Part shown: positions 1-64,000 of the stretch, piece by piece | Position numbering within the stretch: the first letter of the stretch is position 1 | Layout: each line of letters starts with the position of its first letter | DNA from: Chthoniobacteraceae bacterium | Lineage (GTDB): Bacteria; Verrucomicrobiota; Verrucomicrobiia; Chthoniobacterales; Chthoniobacteraceae | Direction of reading: 5' to 3' | Length of the DNA stretch: 64,000 nt | Assembly: GCA_947479475.1 (NCBI GenBank) | Contig: CANJZW010000001.1 | Coordinates: 15,313-79,312 of the forward strand | Program-made: the position numbers and the translations under genes | The notes under the pieces: model-generated | Seen by the model: the letters and a program-made list of their open reading frames with translations, nothing else | What the model was told of the DNA's origin: nothing | The model's database searches: none

Positions 1-1643
1 CCGAGGAAACAGAGCGCGGAGAATTCCTGCAACTAATCACTCCTCACGCCGGTGTCCTGCCTGCCGCTGATATGGCGGCCCTCTTGAAGGACGACCGGGT
101 GGGCTATATGCACGTGCCGCTGGATGCTGACGGAGTGGTGCGGCGCGTGCACTTCCGTCAATCGGGCGGCCGCTCGAGTTACCTGGTGCAAGGGGGGGCT
201 GTGATGGAATCTTTGGCGGCCCGGGCGCTGCGGAAGTTTGGGCGTCCTGATCTCGTGCCTGAGACGTTTGGGACCACACGCTTCAGGTATGGGAGTGCGC
301 CGGGCGAGGGGTACAAGGTGCATAACATCGGCGACGTGTTAAATCCGGATTTGTGGCATAAGAAATACGGGGACGGCGCGTTTTTCCGTGGCAAGCTTGT
401 GTTAATTGGTCCCACGGCGGCCCTTTTTAACGACGAACACGACACGCCTTTTGCGGAGAAAAAAATGAGCGGCTCAGAACTGCATCTGAGCGTCATGGCC
501 GCGGCGCTCAACCGGGAGTTCCTGACTGAGGCGCCCCCGCTTGTGCGGCTTGCCATCGTCCTGCTCTCCGGACTCCTCGCGGGCGCGCTCTCGTTCCATA
601 ACTTTCATCCCTTTGAGCGTCTTGCGACATTGTTCATGAGCACGGCCGCGTACTGGGTTCTAGCTCAGTGGTTCTATGACCGCCTAGGCTGGCTGGTTCC
701 TGTGGCAGGCCCTCTTTTCGCGCTGGTGTTCAGTGGCGTGCTCATTCTGTTTTACGATTTTTTTGAGGAACGGCTTAGCCGCATGAAATTGCGCGCAACC
801 ATGGGACTTTATTTTTCCCCGACCGTGTTGGCCTCCGTTCTGAACGACCCGGGCTCTATGAAGCCCAAACATGCCGATGTGACGCTGCTGCTCACCGACC
901 TGCGCAACTTCACCCAGCTGGACGAATTGCTCGAACCTCAAGCGTTTTTTGAACTGCTCAACAAAGTTTTCGAGCTCCAGACCAATGCCATTATGAAGGA
1001 GCGGGGAAACATTGAGCACTTCCTGGGGGAACAGTTCCTGAGCTATTGGGGGGCGCCCCAAGTTCAGACGGATGCCGCGGACCGTTCTCTGCGCGCCGCG
1101 CTGGCGCTGATCGCGGGCATGGAGGCGTTTCACAAAAGCTTGCCTGAAAACATCGCCAATCTCTTTGGTTACGGAGTGGCTTTGCACGGCGGGCGTGTCC
1201 TTGTCGGCAATAAGGGCTCCGCCTTGCGGCTAGATTACGGGCTGGTGGGGGATGTGGTCAACTCCGCCTCCCGCATTGAAGGACTGACGAAATACTACGG
1301 GGTCCACCTGCTGGTGTCCCGCGAGGTCTTTATGCGGCTACAGACTCCACCCCTGCACCGACTCATTGACAGGGTGACGGTCAAGGGCAAAACGGAGACT
1401 GTGGAGTTGGTGGAATGTGAAAACCCGGGAACACCGCCTGAATATGTCCAACTATGCGAGTCTTACGAAAGGGCGTACGTGTTGTACGCATCGGCCCAGT
1501 TTGTGGAGGCGAAGCGGCAGTTTGACGCCATCATTGCCATATCTGGAGACGGGCCCAGCCGGGTTTTAAGCAGGCGCTGCGAAAGTCTCGCGGCCGCTCC
1601 CCCTGAAAATTGGAAGGGGATTTGGAAGATGGACTCCAAATAG
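1..1643 (+). CDS. CHASE2-type membrane sensor fused to a class III adenylate/guanylate cyclase (N-terminus runs off the left edge)
   Basis: The frame of the 72..1643 ORF stays open back to nt 3, so the gene is 5'-truncated by the window. Three hydrophobic helices (LVRLAIVLLSGLLAGAL, LATLFMSTAAYWVLAQWF, LVPVAGPLFALVFSGVLILF) are followed by cyclase motifs: LLLTDLRNFTQL, GYGVALHGGRVLVGNKG and DYGLVGDVVNSASRIEG. Confidence 0.8.
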   Translation, partial: EETERGEFLQLITPHAGVLPAADMAALLKDDRVGYMHVPLDADGVVRRVHFRQSGGRSSYLVQGGAVMESLAARALRKFGRPDLVPETFGTTRFRYGSAPGEGYKVHNIGDVLNPDLWHKKYGDGAFFRGKLVLIGPTAALFNDEHDTPFAEKKMSGSELHLSVMAAALNREFLTEAPPLVRLAIVLLSGLLAGALSFHNFHPFERLATLFMSTAAYWVLAQWFYDRLGWLVPVAGPLFALVFSGVLILFYDFFEERLSRMKLRATMGLYFSPTVLASVLNDPGSMKPKHADVTLLLTDLRNFTQLDELLEPQAFFELLNKVFELQTNAIMKERGNIEHFLGEQFLSYWGAPQVQTDAADRSLRAALALIAGMEAFHKSLPENIANLFGYGVALHGGRVLVGNKGSALRLDYGLVGDVVNSASRIEGLTKYYGVHLLVSREVFMRLQTPPLHRLIDRVTVKGKTETVELVECENPGTPPEYVQLCESYERAYVLYASAQFVEAKRQFDAIIAISGDGPSRVLSRRCESLAAAPPENWKGIWKMDSK

Positions 1644-1844
1644 CAGGCGGCGGCCTTGCGATGCATGTTTTTTGGCATGAGCGTCGGTGTTGAGCTTGAG
1701 ATCCGCAAAATTGGGCAAGTGCGGCACAATACCTGCTTCTGTCTAAGTCTGTAGTATCGATAGGCTGCAAGCTTCCCTCTGTAGGCAGGCGCTGACCCTT
1801 TAGCGCTTCAGCGGCTGTTGCGCGGCATGCATTAAAGTATTTTT

Positions 1845-4800
1845 ATGAAGTTCTCCATTCAGTCGTTGTTCCGAAAAGTGAAGCCCGCAGAGTCTTTGGA
1901 GATTCAGACTGCTCTGCCTCATTATAGTCCTGTGATCCGCGCGATGTCTCTGCTGACAGCCTCGGTGATCTTCCTTCAGGGGCCTCTGGCGCTGGCGGCT
2001 GTGATCGATTGGAACCCGACCTTAAGTTCTGGAACATTCTCCACCCAAGTGGGGGGCACTTGGTCCTCTGGCGGAATGCCCGGAAGCTCGGACACTGCAA
2101 AGTTCAATCTGTTTACGAGCGATTATTCTGTGCTGATCGACGGTTCCCGGTCCGTGGACGGCCTTGCAACATTCAATTTGAATGGAACAGCCGGCACGAC
2201 GGTGATTCTGACTGGCTCGCTGGATGGCACTTCGATTCTGCAGCTTGGCACCGCTGGAATTCAGACCACGGCGGGCAGCCTGCGCTTGGACTCTGCGCTG
2301 ACTGTGACGCTGGGCGGGGCCCAGACGTGGACTGTGGATGGGGCTACGGCTCTGACTGTGGCTGGGACTTTGAATGGCACTGGAAGCCTCACCAAAGACG
2401 GCGCCGGACTGCTTTCCTTAGAAACAGCGACAACTTCTTACACCGGAGACACAACGGTTTTGGCCGGTACGGTGAACGCTGGCACACTAAGCGGCACTAC
2501 CGTCTTAGCGGTTAGCGGCGGCACGCTCAATGTAGGGAGCTATAATACCTCTGCGACACTCAGTGTCAGCAATGACGGCATTGTAAACGTCCTCAATGCG
2601 GATCTGACTTTGGCCGGTACCGTGACAAACAACGCCACCTCTGCAGGATCCGTGAACTTTTTGGCCAACACGGGGACAATCACTCTATCGAGTCTCGCCG
2701 GATCTGGTGCGACCCTCTTCAATAGCGCGGCAAATATTGCCGGGACACTGTCCTCAGGGAGTGTTTCTGTTTTTGGTCTCCTGACCGCGGTGGATATTTC
2801 CGGGGGAACGGTTTCTGTCGGTTCCCTGGCAGCCACGGGAATAATCAGCGGGGGTGTGATTGGAGTCGCAAGCGGACCGGCAGTTATGTCCACAGTGTCC
2901 GGCGGAACGTTGAACTTGAACGGACCGAGCGGGAGTGTCGCGACTCTCAACGGCGGTTCGCTCAACCTGAGTGGAGCAACAACGCTGACGGTAAGCGCCG
3001 GGGATAGCGCTGGCACGATAAATGGAGCCGGAGCGCTGATAAAGGACACGAGCGCGACGCTGACCTTGAGCGGAGCCAATACCTACACAGGGAGTACCAC
3101 TGTGAGTGGTGGGTCCTTGAATGTAGCCCCTACGGGTTCTCTTCTTTCGACGGGAACCCTTATCGTCTTGAGTGGAGCCTCGGCAAACTTCCTTGCATCC
3201 GTTGCGACCATCGGTTCCATCAGCGGCGCAGGAGCTACAGTGTTTGCCGGGACTGGGACGGTCACAAGCGCTCTGGCAGAAGGGACAGTCAATTTTGGTG
3301 GCGATGCGCACCTCTCTTCCGTCTCAGGCGCCAATGTGAGCGTCAACGGATCCGCGTCTTTATCAGCGGGTCTAGGCGCAGGGGCGCTGACACTCAATAG
3401 CATCGGCAACTATGTTGGCAACCTAACGGGAGGTTCGCTCACTCTGAATTCTGGGGCCGTGGCAGAGGGTTATCTGTTCTCCAATGGAAACGTCACCAAC
3501 TCGGGATCCTTGGTGATCCGTGGAGCCGGTTCAACCTTCTCCGGTCTTCTTTCCGGGGCAGGAACCCTCGTCTTCGCTGACAGTTCCCAGACGCTGGGTG
3601 GAACGCTTTCAGGCTTCACTGGAACCTACGGCTCTGTTGAGGGTTCAGCTGTCGGGTTCAAAACAGAAACAAATGCAGCAGCATCGCTCGTCATTAGCGG
3701 CAGCAGCGGCGCTTGGTTGATGACGAACGGCGGTTCCATTGGAGCAGTCAGTGTTTCAGCTGACAGTGCCATGGTCCTTGGAGCCGGCACTTATACTTTA
3801 GGCACTATCGCTGGCGATGCGGGTTCGTTTGTGCTTGGGGGTGGTACGTTCACCCTTGGTAGTTTAACTGGGTCCGGTACCGTCGCAAATGTGGTGGCCT
3901 CTCCGACTATTTTGAAAGTGGGCGCGCTTAATACGTCGACGGAATTTAGCGGTACTTTGACCGAGGACGCGACCAATTCTGCAGGCAGCCTTTCGCTGGT
4001 AAAAGTGGGTGCAGGGACGCTGACCCTTTCGGGACCAAACACGTTCACGGGTACGACAACGGTGAACGCCGGGACATTGATCACCATCGCCGGAGCGCTT
4101 GGAAGTACCGTTTCCATTGGAGTGAACGGCGCGACGTTGAATGCGGTAGATTACAACAGCGCCGCGACGTTGACTGTGGACGCGAGTGGGTTTGCGACAA
4201 TAAGCGGCACGGACCTAAGCCTGGGCGCGGTAATCAACGCGAATACGAGTGTGGACAGCGTTAGCTTCACTTCCAGCAGCGGGACTATTACGTTGGCTGG
4301 GTTGAGCGGAGCAGGTAACACGCGCTTCACAAACGACGCGACGATCACGGCAGGCGGGATCATCGAAGGGACAGTGAATGTGGCGGGTCTGCTGACGTCT
4401 GACATTAGCGGCGGCGAGGTGAACGCTGGATCATTGCGTGCGGTTTCTGTGAGTGGCGGGATGACCGGAATCACGGATGCGGCGAGCATCCTGACCTTGA
4501 GCGGTGGCGTAAACACGGTGGGTGGAATAGCGACAGTGACAACGGTGTCCGATGGAACGTTGAATTTGAACGGACCGAGCGGGAGTGTCGCGACTCTCAA
4601 CGGTGGTACGCTCAACCTGAGTGTAGCAACGACGCTCACGGTAAGTGCCGGGGATAGCGCTGGCACGATAAACGGAGACGGAGCGCTGATAAAGGACTCG
4701 AGCGCGACGCTGACCTTGAGCGGAGCAAACACGTTTTCCGGTTCGACAACCGTAGAAGCTGGGACATTGACACTTGCGTCAGGTGGCTCGCTTGCCAGCG

Positions 4801-7800
4801 CGGTGGTGGGAGTGAATGCCGGTGCCATTTTGAACGCATCGGGTAATTCGCCTCTCTCGATTGCAACAGTTTTGACTGCCGACGGGGTGGTGAACTTGTC
4901 TAGCTCAGGAGTGATTCTTGAGACGTTGCTGGGTTCCGGGACCGTAAATCTGACTTCGACTGTATTGACAGTCCAGAACGGGAACTTCAGCGGCGCCGTC
5001 AATGACGGAAGCACAGCCGGCAGCCTGGTGAAGACAAGTACGGGTCTGCTGACTTTGAGCGGCCTGAACGGCTACACGGGACAGACATCGGTACAGGAAG
5101 GAACGCTGACCCTCGGCAGTGGAGGCACTCTCACGAGCACCGCCGTCAACGTGTCTGCTGGAGCCACGCTGAACTCAGAAGTCGACTCGCAGCTCTCGCT
5201 CGCGACCGTTTTGACAGCGGACGGTGTGGTCAACCTGTCCAATCCGGTGGTCGCGCTCGCCGCACTGTCAGGCTCCGGGACGGTAACTCTGAATTCGACA
5301 GAGTTGACGGTCCAGGGCGGAACCTTTGGTGGTTCAATCAATGAAGGAGGCGCTATCGGAAGCAGCTTGGTGAAAACGGGTGTCGGAGAATTGACTCTGA
5401 GTGGTCTCAACGGCTACACCGGCGCTACTTCCGTCGTGGAAGGGTCGCTGACACTGGCCTCTGGGGGCACGCTCTCGGGCTTCGTGGTGGGAGTGAGCGC
5501 TGGAGCGACGTTGAATTCGCAAGCGGGTTCGGCTCTTTCGCCCGCAACCCTTTTGACGGCAGATGGCGTGGTCAACCTGTTCAACACAGAGGTGGCGCTC
5601 ATGACTTTGCTGGGTTCCGGGACGGTGAATCTAGACACGACGGCACTAACAGTGCAGGGCGGGACCTTTACTGGCGCCATCAAGGACGGAAGCACACCGG
5701 GCAGCCTTGTGAAAACCAGCCCTGAAACGCTGATTTTGAGCGGAGCAAGCACGTATACGGGTGGCACGAGTTTGAACGAAGGCACACTCTCTATTGGACA
5801 CAATCTAGCCCTTGGCGCGGGAACTCTCAATGTGGCTGATGGTGCGACTCTAGACGCCGTGGAGTCTGGATTAAGTCTGTCGAATAACCTTGGGCTCAAT
5901 GGAACGTTGAACTATCTGGGGACGAATAGTCTGACCATTTCCGGTTTGGTATCACTCGGCACCGTCAGCGGCATCAATGTCGTGGGGAACGCCCTCACAC
6001 TAACCGGTACCGTTAGCGGCGACTTTGACTTCACCAAATCCGGTGCCGGCACACTGACCGTCAACGGAAACAACACCTCAACCGCAGCAACCATCGTCAC
6101 GGGAGGCTCTCTGATTCTGGGTGCGTCCGGCTCGCTTGCCACAGGCAGTCTCACGGTCAGCGGTGCCAACACAGTGCTCGATTTGGGTGAAACGCATCAG
6201 CTCGTGTCGGCGATTGCTGTCACGGACGCCACGGTCCGCAGCGGGACGCTGGAGGGTACGAGTTTCACGCTCGATGGCGCCAAAGTATCCGCCAAACTTG
6301 CAGGGACTGGAGCTCTCACCTCGACGGGTAATACGACGCTTTCCGCCGAAAACAGCTTAACAGGTCCGGTCACCGTTAATTCAGGGACGCTGTCGATTGG
6401 CGCGGGTGGAACAGTCGGTTCCCTTTCGAATGCGGCTTCCTTCAGCGTGGCTTCCGGAGCCACGCTCCAATCAAACCGCAGCAATGATTTGGATTTGACC
6501 CAAGTCATCTCCGGTGAAGGTTCGCTGGTAAAGGATGGCGCGGGGACCACGATACTGTCTGGCGGAAATACCTATTCGGGAGGAACATCGGTGAAGGCCG
6601 GCACGCTGATTGTTAGCGGCAGTCTTGCCGCAGGAAGCGATCTGACAGTCGCAGCAGACAGTTTTGCGAACCTTGCTTACGCAAGCGCAGCGATCGGCCG
6701 TTTGGCCAATGGTGGGTCCGTGAATTTCACGGTCGCCACGGGAACGGTCTCCGTGGCCACCCTCACAGGCGCTGGCTTCACTGGCTTCGCAAGCAATCTG
6801 GCTGTAGACAGTTATACTGGATCCGGAACCCTCTCCCGCATCAACGGCGGGAGCGGCACTCTGATTCTGACGACCTTCAACGGCACTGGCGTCACGACGC
6901 TCAGTGGTGATACGACGATCACCAACCTCAATGGCGGTTCTATCAATCAGGCCAGCACAGGCACGCTGTTTGTTTCCGCAGGGAACAGTACAGGAGTTAT
7001 TTCAGGGGCCGCATCGCTTGTGAAGAATGGCGGGACGACCCTCATTCTCGCCGGCGCGAATACCTACACGGGATCAACGACGGTGAAGGCCGGGCTTCTT
7101 GATGTGACCGGTTCGATTGCAGTGGGATCTACCCTGAAGATCGAAGCGGGCGGGGCGCGGTTTGCCAACGCGGCTACCTTAGACGTCGTCATCAATAGCG
7201 GCTTGCTAGGGCTTGCGGCCGGCAGCAGCATCAACACGATCACCAGTACTGGCACGCTGACCCACACAGGCGGGCTGACCATTTCTGGTGCGGGGTCCAT
7301 CGCATCGCTCTCTGGCGGAGCTTCCTCAAGCTTTACCAAGAGCGGCACCGGGACTCTGACCTTGGGTGGGATCTACCTCGGGACGACCAGCGTGACAGGT
7401 GGCACGTTGAGCCTTAATGCAGGCGCGCGTTTGAATGGGGATGTGACGGTAAGCGGCGGCCGGCTTCTCCTGGGCGACGCAAACCAGTTTGGTGGCAACC
7501 TGACTTTGGCTTCTGGGATTATCGATTTGGGTGGCAACAGCCAGCTTCTAGCGGGATCATTCACCGCAACGGGCGGAATGCTTGGAGTGGTGGGTGAGAC
7601 CGGCACGCTCACTGCATCGGCCGTAAATGTGAGCGGAGGAACCATGAATGTAACGCCCAAGGTGATTGCGCTTACGGCGATCGGAAGTAGTGCGGCGGTC
7701 CTCCCGGAATTGAGTTTGTCAGGCACTTCGTCAACTCCAGTCACCTTGACTGTCCCAGTTGTTTACGTAGAAGCAGTTAAAGTAAGCGGCTCCAACCAAG

Positions 7801-9611
7801 TCCTGGTCTTGACTGGCACCGACGCTGCGCCCAGCACGACGGCTCTCAGTATCAGCGGGAATAACAATACGGTGCAATTCACCCAAGGTTTCGCTCCGAC
7901 CAAGAGTGTGGAGTTGACGGTGGGTGGGGCTGGCTCAACGGGCAGCGTGCTCAAGGTCGGGGGAGAAGGTTTGGTGCTCGCCAGAGGAAAGCTGAGTGGC
8001 CGTGGAACCATCGAAGGGAATGTCAGGCTGGGCACGGGATCCAACTTCGCCCCCGGCAATTCGCCAGGGGTCATGACGATCGTGGGTAACCTAGCGCTAA
8101 ATGGTGCCACGCTTTCCATCGAGTTTGACCGCACCGCACCCATCGGCGACCAGCAGGATCAGGTAGTTGTCACCGGAGGGGCTGTGACTATCAATGGAGG
8201 CACGTTAAGTCTAAACCTAGGCACAGGGGCTTCCCGTTTCCGCCCGGGCGTAGATCAATTCAACCCGATATTCATCAGCTCCGGCAGCGCCGCGACGGTT
8301 GCGAAGCTCGTGGGAGGAACTGGTTTCAGCACCTTGATCGCACCTGCCGGCTTTGGCTTCTCGCTGGTTGATGGTTTGCTCGTGCTTCCCAATAGTGGAT
8401 TGACTAGTGGGTTCTCAAGGATTGGTGCCTCCGGCAACCTGGCTGCGGTTGGTTCATTGGTGGATCGGGCCTTCAGCGCTGGGATCAATTCCAGCACGAT
8501 CGGAGCGGGAAGTTTGGGCGCATTGATGGATAACACCTCGGCTTTGGCGAGCGCCAACAAGGCCACGGTGGCTTCGACACTCGCCGCTCTGAATCCGGCC
8601 GTCTATGCTGAGTTGGGCAACATCGGGATTGATCGTCTGCACGACGTTCAGGCCGGCCTCAGTAACCACCTCGACATGCTCGCTCTGGATGCCGTTGGCG
8701 AGCCCGGCCTCTCCTTGGGAGTCAGGGTTGCTCCGCCTCAGCCGCAGTCCGCGCCCGCGGCCTCAGCGGTTGAACGCGCCCGCGCCTGGACTACCGCTTA
8801 CGGCGGATGGGGCAAGCGGAATTCGGATTCCGGCTTTGGAGCCGCAGGCTACTCGTCCAGCAATTACGGAGATGTTTCCGGCGTTGAAAGCAAGATTGGT
8901 GATTTCACGATCGGGCTCACAGGCGCGGTGGGGCACTCTTCTGCCACTTTTCAAGATGGCAAGGGTAGCGTCACCGCCGACAGTTGGCACACCGGCGTCT
9001 ATGGAAGCTTCCCCGCCGGCCGGCTCGTCCTCGACGCTTCGTTCGTCTACGGGCAGGCTGACAGCACGCTAAAGCGCAGCGTTGATGTTGCGGGCGGAGG
9101 CGCAACCTCGGGCAAATCCCAGGGATCGGAGTGGACAGGCCAGGCGGGATTCGCCGTACCGTTCCGCACAGACGGCGATTCCCTCATGATCACGCCTTCG
9201 GTCCACGTGATCCACGCTTCGGTCGAGCAGGACGCAATCACGGAATCCTCCCTGAACGGGCTTGAGGCGGCGGTCAAAGGAGCCTCGACCACCGCTACCG
9301 CACTCCGGACCGGTGTTCAGGCGGCCAAACTGACGACGCTTGGAACCATCGCAACCCGCCTGACGGCATCACTCGACTGGGTTCATAGCTTCGACTCCGG
9401 CCGGAATGATGTGGATATCGCGCTCACAGGCGCCGGCGCGGAAACCTCCCGGTTTCAAAGTTCCAAGGCGGGCAAGGACGCTATCCGGTTCGGTTTGGGT
9501 GCCGAGTTTGCACTCACCGACCGAATTCGCTTCCGTCTCAACGTGGACGACCAGGTGAAGAGCGGCGTCAATTCCGTCTACAGCAGCGCATCGATCGGCC
9601 TGCAGTTCTAG
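1845..9611 (+). CDS. giant (2588 aa) autotransporter with autotransporter-associated beta-strand (PATR) repeats and a C-terminal beta-barrel
   Basis: A single uninterrupted ORF. It contains dozens of G/T/S/L-rich units of the type 'GALIKDTSATLTLSGANTYTGSTTV' and 'LVKTGVGELTLSGLNGYTGATSV'. The hydrophobic leader is MSLLTASVIFLQGPLALAAV (alternative start at 1944). The C-terminal ~275 aa alternate as beta-strands and end in a terminal aromatic residue (...SASIGLQF). Confidence 0.9.
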   Translation: MKFSIQSLFRKVKPAESLEIQTALPHYSPVIRAMSLLTASVIFLQGPLALAAVIDWNPTLSSGTFSTQVGGTWSSGGMPGSSDTAKFNLFTSDYSVLIDGSRSVDGLATFNLNGTAGTTVILTGSLDGTSILQLGTAGIQTTAGSLRLDSALTVTLGGAQTWTVDGATALTVAGTLNGTGSLTKDGAGLLSLETATTSYTGDTTVLAGTVNAGTLSGTTVLAVSGGTLNVGSYNTSATLSVSNDGIVNVLNADLTLAGTVTNNATSAGSVNFLANTGTITLSSLAGSGATLFNSAANIAGTLSSGSVSVFGLLTAVDISGGTVSVGSLAATGIISGGVIGVASGPAVMSTVSGGTLNLNGPSGSVATLNGGSLNLSGATTLTVSAGDSAGTINGAGALIKDTSATLTLSGANTYTGSTTVSGGSLNVAPTGSLLSTGTLIVLSGASANFLASVATIGSISGAGATVFAGTGTVTSALAEGTVNFGGDAHLSSVSGANVSVNGSASLSAGLGAGALTLNSIGNYVGNLTGGSLTLNSGAVAEGYLFSNGNVTNSGSLVIRGAGSTFSGLLSGAGTLVFADSSQTLGGTLSGFTGTYGSVEGSAVGFKTETNAAASLVISGSSGAWLMTNGGSIGAVSVSADSAMVLGAGTYTLGTIAGDAGSFVLGGGTFTLGSLTGSGTVANVVASPTILKVGALNTSTEFSGTLTEDATNSAGSLSLVKVGAGTLTLSGPNTFTGTTTVNAGTLITIAGALGSTVSIGVNGATLNAVDYNSAATLTVDASGFATISGTDLSLGAVINANTSVDSVSFTSSSGTITLAGLSGAGNTRFTNDATITAGGIIEGTVNVAGLLTSDISGGEVNAGSLRAVSVSGGMTGITDAASILTLSGGVNTVGGIATVTTVSDGTLNLNGPSGSVATLNGGTLNLSVATTLTVSAGDSAGTINGDGALIKDSSATLTLSGANTFSGSTTVEAGTLTLASGGSLASAVVGVNAGAILNASGNSPLSIATVLTADGVVNLSSSGVILETLLGSGTVNLTSTVLTVQNGNFSGAVNDGSTAGSLVKTSTGLLTLSGLNGYTGQTSVQEGTLTLGSGGTLTSTAVNVSAGATLNSEVDSQLSLATVLTADGVVNLSNPVVALAALSGSGTVTLNSTELTVQGGTFGGSINEGGAIGSSLVKTGVGELTLSGLNGYTGATSVVEGSLTLASGGTLSGFVVGVSAGATLNSQAGSALSPATLLTADGVVNLFNTEVALMTLLGSGTVNLDTTALTVQGGTFTGAIKDGSTPGSLVKTSPETLILSGASTYTGGTSLNEGTLSIGHNLALGAGTLNVADGATLDAVESGLSLSNNLGLNGTLNYLGTNSLTISGLVSLGTVSGINVVGNALTLTGTVSGDFDFTKSGAGTLTVNGNNTSTAATIVTGGSLILGASGSLATGSLTVSGANTVLDLGETHQLVSAIAVTDATVRSGTLEGTSFTLDGAKVSAKLAGTGALTSTGNTTLSAENSLTGPVTVNSGTLSIGAGGTVGSLSNAASFSVASGATLQSNRSNDLDLTQVISGEGSLVKDGAGTTILSGGNTYSGGTSVKAGTLIVSGSLAAGSDLTVAADSFANLAYASAAIGRLANGGSVNFTVATGTVSVATLTGAGFTGFASNLAVDSYTGSGTLSRINGGSGTLILTTFNGTGVTTLSGDTTITNLNGGSINQASTGTLFVSAGNSTGVISGAASLVKNGGTTLILAGANTYTGSTTVKAGLLDVTGSIAVGSTLKIEAGGARFANAATLDVVINSGLLGLAAGSSINTITSTGTLTHTGGLTISGAGSIASLSGGASSSFTKSGTGTLTLGGIYLGTTSVTGGTLSLNAGARLNGDVTVSGGRLLLGDANQFGGNLTLASGIIDLGGNSQLLAGSFTATGGMLGVVGETGTLTASAVNVSGGTMNVTPKVIALTAIGSSAAVLPELSLSGTSSTPVTLTVPVVYVEAVKVSGSNQVLVLTGTDAAPSTTALSISGNNNTVQFTQGFAPTKSVELTVGGAGSTGSVLKVGGEGLVLARGKLSGRGTIEGNVRLGTGSNFAPGNSPGVMTIVGNLALNGATLSIEFDRTAPIGDQQDQVVVTGGAVTINGGTLSLNLGTGASRFRPGVDQFNPIFISSGSAATVAKLVGGTGFSTLIAPAGFGFSLVDGLLVLPNSGLTSGFSRIGASGNLAAVGSLVDRAFSAGINSSTIGAGSLGALMDNTSALASANKATVASTLAALNPAVYAELGNIGIDRLHDVQAGLSNHLDMLALDAVGEPGLSLGVRVAPPQPQSAPAASAVERARAWTTAYGGWGKRNSDSGFGAAGYSSSNYGDVSGVESKIGDFTIGLTGAVGHSSATFQDGKGSVTADSWHTGVYGSFPAGRLVLDASFVYGQADSTLKRSVDVAGGGATSGKSQGSEWTGQAGFAVPFRTDGDSLMITPSVHVIHASVEQDAITESSLNGLEAAVKGASTTATALRTGVQAAKLTTLGTIATRLTASLDWVHSFDSGRNDVDIALTGAGAETSRFQSSKAGKDAIRFGLGAEFALTDRIRFRLNVDDQVKSGVNSVYSSASIGLQF
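2895..3076 (+). repeat. copy A of a ~182-nt near-identical intragenic direct repeat inside the autotransporter
   Basis: Hand alignment with 4545..4726 (offset 1650 nt) gives about 12 mismatches in 182 nt. It encodes VSGGTLNLNGPSGSVATLNGGSLNLSGATTLTVSAGDSAGTINGAGALIKDTSATLTLSGA. Confidence 0.8.
4545..4726 (+). repeat. copy B of the ~182-nt near-identical intragenic direct repeat
   Basis: It encodes VSDGTLNLNGPSGSVATLNGGTLNLSVATTLTVSAGDSAGTINGDGALIKDSSATLTLSGA. The flanking ~400 nt upstream are homologous to the region upstream of copy A only at a much lower level. Confidence 0.8.
4764..5783 (+). repeat. three in-frame tandem units of 339/342/339 nt (113-114 codons) within the autotransporter
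   Basis: Units start at 4764, 5103 and 5445. Each runs TLTL(A/G)SGG...ATVLTADGVVNL...GSGTV(N/T)L...LTVQ(N/G)G.F.G....LVKT...L.LSG...YTG.TS..EG. Confidence 0.85.
8784..9608 (+). other. autotransporter beta-barrel translocator domain (domain annotation within 1845..9611)
   Basis: It runs from AWTTAYGGWGKRNSDSG... to ...SVYSSASIGLQF. The region shows alternating hydrophobic/polar beta-strand periodicity, aromatic girdle residues and a terminal Phe typical of outer-membrane barrels. Confidence 0.75.
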
Positions 9612-9653
9612 TTCGCACAGCGCACGGCTAGTCCGCACGGCGCTGGGCATCCA

Positions 9654-9709
9654 CGCGAAGGTTGGCTTCGCGTGGAGAGCGGTTCCCTTTTTTGGGCGCC
9701 GCTCTTTTT
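9654..9709 (+). terminator. two consecutive hairpins, the second followed by a T-run; likely terminator of the autotransporter gene
   Basis: First hairpin: cgcgaag(gttgg)cttcgcg at 9654..9672. Second hairpin: agagcgg(...16 nt...)ccgctct at 9676..9705, running into ttttt. The site lies in a convergent intergenic gap. Confidence 0.6.
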
Positions 9710-9736
9710 CGACGGCACCCCTTTCCCAGGCTCTTT

Positions 9737-10633
9737 TTACTCCATGGAGTTGTGCTCCACAGCGAAGACGTGGGACTGCAGGTTGGCGATCCACTGTTTC
9801 CCACTTTCGGTCACCCTCAAATACTTGAGCCCATCTGTCAGGTAAGGCCGGACGACATTCCAGAAAAACGAGGCGTACCCTTTTCTCATGTCGTTGGGGT
9901 GCTTGTAGCCCAGCGCCTGGTTGGTCCCAAGTTGTTCGAATTCGTAAAATAGCGCCGGGATTTTTCGGGGATAGCTCGGATCTCCAAGCTGCCCGATAAA
10001 GTCCGCAGCCCTTGCCAGGCCTGCGTAGCTGTCGGTTTCCTGATATTCGGGACTCTTGGGCGGGGGGAAACGTGTCATTTCGATGCAGGCGCAGATCTGG
10101 TCGACGTGTGCTCCCAGAAGCGGACTCTTGCTGAACCGCTCCCGGATGAAAATCTGCCCTCGGCTGACATGGTAAGGCGTCAGTGCGGCGTCCGTGGCGC
10201 CCTCCGAGAGAGAGGTCGTTTCACTGCCGACGCCGGTTGCATAGAGGGGATCTGCGTCGGCTTTGCAGACGCCGCGGACGTACCCGATGTCGTGGAATAG
10301 CAGGGCGAGCATGAAGCTGAGCCAATCCTCAGAGGTGACGCTGCCGTCGATCAGATGTTTGCCGGTTAGAATGTCCTGGCCAGCGCTCGTCACAAGCATC
10401 GTGTGCTCGACATTGTGGTAGAGCATGTCCGAATTGCCGATGTTCTCGAGTGCCAAATGGGCGGCCCATCGGAGGGTGCTTCCAAAGTCGGGTCTGAGGG
10501 TGCCGAAATTTTGGAAGTAACGGGCTTCGAGGCTGGCGGCGAAGTTTTCGATGACAAGCTTGTGGCTGTTGAGCATAAAAAGGAGGGCCTCGTTTTTGCT
10601 CGGCTTCTTAAAAGCCTCCATACGAAGCGGCAC
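9737..10633 (-). CDS. HD-domain metal-dependent phosphohydrolase family protein
   Basis: H...HD signature: MLYHNVEHTMLV ... LALLFHDIGYVRG. The ORF is clean, has no strong competing frame, and shows ordinary soluble-protein composition. Confidence 0.75.
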   Translation of the reverse strand: MPLRMEAFKKPSKNEALLFMLNSHKLVIENFAASLEARYFQNFGTLRPDFGSTLRWAAHLALENIGNSDMLYHNVEHTMLVTSAGQDILTGKHLIDGSVTSEDWLSFMLALLFHDIGYVRGVCKADADPLYATGVGSETTSLSEGATDAALTPYHVSRGQIFIRERFSKSPLLGAHVDQICACIEMTRFPPPKSPEYQETDSYAGLARAADFIGQLGDPSYPRKIPALFYEFEQLGTNQALGYKHPNDMRKGYASFFWNVVRPYLTDGLKYLRVTESGKQWIANLQSHVFAVEHNSME

Positions 10634-11014
10634 TCATCCAAACACAGGCTGCGAGCAGATTCCAGTCAGATGCTGAGCTTTGGGCAGACTCAGCCTTAGA
10701 TTGCCGTAAGGAAAGCCAAGGGAGAATTGTAAAAGTGGGTGAGAGAAGCCATTTTAGCGGCACCGCAGGCTGGGGTGTGATTCGGCGGTGGGTATGAATT
10801 GAGTTCGCTATTAGAGAGAAAGTTTTTTTCGCTTAGGAGGAGGTATTCGATTTCAGTAGCGCTAAGAGCTCCACGTCTGTAAGCAATCTGACGAGAGCGA
10901 TGCTCCCATTGGCAGGTGTGCGTAGAATCTCTTGTAACTATTCCTTTCAACGGTGAAGGAGCATCCAATCCACCTCCCTGTGACGAACCGCTTAACCCGA
11001 GAAGATTCAGCTGC

Positions 11015-12250
11015 ATGAGCGACCTGCAAAACAGGGCCTCGCCCGCTGACACGCCCGGTATGGCTGATTTTATCGACCAGTATGGTTCTGGTCAGTTTGA
11101 GAGGGCCTTGAAACTGGGGCTCAGCCTTACTCAAAAACACGCAACCAGTCCTTATCTTTGGTCGGGAATTGCCGGATGTTGTGTGTTTTTAAAACAGTGG
11201 AAACTCGCGGTTACAGCGGGTCTGGCGGCCTGGACGCTGGATCCGGACAATCTGCACACGCTTGATGCGCTGTCCCATGCATCGGGAATGTTGGAGGACT
11301 GGGCCAGCGTTCAGCGTTATGGCCACGCCGCCCTTGCACTCAGAGACCGGCCTTTTGCGCAGAATGGCGTGGGAGCAGACGGGTTCGCAGGATTCGAACC
11401 CGCTGAACCGCTTCCTTTTCTCCCGGAATGTGACCGGAACGCCATTTGCTTTAGTTTGTTCGGTGGAGATTCAAAGTACTGCGAGAGCGCCATTCTGAAT
11501 GCGCAGGAAGTCTGGCGCATCTATCCGGGCTGGCATTGCCGGTTCTTTGTGGACGATTCGGTGCCGGCGGAGGTGAAAAGACGGCTCCTGGAAGCCGGGG
11601 CCCGCCTCATCGAGGTCGATGCAGAGATGCGCCATTGGCCAGGGACCATGTGGCGGTTTTCCGCCAGCGAGGACCCCACGTTGGACCGGATTTTGTTTCG
11701 TGATGCAGACTCCGTCATTTCAGAGCGTGAAGCCGGAGCGGTGGAGGAATGGCTTCAAAGTGGCAAACCTTTCCACATCATGCGCGATGCAGGTGCCCAT
11801 ACAGAGTTGATTCTGGCCGGCTTGTGGGCGTGCAGCCGAGGGAGTCTGCCTCCCATGCGCGCGTTGGTGGAGGAGTACCTTTCCAAAGGCGCCCCATCCG
11901 GGCGTTTTACCGACCAGCGTTTCCTGAGCAAATCGATCTGGCCGCTGGCAAGGGATCGCGTTCTTCAACACGACTCCCTCTTTGCGTTTAGGAATCCACG
12001 GCCCTTTCCTGAGGGGCCACACCGGACCGATTTCCACACCGGTTTCAACGAGAGTTCCGCCAGACTGCATATTCAGTTCGAGGCCCCGCAGGGCACGCGG
12101 GTTCGCTGGCGGATCATAGACCATGCAGGGCCTCAACCGGTGGAGGTTTGCTCCTATTTGGCGGTTGTGGATGGGTGGGGGTTTGATTTCAACCTTCCCC
12201 AGCGTTACCTTAAGCACCTCAGTAAGCGGTATTCTGTCGAAGTCGGCTGA
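11015..12250 (+). CDS. TPR-like N-terminal region fused to a DXD-motif glycosyltransferase-like domain (function unknown)
   Basis: The ORF opens at a GTG at 10916. In-frame ATGs at 11015 (MSDLQNR) and 11060 (MADFIDQ) are more plausible starts. Helical repeat region: ALKLGLSLTQKH...AGLAAWTLDPDNLHTLDALSHA. C-terminal block: CFSLFGGDSKY...YPGWHCRFFVDDSVP...MWRF...ILFRDADSVISEREA...FHIMRDAGAHTELILAGLWA. Confidence 0.6.
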   Translation: MSDLQNRASPADTPGMADFIDQYGSGQFERALKLGLSLTQKHATSPYLWSGIAGCCVFLKQWKLAVTAGLAAWTLDPDNLHTLDALSHASGMLEDWASVQRYGHAALALRDRPFAQNGVGADGFAGFEPAEPLPFLPECDRNAICFSLFGGDSKYCESAILNAQEVWRIYPGWHCRFFVDDSVPAEVKRRLLEAGARLIEVDAEMRHWPGTMWRFSASEDPTLDRILFRDADSVISEREAGAVEEWLQSGKPFHIMRDAGAHTELILAGLWACSRGSLPPMRALVEEYLSKGAPSGRFTDQRFLSKSIWPLARDRVLQHDSLFAFRNPRPFPEGPHRTDFHTGFNESSARLHIQFEAPQGTRVRWRIIDHAGPQPVEVCSYLAVVDGWGFDFNLPQRYLKHLSKRYSVEVG

Positions 12251-12275
12251 ACCGGGGCGGCAAAGAATTCACCCT

Positions 12276-12347
12276 GCCAGGGCGAAGCCCGCCTGAGTGA
12301 AGCCCTCCAGGGCAAAGCCCGCGTGTTACTTCGGCGTGTTACTTCGG
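12276..12347. repeat. short direct repeats in a convergent intergenic gap
   Basis: ccagggcGaagcccgc (12276..12291) and ccagggcAaagcccgc (12306..12321) are followed by a perfect tandem duplication gtgttacttcggc x2 (12322..12347). Confidence 0.5.
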
Positions 12348-12488
12348 CGTGGCCGTAGGCCAACCGTAGCGCAGTGCCGCACGCACTCTTGGTCACGGTG
12401 CGAAACGGGTTCCCGGTGCTTTGAAAACACGGAGCAAGAAAACCGCCCCGAGGCGCATTCCGTTGGATGCCGTCCACAACCAGAGCCC

Positions 12489-14378
12489 TTAAAAGTCCTC
12501 GTTTTTTCTCGAACCCGAATTGGCAGAGTTCTTCAGTCCGCGGGACTCGAGCAGGTACTCGAGCATACGCTGTTCATAGGGATTGGGCATTTGCGTTTTC
12601 TTGCTGAGGGTATCGAGAGTGCCCAGGTAAGGGGCGAGTTCCAGTTGTGCCCAATCCAGCACGTTTAATGCAAGAAGCGTTGCTGGCAGGTGCTTGTCCA
12701 AAACACTCAGGAGCATTTCCTGCGCTTTGAGCGCACGTCCCGCCTTGGCCAATGTCCAGGCCGCCATGACTCTCACCTCGCTGCATTCATCGTGCAGGCT
12801 GCCTTCCATCATATCGAGACTGGTCGCGTCCAGTTTGCCCAGTAAACAAAGGCCCACGGTGCCCCAATAACGGAGACCAGAATCAGGGCTCTTCACAAGG
12901 CCCAACAGCCGGTTTTTTTTGGCGGGCTGACCTGCGAGCGCGACGTCCGCCGCCTCAAGATAGGAGGCCAGATCGTACTGCTTTGGATCTCGGACCATTT
13001 CGTAAACGGTGGTCTTGAGCGCCGCCGCCCGGCGCTCACGCTCGCCTTCCGGAAGCAGCCCCGTATCGTGAATTTCGAGCTGCCAGGAGCGCAGCGCGGC
13101 CCGCATCGTTTCCAGCATCTTCTTGTGTTCCGGCATTCCTGCGAGGTTCACGACGTTGTCCGGATCCAGCTCCATGTCGTAGAGTTCTTCAAGCGGTTTG
13201 GTATTGAAAAACTCTCCGGTCACTGCGGTGGTCCGGTGTTTCTTGTGGGCGTCCTCCCAAGTCTGGGTAGCGACCATTTTCCACAGGTAATCCAGATGCT
13301 GGCCCCACGCGACATAGGGCATGTAATTTTTGATGTAGACGAACCGTTTGTTGCGCACGGAGCGCTGACTGTCGAAGCGTTCGTCCATCCGCTCCCGAAA
13401 ACTGAATGCAAACTCAGGCTCCGGTTCCGCCTTCGGTCCGAAAAAGACGTGGCCTTGCATCGCCCCCGGAACCTCAGCGCCGGCGATGCTGAGCCAGGTT
13501 TTTGGAAGATCCAGAAAGCTGACCAGCCTGTCGACCGTGCCCCCGGGTTGGGCGTCGGGCCAGAGGTGCTTGAATTTCTCCGGAATGCGCACGATGAGCG
13601 GAACGTGGATGCCGCTGTCAAAAAGGAAGCGTTTGCTTCTGGGCAGAACGCCGCCGTGATCGGAGTTGAAGATCACTATGGTATCTTCCGCGAGTCCGGC
13701 TTGTTCCAGGGCGGCGAGCGCCTTGCCAACCTCGCCATCCATGGCTTCGACGGCGTCGTGGTACTTTGCGTAATTCATCCGGATCGGCGTTTCATCCGGG
13801 TGGTATTTGGCCAAAGTGACTTCACTGGGGGAGTGCCGGGTGTTGGTGACCTCACCGTGGGCTTTACTCTCGTGCGAATCGTTGAAGTTCAGGACTTGAA
13901 AGAACGGTTGGCCGGGTTGGCGCTTGGTCCAGGCGGCTTGGGTGTTGCTGTCCCAGCACTCGGAGTCGGGACGGCCGCCAATGTTGTAATCCGTTTTTGG
14001 CCTGTTGGCGGCGTAGTACCCGGCGGCGCGTAGATAGTCAGGGTAGTATTTGAGGATTCCATGGGGGATCATGTAGCGGCTGCGCATGGCCTGGGTGCCC
14101 ATGGAAAGGGCGTTGATGCCGGTGATCCACGTGCTGCGGGAGGGCGCACACACGGGGGCGCAAGCATAGACGTGGGTGTAACGAAACCCCTGTTTGGCAA
14201 GCGCATCAATGTGGGGCGTTTTTGCCTCCGGATTTCCGTAACAGCCGAACCAGTTGACGCTGGAATCCTCGCAAACTAGCCAGAGAATATTGGGCCTTGA
14301 AGGGGGCGCTTCGGCAGCGGCCGCCCAGTCTGCGGAAAACACGAAGAGGGAAAGCAGGGGTAAAAAGGAGCGTTTCAT
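12489..14378 (-). CDS. sulfatase (formylglycine-dependent arylsulfatase family) with a C-terminal HEAT-like helical extension
   Basis: Signal peptide MKRSFLPLLSLFVFSADWAAAA. N-terminal PNILWLVCEDSS. Sulfatase signature C-A-P-S-R-S-T-W-I-T-G (Cys77, approximately 14136..14150). Also IVIFNSDHGG. The last ~170 aa are helical repeats (SPDSGLRYWGTVGLCLLG, DECSEVRVMAAWTLAKAG). Confidence 0.9.
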   Translation of the reverse strand: MKRSFLPLLSLFVFSADWAAAAEAPPSRPNILWLVCEDSSVNWFGCYGNPEAKTPHIDALAKQGFRYTHVYACAPVCAPSRSTWITGINALSMGTQAMRSRYMIPHGILKYYPDYLRAAGYYAANRPKTDYNIGGRPDSECWDSNTQAAWTKRQPGQPFFQVLNFNDSHESKAHGEVTNTRHSPSEVTLAKYHPDETPIRMNYAKYHDAVEAMDGEVGKALAALEQAGLAEDTIVIFNSDHGGVLPRSKRFLFDSGIHVPLIVRIPEKFKHLWPDAQPGGTVDRLVSFLDLPKTWLSIAGAEVPGAMQGHVFFGPKAEPEPEFAFSFRERMDERFDSQRSVRNKRFVYIKNYMPYVAWGQHLDYLWKMVATQTWEDAHKKHRTTAVTGEFFNTKPLEELYDMELDPDNVVNLAGMPEHKKMLETMRAALRSWQLEIHDTGLLPEGERERRAAALKTTVYEMVRDPKQYDLASYLEAADVALAGQPAKKNRLLGLVKSPDSGLRYWGTVGLCLLGKLDATSLDMMEGSLHDECSEVRVMAAWTLAKAGRALKAQEMLLSVLDKHLPATLLALNVLDWAQLELAPYLGTLDTLSKKTQMPNPYEQRMLEYLLESRGLKNSANSGSRKNEDF

Positions 14379-14642
14379 GAGGAGGGCAAAGTTTGTGATG
14401 AATACCGTGCTGCGGGGATTCTTCGGATGAACCTAATGGAAGCGAGCTTCCTTTGTACAAACCGCAACGTCTAGAAGCGAGAGCCCCAAGCTGCCAAAAC
14501 GCTGGAGGCGATGCCGTTGGGTTGCCGCCGGCGAATAAAACCGTGCATATTAACAAAGGGCAAATTATGTTGATAGGGTCTATAATCAATAGATCAAAAA
14601 TTACCTAAACCGTTCAGGCCATAAACTTGCAGCTCCCTTTAC

Positions 14643-17600
14643 ATGATTTTGCCAGCATATCGGCTTCTCAGGGCGACAATCATTGTTTGTCTATTGGTTT
14701 GTTCGTCTGCATTTGGCGCCCAGACACCAGCGCTGACGCCGTCGGAGAAAGAGTTTTTTGAAAACAAAATTCGCCCTCTTCTGACAAATAGTTGCCTAGA
14801 ATGTCACTCGGCTGAAAAGGGAAAAGTCAAAGGGGGCTTAAATATGGATTCACGGGATTCCTTGCTTAAGGGAGGGGAATCTGGGGCCGCCTTTAAGAAG
14901 GGGAATGCGGGAGGAAGTTTAATCATCAAGGCAGTCACGTGGGCTGACGATTTGCAGATGCCTCCCAAAAAAAAGCTTGGGCTGAATCAAATCGAAGATT
15001 TAAAAAAATGGATTGCGATGGGGGCGCCCGATCCCCGGGAAGCGGGAAAGATGATCGGCAAAGACAAAAAATCTCACTGGGCTTTCCAGCCGGTGGGGCG
15101 GCCGGCTGTGCCTGCCGTAAAGAATGCAGCCTGGTGCAATAATGCTGTGGACAAGTTTGTGTTAGCTAAACTTGAAGCCAAGGGAATGCTGCCTGCCGGG
15201 CCCGCGGAAAAGGAGGCGCTCTTGCGGCGCGCCTATTTTGATTTGATCGGTCTGCCGCCCACGCCCACCCAGATCGAAGATTTCGTGCGAGACCCAAATC
15301 CTGGGCAGGCTTATGAACGTGTGATTGACCAGTTGTTAGCAGATCCCGCATACGGTGAACGTTGGGCGAGACATTGGTTGGACACGGCGCGTTACTCCGA
15401 CACGACGGGTTTGGTTGGGGCGGAGCGGTTCCAGGATTTCAGATACGCTTATGCATATTCTTATAGAGACTGGGTCATTCGTTCCCTCAACACAGACATG
15501 CCCTACGACCAATTCATCATCAATCAGTTGGCGGCGGATAAAGTTTCTCAATCAAATAAGAAAAACCTCGCAGCTTTGGGTTTCTTGACCGTCGGTCAGC
15601 GCTTCACGCAGAACGACGACGTGCTCAACGACCGCATCGATGCTGTCGGTCGTGGTTTTCTCGGGCTTACCATTGCGTGCGCTCGCTGCCACGACCACAA
15701 GTTTGATCCCATTACGGCCGCCGACTATTACGCACTGCGGGGAGTGTTTGATTCCATCAGCGAGCCCAAGGAGGGGCCGATTGTGGGGGGCGACCCAAAT
15801 TCAAAGAGCTACCAAGAATTCAATCTGAAACTCGCAGACCTAGAAAACAAGGCGGTGGAGGCATTCTATCATATGGAGCGCGAAGTCTCCGACAAGCTGC
15901 GGAAGAACGCTGCCGCAGCTTTTGAAGCGGCCTATCTTTCCCGCCGGGATGCCAGCGCGGAAGAAAAGCAGAGAGGAACCGCTATTTTACAAAAGCAAAA
16001 GCTTCCACCACGCTTCGCCACAGACACCATAAAACTGAACCCTAATCATCCTGTCACTGGCCTCTATGTGAAAATGATTACCATGGGAGGGGATCGCGAC
16101 AAGGGACTTAAGGAATTACTGGAGGGGAGAGCGAAGGGACCGGTCTACAATTCAGCCGTGACAGAGTTTCTCAAAAAACAGCCCAGGCTGCCCTCCGATG
16201 TGCATGAAGTCTCTGTTCTCTTTGGAGCAATGATGGCTCAAATTGAACCACGAGTTGCGGGCTTATACGCGGAGATGAGAAATAAATCCAAGGACCCCAC
16301 CAATTCACCGCAAGCCGCCTCCATGGAGCTTGTGACCTATCCCTTCGGAATGATCCCGGAAGCTGCGATGACGATGGACAAGCTCCGGGAAGAGGGACGC
16401 AGATGGGGGATAGTTTTTGGTCCACAACTCGAGGCACGTGCTGGGTTGGGCAAAATCAACGAGCTCAAACTCACTTCCCGGGGAGGCCCCGTGCGGGCGA
16501 TGGTTGTAGAAGATCTGCCCAAACCCAGAGACTCGCCCCTTTTTGTGAGGGGTAATCCACCTAAACCGGGAGATGCGCCGCGCATCATTCCGCGCCGTTT
16601 TTTGGAGGTCTTAAGCGCGAACGGTACACCGTCTCCTTTTACACAGGGAAGCGGGCGGATGGAATTGGCGCAAGCCATTGCAAGCAAATCGAATCCGCTA
16701 ACGGCTCGGGTGCTTGTTAACCGTGTTTGGATGCATCATTTCGGAGAGGGTTTGGTGCGCACGCCAGATGATTTAGGGAACCAGTCCGGAAAGCCGAGTC
16801 ACCCTGAACTTTTGGATTTTTTAGCCAACTGGTTTACGGAAGATCTTGGGCCCTCCAAACCGGCGTGGTCTTTGAAGGCGCTCCATAAGGCAATCATGTT
16901 GTCCAACACCTACCAGCAGTCCAGCAACACCTCCTTTCGCAGCCGCTCGGTGAACTACGAAACCCTTGACCCTGCAAACAATCTGCTGTGGCACGCCAAT
17001 GTCCGCAGACTCGACTTTGAGAGTCTTCGCGATTCTTTGCTTTCGATGGCAGGAACCCTTGATCGGTCGTCTATCGGTGGTCCTTCTGTCAACCTCACAG
17101 AAGAGCCGTATTCATTCAGACGCGCCGTGTACGGCTACATCGATCGCAGTAAGGTTCCGGACCTGCTGATGCAGTTCGACATGGCAAACCCAGAGCAGCC
17201 CAACACGAAGCGCACAAGTACGATTGTTCCCCAACAGGCGCTTTTTCTGATGAACAGCCCTTTTGTCGCAGCCATCGTTCAGAAAATTGTTTCGCGAAAA
17301 GAAGTCGTGAAAGCGGTGAAGGTGGAGCAGAACACCGAGGCTGGGATTGCCGCGATTTTCAAAATTGTCCTGCAGCGCAATCCGTCCCCCTCAGAAAAGA
17401 AAATGGCTCTCGATTTCCTTTTAAAAGAAAACAAATTACAGGCGGGTGTCAAAAATGCCACGGCCCAGATCAACAAACAGGGCACCAAGCGCGCCGAGGG
17501 GAAATTGAAAGCTGAAGTGAATAGCAACAACAAGAAGCAGGCGATTGTAAATGAGGGAAAGCTGGTGAAACGCGTCACCTTTTCACCGTGGGAAACCCTC

Positions 17601-17645
17601 GTTCAGGCTCTCCTGTTTTCGAACGAGGCTGCATACGTCAATTAG
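14643..17645 (+). CDS. PSCyt1 / DUF1549 (PSCyt2) / DUF1553 (PSD1) family protein, putative c-type heme protein
   Basis: Signal peptide. CLECH at 14793..14807 followed by ...LQMPPKKKL. DUF1549-type block FDLIGLPPTP...GERWARHWLDTARYSDT. CARCHDHKFDP (15678..15692). DUF1553-type block NPLTARVLVNRVWMHHFGEGLVRTPDDLG ... RRLDFESLRDSLL ... TIVPQQALFLMNSPF. Confidence 0.9.
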   Translation: MILPAYRLLRATIIVCLLVCSSAFGAQTPALTPSEKEFFENKIRPLLTNSCLECHSAEKGKVKGGLNMDSRDSLLKGGESGAAFKKGNAGGSLIIKAVTWADDLQMPPKKKLGLNQIEDLKKWIAMGAPDPREAGKMIGKDKKSHWAFQPVGRPAVPAVKNAAWCNNAVDKFVLAKLEAKGMLPAGPAEKEALLRRAYFDLIGLPPTPTQIEDFVRDPNPGQAYERVIDQLLADPAYGERWARHWLDTARYSDTTGLVGAERFQDFRYAYAYSYRDWVIRSLNTDMPYDQFIINQLAADKVSQSNKKNLAALGFLTVGQRFTQNDDVLNDRIDAVGRGFLGLTIACARCHDHKFDPITAADYYALRGVFDSISEPKEGPIVGGDPNSKSYQEFNLKLADLENKAVEAFYHMEREVSDKLRKNAAAAFEAAYLSRRDASAEEKQRGTAILQKQKLPPRFATDTIKLNPNHPVTGLYVKMITMGGDRDKGLKELLEGRAKGPVYNSAVTEFLKKQPRLPSDVHEVSVLFGAMMAQIEPRVAGLYAEMRNKSKDPTNSPQAASMELVTYPFGMIPEAAMTMDKLREEGRRWGIVFGPQLEARAGLGKINELKLTSRGGPVRAMVVEDLPKPRDSPLFVRGNPPKPGDAPRIIPRRFLEVLSANGTPSPFTQGSGRMELAQAIASKSNPLTARVLVNRVWMHHFGEGLVRTPDDLGNQSGKPSHPELLDFLANWFTEDLGPSKPAWSLKALHKAIMLSNTYQQSSNTSFRSRSVNYETLDPANNLLWHANVRRLDFESLRDSLLSMAGTLDRSSIGGPSVNLTEEPYSFRRAVYGYIDRSKVPDLLMQFDMANPEQPNTKRTSTIVPQQALFLMNSPFVAAIVQKIVSRKEVVKAVKVEQNTEAGIAAIFKIVLQRNPSPSEKKMALDFLLKENKLQAGVKNATAQINKQGTKRAEGKLKAEVNSNNKKQAIVNEGKLVKRVTFSPWETLVQALLFSNEAAYVN

Positions 17646-17661
17646 AGGAAACGCCGTTCTT

Positions 17662-17700
17662 CCTCTTGAAACAAGAGGCGCTCTGGCTGCGCTGTTTTTT
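17662..17700. terminator. hairpin plus T-run between convergent genes
   Basis: cctcttg(aaa)caagagg at 17662..17678, then gcgc(tctggct)gcgc and tgtttttt ending at 17700. It lies in the 58-nt gap between the stops at 17645 (+) and 17704 (-). Confidence 0.5.
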
Positions 17701-17703
17701 CTT

Positions 17704-18285
17704 CTAACGCAGGCTTTCTCCGGCGGGGTCCGCGATGAGGTCGTCGGGTGTAAACATCTTCCTGTCGGGGCCGGCGGAGCGGATTTCAAAGTCGGCTTCC
17801 GCCACGGGGTGAACAAAATAAGGCGTACCCCAGCGGTCGAGAAGACGGCCGTTGGAACCGAAGACGGGATGATTTTTGGGCAGGGCGGCGTATTTCATTG
17901 GGTTTTGCCCCTTGAGCACGGCGGCAAGGTCGCTGTCATTTCCAATCGGCAGGCCTTCCCTGCGCCCAAGCCTGCGCAAGTGTTGGCGCAGGAGTGCATG
18001 CAGGGTGTCCACGTCGTGCTGAGGTGGAAAACGCGACGAGTTAAGCTCTGCGGCAAGAGGCGACACTTCTTCCGCTCCCTCGTCTGAATCAGTGGTGGTG
18101 TTCGACGTGGTGCTCGGATCGGCCAGCGGTGCGAGAGACGCGCTGGTTGCTGGATCTTGCTCCGGAGATTGGGGCGAGAAAAGGGATGAATCCCACGCCC
18201 CGTCCATCGGCTTCATGAGCCACAGAATGGCTCCGAGTGTGAGGATCCCGAGCCCCACCAGAACAAACTTGAGAGACTGTTTCAT
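17704..18285 (-). CDS. membrane-anchored protein with a type II secretion pseudopilin (GspG)-like C-terminal domain and no prepilin leader
   Basis: I prefer the ATG at 18285 (MKQSLKFVLVGLGILTLGAILWLM) because the longer 18360 start would overlap the upstream gene. A low-complexity acidic/Ser-Thr linker follows. The C-terminus LLDRWGTPYFVHPVAEADFEIRSAGPDRKMFTPDDLI resembles the DPWGnPY...S.GpDg..gT.DDI end of GspG-type pseudopilins. Confidence 0.6.
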   Translation of the reverse strand: MKQSLKFVLVGLGILTLGAILWLMKPMDGAWDSSLFSPQSPEQDPATSASLAPLADPSTTSNTTTDSDEGAEEVSPLAAELNSSRFPPQHDVDTLHALLRQHLRRLGRREGLPIGNDSDLAAVLKGQNPMKYAALPKNHPVFGSNGRLLDRWGTPYFVHPVAEADFEIRSAGPDRKMFTPDDLIADPAGESLR

Positions 18286-18304
18286 GCAGGCGGTCGCCAC
18301 CGGC

Positions 18305-19702
18305 TCACATGAGGAATCCAAGCGGAGCGCTAGAGTTGTTTGAGGCGTAGAAGTTTCCAATATTGGGAAGTAACAACTTCAAATCGGAGCGAGAGACTCC
18401 CAGCCACAGAGCCATCTCCGCGAAGTAACTGTCCACGGCGATTTGCGGGATCAGGCGGCCGCGGCCCACATCCAAGGGATTGTCGGGCGCGAGACTGGGA
18501 AAAGAGCCGTATACTTTACGTCCTTTGACGGCACCTCCGACGACCAAATGATTGCCCCCCCACGCGTGATCCGTGCCCTCGGAATCCGTGTTCAAGGTTC
18601 GCGCGAAATCGGACGCCGTAAAGAGGGTCACGTTATTCTGCATTCCCAAGGAGGCGAGGCTGTCGAAGAACGCTTTGATGGCGGCATCAACTTCGGGGAG
18701 CATCCGCGCCTGACTGGAAATGAGTTTGTCATGATGGTCCCAGCCGCCGTATTCGATGAAGAAGGTTTGGCGTTTATGTCCCAGCGAATCACGACCGGCA
18801 ATGGTTTTTGCAACGCGCTTTAATTGGCTGGCAAGGTTTGTGTTTGGGTAGGCCGCCTCGTTGGACAAGGGTTGCGACGTCGCGGAGTTGTACTGGGCGA
18901 AGGCGTTCATGGCGCGTGCCTTTCCCGAATTGAACGATTGGGCGAGCAGATTCTGGTAATTGAGCGCCAATTGAGAATCCACGGCTTTTGTCCGGAGCGC
19001 CAGCGGGTTGGTGCCAGTGCTGGAGTGGTTGTATCCATTGAGAGCAACAGCGCCGCCTGTGTTCACAGAATAGGCAAAAGAACCGGCTCCTGATTGCCAG
19101 ATATTTTGCCCGGACAGAGAGACATTCATCGAGACCGTATGGCTCGAATTCAAACCGGCGAGGAGGTCCGCTGCTTTTCCTGCCCAGCCTTTCGCGGAGC
19201 GCGCGTTGGTGGTGGAAGTCTGCCACTGCTCCTGCTGGTCAGCGTGCGAGTATAAACCCAAGGGTAAGTGTCTCGATACGCTGTTGTATTGTGTCTTTGT
19301 GATGGGTTCTGCAAGGGTGCCGACGTTTGTGAGGAACGCGGCGTTTCCTGCTTCAAAAAGAGACTGCACATTGGGGAGGCCGGGATGGAGTCCGAGCTGG
19401 ATCCCGGAGAGGCCTTGCGGGGTGATTGGCAGCAGGCTTGATTGTGGAAGGGCGACCTTTCCACGCACGGCCGCGTACTGTGCGTATTCCGCGCTACCGC
19501 TGGGAACCAATACGTTAAACGTGTCCATGCCGCCGGCCATAAACAAACACACGAGGGCACGGTAGTCAGAGCCATTGGCGGTGGCAGCCGCGGCGTTTCC
19601 AGCAAGATTGAGGTTAAGAACGGTGCTTAAAATCGGAAGGGAACTGATGGCAGCACAGTTCGCCTGGCCGAGAAATTGACGGCGGGAAATTTCCTGGGGC
19701 AT
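18305..19702 (-). CDS. DUF1501 family protein (Tat-exported, alkaline-phosphatase/sulfatase-fold-like)
   Basis: Twin-arginine leader MPQEISRRQFLGQ. Motifs FMAGGMDTFN, FFIEYGGWDHHDK and GTDHAWGGNHLVVGG. It lies 20 nt downstream of the DUF1800 gene. Confidence 0.85.
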   Translation of the reverse strand: MPQEISRRQFLGQANCAAISSLPILSTVLNLNLAGNAAAATANGSDYRALVCLFMAGGMDTFNVLVPSGSAEYAQYAAVRGKVALPQSSLLPITPQGLSGIQLGLHPGLPNVQSLFEAGNAAFLTNVGTLAEPITKTQYNSVSRHLPLGLYSHADQQEQWQTSTTNARSAKGWAGKAADLLAGLNSSHTVSMNVSLSGQNIWQSGAGSFAYSVNTGGAVALNGYNHSSTGTNPLALRTKAVDSQLALNYQNLLAQSFNSGKARAMNAFAQYNSATSQPLSNEAAYPNTNLASQLKRVAKTIAGRDSLGHKRQTFFIEYGGWDHHDKLISSQARMLPEVDAAIKAFFDSLASLGMQNNVTLFTASDFARTLNTDSEGTDHAWGGNHLVVGGAVKGRKVYGSFPSLAPDNPLDVGRGRLIPQIAVDSYFAEMALWLGVSRSDLKLLLPNIGNFYASNNSSAPLGFLM

Positions 19703-19722
19703 CGTGGGGGGGGAGTAAGGGG

Positions 19723-21762
19723 TTAACGGAGGACGGCAAAATCAGGAGAACTCGCGATTAGATAGATGGCCATGCGGACACGTTCACTCTGCCATTGTGC
19801 CACGGTTGTGGAAATGCCCTCGACAGCCTCGCGAATTAGCTGGTGCTGAATCAGGGGCAGCGATCCTCCCATCAAAAGCAAATCAAGGCGCTGCATGAGG
19901 GCGGGGACGTCGCCTGCCAGAGCGAGTTCGGCATCGAGGTGGGGCAAGACCATTTCATCCGGATTTTTGCTGATGGAACGGTTAAACCCGTTTTGGAGCG
20001 TATTGAGATAATAGTTCGGGATGGAGAGCGCGGTGACGGCATTCAGGATTTGTGCTTCTGGGGCTGCCAGACCGGCGTCGAACAAGGCGCCCGCTGGGGA
20101 GTAGTCGGGTTTGAAAAAGTTAAACACGCTCGGAGCCGACATCGGCTGCTGGAAATGGATTTGACTCAGATTACCAAGCGCATAATTTTGATCTGCGGAA
20201 GTCGCGTTCAAAGCGTGCGCGAGGTTTACAGAACGAAGGTACGGTTCTTTGATCCTCCCAAAACTCGGACTGGCGGTCAGCTTGACATCCCGAGCTTCCG
20301 GGTCCAAAAGCACCGCCTTGATCACGGCCTTGAGATCGCCTCGAGCCCTGCTCCCGTTGTCCGCAAACTTATCCGCCACCCTCTTGATGTACTGCGGTGA
20401 GGGGTTGGACGTGACTAGTTTCTGGATCAGCTGTTTGGAGAAAAACGGGGGCGTGTTCGGGTGTTGGAAGAGCGCGTCTATGGCAGCCTTGTAGTCGGCG
20501 GTTCCAGAGGCGCCTGTATCCGGTTTGCTCGCGGTGCGCGCAGGGAGCTGCGTTCCGAGGCTGCCAGGTCCGGCGATGATCGTTTTCGCAGCTAGATCGT
20601 GATAGGCATCCCACATCCGCATCGGGTCCAGATAATTTTCCGGAGCGTTGTAGAAACTCACGGCCTTTGGGCCAGAGAAACTGAAGCCGGTCATCACCCG
20701 GGCCATGTTGGCGACCGTCTTGTTGTCGTACGTGGGGATTGGTTGCCCTCCGGCGTCCAGCACCTTGGTGCCGTCCTGGTTGAGTTGCCATAGTCCGATC
20801 GAGAAAAGCTGCATGATTTCGCGGGCGAAATTTTCATCCGCAAAAGTTCCTGCCGCCGCGTTTCCCTTAGCGTTCTGAAGATGGCTCAAATAGGTACCCA
20901 TGCAGGGGTGCGTTCCCACCGCATACAACACATCGCGAAAGTTGCCGAAAGTCCCCTTCAGCAGCATGTCGTAGAAGCCGGCCATGGCCACGGGACGGTT
21001 CCCGAGGGTCGCTGCTTGGTCGGAGATGACAAAGATTTCGCTCAGGGCAAAACCCACGCGTTGCCGGAGAGGGTCCGCAGTCCCCGAACGGTTCATTACC
21101 TGATTCCACCAGGCGGTGGCCTTCATCGCGCTTGTGACCGCCGTTCCCTGAGAGAGGAGATAGGGCTGGAGCAATCCTACAGGCTGATTGAACTGCTTCT
21201 CGATCCAACCTTGAAACCCCAAGTCACTCACTTCAGAGACATTTTTAAAGTCACCGTCCGGTCCGAACGCAGCCTGGTTTAAAAAGCGTACCGCCGCCTT
21301 TTTTCCGGGAAGTGCCGATCCTGCCTTCAAATTAAGCGAGACGCTCGGGGCAGCCGACAAACTGCCCCCTGCGACTTTCGCTGTTGATAAGTACCCCGAC
21401 GTCAGAGTGACCGTGATCGTTTTAACTGCAGGCGTGAGAGGCTTATCGGTGGGTGAGAACTCCAGCCACGCTTCGCGTGCGCCATCTGGAATTGTGATCG
21501 TATTCCCCGCGCCCACGCCATATTCGAGGTTGCGGAGAGCCGTACCACCGATTGAGAAACCAACGGTCACGGCTCCCTTTGTGTTTTTACGGCGGAAGGC
21601 TACGACACCGTTGTCCGGCCAGTTTGTGCTCATGTCCCCATCGATTAGGACAAGGGAGACAGGATCTGAAGTCTGAGCCAGTGCGGACGGGCCAGGGCTT
21701 GTTGTGCAGAGAGCCAATAAGGCAAGAGCTGCGACACGGGAGAGCGGGGAATTGCTTCTCAT
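19723..21762 (-). CDS. DUF1800 family protein with an N-terminal beta-rich extension
   Basis: The ORF is open to 21921, but a signal-peptide-like start MRSNSPLSRVAALALLALCTTS sits at the ATG at 21762. DUF1800-type blocks: AWWNQVMNRSGTADPLRQRVGFALSEIFVIS, GNFRDVLYAVGTHPCMGTYLS and ENFAREIMQLFSIGL. Confidence 0.8.
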   Translation of the reverse strand: MRSNSPLSRVAALALLALCTTSPGPSALAQTSDPVSLVLIDGDMSTNWPDNGVVAFRRKNTKGAVTVGFSIGGTALRNLEYGVGAGNTITIPDGAREAWLEFSPTDKPLTPAVKTITVTLTSGYLSTAKVAGGSLSAAPSVSLNLKAGSALPGKKAAVRFLNQAAFGPDGDFKNVSEVSDLGFQGWIEKQFNQPVGLLQPYLLSQGTAVTSAMKATAWWNQVMNRSGTADPLRQRVGFALSEIFVISDQAATLGNRPVAMAGFYDMLLKGTFGNFRDVLYAVGTHPCMGTYLSHLQNAKGNAAAGTFADENFAREIMQLFSIGLWQLNQDGTKVLDAGGQPIPTYDNKTVANMARVMTGFSFSGPKAVSFYNAPENYLDPMRMWDAYHDLAAKTIIAGPGSLGTQLPARTASKPDTGASGTADYKAAIDALFQHPNTPPFFSKQLIQKLVTSNPSPQYIKRVADKFADNGSRARGDLKAVIKAVLLDPEARDVKLTASPSFGRIKEPYLRSVNLAHALNATSADQNYALGNLSQIHFQQPMSAPSVFNFFKPDYSPAGALFDAGLAAPEAQILNAVTALSIPNYYLNTLQNGFNRSISKNPDEMVLPHLDAELALAGDVPALMQRLDLLLMGGSLPLIQHQLIREAVEGISTTVAQWQSERVRMAIYLIASSPDFAVLR

Positions 21763-21871
21763 AAAACCGAAGGGTTGCTGGGGGGTTCGGTCGGTGAACT
21801 CTGTGGGTGACACAGATTCTCGATGCCTCTTTCTTAGGGATTTTTTCAAAAATGCCAGAAAGATCTTTAAA

Positions 21872-21902
21872 GAGCTCTGGCCGTCACCGGCCAAAAGAGC
21901 TC
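21872..21902. terminator. bulged 12-bp hairpin between the HEAT/cytochrome gene and the DUF1800 operon
   Basis: gagctctggccg(tcac)cggcca-aaa-gagctc. It is flanked by short T/A runs on both strands and sits 110 nt upstream of the proposed DUF1800 start. Confidence 0.3.
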
Positions 21903-22163
21903 GTTTTGAATTTGCAACCATCCTTGAGGGAGAGGTTTAAAAGAAAGCAGACGCGCCCGTGTTCCGGGCCCCCCATTGCGTTTTCTGGCTATAAATTTCT
22001 CAGACCGCGCTATCATGCAGCCCGAGGTCGGCAACCCAGTGTATCAAGAAACAATGCTTCGGTCTCTGGCTTTTGGCGTCCTCTGCATCAAGAAAACCAG
22101 ACCTTCCGTCTCTAACAAAAAGTGGCTATCAGGTTGAACACCTGGATTTTGTGGCGAAGAAAC

Positions 22164-25100
22164 CTACTTGCTGGAAGGCCCCATGGGTTTTGGCTTTGGC
22201 GCCCATTTCAGCCCGGCGAGGTACGCCACGGCGTCGCGAACTTCCCGGGGTTTTAAAATCCCGAGCATCGGGGGCATGATTGATACGGGTGGCGTTTGAC
22301 TGGCGATATTCGATTTCAAAATGGTTTTCTGGCTGCCGTCGGGAAGTTGGATCGAACAGCTTTCTGCGGTTTCGCTCAAAGGGGCGCCGCTGAGCTGGGT
22401 TCCATCGCGCAACGTCACGAGGGTGACACCATAACCCGGAGCGATTTTTGCCGAAGGTTCTAGGAGGCTCTCGAGCAGGTAGGGGCGATCTTTTTGCAGG
22501 CCAATCGAGCGCAGGCTGGGGCCGACGCCGCTCCCGGTTTCCCCCGTCGCGTGGCATGCCAGACAGTTGGCTCCCAGATGGTTCTGGACGAGTTCAAGTC
22601 CAAGTGCCGCGTTGCCACCCACGAGCAGTTCGAGATGTTGCGTTCCCGCCGCGCTGTCCGCGTAGCTGCGTGCCAATTGGGCCAGAGCTGGGTTCGCGGC
22701 GGCCCGAGCCGTAAGGGCTTCGGCAACTTCGAGCTGGAGGGCTGGCTCTTCATGGCTCCGCAAAAGCGCCTCGCCGCGCTCGGCCAAAACGGCGTCCGCG
22801 CCTGCCGTTTCTGCCCGGGCGAGTTGGGTGATAGCGTGTTGCTTTTGGGGCAGTGTCCCTTTTTTTAGAATGCTTTCACAAAGAGCGACCGCACGCGCCG
22901 ACTGCTCTGGCAGCAGGAACTCCAAAGCCGTCTGCTGCAAAATGACTGGGCTGGTTTCAGCCAGAGCCGCATCCAGGGCAGTCGTCCATTCGCGGGTTTC
23001 GCGTTGGTCACCGGCCATGAGCCGGAGCGCTTGTGCGCGGATGATCTCGGGGGCCGCACTGTCCGAGATGATCGCGGCAACCAGCCTGGGATCTGCTTTG
23101 AGCGAGTATGCGATGAGGATTTCTACAGCGGGCTGCCTGAGTTCCGTTTCTGCGAGGGCGAGCAACGTATTGAGTTTCGGAGCGAGGATTTCTTCGATTG
23201 GAGCGGGCTGGAGTTTCCGGGCATAACCGTCAACGCGGTCTAGTCGGGGGGCGGCCTTCCATTCGAGCAGGCAGCCGAGTGCCTCCGCTCTGAATTTCAG
23301 CGGGGCCGCTGGATTGAGGGCGAGGGTGAGGATATCCGCCGCGTGTTTCGCTGTGCCCAACCGCAACCCTGCGTTGATGACGCGGAACATGGCAGGTTCG
23401 CTAAGGGAGGGGTGGGTTAGAAGAGCCGCCAGTTCGGGAAGTGCCTCTGGAATGCCTTCGGCATCGTGAATGGCGCGTGCAGCCTCAGTGACAACGGCCT
23501 GGTCGGCATCGTGCAGAAATTCTGCGACGAGCGGGGACGCCTGTCGGCGGAGCGCCACGACGCTCGCGAGGCGCACTGCCTGGGAGGGGTCGTTTTTTGT
23601 AGCGGCGAGCTGTTCGGGTGTGGCGCAACCCGCAAGTCCAGCGATGGAGGCGTGCCTAAGCACGGGCTCTTGCCAGTCGCGTTTGGCGAGTGCGAAAAGA
23701 GCCTCCGTTGCTTCAGGCATGCGGAGCCGGCCCAGAGCGATAGCGGCAAAGTTTCTCACGCGGGGAGCCGCGTCGGAGAGAAGAGGAATGAGGGCCCGGG
23801 TTTGGTCTGGGGTCAGAGCAGCCTCGGAAAGGACACGCGCAGCCTGCGCACGGATCTCCGGTTCTGCATCAGCCAGCAATGGGAGGAAATCTGCGGCTTT
23901 TGCGGTCCGGGTGCGCAGTAGCTGGCCGTAGCCCCAAACTGCGTGGGCCCGGCTTAAGAGGACCGCCGATTTGGAAAATGCGGAGGAGAGAAGGGGTACG
24001 ATTTCCCGGCGCTTGACCAGTTCAAACTGGGCTCCCATTCGGACGCGTTGATCCACGTGGGCCAGCAACGCGACGAGTTGGGAAACCGTTTGTGGTTCGA
24101 AGCCGCCGGTTAGGATCTTGTGGGTGGCTTTGCGGATCGCTGAGTTTGCACCCGCGATGGAATCTGCTCGGAAGACGTTGCCTCGGCCGTCGATGGGATA
24201 ACCCTTGGCCCAATCCGTCATGAACAAGGATCCGTCCGGATGCCAGCTCATGCCGACCCCCATGAGACCTTTGTGAAGAATTTCCACGGGGCTGCGTTTG
24301 AAGGAGGCGCCGGCATGTTCCGCACGAAAACCGCGCATGACGCCCGTCGGGAATTCGTTCAAGAAAAACATGCCGCGCTGGGCCTGCCCGAGGGCCGTTC
24401 CTGGATCGTGTTTGAAGCCGGCGGGGCCATCGGTGGAGTTTTCAATCGGAGGCAGAATGTAGGCTGCCTGGCCCGGAAAGTCCGGCTCCCAGAGGCGCTC
24501 CAGCATCCAGGGAGTCCGGGCAGCCATGTATTGGTAGTTGCAGCGCCAGCCGGTATCGCTGGCTTCAGGGATGTAGACAAAGCGTTCTTTTTCACCCTTG
24601 AAATCGGCGTCGTTATCCACGCCCAGGAGGTCGCCAAAATCATCAAACGCCGGTTCCTGAACGTTGCGCAGACCGTGGGCGAAGACTTCAAAATTGGAGC
24701 CATCCGGGTCGACGCGGAGGATGCACCCTTCGTTTGGGTAAAAGAAATGGCGCCCTTCCCGGGAGGTCACATTCACGCCTTTGTCGCCGATACTCCAGTA
24801 GATACGGCCGTCCGGTCCGAGCGCCAAGCCGTGCATGTCATGTCCTGCGTAGGCGATGTGCAGGCCGAACCCGTGGACAAGAATTTCCCGCACATCCGCG
24901 ACGCCATCATCGTCGGTGTCCTTAAAACGCCAAAGGTCGGGAGCGATGGTCGCGTAAACCCAGCCGTCGTGGTAAAGGACTCCCGCTGCGATTCCGGTGA
25001 CTTCGGAGTTAAACCCTTCGGCAAAGACAGTCATCTTGTCTGGGATTCCGTCGCCGTCGGTATCCCGGAGTTGATAGATCCGTTCCGAGATGGCGGTTAG

Positions 25101-25511
25101 ATCTTTCCAGTCGACGGAGCCATCGCCGTTCTGATCCTTGAGGCTGCCGCGGGGTTGGCGGAAATTGCCGGGAGCGAGTTTATCCCGCAGGAAAGCGGCC
25201 TTGTCTTCAACGCTTCGAAAACCAACGTCGTCGGGAACCCACTTTGGGAATTCTCTGATGTCTAGATCGGCAACTTTGCGCCGGGCCGTGGAGGTGACGT
25301 AGACGCGCCCTTTAGGGTCGACGGAACAGGCCACAGGGTCTGGGACGTTGAGGGAAGCGGACCATTTTTCAAAGACGAGGTCTGCGCCGGTTGGGGAGAC
25401 GGGGGCAGAGGACTCTGCGGCGCGCTTGGCATTGTCTGCAGCGGGTGCGGGGAGAATGGCGATGAGACCAAGCAGGCCGAGGACCGTGCCGGTTGGGCGG
25501 AAAGATTTCAT
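22164..25511 (-). CDS. PVC-type 'membrane-bound dehydrogenase' beta-propeller / HEAT-repeat / C-terminal heme-binding (CxxCH) protein
   Basis: Signal peptide MKSFRPTGTVLGLLGLIAILPAPAA. Propeller block DTDGDGIPDK...FKDTDDDGVADV...HDMHGLALGPDGRIYWSIGDKG...FAHGLRNVQEPAFDDFGDLLGVDND. There is a long HEAT-like region (RVRNFAAIALGRL, AVRLASVVALR). CLACH lies at 22551..22565, followed by ...MPPM. Confidence 0.85.
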   Translation of the reverse strand: MKSFRPTGTVLGLLGLIAILPAPAADNAKRAAESSAPVSPTGADLVFEKWSASLNVPDPVACSVDPKGRVYVTSTARRKVADLDIREFPKWVPDDVGFRSVEDKAAFLRDKLAPGNFRQPRGSLKDQNGDGSVDWKDLTAISERIYQLRDTDGDGIPDKMTVFAEGFNSEVTGIAAGVLYHDGWVYATIAPDLWRFKDTDDDGVADVREILVHGFGLHIAYAGHDMHGLALGPDGRIYWSIGDKGVNVTSREGRHFFYPNEGCILRVDPDGSNFEVFAHGLRNVQEPAFDDFGDLLGVDNDADFKGEKERFVYIPEASDTGWRCNYQYMAARTPWMLERLWEPDFPGQAAYILPPIENSTDGPAGFKHDPGTALGQAQRGMFFLNEFPTGVMRGFRAEHAGASFKRSPVEILHKGLMGVGMSWHPDGSLFMTDWAKGYPIDGRGNVFRADSIAGANSAIRKATHKILTGGFEPQTVSQLVALLAHVDQRVRMGAQFELVKRREIVPLLSSAFSKSAVLLSRAHAVWGYGQLLRTRTAKAADFLPLLADAEPEIRAQAARVLSEAALTPDQTRALIPLLSDAAPRVRNFAAIALGRLRMPEATEALFALAKRDWQEPVLRHASIAGLAGCATPEQLAATKNDPSQAVRLASVVALRRQASPLVAEFLHDADQAVVTEAARAIHDAEGIPEALPELAALLTHPSLSEPAMFRVINAGLRLGTAKHAADILTLALNPAAPLKFRAEALGCLLEWKAAPRLDRVDGYARKLQPAPIEEILAPKLNTLLALAETELRQPAVEILIAYSLKADPRLVAAIISDSAAPEIIRAQALRLMAGDQRETREWTTALDAALAETSPVILQQTALEFLLPEQSARAVALCESILKKGTLPQKQHAITQLARAETAGADAVLAERGEALLRSHEEPALQLEVAEALTARAAANPALAQLARSYADSAAGTQHLELLVGGNAALGLELVQNHLGANCLACHATGETGSGVGPSLRSIGLQKDRPYLLESLLEPSAKIAPGYGVTLVTLRDGTQLSGAPLSETAESCSIQLPDGSQKTILKSNIASQTPPVSIMPPMLGILKPREVRDAVAYLAGLKWAPKPKPMGPSSK

Positions 25512-25949
25512 AAAAAGCAGGGTGGTGGAGAGGAACGGGAGAGGCAGATCCGATAAAAGAGAGAGGAGGCGGGAGATCTGCCCTAAAATCCGTGACCAAA
25601 TTGGTATAGGCTTTCTCCAAGCGTGCTGGCAAGGCGTGCCATGTTTCAGGGTCGAAATCCAGAAGGCAGTGGGTTTGCTGGAAACGAGGAAGCCTTAAAT
25701 TTTCCAGCGCCGTGGGGTCTCATTTGACCGCGACTTTGGATAAGCAAGGACTCTATCTTGGCAGAAAGCAACGCGTTGTCAGAACGCCATCCGGTCCGTA
25801 ACGGCTGTGCGCGCGCGCAGGAAAAATAGCTGGGCTGCCATTACAAGCTTTTGACGGCTTGGTTTTTGGGCTCTGCTTCGACTCGTTCTTTTGGTGAGGG
25901 CTCGATTTTTACCGCCTTCGCCTTTTCTCCCCTCCAAAACCAACCTGCT

Positions 25950-27209
25950 ATGCTTACCTCCGCTTCTCCTAATCAAACCGTCCAAAAGGGCGTTACTATG
26001 ACGCTTGTCGCTGCGTTTCTGGGATGGCTCTTGGACGGGTTTGAACTCGGCCTTTTTCCTGTAGTGGCCCGTCCTGCGCTCCAGGACATGTTAGGGAGCG
26101 GCGTCGAAGGTGGTGTGGGACTTTGGATGGGGCGCATTACGGCGGCATTCCTTGTGGGGGCGGCCCTTGGAGGCGTAGTTTTTGGCTGGCTTGGGGACCG
26201 CATCGGACGGGTCAAAGCCATGGCTTGGAGTATTCTGTGCTATTCGCTTTTCAGTGGAGCCGGTTATTTTGCGGGGGCTCCTTCGCACTTGGCGGCCCTC
26301 CGGTTTCTTGCCGCCCTCGGAATGGGTGGGGAGTGGGCGCTGGGAGTGGCCCTTGTGATGGAATGCTGGCCTGACAAAGCCCGTCCATGGCTGGCCGCCG
26401 CCATCGGAGCGGCCTCGAATCTGGGAATGTTTCTGGTTGCATTAGTAGCCCGCATTTTTCCCGTCACGCCCGACTCCTGGCGCTGGCTCTTTCTGGTCGG
26501 CGCTTCCCCGGCCGTTTTGACCCTGTTGATCCGTTTGTGGGTGCCGGAGTCTGAAAAATGGAAGGCCGCCGCCGCCGCAGCCGGCGCGAAGAATGAACCT
26601 TCGGAGCTGGCAACCGTGTTGCGCCCACCCTTGCTATTCGCCACCGTCATGGGCGTCTCCCTCTCCGCCGTCGCCTTGATTGGTTCCTGGGGCAGCGTCC
26701 AATGGATCCCGCTCTGGGTGGATCAAATGACAGGCGGCACCCGCCCTGATGCCAAGGCCACGGTCCAGATGGTTTCGACGTTGACCGCCGCCGCCGGAGC
26801 GCTCCTTGGCCCTGTCCTGCTAGTCTCCATTCGCCGCCGCTTCGCGTATGGGCTTCTTTGTGTGCTCGCTTTTGGATGCAGCGTCTGGACGTTTCGTTTC
26901 CCGGCTGAATGGGGGAATTTGTTCCTCTTTAAAGTGGGGTGTATTGCTTTTACAACGGCCTCGTTCTACGGGTTTTTCCCGCTGTATTTCCCCGAGCTTT
27001 TTCCCACCCGGGTGCGCGCCACGGGGCAGGGGATTTGTTACAACGCGGGCCGCTTGATTGCGGCTGTTGGCGCCCTCGGCAGCGGCCAGCTTGTCGCCCA
27101 TTTCGGGGGGTACGCCCAGATGGGCGGTGTGATCACTCTGATTTATCTGGTGGGAATCGTCCTGTGTTTTTTCGCCCCGGAAACACACGGCAAACCGCTG
27201 CCGGAATAG
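25950..27209 (+). CDS. MFS transporter (sugar-acid/anion-type by context)
   Basis: There are about 12 hydrophobic segments. The MFS loop motif is GWLGDRIGRVKAM. I prefer the ATG at 25950 (MLTSASPNQ) over the 25851 ORF opening. Confidence 0.85.
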   Translation: MLTSASPNQTVQKGVTMTLVAAFLGWLLDGFELGLFPVVARPALQDMLGSGVEGGVGLWMGRITAAFLVGAALGGVVFGWLGDRIGRVKAMAWSILCYSLFSGAGYFAGAPSHLAALRFLAALGMGGEWALGVALVMECWPDKARPWLAAAIGAASNLGMFLVALVARIFPVTPDSWRWLFLVGASPAVLTLLIRLWVPESEKWKAAAAAAGAKNEPSELATVLRPPLLFATVMGVSLSAVALIGSWGSVQWIPLWVDQMTGGTRPDAKATVQMVSTLTAAAGALLGPVLLVSIRRRFAYGLLCVLAFGCSVWTFRFPAEWGNLFLFKVGCIAFTTASFYGFFPLYFPELFPTRVRATGQGICYNAGRLIAAVGALGSGQLVAHFGGYAQMGGVITLIYLVGIVLCFFAPETHGKPLPE

Positions 27210-27326
27210 ACACGCCTGCGGCGATGTCGCGGCGGTCTGGGCCTCTGAATTCTGGGCAAACCCTTTGGGGGTGGGGCGCGACAGAAGGTTGCCTTTTGCG
27301 GCGCAACCGTCCCAGACTCTTCAGCT

Positions 27327-28154
27327 ATGACCCCTGTTGCCGTATTTTCCACCTCTGTCGGTCTTGTTGCGAAACGGGATGATGTTTGGTTTCGTTTGGC
27401 GGGGCCTCATCTGGACACGCTCTTCACCAGGGACGAACCGGCGCGCTGGCTGGCTCAGCAGATGGATACGGCGGAACGCATCGAGGCACCCTCCGCATTT
27501 GGGGCGCCGATCCAGAGCCAGGAAGTTTGGGCGGCCGGGGTGACGTATTTGCGCTCGCGCAACGCCCGCATGGAGGAGTCCCAGGATGCCGGCGGCGGCA
27601 CTTTTTACGATCGCGTGTACGATGCGGACCGGCCCGAGCTTTTTTTCAAAGCAACACCGCACCGCGTTTTCGGAACGGGGGCGACGCTGAGCCTGCGCTC
27701 GGATTCCAAGTGGAACGTGCCAGAGCCTGAGCTGGCGTTGGCGCTGAACGTGCAGGGTAAAATCTTCGGCTACACCATTGGCAACGACTTGAGTTCGCGC
27801 GATATCGAGGGCGAAAACCCCCTTTATTTGCCCCAGGCCAAGGTTTGGAGCCAGTGTTGCGGCCTGGGTCCGGCGCTGGTGATTTGCGAACCGCTGGGAC
27901 CGGAGACCGCTATTGCCATCCAAATCCTGCGCGCCGGGGCCGCTGTTTTTGAGGGCAAAACCTCCTTGGCGCAAATGAAACGCACGCCCGAAGAGCTCGC
28001 AGCCTGGCTGTGGCGCGACAATACGTTTCCCTACGGCTGTTATCTGCTCACCGGAACGGGTCTTGTGCCGCCCAATGAATTCACGCTGGAAGGTGGAGAT
28101 GAAATTCGCATTTCCATCGATTCGCTCGGGACCCTGATCAATTTCATCGCTTAA
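27327..28154 (+). CDS. fumarylacetoacetate hydrolase (FAH) family protein, 2-keto-3-deoxy-pentonate dehydratase-like
   Basis: FAH-fold block ELFFKATPHRVFGTGATLSLRSDSKWNVPEPELALALN...GYTIGNDLSSRDIEGENPLYLPQAKVW. The size (275 aa) and the adjacent semialdehyde dehydrogenase fit a KdaD-type enzyme. Confidence 0.8.
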   Translation: MTPVAVFSTSVGLVAKRDDVWFRLAGPHLDTLFTRDEPARWLAQQMDTAERIEAPSAFGAPIQSQEVWAAGVTYLRSRNARMEESQDAGGGTFYDRVYDADRPELFFKATPHRVFGTGATLSLRSDSKWNVPEPELALALNVQGKIFGYTIGNDLSSRDIEGENPLYLPQAKVWSQCCGLGPALVICEPLGPETAIAIQILRAGAAVFEGKTSLAQMKRTPEELAAWLWRDNTFPYGCYLLTGTGLVPPNEFTLEGGDEIRISIDSLGTLINFIA

Positions 28155-28166
28155 CGGAGGCTTTTT

Positions 28167-29759
28167 ATGTCGCTGCACGGGAAAAGTTACATCGCTGGTG
28201 CGCCGTCTCTTCCGAGTCCGCTCACTTTTTCGGCCGTCGACCCCCAGACGGGGGCTGTGCTCGTACCCGCGTTTTACGAGTGTTCGGAGCGGGAGGTGGA
28301 TGCGGCGCTTGACGCCGCCGAGGAGTCGGCCGCGGCTTTTCGGCAGAGTACGCCCGAGGCCCGCGCGCTCTTTTTGGAGGCCATCGCGACTGAAATTCTT
28401 GCCCTGGGGGACGCACTTCTCTCGCGGGCTCACCATGAAACGGGGCTGCCGCTGGACCGCCTCACGGGCGAACGCGGGCGCACCGTGGGGCAGTTGCGAT
28501 TGTTCGCGGACGTCGTCCGGGAGGGTTCCTGGTGCGACGCCCGCATCGACACGGCGCTGCCGGAGCGCACTCCGGTGCCCCGGCCTGATTTGCGCAGCGT
28601 TCTTGTGCCGGTGGGCCCCGTGGTAGTGTTTGGTGCGAGCAATTTTCCCCTGGCCTTCTCCGTGGCGGGGGGCGACACCGTTAGCGCCCTGGCGGTGGGG
28701 TGTCCGGTGGTGGTGAAGGGCCACCCGGCGCATCCCGGTACGGGCGAACTGGTGGCCGGTGCGGTGAACCGCGCCGTACTTGCGGCAGGCTTGCCGGCGG
28801 GCGTGTTTTCTTTTTTGCAGGGCAGCACCCACTCTTTGGGAAAGGCTCTGGTGCAGCATCCCCAAACGCGCGCCGTGGGTTTCACGGGTTCTCAGCGCGG
28901 GGGGCGGGCGTTGTTGGACGCCGCCGGCGCCAGGGTGGAACCCATTCCTGTTTTCGCCGAAATGAGCAGTCTTAACCCGGTCTTTATTCTGCCGGGGGCG
29001 CTTTTGGAACGAGGCGCCCAGATCGCGGAGGGCCTCAAGAATTCGCTCACCATGGGCGTCGGCCAGTTTTGCACAAAGCCCGGTCTGACTTTCGCGGTTG
29101 GCGGAGAGGCGCTGGAGGTATTCCGCGAGACGCTGGCGAAGGCCGTTTACGGAGCGGCGCCTGGGACAATGCTGCATGCTGGGATTAGCGGGGCTTTTGC
29201 CGCGGCGGTCGCCGCTGTGGAGGTTCTCCCGGGGGTGCACCGACTCGCGTGCGGGGAGCGGGAGGCGGACGCCGCCCTCACTCAAGGGCGGCCGGTGGTC
29301 TTGAGCGTCGGTTCCGAAGCATTTGCCAGCCAGCCCCTGCTTCAGGAGGAGTTGTTTGGCCCCGCGAGCCTTCTAGTGGAGGCCAAAAACAGGGAAGACC
29401 TGCGCAACCTGGCGGAGGGCTTGGACGGGCAGCTGACCGCGACAATCCATGGGACGGAGGCCGACTTGGCGGAGGCCCGGGACTTGGTGGCGATCCTGGA
29501 ACGCAAGGCGGGGCGGGTCCTCTTTAACGGCTTCCCGACGGGAGTGGAGGTTTGTCCGTCCATGCAACACGGTGGGCCCTACCCGGCAACTTCCGACAGC
29601 CGTTTTACCAGCGTGGGGACGGCGGCGCTTAGGCGCTGGGTGCGGCCCGTCTGTTACCAGAATTTCCCGGCGGTGGCGTTGCCGCAGGAGCTCAGGAATG
29701 AAAATCCCCTTCGGCTCATGCGTCTTGTTAATGGCAAACTCGGCCGGGAATCGCTCTGA
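28167..29759 (+). CDS. NAD(P)+-dependent aldehyde dehydrogenase, alpha-ketoglutarate semialdehyde dehydrogenase-like
   Basis: A GGAGG sits 7 nt upstream of the ATG. ALDH motifs are VVVFGASNFP, GCPVVVKGHPAHP, FAEMSSLNPVFILP (general-base Glu) and GVGQFCTKPG (catalytic Cys). Confidence 0.9.
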   Translation: MSLHGKSYIAGAPSLPSPLTFSAVDPQTGAVLVPAFYECSEREVDAALDAAEESAAAFRQSTPEARALFLEAIATEILALGDALLSRAHHETGLPLDRLTGERGRTVGQLRLFADVVREGSWCDARIDTALPERTPVPRPDLRSVLVPVGPVVVFGASNFPLAFSVAGGDTVSALAVGCPVVVKGHPAHPGTGELVAGAVNRAVLAAGLPAGVFSFLQGSTHSLGKALVQHPQTRAVGFTGSQRGGRALLDAAGARVEPIPVFAEMSSLNPVFILPGALLERGAQIAEGLKNSLTMGVGQFCTKPGLTFAVGGEALEVFRETLAKAVYGAAPGTMLHAGISGAFAAAVAAVEVLPGVHRLACGEREADAALTQGRPVVLSVGSEAFASQPLLQEELFGPASLLVEAKNREDLRNLAEGLDGQLTATIHGTEADLAEARDLVAILERKAGRVLFNGFPTGVEVCPSMQHGGPYPATSDSRFTSVGTAALRRWVRPVCYQNFPAVALPQELRNENPLRLMRLVNGKLGRESL

Positions 29760-29925
29760 GCATAAGCGAACCGCTCCGGAAGAGGCGGCTTCTCGCGCCC
29801 GCGCGCCCGCGCGTGAGAGGGGCGCTGGATTTCGCCCCTTGAACATGGTTTTATCGACCTAATAAACGCCCGAAAAACGGGTCGTGTCTCCGCAGTTGTT
29901 TTCCTCCCCAGTTGTTTTGCACCTC

Positions 29926-32900
29926 ATGAAATTCCGCAGTCTTTTCTCCCCGGTTGTTCTGTTGGCAACGAGTCTGTTGTTGCCAAACCCGTTGTTTTCC
30001 GCTGACGCGGTGAAGAAGTCTGAGACGCCTAAAAAATGGGAGATGGACTACGGGCCGTTTCTGAATCTGACAGTGCAGATGCCGGGGGAAAACCCGGGCT
30101 CCACCCCCAAGGGGATCGCCATCCGGGTGGGGGCAGAGAAGGAGGGGACGCTCGTTTTTGACACGGATTTGCTCCGTGTAACAGGAGGTTGGACGGGCGG
30201 CTTTGTGGATTTTAAAGGGGTCGCCTTCAGCGGGTCGCATGGAGGAAACCCCGGCCCTGTGGGTACGGTGCTGTTCCGCACCTCCGCCTCACCGGGGTGG
30301 AGCAAGGCGGGGAGTTTCAGTGATCCGCGGCCGCTGCCCACGGGGTTTGGGGCCTCCACAGTCCCCTATGGTCCGCTGCCCAAGGAGTGGGCGCAGTACA
30401 AGGGGCTGTACCGGCACGGGGAAAAAGTCACCCTCTCTTACACGGTCGGGAGTGCGTCCATTCTGGAATCGCCCGCTTTGGAGGGGGGCGTTTTGGTGCG
30501 TTCGGTGGATATCAAATCCGGTGGCGAGGCGTCCGACCTGCTGGTGGCTGAGGTTTCCGAGGGTGCCAAGAGGGAGGAGCGCAATGGCTTCCTGATCCTT
30601 TCGGACGATCCTGCCAAACCGGATTCTCGCCTCGTCTTGCGCGCTTCGGGTGCGCCCGCGGGGGCGAGATGGAAGGCCGGAGACTCAGGCAAGGTTGTCC
30701 TTCAGTTGCCCGCCTTGAAGGCAGGCCAGCGCTTTAAGCTTGGCCACTGGAAGGGGACGGTTGCTGACCTTGAAAAAGGCTTTGCCGCACTCAATGCGCT
30801 CTCCCCGGCGCTCGACTTGACGCCTTTCACAAAAGCGGGGCCCGCGCTTTGGCCGCAGGTGGTCACCACCCAGGGCCAGATCGGCACCGAAGACGGCGCT
30901 TTCCAGTTGGACACCGTGGCGCTGCCCATGGACAACCCCTGGCACTCCTGGCTGCGCCTGGGCGGGGTGGACTTTTTTAAGGACGGCCGCATCGCCTTCT
31001 CCACCTTCGCCGGGGACGTCTGGATCGGGTCCGGCATTGACGAAAAATTGCAGAACATCCGCTGGAAACGTTTCGCGGCGGGGCTGCACCAGGCGCTGGG
31101 GCTCAAAATTGTGGACGACGTGATTTATGTCACCTGCCGCGACGGCATCGTCCGTTTGATCGATTCCAATGCGGACGGCGAGGCAGATTTTTACGAGGCC
31201 TTCAACAACCAGGTCCAGGTCACCCCGAACTTCCACGAGTTCATGTTCGAGCTGCAGACCGATTCGCAGGGGAACTTTTATTTTGTCAAAGGTGGGCCCG
31301 TCAAAGGCGGCGGTCGGGGCTGGGATCCCATCGCCGAACACAACGGCACCATGATGAAGGTGTCCAAGGACGGCTCGAAATTCGAGGTGTTTGCCACCGG
31401 GTTCCGCGCCCCCAACGGCATCGGGATCGGTCCGGACGACGTGATTACGAGCGGCGACAATGAGGGGACTTGGGTGCCGATGTGTTACCTGCACATCGTC
31501 AAGAAAGGCTCCTTTTTGAGCGTGCCCGACCTTTCCCACAAGGAGCCCCTGCCCAAGGCGTTTGATCCGCACGTCTGCTTTTTCCCCAAGTCCGTCGACA
31601 ACTCCTCCGGGGGGCAGGTCTGGGTGACGAGCCCGAAATGGGGCCCGCTTCAGGGGCGGTTGTTGCACATGAGTTATGGAACGGCTTCGCTTTATGAAGT
31701 GATGATGGAGACGGTGGACGGCGTGGTTCAGGGCGGCGTGACGAAGGTGCCGCTCAAGTTCGCCACCGGCCTCATGCGCGCGCGTTTTTCTCCCGTGGAC
31801 GGGCAGCTTTATGTGGCGGGGCAGCGCGGCTGGCAGACGAGCGGGACCGAGGACGGGGCGATCCAGAGAGTTCGCTACACGGGCAAACCCCATTACGCAC
31901 CCAAGGCGCTGCGCGTGACGGACGCCGGAATTCACCTCGAATTTGACGAACCGCTGGATCCAGAGACGGCTGGGAACCCGGACAACTACAGCGTCGAGCA
32001 GTACAATTACCGCTGGACCTCCAACTACGGCTCCAAGGATTACCGTCCCAGCAATCCGGATGAACTCGGGCACGACATGGCCGACATTTCGGGGCTGCGT
32101 CTGGCACCAGACCGGCGCTCGGTGTTCCTGCAAATCGCGGGACTCAAGCCCGTGATGCAGAGTGAAATCACGCTGCGCATCAAGGCGGCCACCGGAGCGG
32201 CCATGCCGGAGAAGATCTACCACACCATCAACGTGGTGGGCCGCGAACCAGTTGTTGCGCCGCTTGGCACGCTGGTTTCCACGGCGGGGACCGCCCTCAA
32301 GACGGCGGGCAGCGGGGTTGCTTTGACCCTGAAGGCCGGAGGAAAGACGGATGTCCGGCGGGACCGGTTGATCGCGCTGCATGTGCCGGCGGCGGGTGCG
32401 GTTTCGCCCTTCCTGCCCAAAGGAGCGTTCGAAGCCCAGTGGGACTCGGTTTTGACCGTGCCCCTGCGCAAACAGGTAACTTTCAGGGCCGAAGGCACCG
32501 GGAGCGCCAAGGTGAGCGTGAACGGGAACGTCCTCTTTGACGGAGCGGTTTCAGGGGCGGCGAAGTTTTTGGAAGGAGCGGTGGATTTGCGCAAGGGAGG
32601 CAACGCCCTCAAGGTGGAGTATCGCAGCCCGGCCAAAGGAGAGTCGACGTTCCGGCTGCTTTGGGCGTCGGTGGGCGATTTTGCGGCGACACCGGTCCAG
32701 CCGACGGCCTTGTCCGTGCCCGAGGAGAGTGCGCAGGCGGTGGCCTTGGGCAGCCGTTTGCGCGAGGGGCGCCAGTTATTTGCGCAGGCAAACTGTGTGG
32801 CCTGTCACGAAGGCTCGGGGGTTTTGTCCGCCAAGGGACAGACACCGGAAGCGATGCCGGAGTTCGGCCAAAACGCCCCGCTTCTCGCGGAAGTGGGCGC

Positions 32901-34275
32901 GCGGTTTGAAAAAGCGTGGCTGGCGCAGTGGATCCGCAATCCCCACCAGTTCCGGCCGGGGAGTCTGATGCCCGCCGTTCTGAACGGGCCTGAAGCCGGG
33001 CAACAAGCGGCCGATATTGCGGCGTTCCTCTCCAGCCAGGGCACGGCCACGGCGGCGGTTCTGCCGGAGGATAAGGGCGAGGGGGGCAAGCTGTTTGGCA
33101 ACCTCGGGTGTATCGGCTGTCACAGTACGCCTCAAAGCAAGGTGGGTAACGACTTCAACCGGGTGCCGCTTAATCATGTGAGCGCCAAATGGCAGCCCGT
33201 TGCGCTCAAGGACTACCTCCTGGAACCCCACAAGTTCAGTCCAGGTTCAAAGATGCCCAAGACGCCGCTCTCTGAAAAAGAAGCGACGGAGCTGGCCTCC
33301 TATTTGATGAGCTTTCCCAAAGAAGTGCATCCGGCGGGTCCCGTTGGCGACATGGCGCGGGGCGGCCAGTTGTTTGCCTCGGTGGGGTGTATCCAGTGTC
33401 ACGCAGGGGTGCCGGGGACGGCGACGGCTCTTGCGAAAATCGTGGCCAAGCCGCTGGCCGGGGGCTGCCTTGCCGAAGACGCCGCCGCGCGGGGCAAGGC
33501 TCCCGACTACGCCTTCAGCGCGCCCCAGCGCGAGGCATTGCGGGCGGTGGCCAGGGAAGGGCTGCGTTGCATCGAGCAGGATTCACCCCTGGAATTCGCC
33601 CAGCGCGCGGTGACCGAACTGCGCTGCGTGGCGTGCCACCAATTGGACGCCCGCCAGAGTGTGTGGTCCTCAGTGACGGAAGAGGCCAACCTGTTGGGGG
33701 CGCTCAAGGGCGGGCCCACGCAGGCCAATCCCCACGGCCCGCGTTTCACCACAAGCATTCCGCAGCTCACCTGGCTGGGGGAAAAACTCCAGCCCGCTTG
33801 GAGCGTGAAGACGATCGCGGGGGCGCACGCGGAAAAGACCCGACCCTATCTCTACGGAAGGATGCCGGCGTTCCCTGCGTATGCGGAGGTTCTCGCCAAG
33901 GGGCTTTCACACTGGCACGGCTTTGACGATAAAACGGCTTCCTGGGGCGGCAAAGAAGTCGAACTGGCTGCCGAGGGCTCAAAGCTGTTGGGGGATCAGG
34001 GTGGGTTCGCCTGCACGGTCTGCCACGATGTGGGCAAGCAGCCTGCGAGCGCACCCTTCGAGGCTCCGGCCGTAAATTTCGCCTGGGCTTCGCAGAGGCT
34101 CCGTTTGTCGTATTACGAGCGCTGGCTGGCCGAGCCCCAGCGCATGGATCCAGAAACGAAGATGCCGCGTTATTCCGACGCCAAAGGCCGTACCCAGTTG
34201 CGCTCAGTTTTCGACGGAGACGCCAAGCGCCAGTTCGAGGCGATCCGCCAGTATTTGACCACCCTCTCCGAGTGA
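29926..34275 (+). CDS. giant beta-propeller / PA14-like / penta-CxxCH cytochrome c fusion protein
   Basis: The ORF opens at a GTG at 29884. The ATG at 29926 gives the signal peptide MKFRSLFSPVVLLATSLLLPNPLFSA. Propeller block RLIDSNADGEADFYEAF...FRAPNGIGIGPDDVITSGDNEGTW. Five CxxCH motifs: CVACH 32794..32808, CIGCH 33109..33123, CIQCH 33388..33402, CVACH 33625..33639 and CTVCH 34012..34026. Confidence 0.85.
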   Translation: MKFRSLFSPVVLLATSLLLPNPLFSADAVKKSETPKKWEMDYGPFLNLTVQMPGENPGSTPKGIAIRVGAEKEGTLVFDTDLLRVTGGWTGGFVDFKGVAFSGSHGGNPGPVGTVLFRTSASPGWSKAGSFSDPRPLPTGFGASTVPYGPLPKEWAQYKGLYRHGEKVTLSYTVGSASILESPALEGGVLVRSVDIKSGGEASDLLVAEVSEGAKREERNGFLILSDDPAKPDSRLVLRASGAPAGARWKAGDSGKVVLQLPALKAGQRFKLGHWKGTVADLEKGFAALNALSPALDLTPFTKAGPALWPQVVTTQGQIGTEDGAFQLDTVALPMDNPWHSWLRLGGVDFFKDGRIAFSTFAGDVWIGSGIDEKLQNIRWKRFAAGLHQALGLKIVDDVIYVTCRDGIVRLIDSNADGEADFYEAFNNQVQVTPNFHEFMFELQTDSQGNFYFVKGGPVKGGGRGWDPIAEHNGTMMKVSKDGSKFEVFATGFRAPNGIGIGPDDVITSGDNEGTWVPMCYLHIVKKGSFLSVPDLSHKEPLPKAFDPHVCFFPKSVDNSSGGQVWVTSPKWGPLQGRLLHMSYGTASLYEVMMETVDGVVQGGVTKVPLKFATGLMRARFSPVDGQLYVAGQRGWQTSGTEDGAIQRVRYTGKPHYAPKALRVTDAGIHLEFDEPLDPETAGNPDNYSVEQYNYRWTSNYGSKDYRPSNPDELGHDMADISGLRLAPDRRSVFLQIAGLKPVMQSEITLRIKAATGAAMPEKIYHTINVVGREPVVAPLGTLVSTAGTALKTAGSGVALTLKAGGKTDVRRDRLIALHVPAAGAVSPFLPKGAFEAQWDSVLTVPLRKQVTFRAEGTGSAKVSVNGNVLFDGAVSGAAKFLEGAVDLRKGGNALKVEYRSPAKGESTFRLLWASVGDFAATPVQPTALSVPEESAQAVALGSRLREGRQLFAQANCVACHEGSGVLSAKGQTPEAMPEFGQNAPLLAEVGARFEKAWLAQWIRNPHQFRPGSLMPAVLNGPEAGQQAADIAAFLSSQGTATAAVLPEDKGEGGKLFGNLGCIGCHSTPQSKVGNDFNRVPLNHVSAKWQPVALKDYLLEPHKFSPGSKMPKTPLSEKEATELASYLMSFPKEVHPAGPVGDMARGGQLFASVGCIQCHAGVPGTATALAKIVAKPLAGGCLAEDAAARGKAPDYAFSAPQREALRAVAREGLRCIEQDSPLEFAQRAVTELRCVACHQLDARQSVWSSVTEEANLLGALKGGPTQANPHGPRFTTSIPQLTWLGEKLQPAWSVKTIAGAHAEKTRPYLYGRMPAFPAYAEVLAKGLSHWHGFDDKTASWGGKEVELAAEGSKLLGDQGGFACTVCHDVGKQPASAPFEAPAVNFAWASQRLRLSYYERWLAEPQRMDPETKMPRYSDAKGRTQLRSVFDGDAKRQFEAIRQYLTTLSE

Positions 34276-34380
34276 GGGTGGGGGACTTTTGGCTGGGCTG
34301 ACAGAACAAGCCCCGCCATTTCCCGGTTATCCCGCGCAGCGCCCCCGCGAGGGCGGTCTGCGGGCCGATTCAGGGGGTGG

Positions 34381-35718
34381 ATGCCCGAGCCTTTTCACCG
34401 CAGCCTGCAGATTCCAAAACTTGGGCTCGCCAGGGTTCCTTCCCCCGGCCTCTCCCGCGAGTGGGGGGCCGCCGCTAAGAGCTGGGTGGAAGATTGTGAA
34501 CGCATCCTGCTCGACGATAGTGTGGTAGGTGACAACGGATTGGCAGCCAGGCCAGGCCCCCGCGCCGAAAGGCTTTCAGTCGAAAAAGCAGGCCCGAGGC
34601 GGACGATCTTTTTCCAACCTGAAACCACGACCTGCGCGATCGTCACCTGCGGCGGGTTGTGCCCCGGGATCAACGACGTGATCCGAAGTTTGGTGATGCA
34701 TGCACACTACGGCTACGGCGTCCGACGCGTTCTGGGGCTGAGGTACGGGTACGAGGGGCTCAACGCCGAATGTGGCCACGTGCCCATCGAGCTGACCCCT
34801 GAGCGCGTGGCGAAAATCCAGCACATGGGAGGTTCGGTTTTAGGGACTTCCAGAGGCCGCCAGGCCGCCGCCTCCATGGTCGCGCGCCTCGAAGAACTCG
34901 ATGTTCAGGTGCTTTTTGTCGTCGGCGGGGATGGCTCTCAGCGGGGGGCTCGGGACATTGTCGAGGAAGTCACACGGAGAGGGCTGGCGCTTTCGGTCAT
35001 CGGTATTCCAAAAACCATCGACAACGACCTCCTCTACATGGATCGCAGTTTTGGTTATTTAACGGCCTTCAGCGAAGCGTTTCGTTCCCTGGGGGTGGCC
35101 CATGCGGAGGCTCGCGGCGCCCGGAACGGGATCGGGCTGGTCAAACTAATGGGCCGGGATTCGGGGTTCATCGCCTGCGCGGCGGCTCTTGCGACGGCGG
35201 AGGCTAATTTTGTGCTCATTCCCGAGGTGCCTTTTCGCCTGGAGGGAGGGACGGGCCTGCTGGCTTGCTTGGAGCAGCGGCTCCACGAGCGGCGGCACGC
35301 CCTAGTCCTCGTGGCCGAGGGAGCGGGGCAGGATTTGTTCGTCCATCGCACCGAGGAAACAGACGCTTCCGGCAACCGCCGTTACGAGGACATCGGCGTT
35401 TTTTTAAAGGAGCGCATCCCCGCGTTTTTCCAGGCGCGGAACAGGGGGTGTAACCTGCGTTATATCGACCCCGGCTACCAGTTGCGTGGGGTGGTGGCGA
35501 CACCCGAGGACCGCATCTTTTGCTTGCAGCTGGCTCGGCACGCCGTCCATGCCGCGATGGCTGGAAAAACAGGGATGGTCGTCGCCCTCTGGCATCAGAG
35601 GTACGTGCACCTGCCGGTTCAACTCGTGGCCGAGGGGCGCCGTAAGGTGGACGTGGAAGGAGATTTGTGGCGGAGCGTACTGGAATCCACAGGGCAGCCT
35701 GCCAGGATGGGCGCCTAG
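34381..35718 (+). CDS. pfkA: 6-phosphofructokinase (long, plant/actinobacterial-type PFK family)
   Basis: Motifs AIVTCGGLCPGINDVIR, FVVGGDGSQRGA, GIPKTIDNDL and LMGRDSGFIA. Confidence 0.9.
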   Translation: MPEPFHRSLQIPKLGLARVPSPGLSREWGAAAKSWVEDCERILLDDSVVGDNGLAARPGPRAERLSVEKAGPRRTIFFQPETTTCAIVTCGGLCPGINDVIRSLVMHAHYGYGVRRVLGLRYGYEGLNAECGHVPIELTPERVAKIQHMGGSVLGTSRGRQAAASMVARLEELDVQVLFVVGGDGSQRGARDIVEEVTRRGLALSVIGIPKTIDNDLLYMDRSFGYLTAFSEAFRSLGVAHAEARGARNGIGLVKLMGRDSGFIACAAALATAEANFVLIPEVPFRLEGGTGLLACLEQRLHERRHALVLVAEGAGQDLFVHRTEETDASGNRRYEDIGVFLKERIPAFFQARNRGCNLRYIDPGYQLRGVVATPEDRIFCLQLARHAVHAAMAGKTGMVVALWHQRYVHLPVQLVAEGRRKVDVEGDLWRSVLESTGQPARMGA

Positions 35719-36029
35719 ACGGGCGGCCAGTTCGCTTCTTCGTCCTCTTCTGGGGCGACTTCCCCTCCGGCGCGCGGGCGGCGGGCTTGCCACTCGTCGT
35801 TCAGTTTGACCAGTCCAAGAATTAGAAGGAGCGGCCGTGCCACAAGGAACAAAAGGCGGGTAATGCCCGCCACCAGAGCGCCGATGGGCAGGAGGGTCAG
35901 TAAAATCCCCACGCCGAACGCTGCGCTCAGGGCTTTGACGGGTTCCTCGCGAGTGTAGGTTTCCACGCGGTTCACTAGGACTTCCCGGGAAGGCGACTGG
36001 GGAGGGGTGGGCTGTTCCGGTGTGCTCAT
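35715..36029 (-). CDS. small membrane protein (two predicted TM helices, acidic C-terminal tail), function unknown
   Basis: Hydrophobic segments ALSAAFGVGILLTLLPIGALVAGI and LLFLVARPLLLILGLV. A GAAGGG-type purine stretch lies upstream of the ATG at 36029. Composition is far more protein-like than the overlapping R/P/G-rich 219-aa ORF in another frame. Confidence 0.5.
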   Translation of the reverse strand: MSTPEQPTPPQSPSREVLVNRVETYTREEPVKALSAAFGVGILLTLLPIGALVAGITRLLFLVARPLLLILGLVKLNDEWQARRPRAGGEVAPEEDEEANWPPV

Positions 36030-36291
36030 GAGACCCTTCTTTTTGGCGAATTCCTGCCCGCAAGCAATCTCCGAATCTGGGTAGACGGGTGGCGAGGCAA
36101 AATAAAGCGGATTTGATGAGGCGCCCTTACTCCAGGGAGGAGGGTCTAAATCTCTTTTAAAAAGAAAATTATAGAAAAATTAATGTTGCGGCCGATTCCT
36201 CATGTCCATGAGCCTCCGCGCCAAAGGAGGCCAAAAAAGGCGCTTCAGTTAAAAAAATACGCCCGTTTCGTCGGAAGGGGGACAAAAACAC

Positions 36292-36320
36292 TTGACCGCA
36301 GGCGTCAGATTTCAGATCTT
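36292..36320 (+). promoter_or_regulatory. candidate sigma-70-like promoter for rpmB
   Basis: TTGACC (36292..36297), a 17-nt spacer, then GATCTT (36315..36320), about 37 nt upstream of the rpmB ATG. An AT-rich stretch lies further upstream at about 36150..36190. This is a weak match and the PVC promoter consensus is uncertain. Confidence 0.25.
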
Positions 36321-36356
36321 CCGCCCCCCCAAACCTTCCATAAGGAGTTTTTTAAA

Positions 36357-36620
36357 ATGAGCCGAGTCTGCAGTATCACTAAAGCCAAGCCCTCACAGGG
36401 GTCCGTCATCCACCGCCGCGGTCTTGCGAAAAAAAGAGGCGGCATCGGCCAGCACGTCACAAAGGTCGTAGGACGCACTTTCTTTCCGAATCTGCAGACC
36501 AAGCGCATCTGGGTGCCTGAAGAAAATCGGTTTGTCACCGTGAAGTTGACGGCCCGCGCGCTGAAGACCGTGACCAAAAACGGAGCCTTTGCGACTCTGA
36601 AAAAGGCCGGCCTTCTCTAA
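36357..36620 (+). CDS. rpmB: 50S ribosomal protein L28
   Basis: MSRVCSITKAKPSQGSVIHRRGLAKKRGGIGQHVTKVVGRTFFPNLQTKRIWVPEENRFVTVKLTARALKTV is a typical L28 sequence. An AAGGAG sits 9 nt upstream of the ATG. The longer 36183 ORF opening is not needed. Confidence 0.95.
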   Translation: MSRVCSITKAKPSQGSVIHRRGLAKKRGGIGQHVTKVVGRTFFPNLQTKRIWVPEENRFVTVKLTARALKTVTKNGAFATLKKAGLL

Positions 36621-36662
36621 ATTTTAGCTTCCCAAATTTCTCAATCTAACTCAAATAAATCT

Positions 36663-36869
36663 ATGGCTTATAGCGTACAGAGCAAAAAATCGGGAAAAAC
36701 CTACATCCTCCACGGACGGAATCAGGTTCTCAAGGGCGGACAGACTGTAACCCTCTTCTTCTTTGCTGGAGAAGCTAAGGAAGGCGTCTTGGATGCGCTC
36801 CCAGAAGGTTACGAAGTGTCCGAAAACGTCTCCACAGGCCTTCCTCTCTTGAAGAAAATCCGGAAGTAG
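36663..36869 (+). CDS. small conserved-looking hypothetical protein (68 aa) downstream of rpmB
   Basis: MAYSVQSKKSGKTYILHGRNQVLKGGQTVTLFFFAGEAKEGVLDALPEGYEVSENVSTGLPLLKKIRK. Composition is balanced. It starts 42 nt after the rpmB stop and is followed by a strong terminator. Confidence 0.55.
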   Translation: MAYSVQSKKSGKTYILHGRNQVLKGGQTVTLFFFAGEAKEGVLDALPEGYEVSENVSTGLPLLKKIRK

Positions 36870-36915
36870 ACTTTTCATTAGTTTAAAGGTGCGAGGTTCG
36901 TCCTCTGCCGGAAGC

Positions 36916-36942
36916 GGCCCTTGGGAAACCAAGGGCCGTTTT
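36916..36942 (+). terminator. rho-independent terminator
   Basis: A perfect 9-bp stem ggcccttgg(gaaa)ccaagggcc is followed by gtttt, 47 nt after the stop of the 68-aa ORF. Confidence 0.8.
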
Positions 36943-37106
36943 GTGTCTAGGGCGCCTTCCTTTGTCATGCGGACGCTCGACTGGACTCGCTCAGATTCCC
37001 AGTCTTTCATGAGCGCGGTGGCGAGTTCTGTCTGGATCTCGAAGCGACCCCTCCCTCCGCGATTGCGTTTTGCTGAGGCGCGGAATTAAATGAAGGATCT
37101 ACACAG

Positions 37107-38333
37107 ATGAAATTCCGCAATCAACTCATCGCTGCAGCCTGCCTGCTGGCCTTCGCCGGGCTTGGCGCGCTCTACATCCGCATGTGGGTTGTGCAGAAGC
37201 CGCGACAGATCATTCTTTTTGTCAGCGATGCGCTCGCCACAAGGCCCTTGGCGGCCGCTAGGCTTTATGCGGGCGGTGCGGCGTACAAGCTTGAACTTGA
37301 GCGCTTTCCTCATACCGCCTTGCTGCGCAATGCCAGCGAGGAGTTTGCCGTGCCAGACACCGCCTCCGCGGCCACAGCCTTGGCCACAGGGCACCGCACC
37401 CGCCACAGGGCCGTGGCCGCCACCGGAAAAGGGCGCGCCTTCGACACAATCCTAGAGAAAGCACGCTCAGAAGGGCGCGCCATCGGTCTGGTAACCAATA
37501 CGATTTTAACCGCGCCCTCCGCCGCCGCTTTTTATGCCCACACGGCACGCCCAGAGGAAAGCGACGGCATCGCCCTTCAGTTATTTGAGAGGGAATGGAT
37601 GAAGGTCGTCCTCGGAGGCGGGCGGACGGATTTTCAGCCGGAAGGGGAGGGGGGGCGGCGCAAGGATGGGCGCGATCTTGTGGCCGAGTGGCAGGCCAAG
37701 GGCGTTCAGGTCGTCCGCAGCAAGGCGGAATTGGAGACCGCCCAAGGGGGCGATTCCGGCCGCGTGGTCGGCCTTTTCAGCGCTGGAGCCCTCGCTTTCG
37801 CCAACCAAATGGAGTCCGGCAGCGAGCAACCTTCCTTGGCCGACATGACGCGCCGGGCCATCGATCTCTTAAAGAACCAAAGAAAAGGGTACGTTCTCGT
37901 TGTGGACGCAGCCCTCTTTACAGCCGCGTGCGAGGGGAATCAGGCGGAGCGCGCCCTCCGGGAGGTCATGGCTCTGGACGAGGCTGTTGCTGTCGCCATT
38001 CGGGAGGCCGGAGACAAGGCCCTCGTTCTGGCCGTGGGCCGGCACGGAACAGGCGGACTTACCCTGAGCGGGTATCCTCTCCTAAAACAACAAAAGGGCG
38101 AATTCTTCGGACCAGATCCCTCGGGGTACCCTTACTTGAGCTGGGCATCCGGGCCGAACGGCCCTCAGCCAGGGACAGTCGTTCCCCGCAATGAGCCCGC
38201 GGCCGTGGCGCACCCTTCGGGCCTAAATACAGCCGAAGACATGATCGCCGTCGGCCGGGGACCGGGCTCCGAACGCCTGACTGGTTTTCTGGACAACACC
38301 TTAATTTTCTCCATCCTCAAGGATGCTCTCTAG
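37107..38333 (+). CDS. alkaline phosphatase (PhoA) family protein, membrane-anchored, with a divergent active site
   Basis: N-terminal anchor LIAAACLLAFAGLGALYI. It is collinear with PhoA blocks: IILFVSDAL (cf. IILLIGDGM), VPDTASAATALATGHRT (cf. VTDSAASATAWSTGVKT), VLVVDAALFTAACEGN...ALDEAV (cf. LQVEGASIDKQDHAAN...DLDEAV), LVLAVGRHGTGG (cf. LVIVTADHAHAS). Confidence 0.75.
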   Translation: MKFRNQLIAAACLLAFAGLGALYIRMWVVQKPRQIILFVSDALATRPLAAARLYAGGAAYKLELERFPHTALLRNASEEFAVPDTASAATALATGHRTRHRAVAATGKGRAFDTILEKARSEGRAIGLVTNTILTAPSAAAFYAHTARPEESDGIALQLFEREWMKVVLGGGRTDFQPEGEGGRRKDGRDLVAEWQAKGVQVVRSKAELETAQGGDSGRVVGLFSAGALAFANQMESGSEQPSLADMTRRAIDLLKNQRKGYVLVVDAALFTAACEGNQAERALREVMALDEAVAVAIREAGDKALVLAVGRHGTGGLTLSGYPLLKQQKGEFFGPDPSGYPYLSWASGPNGPQPGTVVPRNEPAAVAHPSGLNTAEDMIAVGRGPGSERLTGFLDNTLIFSILKDAL

Positions 38334-38392
38334 GGCCGCCAACCCAAAATCCGGAAAGCCCCTTTCTCTCTCCCAAAATCGTTTCTCTTTTT

Positions 38393-39454
38393 ATGTCTCT
38401 CCTTGTCACCGGCGGCGCCGGATTCATCGGATCCAACTTTGTTCTCGAATGGCTCTCCCGCGAGCAGGAACCCATCGTCGTTCTGGACAAACTGACCTAC
38501 GCCGGCAACCCGGAGAATCTCGCCTCGGTCCATGGCGACCCCAGATTCACGTTTGTACGGGGCGACATAGGCGACCGGCCGTTTGTGGCCGACTTGCTTC
38601 AGAAACATGAGGTGCGAGCGGTGCTCAATTTTGCAGCGGAAAGCCACGTCGACCGCTCGATCCACGGCCCTGGCGAGTTTATCCACACCAACGTCGTGGG
38701 CACTTTCGAGCTTCTGGAGGCGGTTCGCGGGTACTGGTCTGCTTTGGAGGAGCCTGCAAAACAGGCGTTTCGTTTTCTGCACGTCTCCACCGACGAAGTC
38801 TACGGTTCGCTCGGTCCGGAGGACCCTGCGTTCACTGAAAAGCATCAGTTCCAGCCCAACAGCCCCTATTCCGCCTCCAAGGCGGCCAGCGACCACTTGG
38901 TGCGAGCCTACCATCATACCTACGGGCTGCCCGTGCTCACCACCAATTGCTCGAACAACTACGGCCCCTTCCATTTTCCAGAGAAACTCATCCCGCTGAT
39001 GATTCTCAACGCCCTCAACGGCAAGCCGCTGCCAGTCTACGGTGACGGCAAAAACGTCCGCGACTGGCTCTACGTTACGGACCACTGTTCCGCAATTCGC
39101 AGGGTTCTGCAGGCGGGACGCCTAGGGGAAACCTACAACGTGGGCGGTCGGAACGAAATGACCAATCTGGAGGTGGTCCAGAAGCTCTGTGCCATTCTGG
39201 ACGAACTGCGGCCCCTGGAACATGGAACCTCCTATTGGGATCAGGTGCACTTTGTCAAAGACAGGCCCGGCCACGACCGCCGCTATGCAATAGACGCCTC
39301 TCTGATCGAACACGAACTGGGCTGGCTGCCGGCGGAAACCTTCGAAACGGGGATTCGCAAAACCATCGAGTGGTATCTGGCCCATCCAGACTGGATCCAA
39401 GGGGTCGTCTCCGGCGCTTATCGCGAGTGGGTTGTGAAACAATACGGGGCTTGA
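38393..39454 (+). CDS. rfbB: dTDP-glucose 4,6-dehydratase
   Basis: MSLLVTGGAGFIGSNFV (Rossmann GxxGxxG), HVSTDEVYG, YSASKAASDHLVRAY (YxxxK) and NCSNNYGPFHFPEKLIP. Confidence 0.95.
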   Translation: MSLLVTGGAGFIGSNFVLEWLSREQEPIVVLDKLTYAGNPENLASVHGDPRFTFVRGDIGDRPFVADLLQKHEVRAVLNFAAESHVDRSIHGPGEFIHTNVVGTFELLEAVRGYWSALEEPAKQAFRFLHVSTDEVYGSLGPEDPAFTEKHQFQPNSPYSASKAASDHLVRAYHHTYGLPVLTTNCSNNYGPFHFPEKLIPLMILNALNGKPLPVYGDGKNVRDWLYVTDHCSAIRRVLQAGRLGETYNVGGRNEMTNLEVVQKLCAILDELRPLEHGTSYWDQVHFVKDRPGHDRRYAIDASLIEHELGWLPAETFETGIRKTIEWYLAHPDWIQGVVSGAYREWVVKQYGA

Positions 39455-39696
39455 TTCCGGCCTTTTTTTGCCGCATTTCATGAAGGCTCTGCCCAAATTG
39501 GAGAGGCGTTTAGCCCCCGGGTTTGCCGTTTCATTCTTTTTTCGGTAAACCGGATCGCCGAGCGTACATACACAACTAGGAAACGGATTCATCCCGCCCC
39601 CATTCTTCTCAGCCCTCACCTCTTCCTACGGCCCTTTTTCAAAACGCAGTTCACACGCACTAACGCACAGCGCGCACCCTCAAAACTCCCAACATT

Positions 39697-41166
39697 ATGG
39701 ATCTCAATCCCAATTCCACTTTCAATTGTTCCTTCGGACCAGACAGCTCCCCTCTCCTGCACCCGGGCTCCATGTCTGGACTGTCGCGGCGCGACTTTCT
39801 GGTGCGTAACGGCATCGGAGTGGGCGGCCTCAGCCTGGCGGCGCTTTTTGGCCTGAACCCTTTCGACCTCAACGCCGCCGCTACCGCTCCCATGGGTCCG
39901 CTGGCCCCTAAGGCGCCTCACTTTCCTGCCAAGGCGAAGGCCATCATCCAGATCTTTGCGGGTGGCGCGCCTTCTACCGTGGACACGTGGGATCCGAAGC
40001 CGGAACTGGTTAATAACGACGGGAAGAAAATCCCGGGTTACGAAGGCAACGCTTTGGGTTCACCCTTCAAGTTTGAAAAAAAGGGCAAATCCGGAGTCGA
40101 GGTTTCGGAAATTTTCCCCGAAATCGGCAAACACATCGACGACATCGCCGTCATCCGTTCCCTGTTCGCCGAAATTCCGGACCACGGGATCGCTGCCAAG
40201 ATGCTTATGACGGGCTCCGCCCAGCTTCCAAAGCCAAGCCTTGGTTCTTGGATGGTTTATGGTCTCGGGAGCGTCAACCAGAACATGCCGGGGTTCATCA
40301 CCTTGGGCGGGGATTCCACCTTCCGCCAGTGCGCCTTCCTGCCGGGCATCTATCAGGGCTGTAATGTAAACTACGATCCGACCGCGAGCCTCTCGACCAT
40401 TCTGGCAAATATCCGCAGCGAGTTTAGCAGTTTGGACCGCCAGCGCCGCCAGTTGGATCTCGCCGAGCAGATGAACAAAATGCACGCCGCCCAGCTCCAA
40501 AAGGATGCTCAACTCGAAGCTCGTATTCAGGCGTTTGAAATCGCTTTCAAAATGCAAACGGAGGCGACGGATGCGTTTGACGTTTCCAAGGAACCCCAGG
40601 CCATCCGGGACAAGTATGAACTCTCCAGTGCCGGCGGCATGGGCATGGGAGGGAAAAACTCCACCGGCACAAAATTGCTGGTGGCGCGCCGCTTGATTGA
40701 GCGCGGAGTGCGCGTCGTCCAGGTGGCCACGGGAGGCTGGGACACACACGCTGACATTGGCAACACGGTCAAACGTGCGGCCCAAGGGATCGACGGCCCT
40801 GCAGGAGCGCTGCTCCAGGATCTGAAGGACCGCGGCTTGCTGGATTCAACGCTCGTGATGTGGGGGGGTGAATTCGGACGCACCGTCACGGCGGGTGGTG
40901 GTGCCGGCGCCCCGGGGCGCGACCACAATGGCAAGGCCATGGTGGCGTGGATGGCTGGCGGCGGGGTCAAGGGCGGGCAGGCTTACGGGGCAACCGATGA
41001 ATTCGGGGGCCGCGCTTCGGAGAACAAGATGCACGTGCACGACCTCCATGCCACCATTCTGGCGCTCATGGGTTTTGATCACACCAAACTGATCTATAAC
41101 TACAACGGCCGGCCGTTCCGTCTCACGGACAATTTCGGCAATGTAGCCAAGGAATTGATCGCTTAG
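39697..41166 (+). CDS. DUF1501 family protein (Tat-exported)
   Basis: Twin-arginine motif MSGLSRRDFLV (alternative ATG at 39772). Motifs IFAGGAPSTVDTWDPKP, VATGGWDTHAD, MWGGEFGRT, GRDHNGKA and HVHDLHATILALMGFDH. Confidence 0.85.
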   Translation: MDLNPNSTFNCSFGPDSSPLLHPGSMSGLSRRDFLVRNGIGVGGLSLAALFGLNPFDLNAAATAPMGPLAPKAPHFPAKAKAIIQIFAGGAPSTVDTWDPKPELVNNDGKKIPGYEGNALGSPFKFEKKGKSGVEVSEIFPEIGKHIDDIAVIRSLFAEIPDHGIAAKMLMTGSAQLPKPSLGSWMVYGLGSVNQNMPGFITLGGDSTFRQCAFLPGIYQGCNVNYDPTASLSTILANIRSEFSSLDRQRRQLDLAEQMNKMHAAQLQKDAQLEARIQAFEIAFKMQTEATDAFDVSKEPQAIRDKYELSSAGGMGMGGKNSTGTKLLVARRLIERGVRVVQVATGGWDTHADIGNTVKRAAQGIDGPAGALLQDLKDRGLLDSTLVMWGGEFGRTVTAGGGAGAPGRDHNGKAMVAWMAGGGVKGGQAYGATDEFGGRASENKMHVHDLHATILALMGFDHTKLIYNYNGRPFRLTDNFGNVAKELIA

Positions 41167-41190
41167 TCTTATCCTGTTTCTAAAGTCGGG

Positions 41191-41224
41191 CCGGAGGCGA
41201 CGATCCCTGATCGCGCGCCTCCGG
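41191..41224 (+). promoter_or_regulatory. strong GC-rich hairpin in the 89-nt spacer between DUF1501 and the PSCyt gene (no T-tail)
   Basis: ccggaggcg-a-cgatc(cct)gatcg-cg-cgcctccgg: a 9-bp outer stem plus a 5-bp inner stem. It is followed by cctgtccctc, not a U-run. Confidence 0.5.
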
Positions 41225-41255
41225 CCTGTCCCTCTTCCCGCTCAAGACGCTCCCT

Positions 41256-44200
41256 ATGAATCTCAAACGCCTATCTCTTCGCGCAGTCGCAGTCGTTTTT
41301 CTCGCGAATTGCTCGGTGGCTCATGCCGCCGCGACCGCACAGATCGCGCCTGAGCACAGAGAGTTTTTCGAAAACAAAATCCGACCCATTTTGAGCAATT
41401 CCTGTCTGGAGTGTCACTCCGGGGCAAAGGGAAAAATCACAGGGGGGTTGAACCTTGACTCCAGGGAAACCCTTCTCAAGGGGGGGGAAACCGGCGCCGC
41501 ATTTAAGGAGGGTGATATCAAGGGAAGCCTGATTATCAAGGCGATCACTTGGGAGGACGACCTCCAAATGCCACCCAAGAAAAAGTTGACTCCCGAGGAA
41601 ATCGAGGACTTCAAAAGATGGATTGGAATGGGGGCGCCCGATCCCCGCGATGCGTCCAAAATTGTCGTAAAGGACAAAAAAGCCCACTGGGCTTTTCAGC
41701 CCGTAGCACGGCCTGAAAAGCCTGCGGTCAAAAACGCAGCTTGGTGCGTAAACTCGATCGATAACTTTGTCCTCGCCAAGCTTGAGTCCAAGGAAATGCT
41801 CCCAGCGCCCCAGGCAGACAAGGAGGCTTTGCTGCGACGTGTTTATTTTGATTTGATCGGCCTGCCTCCGTCACCCAAGGAAATTGAAGCCTTCGTCCGA
41901 GATCCGGATCCCGACCAGGCTTATGTCCGGGTCATCGACAAACTTCTGGCGGACCCTGCTTATGGCGAACGCTGGGCAAGGCACTGGCTGGATACCGCGC
42001 GGTATTCGGATACCACCGGAGTGGTCGGCAATGCACGGTTCCAGGACTACAGGTACGCCTACGCGTATTCCTTCCGCGACTGGGTGATTAACTCCCTCAA
42101 TTCGGACATGCCGTACGATCAGTTTATCGTTCAGCAATTGGCCGCCGACAAAGTGCCCAACAATCCAAAGGAAAACCTCGCCGCAATGGGTTTGCTCACT
42201 GTGGGGCAGCGCTTCCAACAAAAAGACGACATCATCAACGACCGCATTGATGTCATCACCCGTGGTTTTCTGGGACTAACCGTGGTTTGCGCGCGCTGCC
42301 ATGACCACAAATTTGACCCGGTAACCGCAGCCGATTATTATGGGTTACGCGGCGTTTTCGACTCCATCACAGAACCCAAAGAGGGTCCGGTGATCGGGGG
42401 AAACCAAAACTCCGCAGCTTATCAGGACTTCTCCCGGAAACTCGCCGATCTTGAGAAAAACGCTTACAGTTCATTCTACTCTCTCCAGCGCGAAATTTCA
42501 GACCGGTTCCGCAAAAATGCGGAAGCTATTTTTGAAATTGCCTACCTCTCCCAGCGCGATTCGACGCCAGAGGAGAAGAAGACGGCAAACGCAATTCTGG
42601 AAAAAACCAAACTCCAGGCGCGTTTTGTTGACGACACGGCCAAGCTGAACCCAAACAACCCAATTACCGGTATTTTCTTCAAGATGATTACCTTGAAGGA
42701 CAACCGTGACAAGCAGTTGGCCGATATTTTGCAAGGCAAGGCCAAGGGGCCGAAGTATAACACCGCAGTCATTGATTTCCTGAAAAAGCAACCGAAACTA
42801 CCCTCCCAGGTTCACGAAGTCGCTGTGCTTTTTGGAAAGATGGTCCTCGAATATGAACCGCAAGTCGCGGGGATGTACGCTGAGATGCAGAATGCCTCCA
42901 AAACCGCCGCGGATCCTGCAAAGATCCCGCTCATGGAATTGGCTGCCTACCCGCTGCCGATGGTTCCCGCCGCCGAACTGGATTTGGAAAGGCTCAGGAA
43001 AGAAGGAATACGTTGGGGATTGACCTTCGGCGGACAGTTGGAGAACAAATCAGGCTTGGCGAAGATCAACGAGCTCAAGCTCACCTCCAAAGGTGGTCCC
43101 GTGCGAGCCATGGTGGTCGAAGACTTGCCAAAGCCCAAGGATTCACCACTCTTCATTCGTGGCAATGCGCCGAAGGCGGGCGAAGAGGCCAGAATCATCC
43201 CGCGCCGGTTTATCGAGGTGCTCAGCACCAATGGAGCCACGCCATTCAAGGAAGGCAGTGGCCGCCTTGAACTGGCTCATGCCATCGCAAGTAAGGAAAA
43301 CCCGCTGACTGCACGCGTTCTCGTCAATAGAATGTGGATGTATCATTTCGGAGAAGGCTTGGTGCGCACCCCGGATGATTTGGGTAATCAGGCAGGTATT
43401 CCATCGCATCCGGAGCTGCTCGATTTCCTTTCAACGTGGTTCACCGAGGATTTTGGACCGTCTAAACCAGCCTGGTCCGTGAAGGCCCTCCACAAGGCCA
43501 TCATGATGTCTAGGACCTATCAGCAGTCGAGCAATACGGCCTTCCGAGGCAAATCCATCGATTACGAGAAGACCGATCCAAGCAACAGCATGCTCTGGCA
43601 TGCGAATATCCGCCGGCTCGACTTTGAATCGTTCCGCGACTCACTGCTCTCCATGGCAGGGACGCTCGACCGTTCGTCCGTGGGTGGTCCTTCCGTGAAC
43701 ATCACGGAGGAACCGTATTCCTTCCGTCGCTCCGTCTACGGCTATATTGACAGGGCCAACATCCCGGACCTTTTGATGCAGTTCGACGTAGCCAACCCGG
43801 ACCAACCCAATACAAAGCGCACTTCGACCATCGTGCCCCAACAGGCTTTGTTTTTGATGAACAGTCCGTTCGCGGCGCAGGTTGTCCAGAGGGTGGTCAA
43901 TCGCCCGGAAGTCGTCCAAGCCGTCGCAGTTGAAAAAAACACAAAGGCGGGGATCGTGGCGATTTTCCGTATCCTCCTTCAGCGCACGCCATCGATCAAG
44001 GAGCAGGAGATGGCTCTCGCTTTCTTGGTCAACGAAAACAAGTTCCAGTCTTCGGTAAAAGCCGCAACCGCAGATATCAATAAGGAAGCGGCTAAAATTG
44101 CAGCCACCAAGGTAAAGGCGCAGCAAAACAATAACGGCGGGAAAAAAGCCGTCCTGAATGATGGTGAGTTTGAGGGAGCCAATGTCACACTCACCAAGGG

Positions 44201-44456
44201 GACGAATCTCGTCATGAACGTTCTCAATGTTGCAGATCTTCATGTGGGTGCGGCTGTCAGTGGGCAGGGGGTTCCGCCCGGAACGACGATCGTTTCGGTT
44301 GCCGGGACAACGGTGACCCTGAGCAACAAAGCCACCGCAGGGAGCACGACGGCCTCGTTGCGCGCCGCCGATCTCGTTCAGCGGGTCACGTTTTCACCCT
44401 GGGAAGCCTTGGTGCAGGCGATCATGTTCTCTAACGAAGCCGCGTATGTGAACTAG
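41256..44456 (+). CDS. PSCyt1 / DUF1549 / DUF1553 family protein, paralogue of 14643..17645
   Basis: Signal peptide. CLECH at 41403..41417 and CARCHDHKFDP at 42288..42302. It is collinear with the 14643 protein over its full length, roughly three quarters identical by eye, apart from a 68-codon insertion near the C-terminus. Confidence 0.9.
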   Translation: MNLKRLSLRAVAVVFLANCSVAHAAATAQIAPEHREFFENKIRPILSNSCLECHSGAKGKITGGLNLDSRETLLKGGETGAAFKEGDIKGSLIIKAITWEDDLQMPPKKKLTPEEIEDFKRWIGMGAPDPRDASKIVVKDKKAHWAFQPVARPEKPAVKNAAWCVNSIDNFVLAKLESKEMLPAPQADKEALLRRVYFDLIGLPPSPKEIEAFVRDPDPDQAYVRVIDKLLADPAYGERWARHWLDTARYSDTTGVVGNARFQDYRYAYAYSFRDWVINSLNSDMPYDQFIVQQLAADKVPNNPKENLAAMGLLTVGQRFQQKDDIINDRIDVITRGFLGLTVVCARCHDHKFDPVTAADYYGLRGVFDSITEPKEGPVIGGNQNSAAYQDFSRKLADLEKNAYSSFYSLQREISDRFRKNAEAIFEIAYLSQRDSTPEEKKTANAILEKTKLQARFVDDTAKLNPNNPITGIFFKMITLKDNRDKQLADILQGKAKGPKYNTAVIDFLKKQPKLPSQVHEVAVLFGKMVLEYEPQVAGMYAEMQNASKTAADPAKIPLMELAAYPLPMVPAAELDLERLRKEGIRWGLTFGGQLENKSGLAKINELKLTSKGGPVRAMVVEDLPKPKDSPLFIRGNAPKAGEEARIIPRRFIEVLSTNGATPFKEGSGRLELAHAIASKENPLTARVLVNRMWMYHFGEGLVRTPDDLGNQAGIPSHPELLDFLSTWFTEDFGPSKPAWSVKALHKAIMMSRTYQQSSNTAFRGKSIDYEKTDPSNSMLWHANIRRLDFESFRDSLLSMAGTLDRSSVGGPSVNITEEPYSFRRSVYGYIDRANIPDLLMQFDVANPDQPNTKRTSTIVPQQALFLMNSPFAAQVVQRVVNRPEVVQAVAVEKNTKAGIVAIFRILLQRTPSIKEQEMALAFLVNENKFQSSVKAATADINKEAAKIAATKVKAQQNNNGGKKAVLNDGEFEGANVTLTKGTNLVMNVLNVADLHVGAAVSGQGVPPGTTIVSVAGTTVTLSNKATAGSTTASLRAADLVQRVTFSPWEALVQAIMFSNEAAYVN

Positions 44457-44575
44457 GAGAACCGTCGCTTTTTCGCGCCGATCCCGTCGGAAAACGAGAG
44501 GGCTCATCTTTCTAGAGGCATATCGTTTCCCGTCCTCTGACGTTTTGCTCTCAAAAACCACCCAAGCTTCTACGA

Positions 44576-45139
44576 TTGAATGGTGACAATGCCACCGGAG
44601 AAGTGGGTTCCGATCTCATCCCCCATGAGAGAAGGGAAGAATTCGTGCAGTGCCTTGAGGCCGCACGTAGTCGACTGCTTCGGTTCACCGTTTCCCTGGT
44701 AGGAAGCACCCAAGACGCCGAGGACATCGTACAGCGCGCGTCCATCACAATGTGGCGACGGTTTTCCAATTTTGAGCAAGGGTCAGATTTTTTGGCTTGG
44801 GCTTTTGCGTATGCTTCGTTTGAGGCAAAAAATTTCTCACGTAGATCCAGTCGCTCCATAGTCAAATTTGACGACAGTTTACTCGCTACTTTGTCCGCTG
44901 ATCGTGCAGCAGATCTCCAACATCACGACGCCCGTCTGGAAGCATTGGAGGACTGCATGAGAAAGTTAGATCCGCAAAGCCGGGCGCTCCTTGAAGCCGT
45001 TTACACCCGGGGAGAAGAAATAAAAGATTTAGCCAGCCGTGAGGGCCGGGCGACCCAGACATTTTACAACCGACTCAACTTCATCCGCCGCACGTTAACC
45101 GACTGCATGCGGGGGAAAACTTCTCAAACACCCCAATGA
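44576..45139 (+). CDS. ECF-type RNA polymerase sigma-70 family factor (Planctomycete/Verrucomicrobia type)
   Basis: Region 2: DAEDIVQRASITMWRRFSNFEQGSDFLAWAFAYASFEAKNF. Region 4: LDPQSRALLEAVYTRGEEIKDLASREGRATQTFYNRLNFIRRTL. The start is uncertain (TTG at 44576 or GTG at 44603). Confidence 0.85.
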   Translation: MNGDNATGEVGSDLIPHERREEFVQCLEAARSRLLRFTVSLVGSTQDAEDIVQRASITMWRRFSNFEQGSDFLAWAFAYASFEAKNFSRRSSRSIVKFDDSLLATLSADRAADLQHHDARLEALEDCMRKLDPQSRALLEAVYTRGEEIKDLASREGRATQTFYNRLNFIRRTLTDCMRGKTSQTPQ

Positions 45140-46497
45140 CACCCAGAATTCCTGACGCCGATGCCTTGTACGCGCTCTTCGGAGCTGCATTCACAGGTGA
45201 CATTTCTGAGTCTGACCATCGGTTGCTCGAACAGCTCCTCCAATCCGATTCCTCAGTGCGGAATCTCTGGTTTGAGTATGCGGATGTGGAATGTGGGTTG
45301 AGGGAGCTTTGCCGCACCGAATCTACGCTCCAGCTTCTTCCCCAGGCTCCCGCAGCACCTAAGCGCGTTGCTTCGCCAGGCCCAGCTGAGCCGCAGTTCG
45401 CCATTTGGCCCGGCCTCGCCTGGGCCGCCGCCGCCGTCCTGACGTTCGGGATGAGCGAAAGCCTTTCCTTTCGTAGCGAGGGGACCGAGTCCACCTCAGC
45501 AAACTTCGGTGCGATGCTGGACGCGTTGTGGGCTTCCCCAGAGAATGTCTTTCGACCGGGGGACTGCGTGCGTACCGGCCAGACTCTCGAACTTCTCTCC
45601 GGCACGGTGGAACTGAAGTTCCGCACGGGTGCAGCCCTTACCCTGTATGCGCCTGCAATTTTTCAAGTGACCTCCGCAAACGGGGGGTTTCTGACCTTTG
45701 GCAAAGTGAAAGTACTGGCGGCCACTCCCCGGGCCAAAGGTTTCGCAATTCAGACGCCCACCGCCCGGGTTGTTGATGTGGGAACGGAGTTCATGGCATC
45801 GGCGGCTGAGGACGGCCAGAGTCGCGTGCAGGTGCGCTCGGGGGAGGTCTTTGTCCACGTACCAGGCAAAAAAGAGGCGACGCATCTTTTGGAAGGACAG
45901 GAGCTCTCCACGGATGCTCATCAGGAGCGTGTCACCGTCCGCATGGAAAGCGGCGACGGCTCAAACTCGTTTCGACTTCCTTCCATCGAACCGCCCTCAA
46001 GTATTGAACGCGCAACTTTGCCCAAGGATTTATCCGCCGCCCGCCTTCTTGGTGCGCAAACACCTTTGGATCCGGTCCTGCTCTCCCATCGGGAGGAGGG
46101 GCGTATCTTGGTCGATCTTGGACGGCCCGTTTCGGTCACCAAAATCAATGCTTATAGTTGGTACAAAACCAGCGTGTTTGAAAACGAGAGGTCTCGAGTT
46201 TCCCAAAATTTTGAACTTTATGGTTCAGATGCCACATCGGTTCCGGAAGCCAGTGAATCCCCTGCGCAGAATGGCTGGGAACTTATAGGAAGGGTCGACG
46301 CCGACCACTATTTCGGCCCCGGCGAAGCTGGAGGCAAAGTCGACCAGCAGGCGTGCTCTTTCACCGCAGCCTCCGGTTGTATTGGACGGTACCGTTATCT
46401 GTTGTGTGTGCCGCTGCGCCGCGCGCCCGACCTGGCTGCCGCAAATTCCAGAACGCTCAACTTTTTTGACGTCTATTCGGAGCCCTGGACCTTTTAG
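45136..46497 (+). CDS. anti-sigma factor, FecR-domain protein with a discoidin/F5-8-type-C-like C-terminal domain
   Basis: ATGA start/stop overlap with the sigma gene (45136..45139). TM helix IWPGLAWAAAAVLTFGM. FecR-like beta block GTVELKFRTGAALTLYAPAIFQV...TPTARVVDVGTEFM...VQVRSGEVFV. C-terminus ILVDLGRPVSVTKINAYSW...FELYGSD. Confidence 0.75.
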   Translation: MTPRIPDADALYALFGAAFTGDISESDHRLLEQLLQSDSSVRNLWFEYADVECGLRELCRTESTLQLLPQAPAAPKRVASPGPAEPQFAIWPGLAWAAAAVLTFGMSESLSFRSEGTESTSANFGAMLDALWASPENVFRPGDCVRTGQTLELLSGTVELKFRTGAALTLYAPAIFQVTSANGGFLTFGKVKVLAATPRAKGFAIQTPTARVVDVGTEFMASAAEDGQSRVQVRSGEVFVHVPGKKEATHLLEGQELSTDAHQERVTVRMESGDGSNSFRLPSIEPPSSIERATLPKDLSAARLLGAQTPLDPVLLSHREEGRILVDLGRPVSVTKINAYSWYKTSVFENERSRVSQNFELYGSDATSVPEASESPAQNGWELIGRVDADHYFGPGEAGGKVDQQACSFTAASGCIGRYRYLLCVPLRRAPDLAAANSRTLNFFDVYSEPWTF

Positions 46498-46583
46498 GCC
46501 ACTCCCTGCGGTTCTGTGCCACCGCATCGAAAGACACACAATTCGCAGCTTTTCAGGAAGCCCATCTCCCGTAGGCTTCCCTA

Positions 46584-47975
46584 ATGTTAGAGTACGACTT
46601 TTTAGTCATCGGTGGTGGAAGTGCCGGGTACGCCGCCGCCTCGCTTGCCGCCCGCGAAGGGTTGAATGTGATGGTTGTGGAAGGCGCTCAGAGGGTGGGT
46701 GGCCTGTGTATCCTGCGGGGCTGTATGCCTAGCAAAACGTTGCTCGCAACCGCTGCGAGTGCCCGCGCTGTGAGGGGAGCTTCCGAGTTTGGGGTCCAAG
46801 CCAGCTTTGGAGGTATCGATGGCGCCGCGATGCAGGCTCGCAAGCGCGCGTTGATTGCAGATTTTGCCTCCTACCGGGAGGGCCAGCTGAGTGCGGGGAA
46901 ATTCGCCTTTTTGCGGGGGGCAGCCCATTTCGTTGACCCCCACACGATCGCGGTTGAAGGCCCCGGCCTTTCGCAATCGATCCGAGCGAAAACGATCCTC
47001 ATCAGCACGGGCTCAAAAATTTCGACACCCCCAATTCCAGGACTCAAAGAAACAGGGTGCCTCGACAGCGATGCAATGCTTGAAAGTGCACACATTCCAC
47101 GCTCGATCATCGTGCTTGGTGGTGGCGCAATCGCCTTGGAGGCTGCCTCTTTTTACTCCGGCGCTGGTGCCGTAGTGACACTCCTTCAGCGCTCCAATCG
47201 GCTTTTAAAGGAACTCGATCCGGATGTTTCAGAAGCCGCTGCAGCAGGCCTTCGCCACCACGGCGTGCGCGTTGAAACTGGTGTCGAGATACGCTCGGTG
47301 GATCACACGTCCGCGGGCAAGGTGGTCAGATTTTCCCAAGGTGACACCGTTTCGGAAATCGTCTCAGAAGAAATCTTGTGTGCTCTTGGCAGGGTGCCTG
47401 CAAGCGGAGGCATGGGGCTGGACTCCATTGGCGTCGGACTCGATGGCTCGCGTGTGGCGATTCAGGCGACGCAACAAACGACGCTGCCCCACATCTTCGC
47501 CGCTGGCGATGTGTGCGGCCCCCTCGAGGTCGTCCACCTGGCCATTCAACAAGGCGAAGTCGCCGCCCGCAACGCCTGCAGGCTGATGCGCGACTCCAAG
47601 CAACCGCTCGCCGAGATGGATTACCGGCTCAAACTCTTCGCGGTTTTTTCCGAACCCGCCGTCTCCGCCGTGGGACTTTCGGAAGCCGAAGCCGGCGCCG
47701 CAGGAATCCCGATTTTGACCGCGACCTATCCCTTCAATGATCATGGAAAATCAATGGTCGAAGGACAGACTAATGGCTTCGTAAAGTTAATGGTTCACTC
47801 CGACACCAAAAAAATCCTCGGAGCCGCCGCCGTCGGACCGCAAGCGGCCGAGATCATTCATGAAATCGTCGTCGCGATGTTTTTTAACGCAACGGCGGGT
47901 GAACTTGCCCAAGTCCCCCATTACCACCCCACCTTGAGCGAAATTTGGACTTACCCCGCCGAGGAGCTGAGCTAA
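46584..47975 (+). CDS. class I pyridine nucleotide-disulfide oxidoreductase (dihydrolipoyl dehydrogenase / glutathione-reductase-like flavoprotein)
   Basis: YDFLVIGGGSAGYAAA (FAD GxGxxG), redox-active disulfide GGLCILRGCMPSK, second Rossmann IIVLGGGAIALE, IFAAGDVCG and C-terminal HYHPTLSE. Confidence 0.85.
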   Translation: MLEYDFLVIGGGSAGYAAASLAAREGLNVMVVEGAQRVGGLCILRGCMPSKTLLATAASARAVRGASEFGVQASFGGIDGAAMQARKRALIADFASYREGQLSAGKFAFLRGAAHFVDPHTIAVEGPGLSQSIRAKTILISTGSKISTPPIPGLKETGCLDSDAMLESAHIPRSIIVLGGGAIALEAASFYSGAGAVVTLLQRSNRLLKELDPDVSEAAAAGLRHHGVRVETGVEIRSVDHTSAGKVVRFSQGDTVSEIVSEEILCALGRVPASGGMGLDSIGVGLDGSRVAIQATQQTTLPHIFAAGDVCGPLEVVHLAIQQGEVAARNACRLMRDSKQPLAEMDYRLKLFAVFSEPAVSAVGLSEAEAGAAGIPILTATYPFNDHGKSMVEGQTNGFVKLMVHSDTKKILGAAAVGPQAAEIIHEIVVAMFFNATAGELAQVPHYHPTLSEIWTYPAEELS

Positions 47976-48010
47976 CTTTTGCCCTCTAAATTTCTTAGTC
48001 ATCTTTAACA

Positions 48011-49039
48011 ATGAAACGACGCTCTTTCCTGCGCGGCACCGTATCCGCGGCAGCGGCCTCTGTGTGCGGCTTTCCCTTTGTCCGCGCTCAATCGCCGCAG
48101 ATTCTCGGGCAGGGTGATTTCCGGTACAGGGTCGTGCCAGGATGGGGCGTCTTGGATGGTAAGACGCCGGTCAAGAACTGCCACGGAATCGTCCGAAATC
48201 GCGAGGGGCATATCCTCCTCCTCACCGATCACACCAACAACAACGTGATTGTTTACGACAAAGCGGGAAAGCTTGTGCACAAATGGGGCACGGACTTTCC
48301 GGGGGCACACGGTCTTTCGATTGTCAGTGAGGGTAATCGCGAAGTGCTTTTTCTGACTGACCTGCAGAGGCACCGCGTATTCAAGACCAGCCTCGATGGC
48401 GATCTATTGCAGGAATGGAGCTGGCCCGAAGCCTCCGGCAAATATGAAAAAGAGGATCAATACAAACCCTCTTGGACGCTTCATCTGGACGGAGGTGATT
48501 TCCTTGTTCTGGATGGATACGGGCGCGATTTTATCTCCCGCTACAACGGTTCTGGGAAGCTCCTCCACACCTTTGGCGGACAAGAGGGTGGTATTGTGCA
48601 CTGGGGACCGCATGGCGGCATGGCCGACCTTCGTGATCCCAAAAACCCCTCGCTCCTCATTGCGATGAGCGACCAACAGCATCTGCTCCGGCTTTCTTTA
48701 ACAGGCGAAAGGCTTCACGTCATAGAAATGCCGGGAGGCAACCCGCGCCAAATCCGGCATCATCGAAAGCATTTTTTTGTAGCGCACCTGGCCGACAATT
48801 GGCCGGCAGATCGTAATTCCAGAGGCTTTCTTTCAGTGCTCGATGCAGAACTTAAAGTTCTTTCGAATGTCGGGGGAACCGCGCCTTCTTACAGCGCTGA
48901 TGGAAAACTCGAAAGAATGCGGCACCAGGAGGAAATATTTATGCATCCTCACGATCTCGTCGTTGATGCTGAGGATAGTATCTACGTCGCACAATTCGCG
49001 TCTGGAAACAGCTATCCCATCAAACTCGAACGGATCTGA
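48011..49039 (+). CDS. Tat-exported six-bladed beta-propeller (NHL-repeat / peptidyl-hydroxyglycine-lyase-like) protein
   Basis: Twin-arginine leader MKRRSFLRGTVSAAAASVCGFPFVRA. Repeated blade motifs: HGIVRNREGHILLLTD, VIVYDKAGKL and HPHDLVVDAEDSIYVAQF. Confidence 0.7.
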   Translation: MKRRSFLRGTVSAAAASVCGFPFVRAQSPQILGQGDFRYRVVPGWGVLDGKTPVKNCHGIVRNREGHILLLTDHTNNNVIVYDKAGKLVHKWGTDFPGAHGLSIVSEGNREVLFLTDLQRHRVFKTSLDGDLLQEWSWPEASGKYEKEDQYKPSWTLHLDGGDFLVLDGYGRDFISRYNGSGKLLHTFGGQEGGIVHWGPHGGMADLRDPKNPSLLIAMSDQQHLLRLSLTGERLHVIEMPGGNPRQIRHHRKHFFVAHLADNWPADRNSRGFLSVLDAELKVLSNVGGTAPSYSADGKLERMRHQEEIFMHPHDLVVDAEDSIYVAQFASGNSYPIKLERI

Positions 49040-49143
49040 GTCTGCTCCTTTCTGCCGACTTCCGCTCGGCAGCCTGTGATAAAACTCTGGGATGCGACCG
49101 CATCGCTTGTTGTGAAGCGTTTTGGTTCTGATACATAGAACCC

Positions 49144-50799
49144 ATGCGCTCCCCCTATCTCCTTTTCCTCGTGAGCGCCTGTGCCGCATTGGCTCAGGAC
49201 CTCCCAAAACTTCAAATGCCCGGTGTAACGGAAGAACGCATGTTCATCCCAATGCGCGATGGCACTAGACTTTCCGCGTACGTCTACTTGCCAGAGGGAA
49301 GCGGCAAGTGGCCAGTGGTGTTCGAGCAAAGATACGCAGCGCTCACCGGAACTGGAACGCGTCAGACCTCCGCTGACCTCGCTCGGAAAGGGTATGCGGT
49401 CGCCATGGTCAACTTCCGCGGATCACAAAAAAGCGAAGGCGCTTACGTGGGATATCGCGCGCTGGCTTGGGGCGAACAGAGGGATGGCTATGACGCGTGC
49501 GAGTGGCTTGCTAGCCAGCCCTGGAGCACTGGAAAAGTAGGCTCCTTCGGCAGCTCCCAAGGAGGCTTCGCTCAAAACTTTCTCGCTGTGACACAGCCGC
49601 CTCACCTTGTTTGCCAGTATATGGTAGACACTGGCCTGAGCCTCTTTCAGGAAGGTTACCGCATCGGGGGTGTCACCCGTCCGAGCCGATTTGCCGATTT
49701 TGGAGCCAACTGCCGAAACCCGGAGGACAATAAAACTCTGTTGGCGGAATGGGACAAACATCCCAACTACGACGCCTATTGGCGCGAGGAGGACTGCAGT
49801 TTGCATTTTCCAAAAATGAACGTGCCGTGTTTCACGATCGGCAGTTGGTATGACTTCATGGTTCAGGGCAGTGTGATGAGCTTCATCGGCCGTCAGCACA
49901 TGGGCGGACCGTCTTCAAAAGGCCGACAACAACTGCTGTTGGGCCCGTGGCTCCATGGAAGATTGAATAAGGGCAGCAAAGTGGGCGACCTCGTCTATCC
50001 AGAAAATGCAACCTGGCCTGAAGTTGAACATATGGTTCGCTGGTTCGACCATTGGTTGAAGGGATCGGATAACGGCATTGAAAAGGAACCCTCCGTCCGT
50101 TATTACGTCATGGGTGCGGCGGGAGAACCGAAAGCTCCTGGGAACACTTGGCGCGAAGCCGCTGACTGGCCGCCGGCAACCACGCCAACAAGCATTTACC
50201 TCCACGAGGCCGGAATGCTTTCAAACAGCCCTCCTGAAGGCTCCTCCGGTGGAACCTCGTACGAATCTGATCCCCGCAAACCGATGGAGATCGCAGGACG
50301 CTCGTTTCCTGGTGCGAAAGATGTGCGTGTTTTTGAATCGCAAAAAGAGGTCCGTGTTTGGACGACCAAACCGTTTGAAGAAAGCATCGAAATCACCGGT
50401 GAGATCACCGCTGACATTTGGCTCACATCAACAGTGCCCGACTCAGACTTCTTGCTGCGTGTCTCCGACGTCTATCCGGATGGAAGAAGCATCCTCCTCA
50501 TGGACTACCCAATACGAGCAAGGTACCGGGAAGGCTTTGAGCGGCAGGTTTTGATGCGCGCTGGTGAACCCAATCGATTGCAGTGGCACATTGGGTGGAC
50601 GAGTATTGCGCTCAACAAGGGCCATAGTCTGCGTGTCACCATCAGTAGCTCGGGAGCGCCCTTGTACGAACCCAATAGCCAAACGGGCGGGCCTCAGACC
50701 GCGACGTGGTTGGAAAACGCTATCTCAGGAACCCACACCATACTCCACAATCAGGCTCATCCGTCGCGGATTATTCTCCCAGTTGTCAAAGGACACTAG
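49144..50799 (+). CDS. CocE/NonD family hydrolase (S15 X-Pro dipeptidyl-peptidase-like alpha/beta hydrolase)
   Basis: Signal peptide MRSPYLLFLVSACAALAQ. Motifs ARKGYAVAMVNFRGSQKSEG and DGYDACEWLASQPWSTGKVGSFGSSQGGFAQ (GxSxG nucleophile elbow). There is a C-terminal beta-sandwich region. Confidence 0.85.
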   Translation: MRSPYLLFLVSACAALAQDLPKLQMPGVTEERMFIPMRDGTRLSAYVYLPEGSGKWPVVFEQRYAALTGTGTRQTSADLARKGYAVAMVNFRGSQKSEGAYVGYRALAWGEQRDGYDACEWLASQPWSTGKVGSFGSSQGGFAQNFLAVTQPPHLVCQYMVDTGLSLFQEGYRIGGVTRPSRFADFGANCRNPEDNKTLLAEWDKHPNYDAYWREEDCSLHFPKMNVPCFTIGSWYDFMVQGSVMSFIGRQHMGGPSSKGRQQLLLGPWLHGRLNKGSKVGDLVYPENATWPEVEHMVRWFDHWLKGSDNGIEKEPSVRYYVMGAAGEPKAPGNTWREAADWPPATTPTSIYLHEAGMLSNSPPEGSSGGTSYESDPRKPMEIAGRSFPGAKDVRVFESQKEVRVWTTKPFEESIEITGEITADIWLTSTVPDSDFLLRVSDVYPDGRSILLMDYPIRARYREGFERQVLMRAGEPNRLQWHIGWTSIALNKGHSLRVTISSSGAPLYEPNSQTGGPQTATWLENAISGTHTILHNQAHPSRIILPVVKGH

Positions 50800-50817
50800 A
50801 TGCTAGAATGGAGACAG

Positions 50818-52272
50818 TTAAGCCAGAATATCTTTAACAACGCCGGCCTGCTCCACTCCAGTCAGGCGGAAGTCCAGTCCTTGGAGACGGTACGTGAACC
50901 GCTCGTGATCTACGCCCATCAGGTGCATGATCGTCGCGTGTAAATCGCGGACATGCACCGGGTTTTCTGCCACGTTGTAGCTGAAATCGTCGGTCTTTCC
51001 GTACGAAAACCCTGCTTTTACGCCCCCCCCAGCCATCCACATTGTAAAACACCGTGGATGGTGGTCCCTTCCTGCCTCCGGGCTGTCCCACTGCCCTTGT
51101 CCCGCAACGCCGCGGCCAAACTCTCCACCCCACACCACAAGCGTGTCGTCCAGGAGACCGCGCCGCTTGAGGTCTGTGACCAAAGCGGCGCTGGCTTGAT
51201 CGGTGTCCCGGCACCGAGCCGTGCACCAGGACGTGAGCCTGCTGTGATGGTCCCAGTCTGGATGAAAAAGCTGAACAAACCTTACGCCCCGCTCCACCAA
51301 ACGCCGGGCAAGAATGCAGTTTGCCGCGTAACTTCCAGGGCGTCGTGAATCCGGGCCGTAGAGCTCGAAGATTTCAGCCGGTTCGTCGCTCAGATCCGTC
51401 AGGTCGGGGACGCTGCTTTGCATCCGAAATGCCATCTCGTATTGTTGAATCCGGGTAGCGATCTCTGGATCGCCCGTGTCCTTCAGACGCTGGGCATTAA
51501 TCGATGCTAGGCTGTCGAGCATCTCCCGGCGCAATGCGCGAGGCATGCCGTCAGGGTCTCGAAGGTAAAGCACGGGCTCTCTGGCATTGCGCAGTTTCAC
51601 GCCTTGATAACGCGATGGCAAAAAACCACTTCCCCAGTAATGGTCATAGAGGGGCTGGTCGCTTGGGCGTTGCATTTTTGAGATCAGCACCAGGTAGTCA
51701 GGCAGGTTTTTGTTCGTGCTTCCTAGTCCGTAACTCACCCACGAACCAATGCTTGGCCGGCCGGGAATCTGGTTTCCAGTCAGCATTTTCGTCATTGCCG
51801 GCGCGTGGTTTATCTCGTCCGTGTGCATCGACTTGATGAAACACAATTCATCGGCTACCGCTGCGGTATAGGGAAGCCACTCACCGACCGTGGAGCCACT
51901 CTTGGAGCGGTGAAATTGTGTGGCGGCAGGTTTAATGAGCTGCTTTTGTTTGGCGGTCATCGTCGTTAGCCGCTGCCCCTTTCGAATTGAATCGGGCAAC
52001 TCCGTGCCCGCCCATTTACGTAGATCGGGCTTTTCATCAAACAATTCAATTTGAGATGGTCCACCGGATTGTGTGAGGAAAATCACACTCTTGGCGCGGG
52101 CTGGGAAATGAGGCAGATTCCCGAGCCCTAGCCCCGAGAACCCAAGATTGGGGGACGGTTCATTTCCGAATGCGCCTTCGCGGGCCATCGCCGCCATAGC
52201 GATCGAACCGACCGACACCCCTGTGCACTTTCCAAGAAAATAACGGCGGCTTATTTCTAGGGAATCATTCAT
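50818..52272 (-). CDS. DUF1501 family protein (Tat-exported)
   Basis: Leader MNDSLEISRRYFLGK. Motifs IFLTQSGGPSQIELFDEKP, LFHPDWDHHS, VWGGEFGR, GRDHHPRCF and HVRDLHATIMHLMGVDH. Its start overlaps the stop of the upstream PSCyt gene by 8 nt. Confidence 0.85.
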   Translation of the reverse strand: MNDSLEISRRYFLGKCTGVSVGSIAMAAMAREGAFGNEPSPNLGFSGLGLGNLPHFPARAKSVIFLTQSGGPSQIELFDEKPDLRKWAGTELPDSIRKGQRLTTMTAKQKQLIKPAATQFHRSKSGSTVGEWLPYTAAVADELCFIKSMHTDEINHAPAMTKMLTGNQIPGRPSIGSWVSYGLGSTNKNLPDYLVLISKMQRPSDQPLYDHYWGSGFLPSRYQGVKLRNAREPVLYLRDPDGMPRALRREMLDSLASINAQRLKDTGDPEIATRIQQYEMAFRMQSSVPDLTDLSDEPAEIFELYGPDSRRPGSYAANCILARRLVERGVRFVQLFHPDWDHHSRLTSWCTARCRDTDQASAALVTDLKRRGLLDDTLVVWGGEFGRGVAGQGQWDSPEAGRDHHPRCFTMWMAGGGVKAGFSYGKTDDFSYNVAENPVHVRDLHATIMHLMGVDHERFTYRLQGLDFRLTGVEQAGVVKDILA

Positions 52273-55200
52273 GAGTCATAGCTTCGTCGAGGTTGAATAG
52301 GAGACTTGCCACAAGCGCGTATGCAGCCACTTCGGGTTGTTGCGGCGCATTGGGCAGCACGGATTGGCCAGCTTGCAGGACCTTCAGGGCATCTGCAGGG
52401 TGGTCTTTGTAATGGGCCAGGGCAGATTTCAGCGACCGCTGTAGCAAGGGAGTTTCATCCGATTTAAGGGGCCGCCCAAGGATTGCCTCACTAAGCCAGT
52501 TCAAGCGTAAATCTGCATCTGCGCCAGCCATGACGGCGCGCACGCCGAGCACGCGTGATGCCTCGCGGGAGGTCTCATCGTTGAGGAGCGTTAGTGCTTG
52601 AAGGGGCGTATTGGTGCGGTTGCTACGTACTTCGCAAACGCGGCGTTGTGCCGTATCGAACAAGAAGGTCGGGGCGATGGATCGCCGCCAGAAAGTGTAC
52701 AGCGTTCTACGGTATTGTGCGGATCCGAGGCTTGGCTCGTACTTAAACCGGCCCATAAAAAGTTCCTCCCACACGCCCGCTGGCTGGTATGGCCTTGTGG
52801 GAGGCCCACCGGTCGATGTGTTCAGAAGGCCTGATGCCTGAAGGGCTGCATCGCGCAGCATCCAACTGGGAAGACGAAACCTGGACCCACGCGCCAAAAG
52901 GCGGTTGGTCGGATCCCTGCTTAAAAGCTCGGCGGAGACCGCAGAAGATTGCCGATACGTTTCACTGTTCGCAATGAGGGTGAGGATGTGTTTGGTGTCC
53001 CAGCCGCTTTCCATAAACTCCACGGCTAACCAATCGAGTAGTTCGTGATGGCTTGGACGCTCCCCTTGAAGGCCAAAATCCTCGGGGGTTCGGACAAGGC
53101 CGTTTCCAAACAAGAGCTGCCAAAGTTGATTAACAACGACACGAGCCGTGAGAGGGTTTTTTCTCGAAACGATCCAGTGCGCGAGGCCAAGCCGATTGCG
53201 TGGCTCCTGCTCCGGCCAAGGGGCGATGGAAAGGGGAACGCCGGGTTGTACTTTGTCCCCGTGTTTGTCCCAGACACCGCGTACCAGAACAAAAGTATCC
53301 CGTGGCTCTTTTTGCTCTTCAAGAACCATGACCTTCAATGGGCCGGTTGCCGCCTTAGCCTCCACCGCCTGTTCGTTGGCACGCGCAAGTAATGCCTTCA
53401 CTTTAAGATAGGGTGCGTGATCCTCTAGGTAATGCTCAAAAAGCTGTTTGCGAAGCAGCTCTGGTAGCCCCGATGCCGAGCGTATTCCACTGGCAGCCAG
53501 AGTCTGGAGCGTGCCCGGCTTGAGGCTCCGAATTGTTTCTCCAGCCTGGTCGGTGGCGAACAATCTGAACCTTCCTATGTTTGTGTCCCCCAGTGTCGAA
53601 CGCTGCCGGAGTTCCACAACAATCTCTTCGTCACTTTCGAGCATCAGCGGCTCTGCAAAACTAAAAACCGCGGTGTGTATTACATCCTGCGGCGCGCCTT
53701 TGGTGGTCCATCCATTGCGGGGATCATCGTCGAGCGTATCTTTAATGTCTCCATAACCACCGTTGGCTTTTTTGTCCGCCGAGAAGTCTGCGATTGCCGT
53801 CTTTACTGCGATATCTCGCACCTCCGCTTTCCCGCTTTGACGGACCTGAACTTTCAGATCCGTAAGAATAAATTCTCCTGACGCGCCACGGGACAGTCCT
53901 CCTTTTGTATTGCCGGAGTAGGGAAGCACCTCAAGCTTCAGACCGGTAATCCGCTTCAGCAGGGTGCTGGCAAGGACCTTGTACTCGTCTTGTCTGGGAT
54001 TGGAACCGGTTGCCTGAATGGAATGGTCGGACTTCTGCAAAAGCACGGTGCCCTCAGTACTGGTCAATGCGCTTGCCACAATGGGACGCCATTCTTGAAA
54101 ATGTGAATCCAGCCCTTCCACCAAAGCGGGGAGACCTTCCTCAAACGGCTTCCTCGCCGAGAGCCGAGCCTCGGCTTCAGACTGTTTCCATTCGGAGACC
54201 GTGGCGTTTGCCGAGAGTAGAGCCGCTCCGGCGTGGACAGATCGTATTTCGTAAAAAGGTGCGGCAGCGCTTCCCGCGGCGCCGGTTTCAGCAATGCTAT
54301 TGAAAAAAGCGGTGAGGCTGTAGTACTCGGCCTGGGTGATCGGATCAAACTTGTGATTGTGGCACTGCGTGCATCCGAGAGTAAGTCCTAATAGGGCGGT
54401 GCCAGTCGTATTAACTCGGTCGATTACATAATCCACCCGAGACTCTTCCGGATCGCGTCCCCCCTCTCCATTGGCCATATGATTGCGGTGAAAACAGGTG
54501 GCAATTTTTTGCTCAGGAGTCGGGTTTGGGAGGAGATCTCCCGCAAATTGTTCGATCGTAAACTTGTCGAAAGGCGTGTTCGCATTGAAGGAATCCGTCA
54601 CCCAGTCACGCCACGGCCAGTTGGAACGCGTGCTGTCTGACTGAAAGCCGTCCGTATCCGCATACCGAGCCACATCAAGCCACCAGAACGCCATCCGCTC
54701 GCCGAAATGGGGCGAGGCAAGTAACCTCTGGACGGCTCTCTCCCACGCATTGGGTGCGAAGTCCGAGAGGAAGGCGTTTAATTCCTGGGAAGTCGGAGGA
54801 AGCCCTGTGAGGTCAAAGCTGACCCTTCTCAATAACGTATGCTTCTCGGCTTGGGGGGATGTAGCCAATCCCTCTTTGCTGAGAGCTTCACGCACATAGG
54901 CGTCGATCGGATTTTGACCTTCGAAGGGAAGGGCCGATTTTCTGGGCGGCTCAAATGCCCAGTGGCGCCCCCACGGTGCTCCCTCGGCGATCCAGCGCCT
55001 CAGCAACTCAACCTGATTGGGCTTTAGGGGCGGCTTGTGAGACTTCGGGGTCGGCATGACCTCTTCCGGATCCTTTGAAACAATGCGCCCCAAAAGCTCG
55101 CTGGCCTCGGGGCGATTGGGGACGATGGCGGAAATGCCATCCTTGTTGGGGCGCGTCGCTTCTTCGCGCACATCCAGCCGGAGGCCTGCCTTACGCGTTG

Positions 55201-55339
55201 ATTCGTCTGGGCCATGGCAGCTAAGGCAATTGTCAGAAAGAATGGGAAGGACATCCCGCCCGAATTGCACAGGCTCGGCTGCGCCTGATGGAAGGGCGTT
55301 AGCGAAAAGCAGCGCGATGAAAAAAGCCCACGGTTTCAT
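52265..55339 (-). CDS. PSCyt1 / DUF1549 / DUF1553 family protein (divergent third copy)
   Basis: The ORF is open to 55501, but the ATG at 55339 gives the signal peptide [21 protein letters not shown]. CLSCH at 55214..55228 and [11 protein letters not shown] at 54359..54373. DUF1549 block [12 protein letters not shown]...[20 protein letters not shown]1553 block [29 protein letters not shown]. Confidence 0.85.
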   Translation of the reverse strand: [1024 protein letters not shown]

Positions 55340-55395
55340 GTTTTCGACTATGACCGATATTTTGGTTTGGGGAATGGAGTGGACTTCTCTTACCG

Positions 55396-56277
55396 TTGTA
55401 TTATCCAAACATAACCGTGGCTGAGCCCAAGACCCGTTTTCTTCTCTCCCTTTTTGCCACTCCCCACAGTCGGCATCAGGAGGTTTTTTATACCGTGCCA
55501 CGTGCAGGGCACCTAGTGGGAGAGGCGGATCATCATGTAAAACGCAATCATTTTCCAGGCCATGAGCTAATATACTGTATTAGTGGAGAGGGATTTGTGC
55601 GTGTTTCTGGGCGGGTGCATTCTGTGGGGAAGGGAGAGCTAGTTTGGGTGAATTGTCAGATACCCCATGAACATGGCGCGAAAGCGGCCAATCCTTGGGA
55701 GGTATATTGGGTGAGGATAGAGGGACCGATGCTCGACAAGATGTGTCGGATGCTGTCCGTAGAAGACGGACCCGTTTTTCTGGATGCGGACGCGAAAAAA
55801 ACAAAGGAATGTTACCGCGAGATTTTCGATTTGATGCAGGGCGACGCACCAGAGGCGCCGGCACTTATTCATGCGGCAGTCGCGCGGTTGGTGGCTTTAG
55901 TGTTCTGTGCGCGGCTAAGAAGTGCAGAGACGGTGGAGAGCATCCCTCTTACTCTGCGGCGGCCCGTTGAATGGATGCGTTTGTTCTATTTTGAAAACGT
56001 GCGTGTATCCTCGCTTGCTGCAATGGCAGGTGTCAGCTCAGGGCATTTCACGCGGCTCTTCAAATCCACCTTCGGCACAAGTCCAATAGACTGGCTTCGC
56101 CGTGAGAGGATCAGCCAGGCCAAACGCCGCCTTGTGGGGAGCCAGAGCTCGATCAAAGAGATCGCAGAACAGGTTGGGTATGCAGACCGTTTCTTTTTCA
56201 GCAAGGACTTCAAACGACACACGGGTCTAAGTCCCAGTGAGTTTAGAGAACGAGAGTCTTCGGCATCCGTTCGCTGA
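55396..56277 (+). CDS. AraC family transcriptional regulator with an N-terminal cupin sensor domain
   Basis: Cupin: HFPGHELIYCISGEGFVRVSG. C-terminal double HTH: SSLAAMAGVSSGHFTRLFKSTFGTSPIDWLRRERISQAKRRL...IKEIAEQVGYADRFFFSKDFKRHTGLSPSEFR. The start is uncertain: TTG at 55396, or GTG at 55495 which sits 11 nt behind an AGGAGG. Confidence 0.8.
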   Translation: MYYPNITVAEPKTRFLLSLFATPHSRHQEVFYTVPRAGHLVGEADHHVKRNHFPGHELIYCISGEGFVRVSGRVHSVGKGELVWVNCQIPHEHGAKAANPWEVYWVRIEGPMLDKMCRMLSVEDGPVFLDADAKKTKECYREIFDLMQGDAPEAPALIHAAVARLVALVFCARLRSAETVESIPLTLRRPVEWMRLFYFENVRVSSLAAMAGVSSGHFTRLFKSTFGTSPIDWLRRERISQAKRRLVGSQSSIKEIAEQVGYADRFFFSKDFKRHTGLSPSEFRERESSASVR

Positions 56278-56326
56278 GAGCGTTTGAGGTTTGTCTGGCA
56301 CGACTCCGGACTGCTAAAAATAAAAG

Positions 56327-57241
56327 ATGTCCCTCTCCGTCACACTTTCTCATAGCGTCCCGCAGTTTTCACGCATTGCGTTTGGTACCTGGCGCCTCCT
56401 CGAAGACCCGGCAACAAGGGATCCCAAAGGGCTGCTTGAGCGCCTGCATGCCTGTGTGGACTCGGGAATTACAACAATCGACACCGCAGAAATATACGGC
56501 ACCTATCGGGTCGAGGAAGCTCTCGGGGCTGCGCTTGCATTGGATCCCTCCTTAAGGGAAAAGCTTCAAATCGTCAGCAAGTGCGGCATTTACGTTCCCT
56601 GCGAGTTCCACCCTGACCGCAAGACAGCTTTCTACAATGCAACGGCAGAGCGGATTGTGAAGAGCGCAGAAAAATCTCTGCGTTTTCTCGGTACCGACCA
56701 TCTCGACCTTTTACTGGTGCACAGGCCGGACTGGCTGGCTTCGATTGATGAAACAGCTGAGGGTCTCAATCGTCTTCTCAAAGCGGGCAAAATTCGCTGC
56801 GCGGGTGTTTCCAATTACAGTGTCTCTCAGTTCGACGCCCTAAATTCGCGCATGGCTCAGCCGTTGGTCACCAATCAGGTGGAATTCAGTTTATTGCAAA
56901 TGGCACCCATTTACGACGGCGTGTTCGATCATGCGCAGCAACACCGCTATCGCCCAATGGCCTGGAGTCCCTTGGCTAGGGCGCTTCTGATGGATGCAAC
57001 ACATGAACCGAGCCGGCGCGTGCATGAGGCGTGCGCGGCTCTTGCAGCAAAATATGGAGGCGCGACGATTGAACAGCTGGCATATGCCTGGATTTTAGCA
57101 CACCCGGCTGGCGCTGTGGCGGTGATCGGAACTCACAAATTGGAGCGCATTCGTTCGGCCGCAGCGGCTGCCGCAATCAAGCTTGAACGCGAGGATTGGT
57201 ACGCATTGTGGACTGCGGCTAAAGGATGCAGCGTACCCTGA
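56327..57241 (+). CDS. aldo/keto reductase family oxidoreductase
   Basis: Motifs GITTIDTAEIYG, VSKCG, LDLLLVHRPD, IRCAGVSNYS and VTNQVEFSLL. Confidence 0.9.
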   Translation: MSLSVTLSHSVPQFSRIAFGTWRLLEDPATRDPKGLLERLHACVDSGITTIDTAEIYGTYRVEEALGAALALDPSLREKLQIVSKCGIYVPCEFHPDRKTAFYNATAERIVKSAEKSLRFLGTDHLDLLLVHRPDWLASIDETAEGLNRLLKAGKIRCAGVSNYSVSQFDALNSRMAQPLVTNQVEFSLLQMAPIYDGVFDHAQQHRYRPMAWSPLARALLMDATHEPSRRVHEACAALAAKYGGATIEQLAYAWILAHPAGAVAVIGTHKLERIRSAAAAAAIKLEREDWYALWTAAKGCSVP

Positions 57242-57396
57242 AATTATCGTCTAGGTTCGATTGCCCTCTTCTTTGTAGAGGCCTGGTTTGGAAAAGAGGC
57301 TCCCGGGTTGTGGCAGACTTTGGCAACGTCGTCGGGATAAACCGCTGTTTTACGCTTTAAGCCAGCGGTTGCGCTACAGAAGCCGACAGCACTGCC

Positions 57397-57687
57397 CTAC
57401 GGTCTGGCTTTGCGGTTAAAATAGACCTGCCATAAAAACATGGCGAAAACCCAAAAGAGAATGACTACGATGACCGGCAGGCGCTTCTTTGGGCTTTCGG
57501 TTTTTGACGGTTTCGCAGGCGGATCCAGGATAAAAAACTCGGAGCCTGCAACCAAAATCGGAGCATTGGGAGCCGCCGGAACCGCTTGCGTTAAACGCCT
57601 TGCGGGTTGTTCCCCCTGCGCAATTAAGCCTGAGGTCATGGCGAAGGTCAGGCTTGTCGCAGCAAATAACGCAGGGCTCCGATTCAT
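57397..57687 (-). CDS. small exported/tail-anchored hypothetical protein, last gene of the MacB-type operon
   Basis: The ATG lies 3 nt after the MacB stop. N-terminal signal-like segment MNRSPALFAATSLTFAMTSGLIAQ. C-terminal TM helix LPVIVVILFWVFAMFLWQVYF plus a basic tail NRKARP. Two other ORFs overlap the locus in other frames or on the other strand, hence only moderate confidence. Confidence 0.5.
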   Translation of the reverse strand: MNRSPALFAATSLTFAMTSGLIAQGEQPARRLTQAVPAAPNAPILVAGSEFFILDPPAKPSKTESPKKRLPVIVVILFWVFAMFLWQVYFNRKARP

Positions 57688-57690
57688 GAT

Positions 57691-59775
57691 TTAGGTCACG
57701 TGTCTGAGGGCTTCGATGGGATTCATCATCGCAGCACGTTTGGCGGGGTAAAGGCCGAAGACAATGCCTATGGCGACTGAAATGCCGAAGGCAAGAGGAA
57801 GGGACCAAGGCACAATGATTGGTACCATAGTACGGACAACCTCGGGCAATGCATTCATAGCCGCGGGAAAAGCGCTGTTCATAATTTTCATCACCAGGCT
57901 GAATACGGGAGAGCAGGCCAGGCCGCCAATGGCGCCGGTGATTCCGCCGCCGACGGAAAGCACGACGGTTTCGACTAAAAACTGGCGAGTGATGTCTCGG
58001 CGTCTCGCACCGATAGCGCGTCTGATTCCGATTTCACGGGTGCGCTCAGTGACTGTGGCCAGCATGATATTCATGATGCCTATGCCGCCGACAACCAATG
58101 AAATGGCGGCCACCAAACCCATCATGGCTATGAACATAAGCCGTGTGTTACGTGCTTGTTCGAGTAGTTCCAGGGGCACTGCGATGGTATAGTCATCGGC
58201 TTGGTGAGTGCGCATGAGAGTGCGGCGAACCACGTCAGCCGTCTCAATGACCTTTGATGAGTCGGTAAGTGAAAGGGTAACCTGCGTTGCAATGGGCACG
58301 CCGCTTTCTGTCCGGGTATAGATGTCAGAAAGGCGCGCCCACAGCGTCGAGATTGGAATGTGCACGTCTCGGGAAAACTCCTGTTTTGCGCGTGCGCCTG
58401 GGATTTCGGAAATCGCTCCTTTTTGTTTAAGGACGCCGATGACAGTGTAAAAATCGGCGTTAATGTGGACAGCGCGTCCGATGGGATCTTCGTAGCCGAG
58501 GAGGGCGATGGCAACCTCCGGGGCCAGGACGCAAACCTTGTTTCCTTGGAGGACATCTGTTGCCGTGATGAAATGGCCCCGCTCAATCTCCATTTTGTAA
58601 AGGGAGAGAAAGTCGGGAGTAGAGCCTAACAGCCGGCCATAAAATTGCCTGGGGCCGTAGCTAAAAAGGCGCTTTGGTTGTTCTCGGATGGGGATCGCTT
58701 TTTCAATGGAGGGGACGGTTATGGCGAGGTTCTCGTAGTCATCGCGAGTGATGCCGTAGGGACGCCATTTTGTTCCGGCTTGTTGCGGGGGCGAAATGGT
58801 AGTGAGAATGATGTTGTTGGCGCCCAATTCCGCGATCTGCTGCTGCGCCTTCGCACTAATGCCCTCTCCGATCGCCAGCAACCAGATGACACTGGCAACG
58901 CCGATAAAAATTCCCAGGATGGTGAGCAGGGAGCGCAAGGGATGAAGCAGCAGGTTTTTAACCCCTAGTTTGGCTGTGCGCAGGACAAGACTAAGGGCTC
59001 CCGCTGTTTGAACTGTCTCAAGAGAGGGAGCAGGCGGCAAAGAGCCCGCGATATTCTGATCCACCGGGCGCAGGCGAATGTCGGACTGGATGACTCCATC
59101 ACGCAAGCGCACGATACGCCGGGCATGGGCGGCTACTTCCTCTTCGTGGGTGACAAGGATGATGGTTTTGCCGTCGTTGTTGAGCTTTTCAAGAAGATCA
59201 AGGATTTCTGCGGAAGTGACGGTGTCGAGATTGCCGGTGGGTTCGTCAGCGAGAACAAAGCGCGGGAGATTAACGAGACCCCGCGCTATGCCGGCTCGTT
59301 GTTGCTGGCCTCCCGAGAGCTGCGGTGGGCGGTGAGTGAGCCTGTCGCCTAAGCCGACAAGGCGGGCCAATTCTTCGCATCGTTCGCGGCCCTCGGCCGT
59401 GATGGGGCCTTGATAGGACAAAGGCGACTCGATGTTCTCGAGAACGGTTAGCTGGGGAATGAGGTTGTAGGACTGAAAAACAAAACCGATACGGGAGGCT
59501 CGAATCGCAGCGAGTTGATCGTCGTCAAGTTTCGCGACGTCGTCCTCGCCAAGAAAAAACCCTCCCGATGTGGGTTTGTCGAGGCAACCGAGCAGGTTTA
59601 AAAGAGTGCTTTTACCAGAGCCCGAAGGACCCATGATTGCAATGTAATCGCCTTCGGGAACAACTAGATCGATGCCCTTGAGAACGGAAAGCGGCTCACC
59701 GGCGAGGTCGTAGTCTTTACGAAGATTGACCAGCTGGATTGCTGGAGTCATTGGCATCGGATTTTGCGCGGGCAC
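57691..59775 (-). CDS. MacB-type ABC transporter, fused ATPase and FtsX-family permease
   Basis: Walker A GPSGSGKSTLLN, signature LSGGQQQRAGIARG and Walker B FVLADEPTGNLD. After the ATPase come a TM helix, a large periplasmic domain and three TM helices ending ...YPAKRAAMMNPIEALR. There is a GTG at 59775, and the in-frame ATG at 59751 (MTPAIQLVNLRKDY) is an equally good start. Confidence 0.9.
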   Translation of the reverse strand: MPAQNPMPMTPAIQLVNLRKDYDLAGEPLSVLKGIDLVVPEGDYIAIMGPSGSGKSTLLNLLGCLDKPTSGGFFLGEDDVAKLDDDQLAAIRASRIGFVFQSYNLIPQLTVLENIESPLSYQGPITAEGRERCEELARLVGLGDRLTHRPPQLSGGQQQRAGIARGLVNLPRFVLADEPTGNLDTVTSAEILDLLEKLNNDGKTIILVTHEEEVAAHARRIVRLRDGVIQSDIRLRPVDQNIAGSLPPAPSLETVQTAGALSLVLRTAKLGVKNLLLHPLRSLLTILGIFIGVASVIWLLAIGEGISAKAQQQIAELGANNIILTTISPPQQAGTKWRPYGITRDDYENLAITVPSIEKAIPIREQPKRLFSYGPRQFYGRLLGSTPDFLSLYKMEIERGHFITATDVLQGNKVCVLAPEVAIALLGYEDPIGRAVHINADFYTVIGVLKQKGAISEIPGARAKQEFSRDVHIPISTLWARLSDIYTRTESGVPIATQVTLSLTDSSKVIETADVVRRTLMRTHQADDYTIAVPLELLEQARNTRLMFIAMMGLVAAISLVVGGIGIMNIMLATVTERTREIGIRRAIGARRRDITRQFLVETVVLSVGGGITGAIGGLACSPVFSLVMKIMNSAFPAAMNALPEVVRTMVPIIVPWSLPLAFGISVAIGIVFGLYPAKRAAMMNPIEALRHVT

Positions 59776-59778
59776 CGT

Positions 59779-61239
59779 CTACTTGATGCTGGAGTTGTCC
59801 GCCACCTTGACTGGTTTACGCGTCGAAATTTGTGCGGGCTCTTCTTTTACCGCTACATCCGGAAGGGTGATGTTGTTCTCATAACTTTGGGGTGCGAGTA
59901 TAACCTGTTCCCCAGCCTCCAGACCATCCGAGATCACAACGTATTGCTCATTGGCAGAACCGACGCGCACCTCTTTCGCCACTAGTTCGCCGCCGTCATC
60001 CACAATGCAAAAAAAACGCTTACCCCGTTCGATGACAGCCTGAACAGGGATTTGAAGCACATTCTCCTGCCGCTCCACTTCAATAGCGACCTGCGCCGTC
60101 ATTCCCGAGCGCGCCCCCGGAGGAGGTTCGTCGATAGTTACTTCAGCTCCGTATTCTTTGATCGTACTGTATGAGGTGAGAGCGGGCAGCGGGTATTCGC
60201 TGACCGACCGCACAGTTCCGGTGAGAACCATGTTTGGAAAGGCGTCCAGTCGGATCTTGCTCTGCATGCCAATACGAACCTTATCGATGCGAGATTCGTT
60301 GATTCGAGCCGTCACTTGCATGCGCTTTGGATCTGGGAGGCGGATGATGACTTGGCGCTCGCGTACCGGTTTCCCTTCCGCGATCAGGGGTTCTCCGGAG
60401 GCGAGATTAGCATAGACCACCTGACCTGAAGTGGGAGCGTTTATCACGCACTTGGAGAGTTGGTCCTCCAAGCTTGTGAGGCGCTCCTCATCAAGGTTGT
60501 GACTGTTCTCGCGGGCGCGCATGCGGGCCTCGGCCGTCTCCACATTTGCCTTCAGCCTGTTGGTCATCTTCGTTTTTGTGTAACGGTGAAGGACGCTTAA
60601 TTTTGTAGAGGCGTTCTCGAGCTCCTTCTTGGCTTTTTCCACGGCAAACCGATCTGCTTCCAACTGCACGCTGGTGACGTATCCTCGGTCCGCCAGTTTC
60701 AGACTGTAGCGTAGATATTCTTCGGCTCTGCGCATGTTCTCTTGAGCCACAAAGCGGTCTCCTTCCAAGACGCCCAAATCTTGAAGATAGGTTCCAGCTT
60801 CATACTCCTCGAGTGCCAGTTTGGCGGCTTCGTAGTCGGTGCGTCCTTCCACTTCAAGGGCGCGGCTGGAGTTGCAGGCGATTTGTTGCTGAACAACATC
60901 ACCTAGGATGCCGGAGTCATCGAGCTTTACGAGAAAGTCACCTTCTTGAACGTACGCCCCTTCCTGTACAATTTGGATGATGGGCGTTCCTATGAGCACC
61001 TTGGATTGTACCTGGCAGCGGATATCGACATTGCTTGAACTCCCCACCTCCCCCCGCTCGAGAACTTCCTGCAAAAACTGAGAATTCGCCGCTGCAATGG
61101 TGAGTGGCGCCGTGGGTAGGGTTGACTTGTAGGAGGGTGCCGCCTTTTTAGGCAGAAACGCATAAGTACCCGCACACAGGGCAAGCCCGGCGGCAATCCA
61201 CAGGGTTTTACGAAAGGGTCGTTTGGGAGTGGTGGTCAT
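59779..61239 (-). CDS. periplasmic adaptor (HlyD/MacA membrane-fusion protein family)
   Basis: N-terminal anchor LWIAAGLALCAGTYAF. Lipoyl-like VQEGDFLVKLD. A long coiled-coil hairpin runs (EEYLRYSLKLADRGYVTSVQLEADRFAVEKAKKELENA...AEARMRARENSHNLDEERLTSLEDQL), followed by beta-barrel blocks. ATGA overlap with the upstream TolC-like gene. Confidence 0.85.
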   Translation of the reverse strand: MTTTPKRPFRKTLWIAAGLALCAGTYAFLPKKAAPSYKSTLPTAPLTIAAANSQFLQEVLERGEVGSSSNVDIRCQVQSKVLIGTPIIQIVQEGAYVQEGDFLVKLDDSGILGDVVQQQIACNSSRALEVEGRTDYEAAKLALEEYEAGTYLQDLGVLEGDRFVAQENMRRAEEYLRYSLKLADRGYVTSVQLEADRFAVEKAKKELENASTKLSVLHRYTKTKMTNRLKANVETAEARMRARENSHNLDEERLTSLEDQLSKCVINAPTSGQVVYANLASGEPLIAEGKPVRERQVIIRLPDPKRMQVTARINESRIDKVRIGMQSKIRLDAFPNMVLTGTVRSVSEYPLPALTSYSTIKEYGAEVTIDEPPPGARSGMTAQVAIEVERQENVLQIPVQAVIERGKRFFCIVDDGGELVAKEVRVGSANEQYVVISDGLEAGEQVILAPQSYENNITLPDVAVKEEPAQISTRKPVKVADNSSIK

Positions 61240-63794
61240 CGGACGGAGGGAAGGTCCTGGCGGAAGCTCAGGCGGAGATTCTGGGTCGCAGAGGGAGACT
61301 TCGAGTTTGAGCCAGCAGCAACCCGGGCCAGGCTGCTCCAGCGCGGGGCGCGGGCGGCGAGGCGCTCTGCGGTAACAGCCCCCGGATCCATCCAGATGCC
61401 GTCGGCGTCCACCTGCATGGTGCCTGATTCAAAATCCAGCACGAGTCTTAGAACATTGTATCCCACGCGCATGCTTAGGAAAGCGTTCTGTGCGTCGAGC
61501 AGGTCGCTGAGTGCCGTGACCAAATCGCGCGCGGTCGTCGCACCAATTTGGGCGACAACTCCAGGACGAGGGGGCTCCTCAAGGCGAAAGCGCGCAAGAT
61601 CTACCTGTGAAATCGCGACCTGCACGGCAGAACGGCGGAGCTCAAAGTTCAACTGACAAAGCTCAATAATCCGGAGCGTATTACGAAGACTTTGGTCGAT
61701 CCTGTCCTCAAAAAGCATATAGTCGCGACGGGCCTGCTGGTAGTCGATGAGGGCCTGCCGATAGTTGTTCCTTTCAGCAAGTCGCGAAAGAGGAGTGTCG
61801 AACCGCAGCCCGGCCCGTACAAACCCTGTGCGGCCATCAAAACGCACCGCGTTATTGTTGAGTGTGCCCATGCCTGCTGCCGCACTGAAATCTAGTCCGC
61901 TTTGGAGGGCATTGGCGTAAAAGCCGATTTTCCGCCACGAATCTACAAGACGGGCCCGGGCGTTCATCCAGTCCAGGCGATGCTCCCGTGCGATGGCCAG
62001 CGCCTGAGATTCACTCATCGACACTGGCGGAAGTGTTGCGGTTTCCAGTCTGGTCGCTGTTTGGTTCAGAGACACAGCCAGAAGAAGACTGGATAAGTCA
62101 GCGGCGATATCAACTAACTCCTCGCGTGCCTCTTCGTATTTCTTGGCCTCTGCCAACGCGGCATAACCATGAAGGCGCTCTTTCAGACGATTGAGTTCCT
62201 CTTCGTTTTGTTCTGTCCTGCGCAAGTAGAGCTGTTTGCGGGTGTCGAGGTCTTGTGGGTTTAGGGCCGAGGGTTCGACTCCAAGTTCAGCAGCACTGAG
62301 GCTGTTTGAGAGTTCTTCAAGCTGCCGTTTGCGGGTCGCTGATTCTTTCTCCAGCAATGTTCCATCCTTACGCGCGCCCGCTAGCAGTGTCGTAAATGCC
62401 GGCTCAAGTTTCGAAAGGGCGGTTGAAAATTCGAGAAGATCTTTGGTTTCCTTTACTCTGGATCGATCCCGAAGTTTGTCCTGAAGGCGGTTCAGTTGCC
62501 GGTCTAAAGACGTGCTCTCAGGGTTTGATGTGTTAAAACGATCGAGAACCGGGTCCTGTACCGTTACCGGCAAGTCGGGGGGCAGCCCAAGGTCGACTTT
62601 AAAGGCGTCCACACGGGCCTGGTACGCGGCTTTTGCCGCCAAAAGATCGCTCTGGCTATTGAACAGGGCCAGCCGCGCCTGATCAACCTGGAGGCGGCTG
62701 CTGATGCGCCCCGCGTCGAATGCGGCTAAGAGTTGGTCCATGCTCTGCCGCAGTCGGGCAACGTTGGCTTCCTGATTCTGGATGCGCTGCGTTTCTTCAA
62801 GAAGCCCCAGGAAACCGCTCGCCGCCGGCGCGCCAGTGCGTGAGGCCGGTGTCCCAGCGATAATCCCCAGGCCCGCCGAGCCCACAACTCCAGAGCGGGT
62901 GGGGCCTTCCCCCGAATTCCGGCCCGAGGCGATTCGGACATAGTATCCGAGTTGGAATTGCTGCATCTGCCGCACATTCGCCAATAAAGTACGTTCGGTT
63001 TGCGTGAGTGCTTCTAAAGCTCTGTCTTTGCCTCCAAGCCTCAAAAGGGGTTGCACCAAACTAAGATTTAAAAGCGTACCCGCAGAATCCGTGACTGTAC
63101 TGCCCTTGAAATCCCACACAAATGCATTCGCAAAACTCGCCAATACTTCCGCCCCCGAAGAGGCCAGCCACCGCACACTCCCGTCCGTGAGAACATCGAG
63201 GTGTTGCTGCGGCACTGCCCGGGATGAAACACCCCCTTGATATTTTGCGTCCGCTTCCGCCTTCACCGTCTCGCTTAACGCAAACTTGGGCGAAAGTTGG
63301 TAGCGTTCAAAGGTCACATCCAAGGCCGATAGGTATAAATCTTCGCGCTCCTTCTGGAAGTCTCGCGAATTACACAAACCCAGGCGAACCGCTGATTTGA
63401 GATTCAATTGAACGCTTCCATCCGCACTTTTCGGGAGTAACTCCCGCCAGGCTTCCGATTTTACGACCGCTGACTCCCCTTTTTGATTCCAAGTAGCCGA
63501 CCCGACCCGCCCGTCCACCTTTAGCATCAGGGCATGTGCAATCGGATCGTCCGGCGGCATCGGGGGATGATCCGGGTCAAAAGGATCGAAAAAACGCGAG
63601 GCAGGGGAGGGTTCGATACTCCCACCCTCTCGCAGAGCAATCTCCCCAGGAAGCATTTCCGATTTTCCTGCGATGGCGGCGTAGGCATCCCTGTCGGCTT
63701 TCTGATGGTACAACGCGCGGGAACACCCGATACCTGCGGCTAGCAGGCAAACGGCGCTGAGTGGAACGAGTGTGTTTCTGGGAGACAACCTCAC
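61236..63794 (-). CDS. TolC/OEP family outer-membrane channel, unusually long (about 850 aa)
   Basis: Two OEP-type repeats: LNLKSAVRLGLCNSRDFQKEREDLYLSALDVTFERYQLSPKF, and later LSMSESQALAIAREHRLDWMNARARLVDSWRKIG...NYRQALIDYQQARRDY. They are separated by long heptad-like helical inserts. The ORF opens at a TTG at 63812. The GTG at 63794 gives (M)RLSPRNTLVPLSAVCLLAAGIGCS, a possible lipoprotein-type leader. Confidence 0.8.
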   Translation of the reverse strand: MRLSPRNTLVPLSAVCLLAAGIGCSRALYHQKADRDAYAAIAGKSEMLPGEIALREGGSIEPSPASRFFDPFDPDHPPMPPDDPIAHALMLKVDGRVGSATWNQKGESAVVKSEAWRELLPKSADGSVQLNLKSAVRLGLCNSRDFQKEREDLYLSALDVTFERYQLSPKFALSETVKAEADAKYQGGVSSRAVPQQHLDVLTDGSVRWLASSGAEVLASFANAFVWDFKGSTVTDSAGTLLNLSLVQPLLRLGGKDRALEALTQTERTLLANVRQMQQFQLGYYVRIASGRNSGEGPTRSGVVGSAGLGIIAGTPASRTGAPAASGFLGLLEETQRIQNQEANVARLRQSMDQLLAAFDAGRISSRLQVDQARLALFNSQSDLLAAKAAYQARVDAFKVDLGLPPDLPVTVQDPVLDRFNTSNPESTSLDRQLNRLQDKLRDRSRVKETKDLLEFSTALSKLEPAFTTLLAGARKDGTLLEKESATRKRQLEELSNSLSAAELGVEPSALNPQDLDTRKQLYLRRTEQNEEELNRLKERLHGYAALAEAKKYEEAREELVDIAADLSSLLLAVSLNQTATRLETATLPPVSMSESQALAIAREHRLDWMNARARLVDSWRKIGFYANALQSGLDFSAAAGMGTLNNNAVRFDGRTGFVRAGLRFDTPLSRLAERNNYRQALIDYQQARRDYMLFEDRIDQSLRNTLRIIELCQLNFELRRSAVQVAISQVDLARFRLEEPPRPGVVAQIGATTARDLVTALSDLLDAQNAFLSMRVGYNVLRLVLDFESGTMQVDADGIWMDPGAVTAERLAARAPRWSSLARVAAGSNSKSPSATQNLRLSFRQDLPSVR

Positions 63795-64000
63795 GGAATA
63801 GACTACCCCCAATAAGAGAAAATCTTAGGGACTGCTAAAGGGGAAGGACTGCGCTCTGGGTGGCACGGGCTTAGCCGAGAGGGAGCCGGCTGGACGGGCG
63901 GCGAAGAGCGATGTCTATTTCGCAAAATACGCCAAGCGAAGCTGCGTTGCCTCTATCAAGAGGCACGAATTGACCGCTTGTTGCTTATCGTGTATCGCCG

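Follow-up and report, generated by a model that had tools for sequence, protein, structure and literature searches.

Paired PSC and DUF1501 genes in a Chthoniobacteraceae genome: members of a published module and a possible periplasmic cytochrome-c-linked enzyme

The PSCyt1, PSCyt2, and PSD1 domains were reportedly defined by Studholme et al. in 2004. Proteins combining these domains (hereafter PSC proteins) were described together with DUF1501 proteins as a module for which electron transport was proposed (Kamneva et al. 2012, PMC3542564), and the same DUF1501-PSC module was met again by He et al. 2017 (PMC5615132); a passage of PMC2754498 cites Studholme 2004 for its link to ECF sigma factors. 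A DUF1800-DUF1501 operon has been noted in Proteobacteria beside chitin synthase genes (PMC5122149). Our literature search found no paper assigning a function to the DUF1501, PSC, or DUF1800 families, which a first-pass annotation of the present DNA had called uncharacterised, and no DUF1501 active-site analysis. The module idea is thus not new, having been published in 2012; the present study adds about 130 loci, two gene orders, occurrence outside the PVC phyla, active-site substitutions, and a larger C-type module.

The window, meaning the whole 64,000-nt stretch of Chthoniobacteraceae DNA analyzed here, holds three PSC proteins, three DUF1501 proteins, and one DUF1800 protein (Table 1), and a Pfam hmmscan found all of them where the first-pass annotation had placed these families. 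The PSC proteins matched PSCyt1 (E 2e-16 to 4e-13), PSCyt2/DUF1549 (E 4e-84 to 9e-74), and PSD1/DUF1553 (E 4e-87 to 3e-71), and the scores of all three were well over the gathering scores. Their paired CxxCH motifs were recovered at residues 51 and 346 of PSC_A (nt 14793 and 15678), 50 and 345 of PSC_B (nt 41403 and 42288), and 38 and 323 of PSC_C (nt 55228 and 54373, minus strand; the positions 55214 and 54359 given earlier mark these two motifs by their low-coordinate ends), and the proposed NPLTARV...W...FG.GLVRTP.D[FL]G module was found by motif check. The motifs claimed for the DUF1501 proteins are likewise there, namely the twin-arginine sequences SRRQFLG (DUF1501_A), SRRDFLV (DUF1501_B), and SRRYFLG (DUF1501_C) and, across the trio, GGWDHH, GGWDTH, and PDWDHH along with GRDHH, GRDHN, and GTDHA, and the assignment of PSC to Sec and DUF1501 to Tat export was correct. 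The sulfatase and the alkaline phosphatase that had been counted as additional members of the alkaline-phosphatase superfamily were also confirmed. The PSC_C start is ATG 55339, because this start yields a signal peptide and the resulting length fits that of relatives (1001-1117 aa, mostly ~1010-1030, among the matches listed); the DUF1501_B start is ambiguous between 39697 and an ATG at 39772, as is that of DUF1800 between 21921 and Met53 near nt 21765, of which Met53 is likely.

Table 1 Features of the window, with coordinates counted from its first nucleotide
Feature	Position (nt)	Strand	Length	Basis or remark
Sulfatase	12489-14378			Alkaline-phosphatase superfamily
PSC_A: Sec-signal PSCyt1 + PSCyt2 + PSD1	14643..17645	+	1000 aa	Pfam
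Small ORF, third gene of DUF1800-DUF1501 operon	17704..18360	-		Synteny and identity
DUF1501_A: Tat-signal DUF1501, DUF1800-partnered subfamily	18305..19702	-		Pfam, E 3e-37
DUF1800 protein, haem-free large partner of DUF1501_A	19723..21921	-		Pfam, E 4e-72
Alkaline phosphatase	37107-38333			Alkaline-phosphatase superfamily
DUF1501_B: Tat-signal DUF1501, pair B gene 1	39697..41166	+		Pfam, E 3e-129
Strong stem-loop, pair B spacer	41185..41228	+		Folding energy
PSC_B: Sec-signal PSCyt1 + PSCyt2 + PSD1	41256..44456	+	1066 aa	Pfam
ECF sigma factor	44576-45139	+		Pfam; directly after pair B
FecR-like anti-sigma	45136-46497	+		Pfam; follows ECF sigma factor
Tat-signal six-bladed NHL propeller, PAL-related	48011..49039	+		Homology, profile match
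DUF1501_C: Tat-signal DUF1501, pair C gene 2	50818..52272	-		Pfam, E 7e-153
PSC_C: Sec-signal PSCyt1 + PSCyt2 + CBM-like beta-sandwich + PSD1	52265..55339	-	1024 aa	
AraC-family regulator, divergent from PSC_C	55396..56277	+		Pfam

Two PSC genes are physically coupled to a DUF1501 gene, as had been proposed. The PSC_C and DUF1501_C reading frames share 8 nt (ATGAATGA), and DUF1501_B and PSC_B are separated by an 89-nt spacer with a stem-loop (-38.3 kcal/mol for nt 41160-41260, z = -4.3), 3' of whose stem sequence inspection found no U-tract. The claim of recurrent pairs holds for B and C and fails for PSC_A, an orphan paralogue outside any pair, with 69% identity to PSC_B across 984 aa; inspection of the adjacent genes, a divergent sulfatase upstream and the convergent DUF1800 operon downstream, revealed no cognate DUF1501 in operon position. 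Recurrence within the window is not due to chance, since it mirrors a hugely expanded family, with 41 copies of each domain in R. baltica (PMC2754498).

Neighbourhood statistics showed that the adjacency is kept in relatives. PSC lies directly upstream and on the same strand, which is the C-type order, for 71 of 90 DUF1501 genes at 80 genome loci and downstream for two, while nine of these genes lack room and some of the other eight reflect ORF-calling artefacts; the B-type order, with PSC directly downstream of DUF1501, was found at about 60 of the roughly 63 loci with room (80 scanned). Altogether, the genes are coupled in one of two fixed orders at about 130 loci. A median of 56 nt separates the PSC stop from the RR motif, and the distances of the partners correlate (r = 0.77, 69 pairs), a value reached by none of 999 permutations. 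This strong synteny, tight spacing, and co-divergence support the two-component periplasmic enzyme suggested in the first-pass annotation, albeit as an idea with the precedent cited above.

Among the matches listed, relatives across phyla are 75-97% identical for DUF1501_C and 59-92% for PSC_C. The families had been taken as expansions of Planctomycetota and Verrucomicrobiota, a description that needs widening, as close relatives with 52-58% identity and identical gene order occur beyond the PVC phyla in the Bacteroidota isolates Pseudarcicella hirudinis and Kriegella aquimaris and in MAGs assigned to Acidobacteriota, Rhodothermales, and Acidimicrobiia. These relatives weigh against the structural or organisational role that Kamneva et al. 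2012 had first suggested, in which the module serves PVC intracellular membranes or cell-envelope architecture and not metabolism. One four-gene cluster type does correlate with intracellular membranes at 0.85 (PMC3542564); with dedicated AraC and ECF/FecR regulators, which indicate substrate-induced expression, and a DUF1501 fold and conserved residues that are enzyme-like, we nevertheless regard a structural role as highly improbable.

Both CxxCH motifs are conserved in relatives, being present in 66/66 full-length PSC ORFs, and the second is retained even in proteins without PSCyt1. The PSCyt1 profile matches the dihaem cytochrome FoxE (5mab, E 1.8e-9), aligning to both FoxE haem domains with the CxxCH and the Met-Pro region conserved, and also matches one cytochrome c and the hydrazine synthase haem domain; PSCyt1 is a true, FoxE-related cytochrome c domain. 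It differs from FoxE and class I c-type cytochromes in forming only the N-terminal ~100 residues of a ~1000-residue protein, and in four-gene clusters it is carried by a separate protein. PSCyt2, where a second haem would be bound, has an invariant polar set (D222, D235, R244, D268, R285, D307, H329, K330, and D332) and no invariant distal Met or His in relatives, save the motif-adjacent H329 and K330. No solved relative of the PSC helical core was found among PDB folds, and the PSC_C model (pLDDT 81) gave fold matches for its insert only (CBM6/11/27, ConA-like).

Such features would also suit a PSC protein that is itself the enzyme. Of its two haems, the one in PSCyt1 would then transfer electrons and the one in PSCyt2 would be catalytic, as in bacterial cytochrome c peroxidase/MauG; the B- and C-type DUF1501 proteins would be non-catalytic or accessory and take part in substrate binding, in maturation, or in a subsequent step. 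The polar set surrounds the PSCyt2 motif, the want of an invariant distal ligand is as expected of an open catalytic haem, PSCyt1 is modular, and DUF1501 has lost its classical catalytic residues. We judge this quite unlikely, given that no sequence or fold likeness of PSCyt2 to peroxidases was found, that DUF1501 is the better conserved partner (by the ranges above, among the matches listed) and keeps an invariant His/Asp/Glu/Arg cluster unusual in a pseudoenzyme, and that export by Tat implies that it carries a cofactor or metal.

The earlier description of DUF1501 as hydrolase-like is upheld for the fold only. The DUF1501_C model (pLDDT 67, with putative active-site loops of low confidence) matches LtaS and S1 sulfatases, and hhalign against an S1 sulfatase profile gave Prob 94%, E 2e-8. 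With the alkaline-phosphatase superfamily (S1 sulfatases, LtaS, NPP, and phosphonate monoester hydrolase), DUF1501 shares the core fold, the helix-strand motif vD..a.l...L...G....T.v.f..[DE].G, and a TG ten residues past the nucleophile position. Whereas S1 sulfatases have C-x-P-x-R, whose Cys becomes the formylglycine, and D-H/N metal ligands, hhalign places H156-A-P-A-M of DUF1501_C on the former and E384-F385 on the D-H of the sulfatase SDHG. H156 is invariant in 170/170 haem-partnered members; R387 is also invariant, K419 is mostly kept, and the beta-1 Asp pair is missing, Ser or Gly replacing the Asp (beta-1, at the N-terminus, does not align significantly with sulfatases). In the DUF1800-partnered subfamily H156 is absent and GGxD and NVGTL are invariant, so that active-site type, as far as sequence indicates, tracks partner type; the Asp and Thr of this subfamily look like the classical nucleophile set. 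A motif scan and conservation analysis of DUF1501 detected neither an invariant Cys nor any motif recognisable as binding a redox cofactor. From these substitutions, the haem-partnered proteins are predicted not to be canonical hydrolases; the rebuilt site may even so catalyse hydrolysis, or have no activity.

The DUF1501_A gene follows a DUF1800 gene, in agreement with the first-pass annotation, at a distance of 20 nt, and its relatives lie 12 nt downstream of a DUF1800 gene at three other loci, one of which has ECF and FecR genes upstream of the pair. The DUF1800 protein, which has 7695 representative relatives, contains no CxxCH in a motif scan, and hhalign gave Prob <1% for homology with PSCyt2/PSD1. 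The small third ORF is 60-63% identical to same-position genes at two of the three loci (E 2e-50 and 3e-49), with conservation limited to the C-terminal ~115 aa; translation of this ORF probably begins 3' of the TTG listed as its start, and it had no Pfam match.

Since haem-free DUF1800 pairs likewise with DUF1501, the family overall needs no electron transfer, a point in favour of DUF1501 being a conventional metal-dependent hydrolase or transferase whose substrate is an anionic ester (a phosphate, a sulfate, or the like), which PSC or DUF1800 would bind, present, or anchor as a non-redox partner, with haems that are structural, regulatory, or sensory. The alkaline-phosphatase/sulfatase-like fold, the cationic R387 and K419, which fit an anionic substrate, the Asp and Thr of the DUF1800-partnered subfamily, the CBM-like inserts of PSC, and the reported paralogues with carbohydrate-binding domains (PMC3542564) are consistent with this, as are sulfatases, the commonest neighbours (13/80 loci), although we estimate that 16% is near chance level in sulfatase-rich genomes. 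We nonetheless find a hydrolase somewhat unlikely, because the haem-partnered subfamilies have lost the sulfatase residues at the nucleophile, beta-1, and D-H positions, keeping both invariant CxxCH motifs together with a FoxE-like domain would be costly for a non-redox role, and a membrane cytochrome, a single DUF2231 + PSCyt1 + LRR protein, stands in the operon at 10 loci in Bacteroidota.

The ECF sigma factor and FecR-like anti-sigma likely regulate pair B, and an ECF sigma factor is close to B-type pairs at five loci. A conserved component of the C-type module, the AraC regulator shows 63% identity (E 2e-133) to an AraC counterpart in the same position at an Opitutaceae locus and was also found at three further loci. 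In Bacteroidota, the membrane DUF2231-cytochrome c protein is likewise included in this module. The propeller is 36% identical (E 7e-66) to a gene between PSC and DUF1501 at one locus, and its homologues adjoin the pair at 12 of 80 genome loci, plus four loci that include this one; here it is displaced 1.8 kb from pair C, on the opposite strand. A standard RR-x-[FW] twin-arginine motif is present in 12 of 13 homologues checked, the other reading RRDFG, and the propeller profile matches the rat PAL core (3fvz, E 5e-15). Its conserved His, Tyr, Arg, and His-Asp presumably correspond to PAL residues. In the C-type module, the PAL-like propeller recurs as a third component.

We tentatively propose that the PSC-DUF1501 pair is a two-subunit periplasmic cytochrome-c-linked metalloenzyme; a redox enzyme of the periplasm seems to fit the pairs better than a hydrolase. 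The present data show the families, export signals, synteny, co-divergence, fold, cytochrome homology of PSCyt1, and residue substitutions, and from them we infer the physical complex, the haem at the second site, the metal identity, the redox chemistry, and the substrate. PSC would be exported by Sec and its haems attached in the periplasm, with PSCyt1 as a small His/Met cytochrome c serving as electron relay, PSCyt2 contributing the second, invariant CxxCH-x-HK-x-DP site within a helical domain, and electrons exchanged via covalently bound haem c; the variable inserts, CBM-like in PSC_C, would probably bind substrate. DUF1501 would be exported by Tat in a folded, presumably metal-loaded state, the hydrolytic machinery of its sulfatase/alkaline-phosphatase scaffold rebuilt to a His/Asp/Glu/Arg site (in DUF1501_C, H156, D341, H343, E384, R387, D403, and H404). 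Pair C belongs to a larger orthologous module, presumably controlled by AraC, in which a Tat-exported PAL-like zinc lyase would also act; this hints at an oxidation or hydroxylation with subsequent cleavage by the lyase, much as peptides are amidated. Pair B represents a second class by synteny, which ECF sigma/FecR would control, and the DUF1800-DUF1501_A operon a haem-free version of the system.

Periplasmic enzymes of two subunits linked to cytochrome c include p-cresol methylhydroxylase, a flavocytochrome c, and in the Sox system SoxAX cytochromes act with the Tat-exported hydrolase SoxB. The proposed enzyme resembles these in that its catalytic subunit would work beside a periplasmic c-type cytochrome subunit, and in Sox the catalytic subunit is exported by Tat as well, but it has no sequence or fold relationship to them. 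Peptidylglycine alpha-amidating monooxygenase (PHM + PAL) offers a working analogy, as a PAL-like six-bladed propeller lies beside a putative redox enzyme, although here the PHM-like copper domain is missing and the propeller is bacterial and Tat-exported. The operon at 18305-21921 is like the DUF1800-DUF1501 operon of Proteobacteria in having DUF1800 directly upstream of a Tat-signal DUF1501, differs from the PSC pairs in its haem-free partner, and has a conserved small third gene. Pairs B and C belong to the published PVC module, with the same domains, adjacency, and Tat/Sec signals; whereas the literature presents that module as PVC-specific and linked to compartmentalisation, it is found here also in Bacteroidota isolates and MAGs assigned to Acidobacteriota, in two fixed gene orders, with one orthologous group that includes AraC and a PAL-like lyase.

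Pfam searches placed seven proteins of the window in the families named for them in the first-pass annotation, all far above the gathering scores. Three Sec-signal proteins, here called PSC_A, PSC_B, and PSC_C, carry PF07635, PF07583, and PF07587 in the order PSCyt1-PSCyt2 (DUF1549)-PSD1 (DUF1553); three Tat-signal proteins matched DUF1501 (PF07394) with 129 (DUF1501_A), 432 (DUF1501_B), and 510 bits (DUF1501_C) against a cut-off of 27; and the gene directly upstream of DUF1501_A matched DUF1800 (PF08811). The hmmscan proposed as a check on the PSC and DUF1501 proteins thus returned the expected Pfam families for all six, and an NCBIfam search returned no informative family. The two CxxCH motifs of each PSC and its C-x-x-C-H-[DN]-H-K-F-D-P block, the NPLTARV...FG.GLVRTP module, and the SRR.FL twin-arginine, WD[HT]H, and [RT]DH motifs of the DUF1501 proteins were found at the sites reported for them, with minus-strand coordinates denoting the low end of a motif, and the sulfatase and alkaline phosphatase counted alongside them are real genes. 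The PSC_C start at ATG 55339 is correct: it gives a signal peptide, and the listed relatives measure 1001-1117 aa, mostly ~1010-1030. The start of DUF1501_B (39697 or 39772) is uncertain, since 30 residues precede the RR motif, translation from the internal ATG at 39772 would yield a more typical Tat signal, and the alignment of many relatives begins only at residue 29. The window matches contig CANIYV010000002.1 of the metagenome-assembled genome GCA_947471815.1, and its named relatives point to Verrucomicrobiota.

Features of the window and of two related loci (numbered L) from other genomes or metagenomes; window coordinates count along the window
Feature	Sequence	Coordinates	Strand	Description
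PATR protein	window	1845-9611	+	ORF of 2588 aa; ten or more passenger-associated-transport repeats, of a kind usual in giant surface proteins
Sulfatase	window	12489-14378		
PSC_A	window	14643-17645	+	PSCyt1-PSCyt2-PSD1
Small ORF	window	17704-18360	-	Directly 3' of DUF1501_A
DUF1501_A	window	18305-19702	-	Tat signal
DUF1800	window	19723-21921	-	
Exported haem protein	window	22164-25511	-	Giant; DUF7133, HEAT, cytochrome c; PVC-typical family
Exported haem protein	window	29884-34275	+	Giant; DUF6797, cytochrome c; PVC-typical family
Alkaline phosphatase	window	37107-38333		
DUF1501_B	window	39697-41166	+	Tat signal; pair B
Hairpin	window	41185-41228	+	Pair B spacer
PSC_B	window	41256-44456	+	PSCyt1-PSCyt2-PSD1; pair B
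PAL-like propeller	window	48011-49039		Six-bladed NHL propeller
S15 hydrolase	window	49144-50799	+	X-Pro dipeptidyl-peptidase/CocE type
DUF1501_C	window	50818-52272	-	Tat signal; pair C
PSC_C	window	52265-55339	-	PSCyt1-PSCyt2-PSD1; pair C
AraC regulator	window	55396-56277		
Tripartite efflux system	window	57691-63812	-	One operon: MacB-type ABC transporter, HlyD-family adaptor, TolC-like outer membrane protein; unrelated to the PSC-DUF1501 finding
DUF2231 + PSCyt1 + leucine-rich-repeat membrane protein	L029	6539-7912		Also in L016, L022, L036, L037, L043, L050, L055, L069, L073
Four-gene cluster of Kamneva et al.	L085	11475-20263		Directly beside a C-type pair

Co-oriented, adjacent DUF1501 and PSCyt1/PSCyt2/PSD1 genes, the arrangement of a Kamneva-type module, were found in pairs B and C and not at PSC_A. 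In pair C the PSC gene comes first and overlaps that of DUF1501_C by 8 nt (ATGAATGA). Pair B has the reverse order, with an 89-nt spacer containing a strong GC-rich hairpin (GGCCGGAGGCG...CGCCTCCGGCC) that lacks a U-tract. The folding energy is -38 kcal/mol for 101 nt (z = -4.3), and the hairpin may adjust the relative amounts of the DUF1501_B and PSC_B products. PSC_A is 69% identical to PSC_B and, having no DUF1501 in operon position, is an orphan paralogue. DUF1501_A starts 20 nt after the DUF1800 gene, an order that recurs in loci L169-L171. The small ORF behind DUF1501_A occupies the same place in other genomes, and its C-terminal ~115 aa (DRWGTPYF..HP....E.RSAGPD..FT.DD) are 60-63% identical to the same-position gene in two of them; it has no Pfam match, and by eye the motif is like the C-terminus of a type II secretion pseudopilin.

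Adjacency of the partners, which the first-pass annotation had put forward for checking in related genomes, is conserved in ~130 loci. Synteny was surveyed with a DUF1501 profile scan of one genome per species, from which 80 loci were kept, and the ORFs of the loci were searched with HMMs made from the proteins of the window and from relatives of these. Among the 90 DUF1501 ORFs of these genome loci, a PSC lay directly upstream on the same strand of 71 and downstream of 2; nine had no room for a neighbour, and several of the other eight were stop-to-stop ORF-calling artefacts. The opposite order, DUF1501 followed by PSC, was kept in ~60 of the ~63 B-related loci with room downstream in a set of 80 metagenome loci, so that the pairs fall into two stable synteny classes. 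A median of 56 nt separated the PSC stop codon from the RR motif. Distances between PSC proteins correlated with those between their DUF1501 partners (r = 0.77 over 69 pairs, a figure to which shared ancestry contributes, and which 0 of 999 permutations reached), which shows that the pairs duplicate and diverge as units. Because the same gene order occurs in the Bacteroidota isolates Pseudarcicella hirudinis and Kriegella aquimaris and in MAGs assigned to Acidobacteriota, Rhodothermales, and Acidimicrobiia, the module is not PVC-specific.

The PSC_C AlphaFold model is good (pLDDT 81, pTM 0.76) and mainly helical, with a beta-sandwich at about residues 415-600; residue numbers here and below are those of PSC_C or DUF1501_C. 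In the search of the model against the PDB the sandwich was the only part to find matches, which were CBM6, CBM11, CBM27, and ConA-like lectins with a probability of 0.9-0.99 and weak E-values. Fold and sequence-profile searches found no PDB match for the helical parts of PSCyt2 and PSD1, and direct sequence searches of PSC_C and DUF1501_C against the PDB also returned none; BIRC6, top-ranked in the fold search with the full PSC model, was rejected as noise. A whole-length PSC profile matched PDB entries via PSCyt1 only. The PSCyt1 profile found FoxE, a dihaem iron oxidase (5mab, E 1.8e-9), matching each of its haem domains and aligning the CxxCH and Met-Pro regions. It also found a monohaem cytochrome c (4rlr, E 1e-4) and the haem domain of hydrazine synthase alpha. 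Given these solved haem proteins and the invariant C38, C41, H42, M95, and P96, PSCyt1 is credible as a class I-like c-type cytochrome domain with His/Met ligation. Both CxxCH motifs, whose conservation in orthologues had been named as a check, are kept in 66 of 66 full-length relatives, and the second (CxxCH-x-HK-x-DP, in PSCyt2) is kept also in relatives without PSCyt1. This second motif is surrounded by the invariant polar residues D222, D235, R244, D268, R285, D307, H329, K330, and D332, and no invariant distal Met or His for it is visible elsewhere, a pattern that would suit an open, possibly catalytic, putative haem. Such a site is what would be expected if the PSC were the real enzyme and DUF1501 an accessory subunit; we consider this improbable, and the conservation of DUF1501 itself has to be set beside it.

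The RR motif of the predicted export signal was present in 79 of the 90 related DUF1501 ORFs and is at least 95% conserved in all three DUF1501 subfamilies. The DUF1501_C model is mediocre (pLDDT 67), and its fold matches the alkaline-phosphatase-superfamily members LtaS and S1 sulfatases as well as phosphonate monoester hydrolase, the LtaS and sulfatase matches reaching E 5e-7 in Foldseek with a TM of only 0.3-0.4. With a profile of S1 sulfatases collected from the fetched loci, hhalign gave Prob 94% and E 2e-8. DUF1501 thus has the core alpha/beta fold of the superfamily and its conserved C-terminal half motif. The active site differs. Where S1 formylglycine sulfatases have the C/S-x-P-x-R nucleophile motif, DUF1501_C reads H156-A-P-A-M, although both have TG ten residues past the nucleophile position; the metal-binding D-H of the sulfatase SDHG is replaced by E384-F385 (GEFG), as also in the PDB profile search. 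S1 sulfatases further have Asp-Asp after beta-1, which together with the Asp-His/Asn of SDHG provides the Ca2+ ligands. Beta-1 of DUF1501_C ends S-G-G-P-S, but the N-terminal alignment there is weak and not significant, so a loss of the Asp pair is only faintly indicated.

Across 231 DUF1501 sequences from the three subfamilies, the RR pair, G70, G166, W340, D341, H343, [E/D]384, F385, and R387 are universal, as are G401, D403, H404, G415, and G425. H156 is invariant in 170 of 170 haem-partnered (B- and C-type) proteins and has no counterpart in the DUF1800-partnered subfamily, which instead has an invariant Asp in GGxD (Ser in the others) and an invariant NVGTL; the kind of active site thus goes with the kind of partner. 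By eye, GGxD and NVGTL resemble the Asp/Thr nucleophile set of NPP, LtaS, and EptA. A global hhalign of this subfamily failed to align it with sulfatases and a local run covered only the C-terminal half (Prob 49%), so the NVGTL Thr is read as a nucleophile conjecturally. The haem-partnered DUF1501 proteins stand outside the canonical sulfatases and phosphatases, and their strong conservation, together with the cluster of His, Asp, Glu, and Arg, speaks for a functional metal site. The superfamily fold would agree with a plain hydrolase whose partner has no redox role, and the haem-free DUF1800 pairs show that the family as a whole needs no electron transfer; given the altered nucleophile and metal positions of the haem-partnered proteins, we regard this reading as rather unlikely.

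We also considered DUF1800 as a haem-free homologue of PSCyt2/PSD1 and rejected it: BLASTP found nothing, and hhalign, run four times with richer profiles, stayed below Prob 1% each time. Two of the four showed the same weak register between DUF1800 and PSD1 (P..v..la..F..G...d.K.l...i), which may serve as a lead and is not a finding. Many DUF1800 proteins (P0263, P0282, P0292, P0302, and others) have 1000-2260 aa, with DUF1800 at the C-terminus and long N-terminal extensions, including TSP3 repeats in the L170 protein, that parallel the variable inserts of PSC proteins.

Pair C belongs to a larger group of genes. An Opitutaceae locus has the order AraC (divergent), PSC, NHL propeller, DUF1501; its AraC is 63% identical to the window AraC, with AraC genes at the same position in L085, L001, and L002, and its propeller is 36% identical to the window propeller (E 7e-66). 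In 12 of the 80 genome loci and in L081-L084 a propeller homologue adjoins the pair, and 12 of 13 homologues checked begin with a standard RR-x-[FW] twin-arginine motif, L056 having RRDFG. The window propeller profile matched the catalytic core of PAL, the zinc lyase of peptidylglycine amidation (3fvz, E 5e-15), in one stretch of 164 positions, with generic NHL domains scoring higher; the protein is a six-bladed NHL propeller homologous to that core. Conserved in its family are H100, Y170, H201, R208/R220, and H314-D315, at a spacing that we take to be like that of the zinc-binding His and the catalytic Tyr and Arg residues of PAL (H585, Y654, H690, R706, and H786-D787). PAL is a zinc-dependent six-bladed propeller (PMC6529398). 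In ten loci, nine of Bacteroidota and one of Planctomycetota, a gene absent from the window, for a ~460-aa protein of a His-rich DUF2231 membrane domain, PSCyt1, and leucine-rich repeats, shares an operon with PSC, DUF1501, and the PAL-like propeller. The four-gene cluster in L085 encodes DUF1501, PSCyt1 with a WD40 propeller, a PPC-domain protein, and PSCyt2 with PSD1, so its two haem domains are on separate proteins. The S15 hydrolase of the window lies between the PAL-like propeller and DUF1501_C. Besides the window, just two loci (L026 and L020) have a homologue close to the pair, so the hydrolase is unlikely to be a core component.

The best fit to these data, which we hold tentatively and at somewhat less than even confidence, is that the PSC-DUF1501 pair is a periplasmic two-subunit enzyme. 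Electron transfer by haem and the binding of substrate would fall to PSC, and the rebuilt metal site would be provided by the Tat-exported DUF1501; in the C-type module the PAL-like lyase would cleave an oxidised intermediate, and in loci that encode the membrane cytochrome, this protein would link the system to respiration. More speculatively, and doubtful as a whole, the haem-partnered DUF1501 proteins could be a new enzyme class in which an alkaline-phosphatase/sulfatase scaffold without the nucleophile and Ca/Zn site holds a His-rich redox metal centre, wired to the respiratory chain through the two c-type haems of PSC and, in Bacteroidota, also through a membrane DUF2231-cytochrome c, with the product cleaved by the Tat-exported PAL-like zinc lyase of an AraC-controlled group. 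If so, a class of organic compounds would be broken down by an oxidative rather than hydrolytic route, and each genome of aerobic PVC bacteria, Bacteroidota, and Acidobacteriota would encode it dozens of times. The model predicts that PSC carries two haems and that DUF1501 contains a redox-active metal and lacks classical esterase activity.

Genes for an ECF sigma factor and then a FecR-like anti-sigma factor lie directly 3' of pair B, and ECF sigma and FecR-like genes precede a DUF1800-DUF1501 pair in a Kiritimatiellia locus. Apart from module genes, regulators, and sulfatases (13 of 80 loci), the neighbourhoods were variable; the sulfatases were set aside as a functional clue, their background rate in sulfatase-rich genomes being by our estimate about equal. 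With PSC_A, PSC_B, and PSC_C, the two giant exported haem proteins bring the large c-type cytochrome genes in the 64-kb window to five. The GC content reaches its maximum of 0.63 at 28-36 kb. Over 36-52 kb the GC skew drops from about +0.07 to just below zero, after which it turns positive again.

PSCyt/PSD1, DUF1501, and DUF1800 are among the most expanded function-less gene families in Planctomycetota and Verrucomicrobiota, with 41 copies each of the PSCyt2 and PSD1 domains in R. baltica (PMC2754498), and are frequent, too, among the Bacteroidota and Acidobacteriota of soil and water. As their carriers are major degraders of complex organic matter, a putative and uncharacterised periplasmic enzyme system in dozens of copies per genome means that something substantial is missing from carbon-cycle biochemistry. 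Handles for experiments are offered by one orthologous module of extreme conservation (AraC, PSC, DUF1501, and PAL-like lyase), present also in cultured Bacteroidota, and by a short list of invariant residues suited to mutation.

The first-pass annotation had put the pairs forward as a candidate for an uncharacterised system; as to function this stands, our literature searches having found no functional study of DUF1501, DUF1549, DUF1553, or DUF2231, but recognition of the module was already published. Kamneva et al. (2012, PMC3542564) examined the neighbourhoods of all DUF1501 genes, found PSCyt1/PSCyt2/PSD1 proteins to be the strongest associates, noted the Tat and Sec signals, and proposed an electron-transport role for this "conserved genetic module", leaving its function open. 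The same adjacency was described in freshwater Verrucomicrobia (He et al. 2017, PMC5615132), the DUF1800-DUF1501 operon was noted in PMC5122149, and a link of PSD1/PSCyt2 genes to ECF sigma factors is traced in PMC2754498 to Studholme et al. (2004). The features of the window are real and correctly annotated, and its pairs are ordinary members of this published module, so the window brings no new kind of system; new here are an analysis of the active site, the division into two synteny classes, a broader taxonomic distribution, and the larger module with AraC and the PAL-like lyase, which make the old question of what the module does easier to test.

Follow-up and report, generated by a model that had tools for sequence, protein, structure and literature searches.

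Gene content and organisation of the locus

The locus lies within a 64-kb stretch of DNA (the window) from a genome of the Chthoniobacterales, Verrucomicrobiota (designated G000); G002, G012 and G015 are relatives. All five open reading frames of the first-pass annotation are present as described and, together with one upstream element, make up the following features.

22164..25511, minus strand: PVC-type haem-binding CxxCH protein P0001, 1115 aa (TIGR02604, TIGR02603 and fold match)
25950..27209, plus strand (open reading frame from 25851): organic-anion:H+ symporter-type MFS transporter (Pfam MFS_1 and Sugar_tr)
27250..27326, plus strand: putative promoter or 5' leader of the kdaD pair, about 70 bp (alignment of G000, G015 and G002)
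27327..28154, plus strand: KdaD-type FAH-fold 2-keto-3-deoxy-D-pentonate dehydratase, 275 aa (PDB 2q18 and Pfam FAA_hydrolase)
28167..29759, plus strand: aldehyde dehydrogenase (ALDH), probable alpha-ketoglutarate semialdehyde dehydrogenase (KGSADH), not type I, 530 aa (Pfam Aldedh and PDB matches)
29926..34275, plus strand (open reading frame from 29884): P0005, a fusion of DUF6797, sGDH-like propeller, Ig-like, PA14-like and five-haem cytochrome c parts (Pfam and fold)

P0001 is divergent from the other four genes. The ALDH gene starts 12 bp past the end of kdaD and is followed after a gap of 166 bp by P0005, all three being on the same strand. At least two additional giant cytochrome c proteins are encoded within the window.

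A conserved KdaD-ALDH gene pair

The lower module of the Weimberg pathway consists of a D-xylonate dehydratase, a 2-keto-3-deoxy-D-pentonate dehydratase (KdaD in S. solfataricus, XylX in C. crescentus) and KGSADH. The dehydratase assignment made at first pass for the FAH-family gene is borne out by a match to S. solfataricus KdaD (PDB 2q18, E = 6.9e-59, residues 60-272) and by the catalytic residues E133, E135, D154 and K172, which align with Sso E143, E145, D164 and K182 and do not vary across seven relatives, so that the metal ligands are retained. The gene is present as one copy in 19 of 21 genomes of the genus. The adjacent ALDH, which carries the motifs EMSSLNP (28959-28979) and GQFCTKPG (29061-29084), is closest to PDB 1eyy and 3v4c (E about 1e-139), whereas its match to the type I KGSADH 5x5t reaches only E = 2.3e-16. 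A KGSADH-type ALDH gene is found immediately 3' of KdaD in 11/13 relatives' loci and within 9 kb of it in 36 of 80 wide loci drawn from many phyla, including Verrucomicrobiota, Acidobacteriota, Bacteroidota and Planctomycetota, and the lower Weimberg pair is thus genuine and conserved.

The two genes (27327-29759) would form a two-gene operon for the final two steps of the Weimberg route of oxidative, non-phosphorylative D-pentose degradation, in which KdaD is predicted to dehydrate 2-keto-3-deoxy-D-pentonate to alpha-ketoglutarate semialdehyde and the ALDH to oxidise this to 2-oxoglutarate. They appear to represent an ordinary lower-Weimberg module, as judged from sequence, from which the activities, substrates and transcription units proposed here are predicted. 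Features in common with the known module are the FAH-fold KdaD with its Glu-Glu-Asp metal site and Lys, the ALDH directly downstream and, in relatives, a pentonate dehydratase of the IlvD/Edd family that is usually the third partner. In contrast, the dehydratase of G000 is of the YjhG/YagF type and unlinked, the ALDH falls outside type I KGSADH and does not pass the equivalog model for GucD, and the pair has neither a xylose dehydrogenase nor a lactonase gene linked to it.

A block of about 70 bp located 5' of kdaD is kept between G000, G015 and G002 irrespective of the upstream gene, and is probably the promoter or 5' leader of the pair itself. The homology between G000 and G015 ends about 70 bp ahead of the ATG, and the synteny breakpoint sits just ahead of this block, between the MFS gene and kdaD. 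The RNA fold of the intergenic region before kdaD gives z = -2.69.

The D-xylonate dehydratase and the substrate of the pair

The first-pass annotation had described the route as incomplete, with neither dehydratase nor lactonase in the window. This holds within the window, as the YjhG-like and SGL-family matches of G000 are all on other contigs, but not across the genome, where a YjhG/YagF D-xylonate dehydratase would complete the route. This gene (C49:25544-27481, followed by sufCBD) scores 1151 bits against TIGR03432 (cut-off 808) and its product is 88% identical to that of G012. YjhG/YagF adjoins KdaD in nine of the 13 relatives' loci and in 28/80 wide loci, and is the most frequent third partner of the KdaD-ALDH pair. 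The Fe-S dehydratase would supply the preceding step, D-xylonate to 2-keto-3-deoxy-xylonate, and the gene in G000 appears to have moved from the kdaD flank, its usual position in relatives, to a contig where it lies beside sufCBD.

It is possible that the lost yjhG linkage reflects a changed role, the pair acting on D-arabinonate, or on alpha-ketoglutarate semialdehyde derived from hexarates or hydroxyproline, instead of on D-xylose or D-xylonate. KdaD-type enzymes use 2-keto-3-deoxy-D-pentonate, the common intermediate from any D-pentose (PMC9795676), KGSADH isozymes work in several pathways (PMC8563752), and among the wide loci 44/80 lack a nearby ALDH of this type and 52/80 lack YjhG. We regard this as unlikely, however, given that G000 keeps so similar a D-xylonate dehydratase and that this enzyme so often accompanies the pair elsewhere.

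P0001 and the MFS transporter

P0001 has a Sec-type leader, MKSFRPTGTVLGLLGLIAILPAPAA (read by eye), followed by a six-bladed sGDH-like propeller (residues ~45-455), a HEAT solenoid (~460-960) and one class I cytochrome c domain with a single CxxCH motif (CLACH, residue 983, at 22551-22565). It matches DUF7133, HEAT_2 and Cytochrom_C in Pfam, and both TIGR02604 (126.9 bits, cut-off 122.2) and TIGR02603 (84.8 bits, cut-off 68.15) in NCBIfam. In the AlphaFold model (pLDDT 86.8) the best PDB fold match is sGDH 1qbi (TM 0.57), and the haem domain resembles 7zs0 (E = 1.3e-12). This is the standard propeller-HEAT-cytochrome c architecture of PVC-type haem-binding CxxCH proteins, among which nothing notable sets P0001 apart; a literature search found no function described for any member. 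G000 carries about 35 TIGR02604 paralogues, and since the window also holds additional cytochrome c giants, chance neighbours of the pair are not unlikely. Orthologues of P0001 in other genomes have unrelated neighbours, and P0001 itself is one PVC-type paralogue among many, probably separate from the kdaD pair.

The start of the MFS gene is probably the ATG at 25950, because the alignment with its orthologues begins only at about residue 27-40. Its best NCBIfam matches are the aromatic-acid and sialate symporter subfamilies, all under cut-off, and it probably encodes an organic-anion-type carrier, and was probably juxtaposed to the kdaD pair recently. Orthologues occur in 15 genomes of the genus, beside KdaD in none. 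The divergent P0001-MFS pair is retained only in G015, on a contig other than that of kdaD.

These observations bear on the proposal made at first pass, that the giants and the MFS gene bracket a pathway cassette. As a compartmentalised Weimberg unit of five genes, both propeller-cytochromes would oxidise periplasmic sugars, the MFS carrier would import the acid, and KdaD and KGSADH would convert it to 2-oxoglutarate. Such a route is established in Pseudomonas taiwanensis VLB120, which combines a periplasmic PQQ-Gcd, the MFS xylonate carrier PVLB_18545 and cytoplasmic enzymes (PMC11252243). The logic of periplasmic oxidation coupled to respiration, MFS acid import and cytoplasmic 2-oxoglutarate formation is the same, the five genes are contiguous in G000, both propellers have an sGDH-like fold, and the MFS protein is similar to organic-anion symporters. 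Nevertheless, P0001 and the MFS gene adjoin KdaD in 0/13 relatives' loci (in the closest relative, G015, they are on a different contig), and P0005 does so only in the two closest genomes. Across the 80 wide loci a PVC propeller is nearby in one, a DUF6797 propeller in one and an MFS gene of the G000 type in none. The five genes are therefore not syntenic in relatives, a result that the first-pass annotation had itself named as contradicting its proposal. With P0001 being divergently transcribed and one of a large paralogous family, and with the breakpoint upstream of kdaD, it is highly improbable that the five genes function as a unit. G000 also differs from P. taiwanensis in that its propellers are of the soluble sGDH-like fold with their own c-haems whereas Gcd is membrane-bound, and in that no PQQ synthesis genes were found.

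The DUF6797 protein P0005

P0005 is 1463 aa long from a GTG (29884); the database gene model begins with the ATG at 29926 and gives 1449 aa. It contains DUF6797 and cytochrome c (Cytochrom_C) domains in Pfam and five CxxCH motifs (32794, 33109, 33388, 33625 and 34012), and its model (pLDDT 87.3) matches 3a9g, 2ism and 3das with TM 0.67-0.74. Both giants can be placed in the periplasm on account of their c-type haems. The suggestion that their propellers are sGDH-like is upheld by the fold search, in which the nearest structures to both were soluble PQQ glucose/aldose dehydrogenases (sGDH 1c9u/1qbi, PaeASD 3a9g, TTHA0570 2ism and S. coelicolor Adh 3das), sharing the six-bladed propeller, but not by the profile search: against Pfam GSDH (PF07995) P0001 scores 14 bits, under the cut-off of 25, and P0005 has no match. 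P0001 His224 lies opposite sGDH residue 144 in this weak profile match; PQQ ligands are not demonstrable. Unlike the soluble dehydrogenases, these propellers are fused to c-type cytochromes and HEAT or PA14 modules, and a search of the G000 genome found no pqqC.

Stand-alone DUF6797 propeller genes were followed by a gene for a 665-722 aa multihaem cytochrome in 4/4 look-ups, and sometimes also occur with Gfo/Idh/MocA and 3-keto-disaccharide-hydrolase genes. P0005 has both halves in the same order, fused in the G000 lineage to one protein, and G000 also has a split DUF6797/cytochrome pair of paralogues (G000:C71). P0005 is probably a fused version of this widespread two-gene module, and may act as a periplasmic redox enzyme, probably on a carbohydrate, passing electrons through its own haems. 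An orthologue is present in 21/21 genus genomes (67-95% identity) with varying neighbours (Fur-sufCBD in four, class I fumarase in three), and it lies 3' of KdaD-ALDH solely in G000, G015 and G002. A CTAAGAAT-like element is found 5' of the orthologues independent of neighbour.

A narrower coupling would have P0005 alone serve as a periplasmic aldopentose dehydrogenase feeding xylonate to YjhG-KdaD-KGSADH, its adjacency having been selected. Its fold is nearest to the PQQ aldose dehydrogenases, and it lies downstream of the ALDH gene on the same strand. A second, independent adjacency is seen in an Opitutus MAG (L098), where kdaD and ALDH-yjhG are separated by a gene for a cytochrome c-DUF6797-propeller protein, all on one strand. 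KdaD and DUF6797 also co-occur in six of 400 genomes against an expectation of about 0.7, an excess confounded by phylogeny and lifestyle. On the other hand, the two are together in 0/6 phylum genomes holding both, the P0005 orthologue is beside non-KdaD genes in the examined loci of eight other genus genomes, and close homologues of the L098 protein occur in sulfatase/TonB/MFS_2 loci, 0/4 with KdaD. Considering also the conserved upstream element of P0005, the habitual partners of its stand-alone homologues and the failure to detect either a GSDH match or pqqC, we find this coupling distinctly doubtful.

On the directly observed gene identities and folds, and on the counts and breakpoints of synteny, the region is likely to be three separate things and not one system: the kdaD-ALDH pair, the fused DUF6797 module, and the PVC-type giant with the MFS gene. 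Gene order in the genus is very fluid, and the giants and the MFS gene probably reached the pair by lineage-specific rearrangements. Counted against this reading are the shared strand of kdaD, ALDH and P0005, the short gap before P0005, the L098 case, the co-occurrence excess and the P. taiwanensis precedent. The adjacency in G000, even if young, could be functional.

Gene content of the locus

All five genes reported by the first-pass annotation were found at the places it described, in a genome (G000) whose assembly comprises 5.07 Mb in 214 contigs and is 93% complete.

Genes of the locus, with window coordinates
22164-25511, minus strand: P0001, 1115 aa, with Pfam DUF7133, HEAT_2 and Cytochrom_C domains and a Sec-type leader read by eye
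25851-27209 (open reading frame; probable start ATG 25950): major facilitator (MFS) gene, Pfam MFS_1 and Sugar_tr
27327-28154: P0003, FAH-family protein
28167-29759: P0004, aldehyde dehydrogenase (ALDH), with EMSSLNP at 28959-28979 and GQFCTKPG at 29061-29084
29884-34275 (open reading frame; 1449 aa from ATG 29926): P0005, with DUF6797 and cytochrome c domains and five CxxCH motifs

We consider it likely that P0003 and P0004 are encoded by an independent two-gene operon, kdaD and an ALDH gene, and that P0001, P0005 and the MFS gene became its neighbours by rearrangement. D-xylonate would be converted to 2-keto-3-deoxy-D-pentonate by the D-xylonate dehydratase YjhG, encoded at an unlinked site, and this intermediate would be taken to 2-oxoglutarate by the KdaD and ALDH pair. 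P0005 and P0001 would then be periplasmic redox proteins, whose substrate is probably a carbohydrate, and the MFS protein an organic-anion carrier.

A probable lower-Weimberg gene pair

P0003 is clearly related to KdaD from S. solfataricus (PDB 2q18; phmmer E = 6.9e-59, residues 60-272 against 69-284). Its residues E133, E135, D154 and K172, which are invariant across seven relatives, align with E143, E145, D164 and K182 of the archaeal enzyme. Brouns et al. reportedly described Glu143, Glu145 and Asp164 in 2008 as the metal-binding triad and Lys182 as catalytic. Overall similarity and active-site residues agree in placing P0003 as a predicted KdaD-type 2-keto-3-deoxy-D-pentonate dehydratase of the FAH superfamily (EC 4.2.1.141). 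Among named KdaD loci the nearest are those of Chthoniobacterales; the cultured Chthoniobacter flavus Ellin428 (L061), which also has the kdaD-ALDH pair, shows 68% identity.

P0004 matches the Pfam Aldedh family (6.4e-46), and alignment to PDB 1eyy shows that the cysteine of GQFCTKPG is retained and that the glutamate of EMSSLNP lies opposite that of GELGAINP, as expected of a predicted ALDH fold with catalytic Cys and general-base Glu. The structures closest to it are the NADP-dependent ALDHs of Vibrio harveyi and Sinorhizobium (E about 1e-139). Three types of alpha-ketoglutarate semialdehyde dehydrogenase (KGSADH) have been described (PMC8563752). P0004 falls outside the curated KGSADH model GucD (NCBIfam NF042993; 99.8 bits, cut-off 770) and is not close to type I, PDB 5x5t being matched at a mere E = 2.3e-16; because both matches are poor, its assignment as KGSADH (EC 1.2.1.26) rests on gene context. 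This context is operon-like: only 12 bp separate kdaD from the P0004 gene, and in 11 of 13 loci from relatives an ALDH gene comes next after kdaD. In a wide sample of 80 KdaD loci (Verrucomicrobiota, Acidobacteriota, Bacteroidota, Planctomycetota and further phyla), 36 have one no more than 9 kb away, for the most part at about 150 bp or less. An ALDH gene is therefore linked to that of the predicted alpha-ketoglutarate semialdehyde-producing enzyme, and the two genes form what is, as read from sequence and neighbourhood, a real lower-Weimberg module. The proposed pairing of KdaD with KGSADH is borne out by the 2q18 match and by this recurrent ALDH partner; the KGSADH identity itself is supported by gene context but not by a close match to GucD or to 5x5t. 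That the pair acts on a different substrate is an unlikely reading. The KdaD-ALDH pair occurs widely among soil and freshwater phyla.

Conservation of gene order

The first-pass annotation had interpreted the locus as two giants bracketing an MFS, KdaD and KGSADH cassette, in which periplasmic oxidation is possibly coupled to a partial Weimberg-type route. Such a five-gene unit is biochemically reasonable by precedent, a compartmentalised Weimberg route being described in P. taiwanensis VLB120 (PMC11252243), but it is opposed by synteny and we regard it as highly improbable. None of the 13 loci from relatives has P0001 or the MFS gene beside kdaD, which refutes the five genes as a conserved unit; most of the compared genomes are fragmented MAGs, where a missing linkage is less certain at contig ends, and the long-contig genomes G005, G010, G012, G023 and G030 agree. 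The divergent P0001-MFS pair is retained only in the closest relative, G015, where it is located on contig C9, whereas kdaD-ALDH-P0005 lies on C57. Upstream of kdaD, homology among G000, G015 and G002 spans only about 70 bp, a limit that puts the breakpoint of a rearrangement near 27250, in the interval from the MFS stop codon to kdaD. Sequence conservation on the kdaD side suggests that the kdaD-ALDH pair may have a control region of its own.

The spacer between the MFS gene and kdaD (27200-27330) has a predicted fold of -59.6 kcal/mol (z = -2.69; 2 of 200 shuffles as stable), shares a conserved 3' stretch of 70 bp with G015 and G002, and may serve as a regulatory leader of kdaD. The remaining intergenic spacers showed no unusual RNA structure when folded against shuffled sequence. 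Scans of 21800-36200 for promoter and terminator consensus sequences returned sites no commoner than in shuffled sequence and are thus uninformative on transcription units.

Orthologues of the MFS gene are found either after radical-SAM and polyprenyl-synthase genes (three genomes) or before an enolase-superfamily gene (two genomes), and the nearest NCBIfam families of the protein are aromatic-acid and sialate:H+ symporters, with every score below cut-off. An acid-sugar substrate for the carrier is hinted at by the enolase-superfamily neighbours. The two enolase-superfamily (MR_MLE_C) proteins, of 465-486 aa, are encoded at L051:7134-8594 (G007) and L055:7233-8630 (G005), with an AraC regulator gene ahead of the two genes in G005.

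Each of the 21 genus genomes contains one orthologue of P0005 (67-95% identity). KdaD-ALDH is located upstream of it only in G000, G015 (95%) and G002 (83%), where PFK and rpmB are also found downstream, and we read this arrangement as plain conservation of gene order among close kin. The neighbours are Fur-sufCBD in G010, G012, G017 and G020 and class I fumarase in G001, G008 and G013. Eight genomes retain, some 60 bp ahead of the P0005 start, a CTAAGAAT-like element irrespective of which gene lies upstream; this is weak evidence for a promoter belonging to P0005 itself.

The CTAAGAAT/CTAATAAA element occupies 29850-29925 in the window and equivalent positions upstream of the P0005 orthologues in L033, L021 and L037-L041. 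In G010, G012, G017 and G020 it falls within or close to an AAGAAT(T/C)ATTC-like palindrome beside the divergent fur gene, and may be a Fur-type box.

On a broader scale, the 80 wide loci contain within 9 kb of kdaD one PVC-type propeller, one DUF6797 propeller and no copy of the window's MFS gene. In a sample of 400 genomes from the phylum KdaD is present in 19 and DUF6797 in 14; six genomes have both, and the two adjoin in none of these. G000 encodes about 35 TIGR02604-type proteins and two with DUF6797, and with so many of the former the chance adjoining of a PVC-type giant to any cassette is unremarkable. Deducing function from adjacency is therefore unsafe in PVC genomes, in which giants are so many and gene order so fluid that nearly any cassette may look "bracketed".

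Only one of the wide loci has the gene for a DUF6797 protein set among its pentonate genes. It comes from an Opitutus sp. MAG (CAZDGC010000041.1; L098:8788-17234), where kdaD, a 903-aa cytochrome c-DUF6797-propeller gene, ALDH and yjhG share a strand and a convergent sulfatase gene comes next. A Weimberg-linked DUF6797 subfamily, considered on account of this locus, was not borne out: four close homologues (57-72% identity, long contigs) adjoin sulfatase, TonB-dependent receptor, MFS_2 and AraC genes, and none of the four is near KdaD. Two independent events of kdaD/DUF6797 adjacency, set against many non-adjacent cases, are suggestive at most, and coupling of P0005, without the other flanking genes, to the pathway is quite unlikely.

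Two further arrangements were considered and rejected. An operon of P0001 with DUF1800 and DUF1501 genes was dropped, since G015, G012, G003 and G005 lack those genes downstream of their P0001 orthologue, and a single inversion between divergent promoters (P0005|fur-suf and yjhG|kdaD) fails to yield the observed gene order. In three relatives (L022:9559-10746 and equivalents in L029 and L030) a gene for a secreted FG-GAP/aldos-2-ulose-dehydratase-like propeller of 395-434 aa is convergent just past the ALDH gene.

Completeness of the D-xylonate route

The first-pass statement that the window contains no lactonase or aldonate dehydratase holds, and candidates for both are present elsewhere in the genome. 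In 9 of the 13 relatives' loci the gene directly beside kdaD, mostly divergent, encodes a protein of 660-690 aa that belongs to the YjhG/YagF family of D-xylonate dehydratases (TIGR03432; 1151 bits, cut-off 808), and a member of this family is located within 9 kb of kdaD in 28 of the 80 wide loci. The G000 representative, 88% identical to that of G012, is on another contig (C49:25544-27481), where it is followed by sufC-sufB-sufD and pyruvate kinase. SMP-30/gluconolactonase (SGL)-family lactonase candidates are also on contigs other than the window's. Neither a xylose dehydrogenase nor a xylonolactonase was found within the window, and no dedicated xylose dehydrogenase could be distinguished among the many Gfo/Idh/MocA genes of G000. 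The locus does not therefore represent a complete Weimberg operon (xylose dehydrogenase, lactonase, xylonate dehydratase, KdaD and KGSADH), its dehydratase being unlinked. With YjhG on C49 and the kdaD-ALDH pair in the window, the route from D-xylonate to 2-oxoglutarate is genomically complete but unlinked, and a probable route comprising YjhG, KdaD and KGSADH can be assigned to Chthoniobacterales.

On C49 (L036, G000:C49:15500-34673; 10048-16223) the gene for YjhG, an Fe-S enzyme, is directly followed by sufC-sufB-sufD, whereas in G010, G012, G017 and G020 the Fur-sufCBD block is instead divergent beside the P0005 orthologue. The yjhG, sufCBD and P0005 arrangements of G000 and its relatives are the same four blocks reshuffled by rearrangements.

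The propeller-cytochrome proteins

P0001 contains one CxxCH motif (CLACH at residue 983) and scores above the cut-offs of both curated NCBIfam models for PVC-type haem-binding CxxCH proteins (TIGR02604, 126.9 bits, cut-off 122.2; TIGR02603, 84.8 bits, cut-off 68.15), and is a member of this group. AlphaFold models of both giants are confident (pLDDT 86.8 for P0001 and 87.3 for residues 15-950 of P0005). In Foldseek searches the top PDB match to P0001 was the soluble quinoprotein glucose dehydrogenase (sGDH) 1qbi (E = 2.2e-7, TM 0.57), other hits being HEAT/ARM solenoids, and the P0005 propeller matched 3a9g (Pyrobaculum PQQ sugar dehydrogenase), 2ism (TTHA0570) and 3das (S. coelicolor Adh) with TM 0.67-0.74. 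The first-pass identification of sGDH-like propellers was thus right as to fold. As to family, neither propeller reaches the threshold of Pfam GSDH (PF07995): P0001 scores 14 bits (cut-off 25; E = 0.031), and P0005 has no GSDH hit in Pfam.

A profile of the P0001 propeller alone aligns with sGDH at E = 0.0013, beginning with His224 opposite chain residue 144, which we take to be the catalytic base. The invariant P0001 motifs GHDMHGLxxGPDGRIYW and GLRNxQEPAF presumably resemble the His and Arg-Asn-x-Gln motifs of sGDH. The P0005 propeller profile retrieved from the PDB only designed or NHL-type propeller repeats, and with full-length profiles (A1, A2) HEAT and cytochrome matches dominate. No PqqC was found in G000 (93% complete), and PqqE was represented only by weak radical-SAM matches below cut-off. 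Of 301 genomes from the phylum, 5 yielded PqqC in the same search, which makes the negative result in G000 meaningful; scavenged PQQ is a possible supply.

In P0005 the DUF6797 domain is matched at 5.3e-32. In four of four cases a stand-alone DUF6797-propeller gene (52-61% identity over the propeller) has a gene for a multihaem cytochrome of 665-722 aa next downstream; two of the four then also carry Gfo/Idh/MocA genes with 3-keto-disaccharide-hydrolase or AP_endonuc_2 genes. A paralogous pair in G000 is likewise split, into proteins of 553 aa and 709 aa (C71:1519-4976). These neighbouring cytochromes and the split pair indicate that in P0005 the two parts of a conserved propeller-cytochrome module are fused.

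It is conceivable, though improbable, that the DUF6797 propeller-pentahaem protein, and perhaps the PVC giants too, is a cytochrome-wired periplasmic aldose dehydrogenase without self-made PQQ, which in this Chthoniobacterales sub-clade would supply the YjhG-KdaD-KGSADH route with xylonate by oxidising D-xylose. If so, this would constitute a verrucomicrobial, respiration-coupled version of the compartmentalised Weimberg pathway. The giants form large, highly conserved families without a characterised member, and among the publications searched no functional study was found for DUF6797, DUF7133, TIGR02604 or TIGR02603. Their substrate and cofactor in genomes without PQQ synthesis are of real interest, for which this locus offers no special handle.

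PVC bacteria widely carry a two-gene module in which the DUF6797-propeller gene precedes one for a multihaem cytochrome c of about 700 aa. The neighbours of P0001 orthologues vary across Verrucomicrobiota and include Gfo/Idh/MocA, SSF, ThuA and sulfatase genes. The 120 closest database relatives of the P0001 propeller (residues 40-470), from Verrucomicrobiota, show 68-88% identity, and the invariant His/Asp-rich motifs include HIAYAGHDMHGL, GLRNxQEPAF and VDNDAD.
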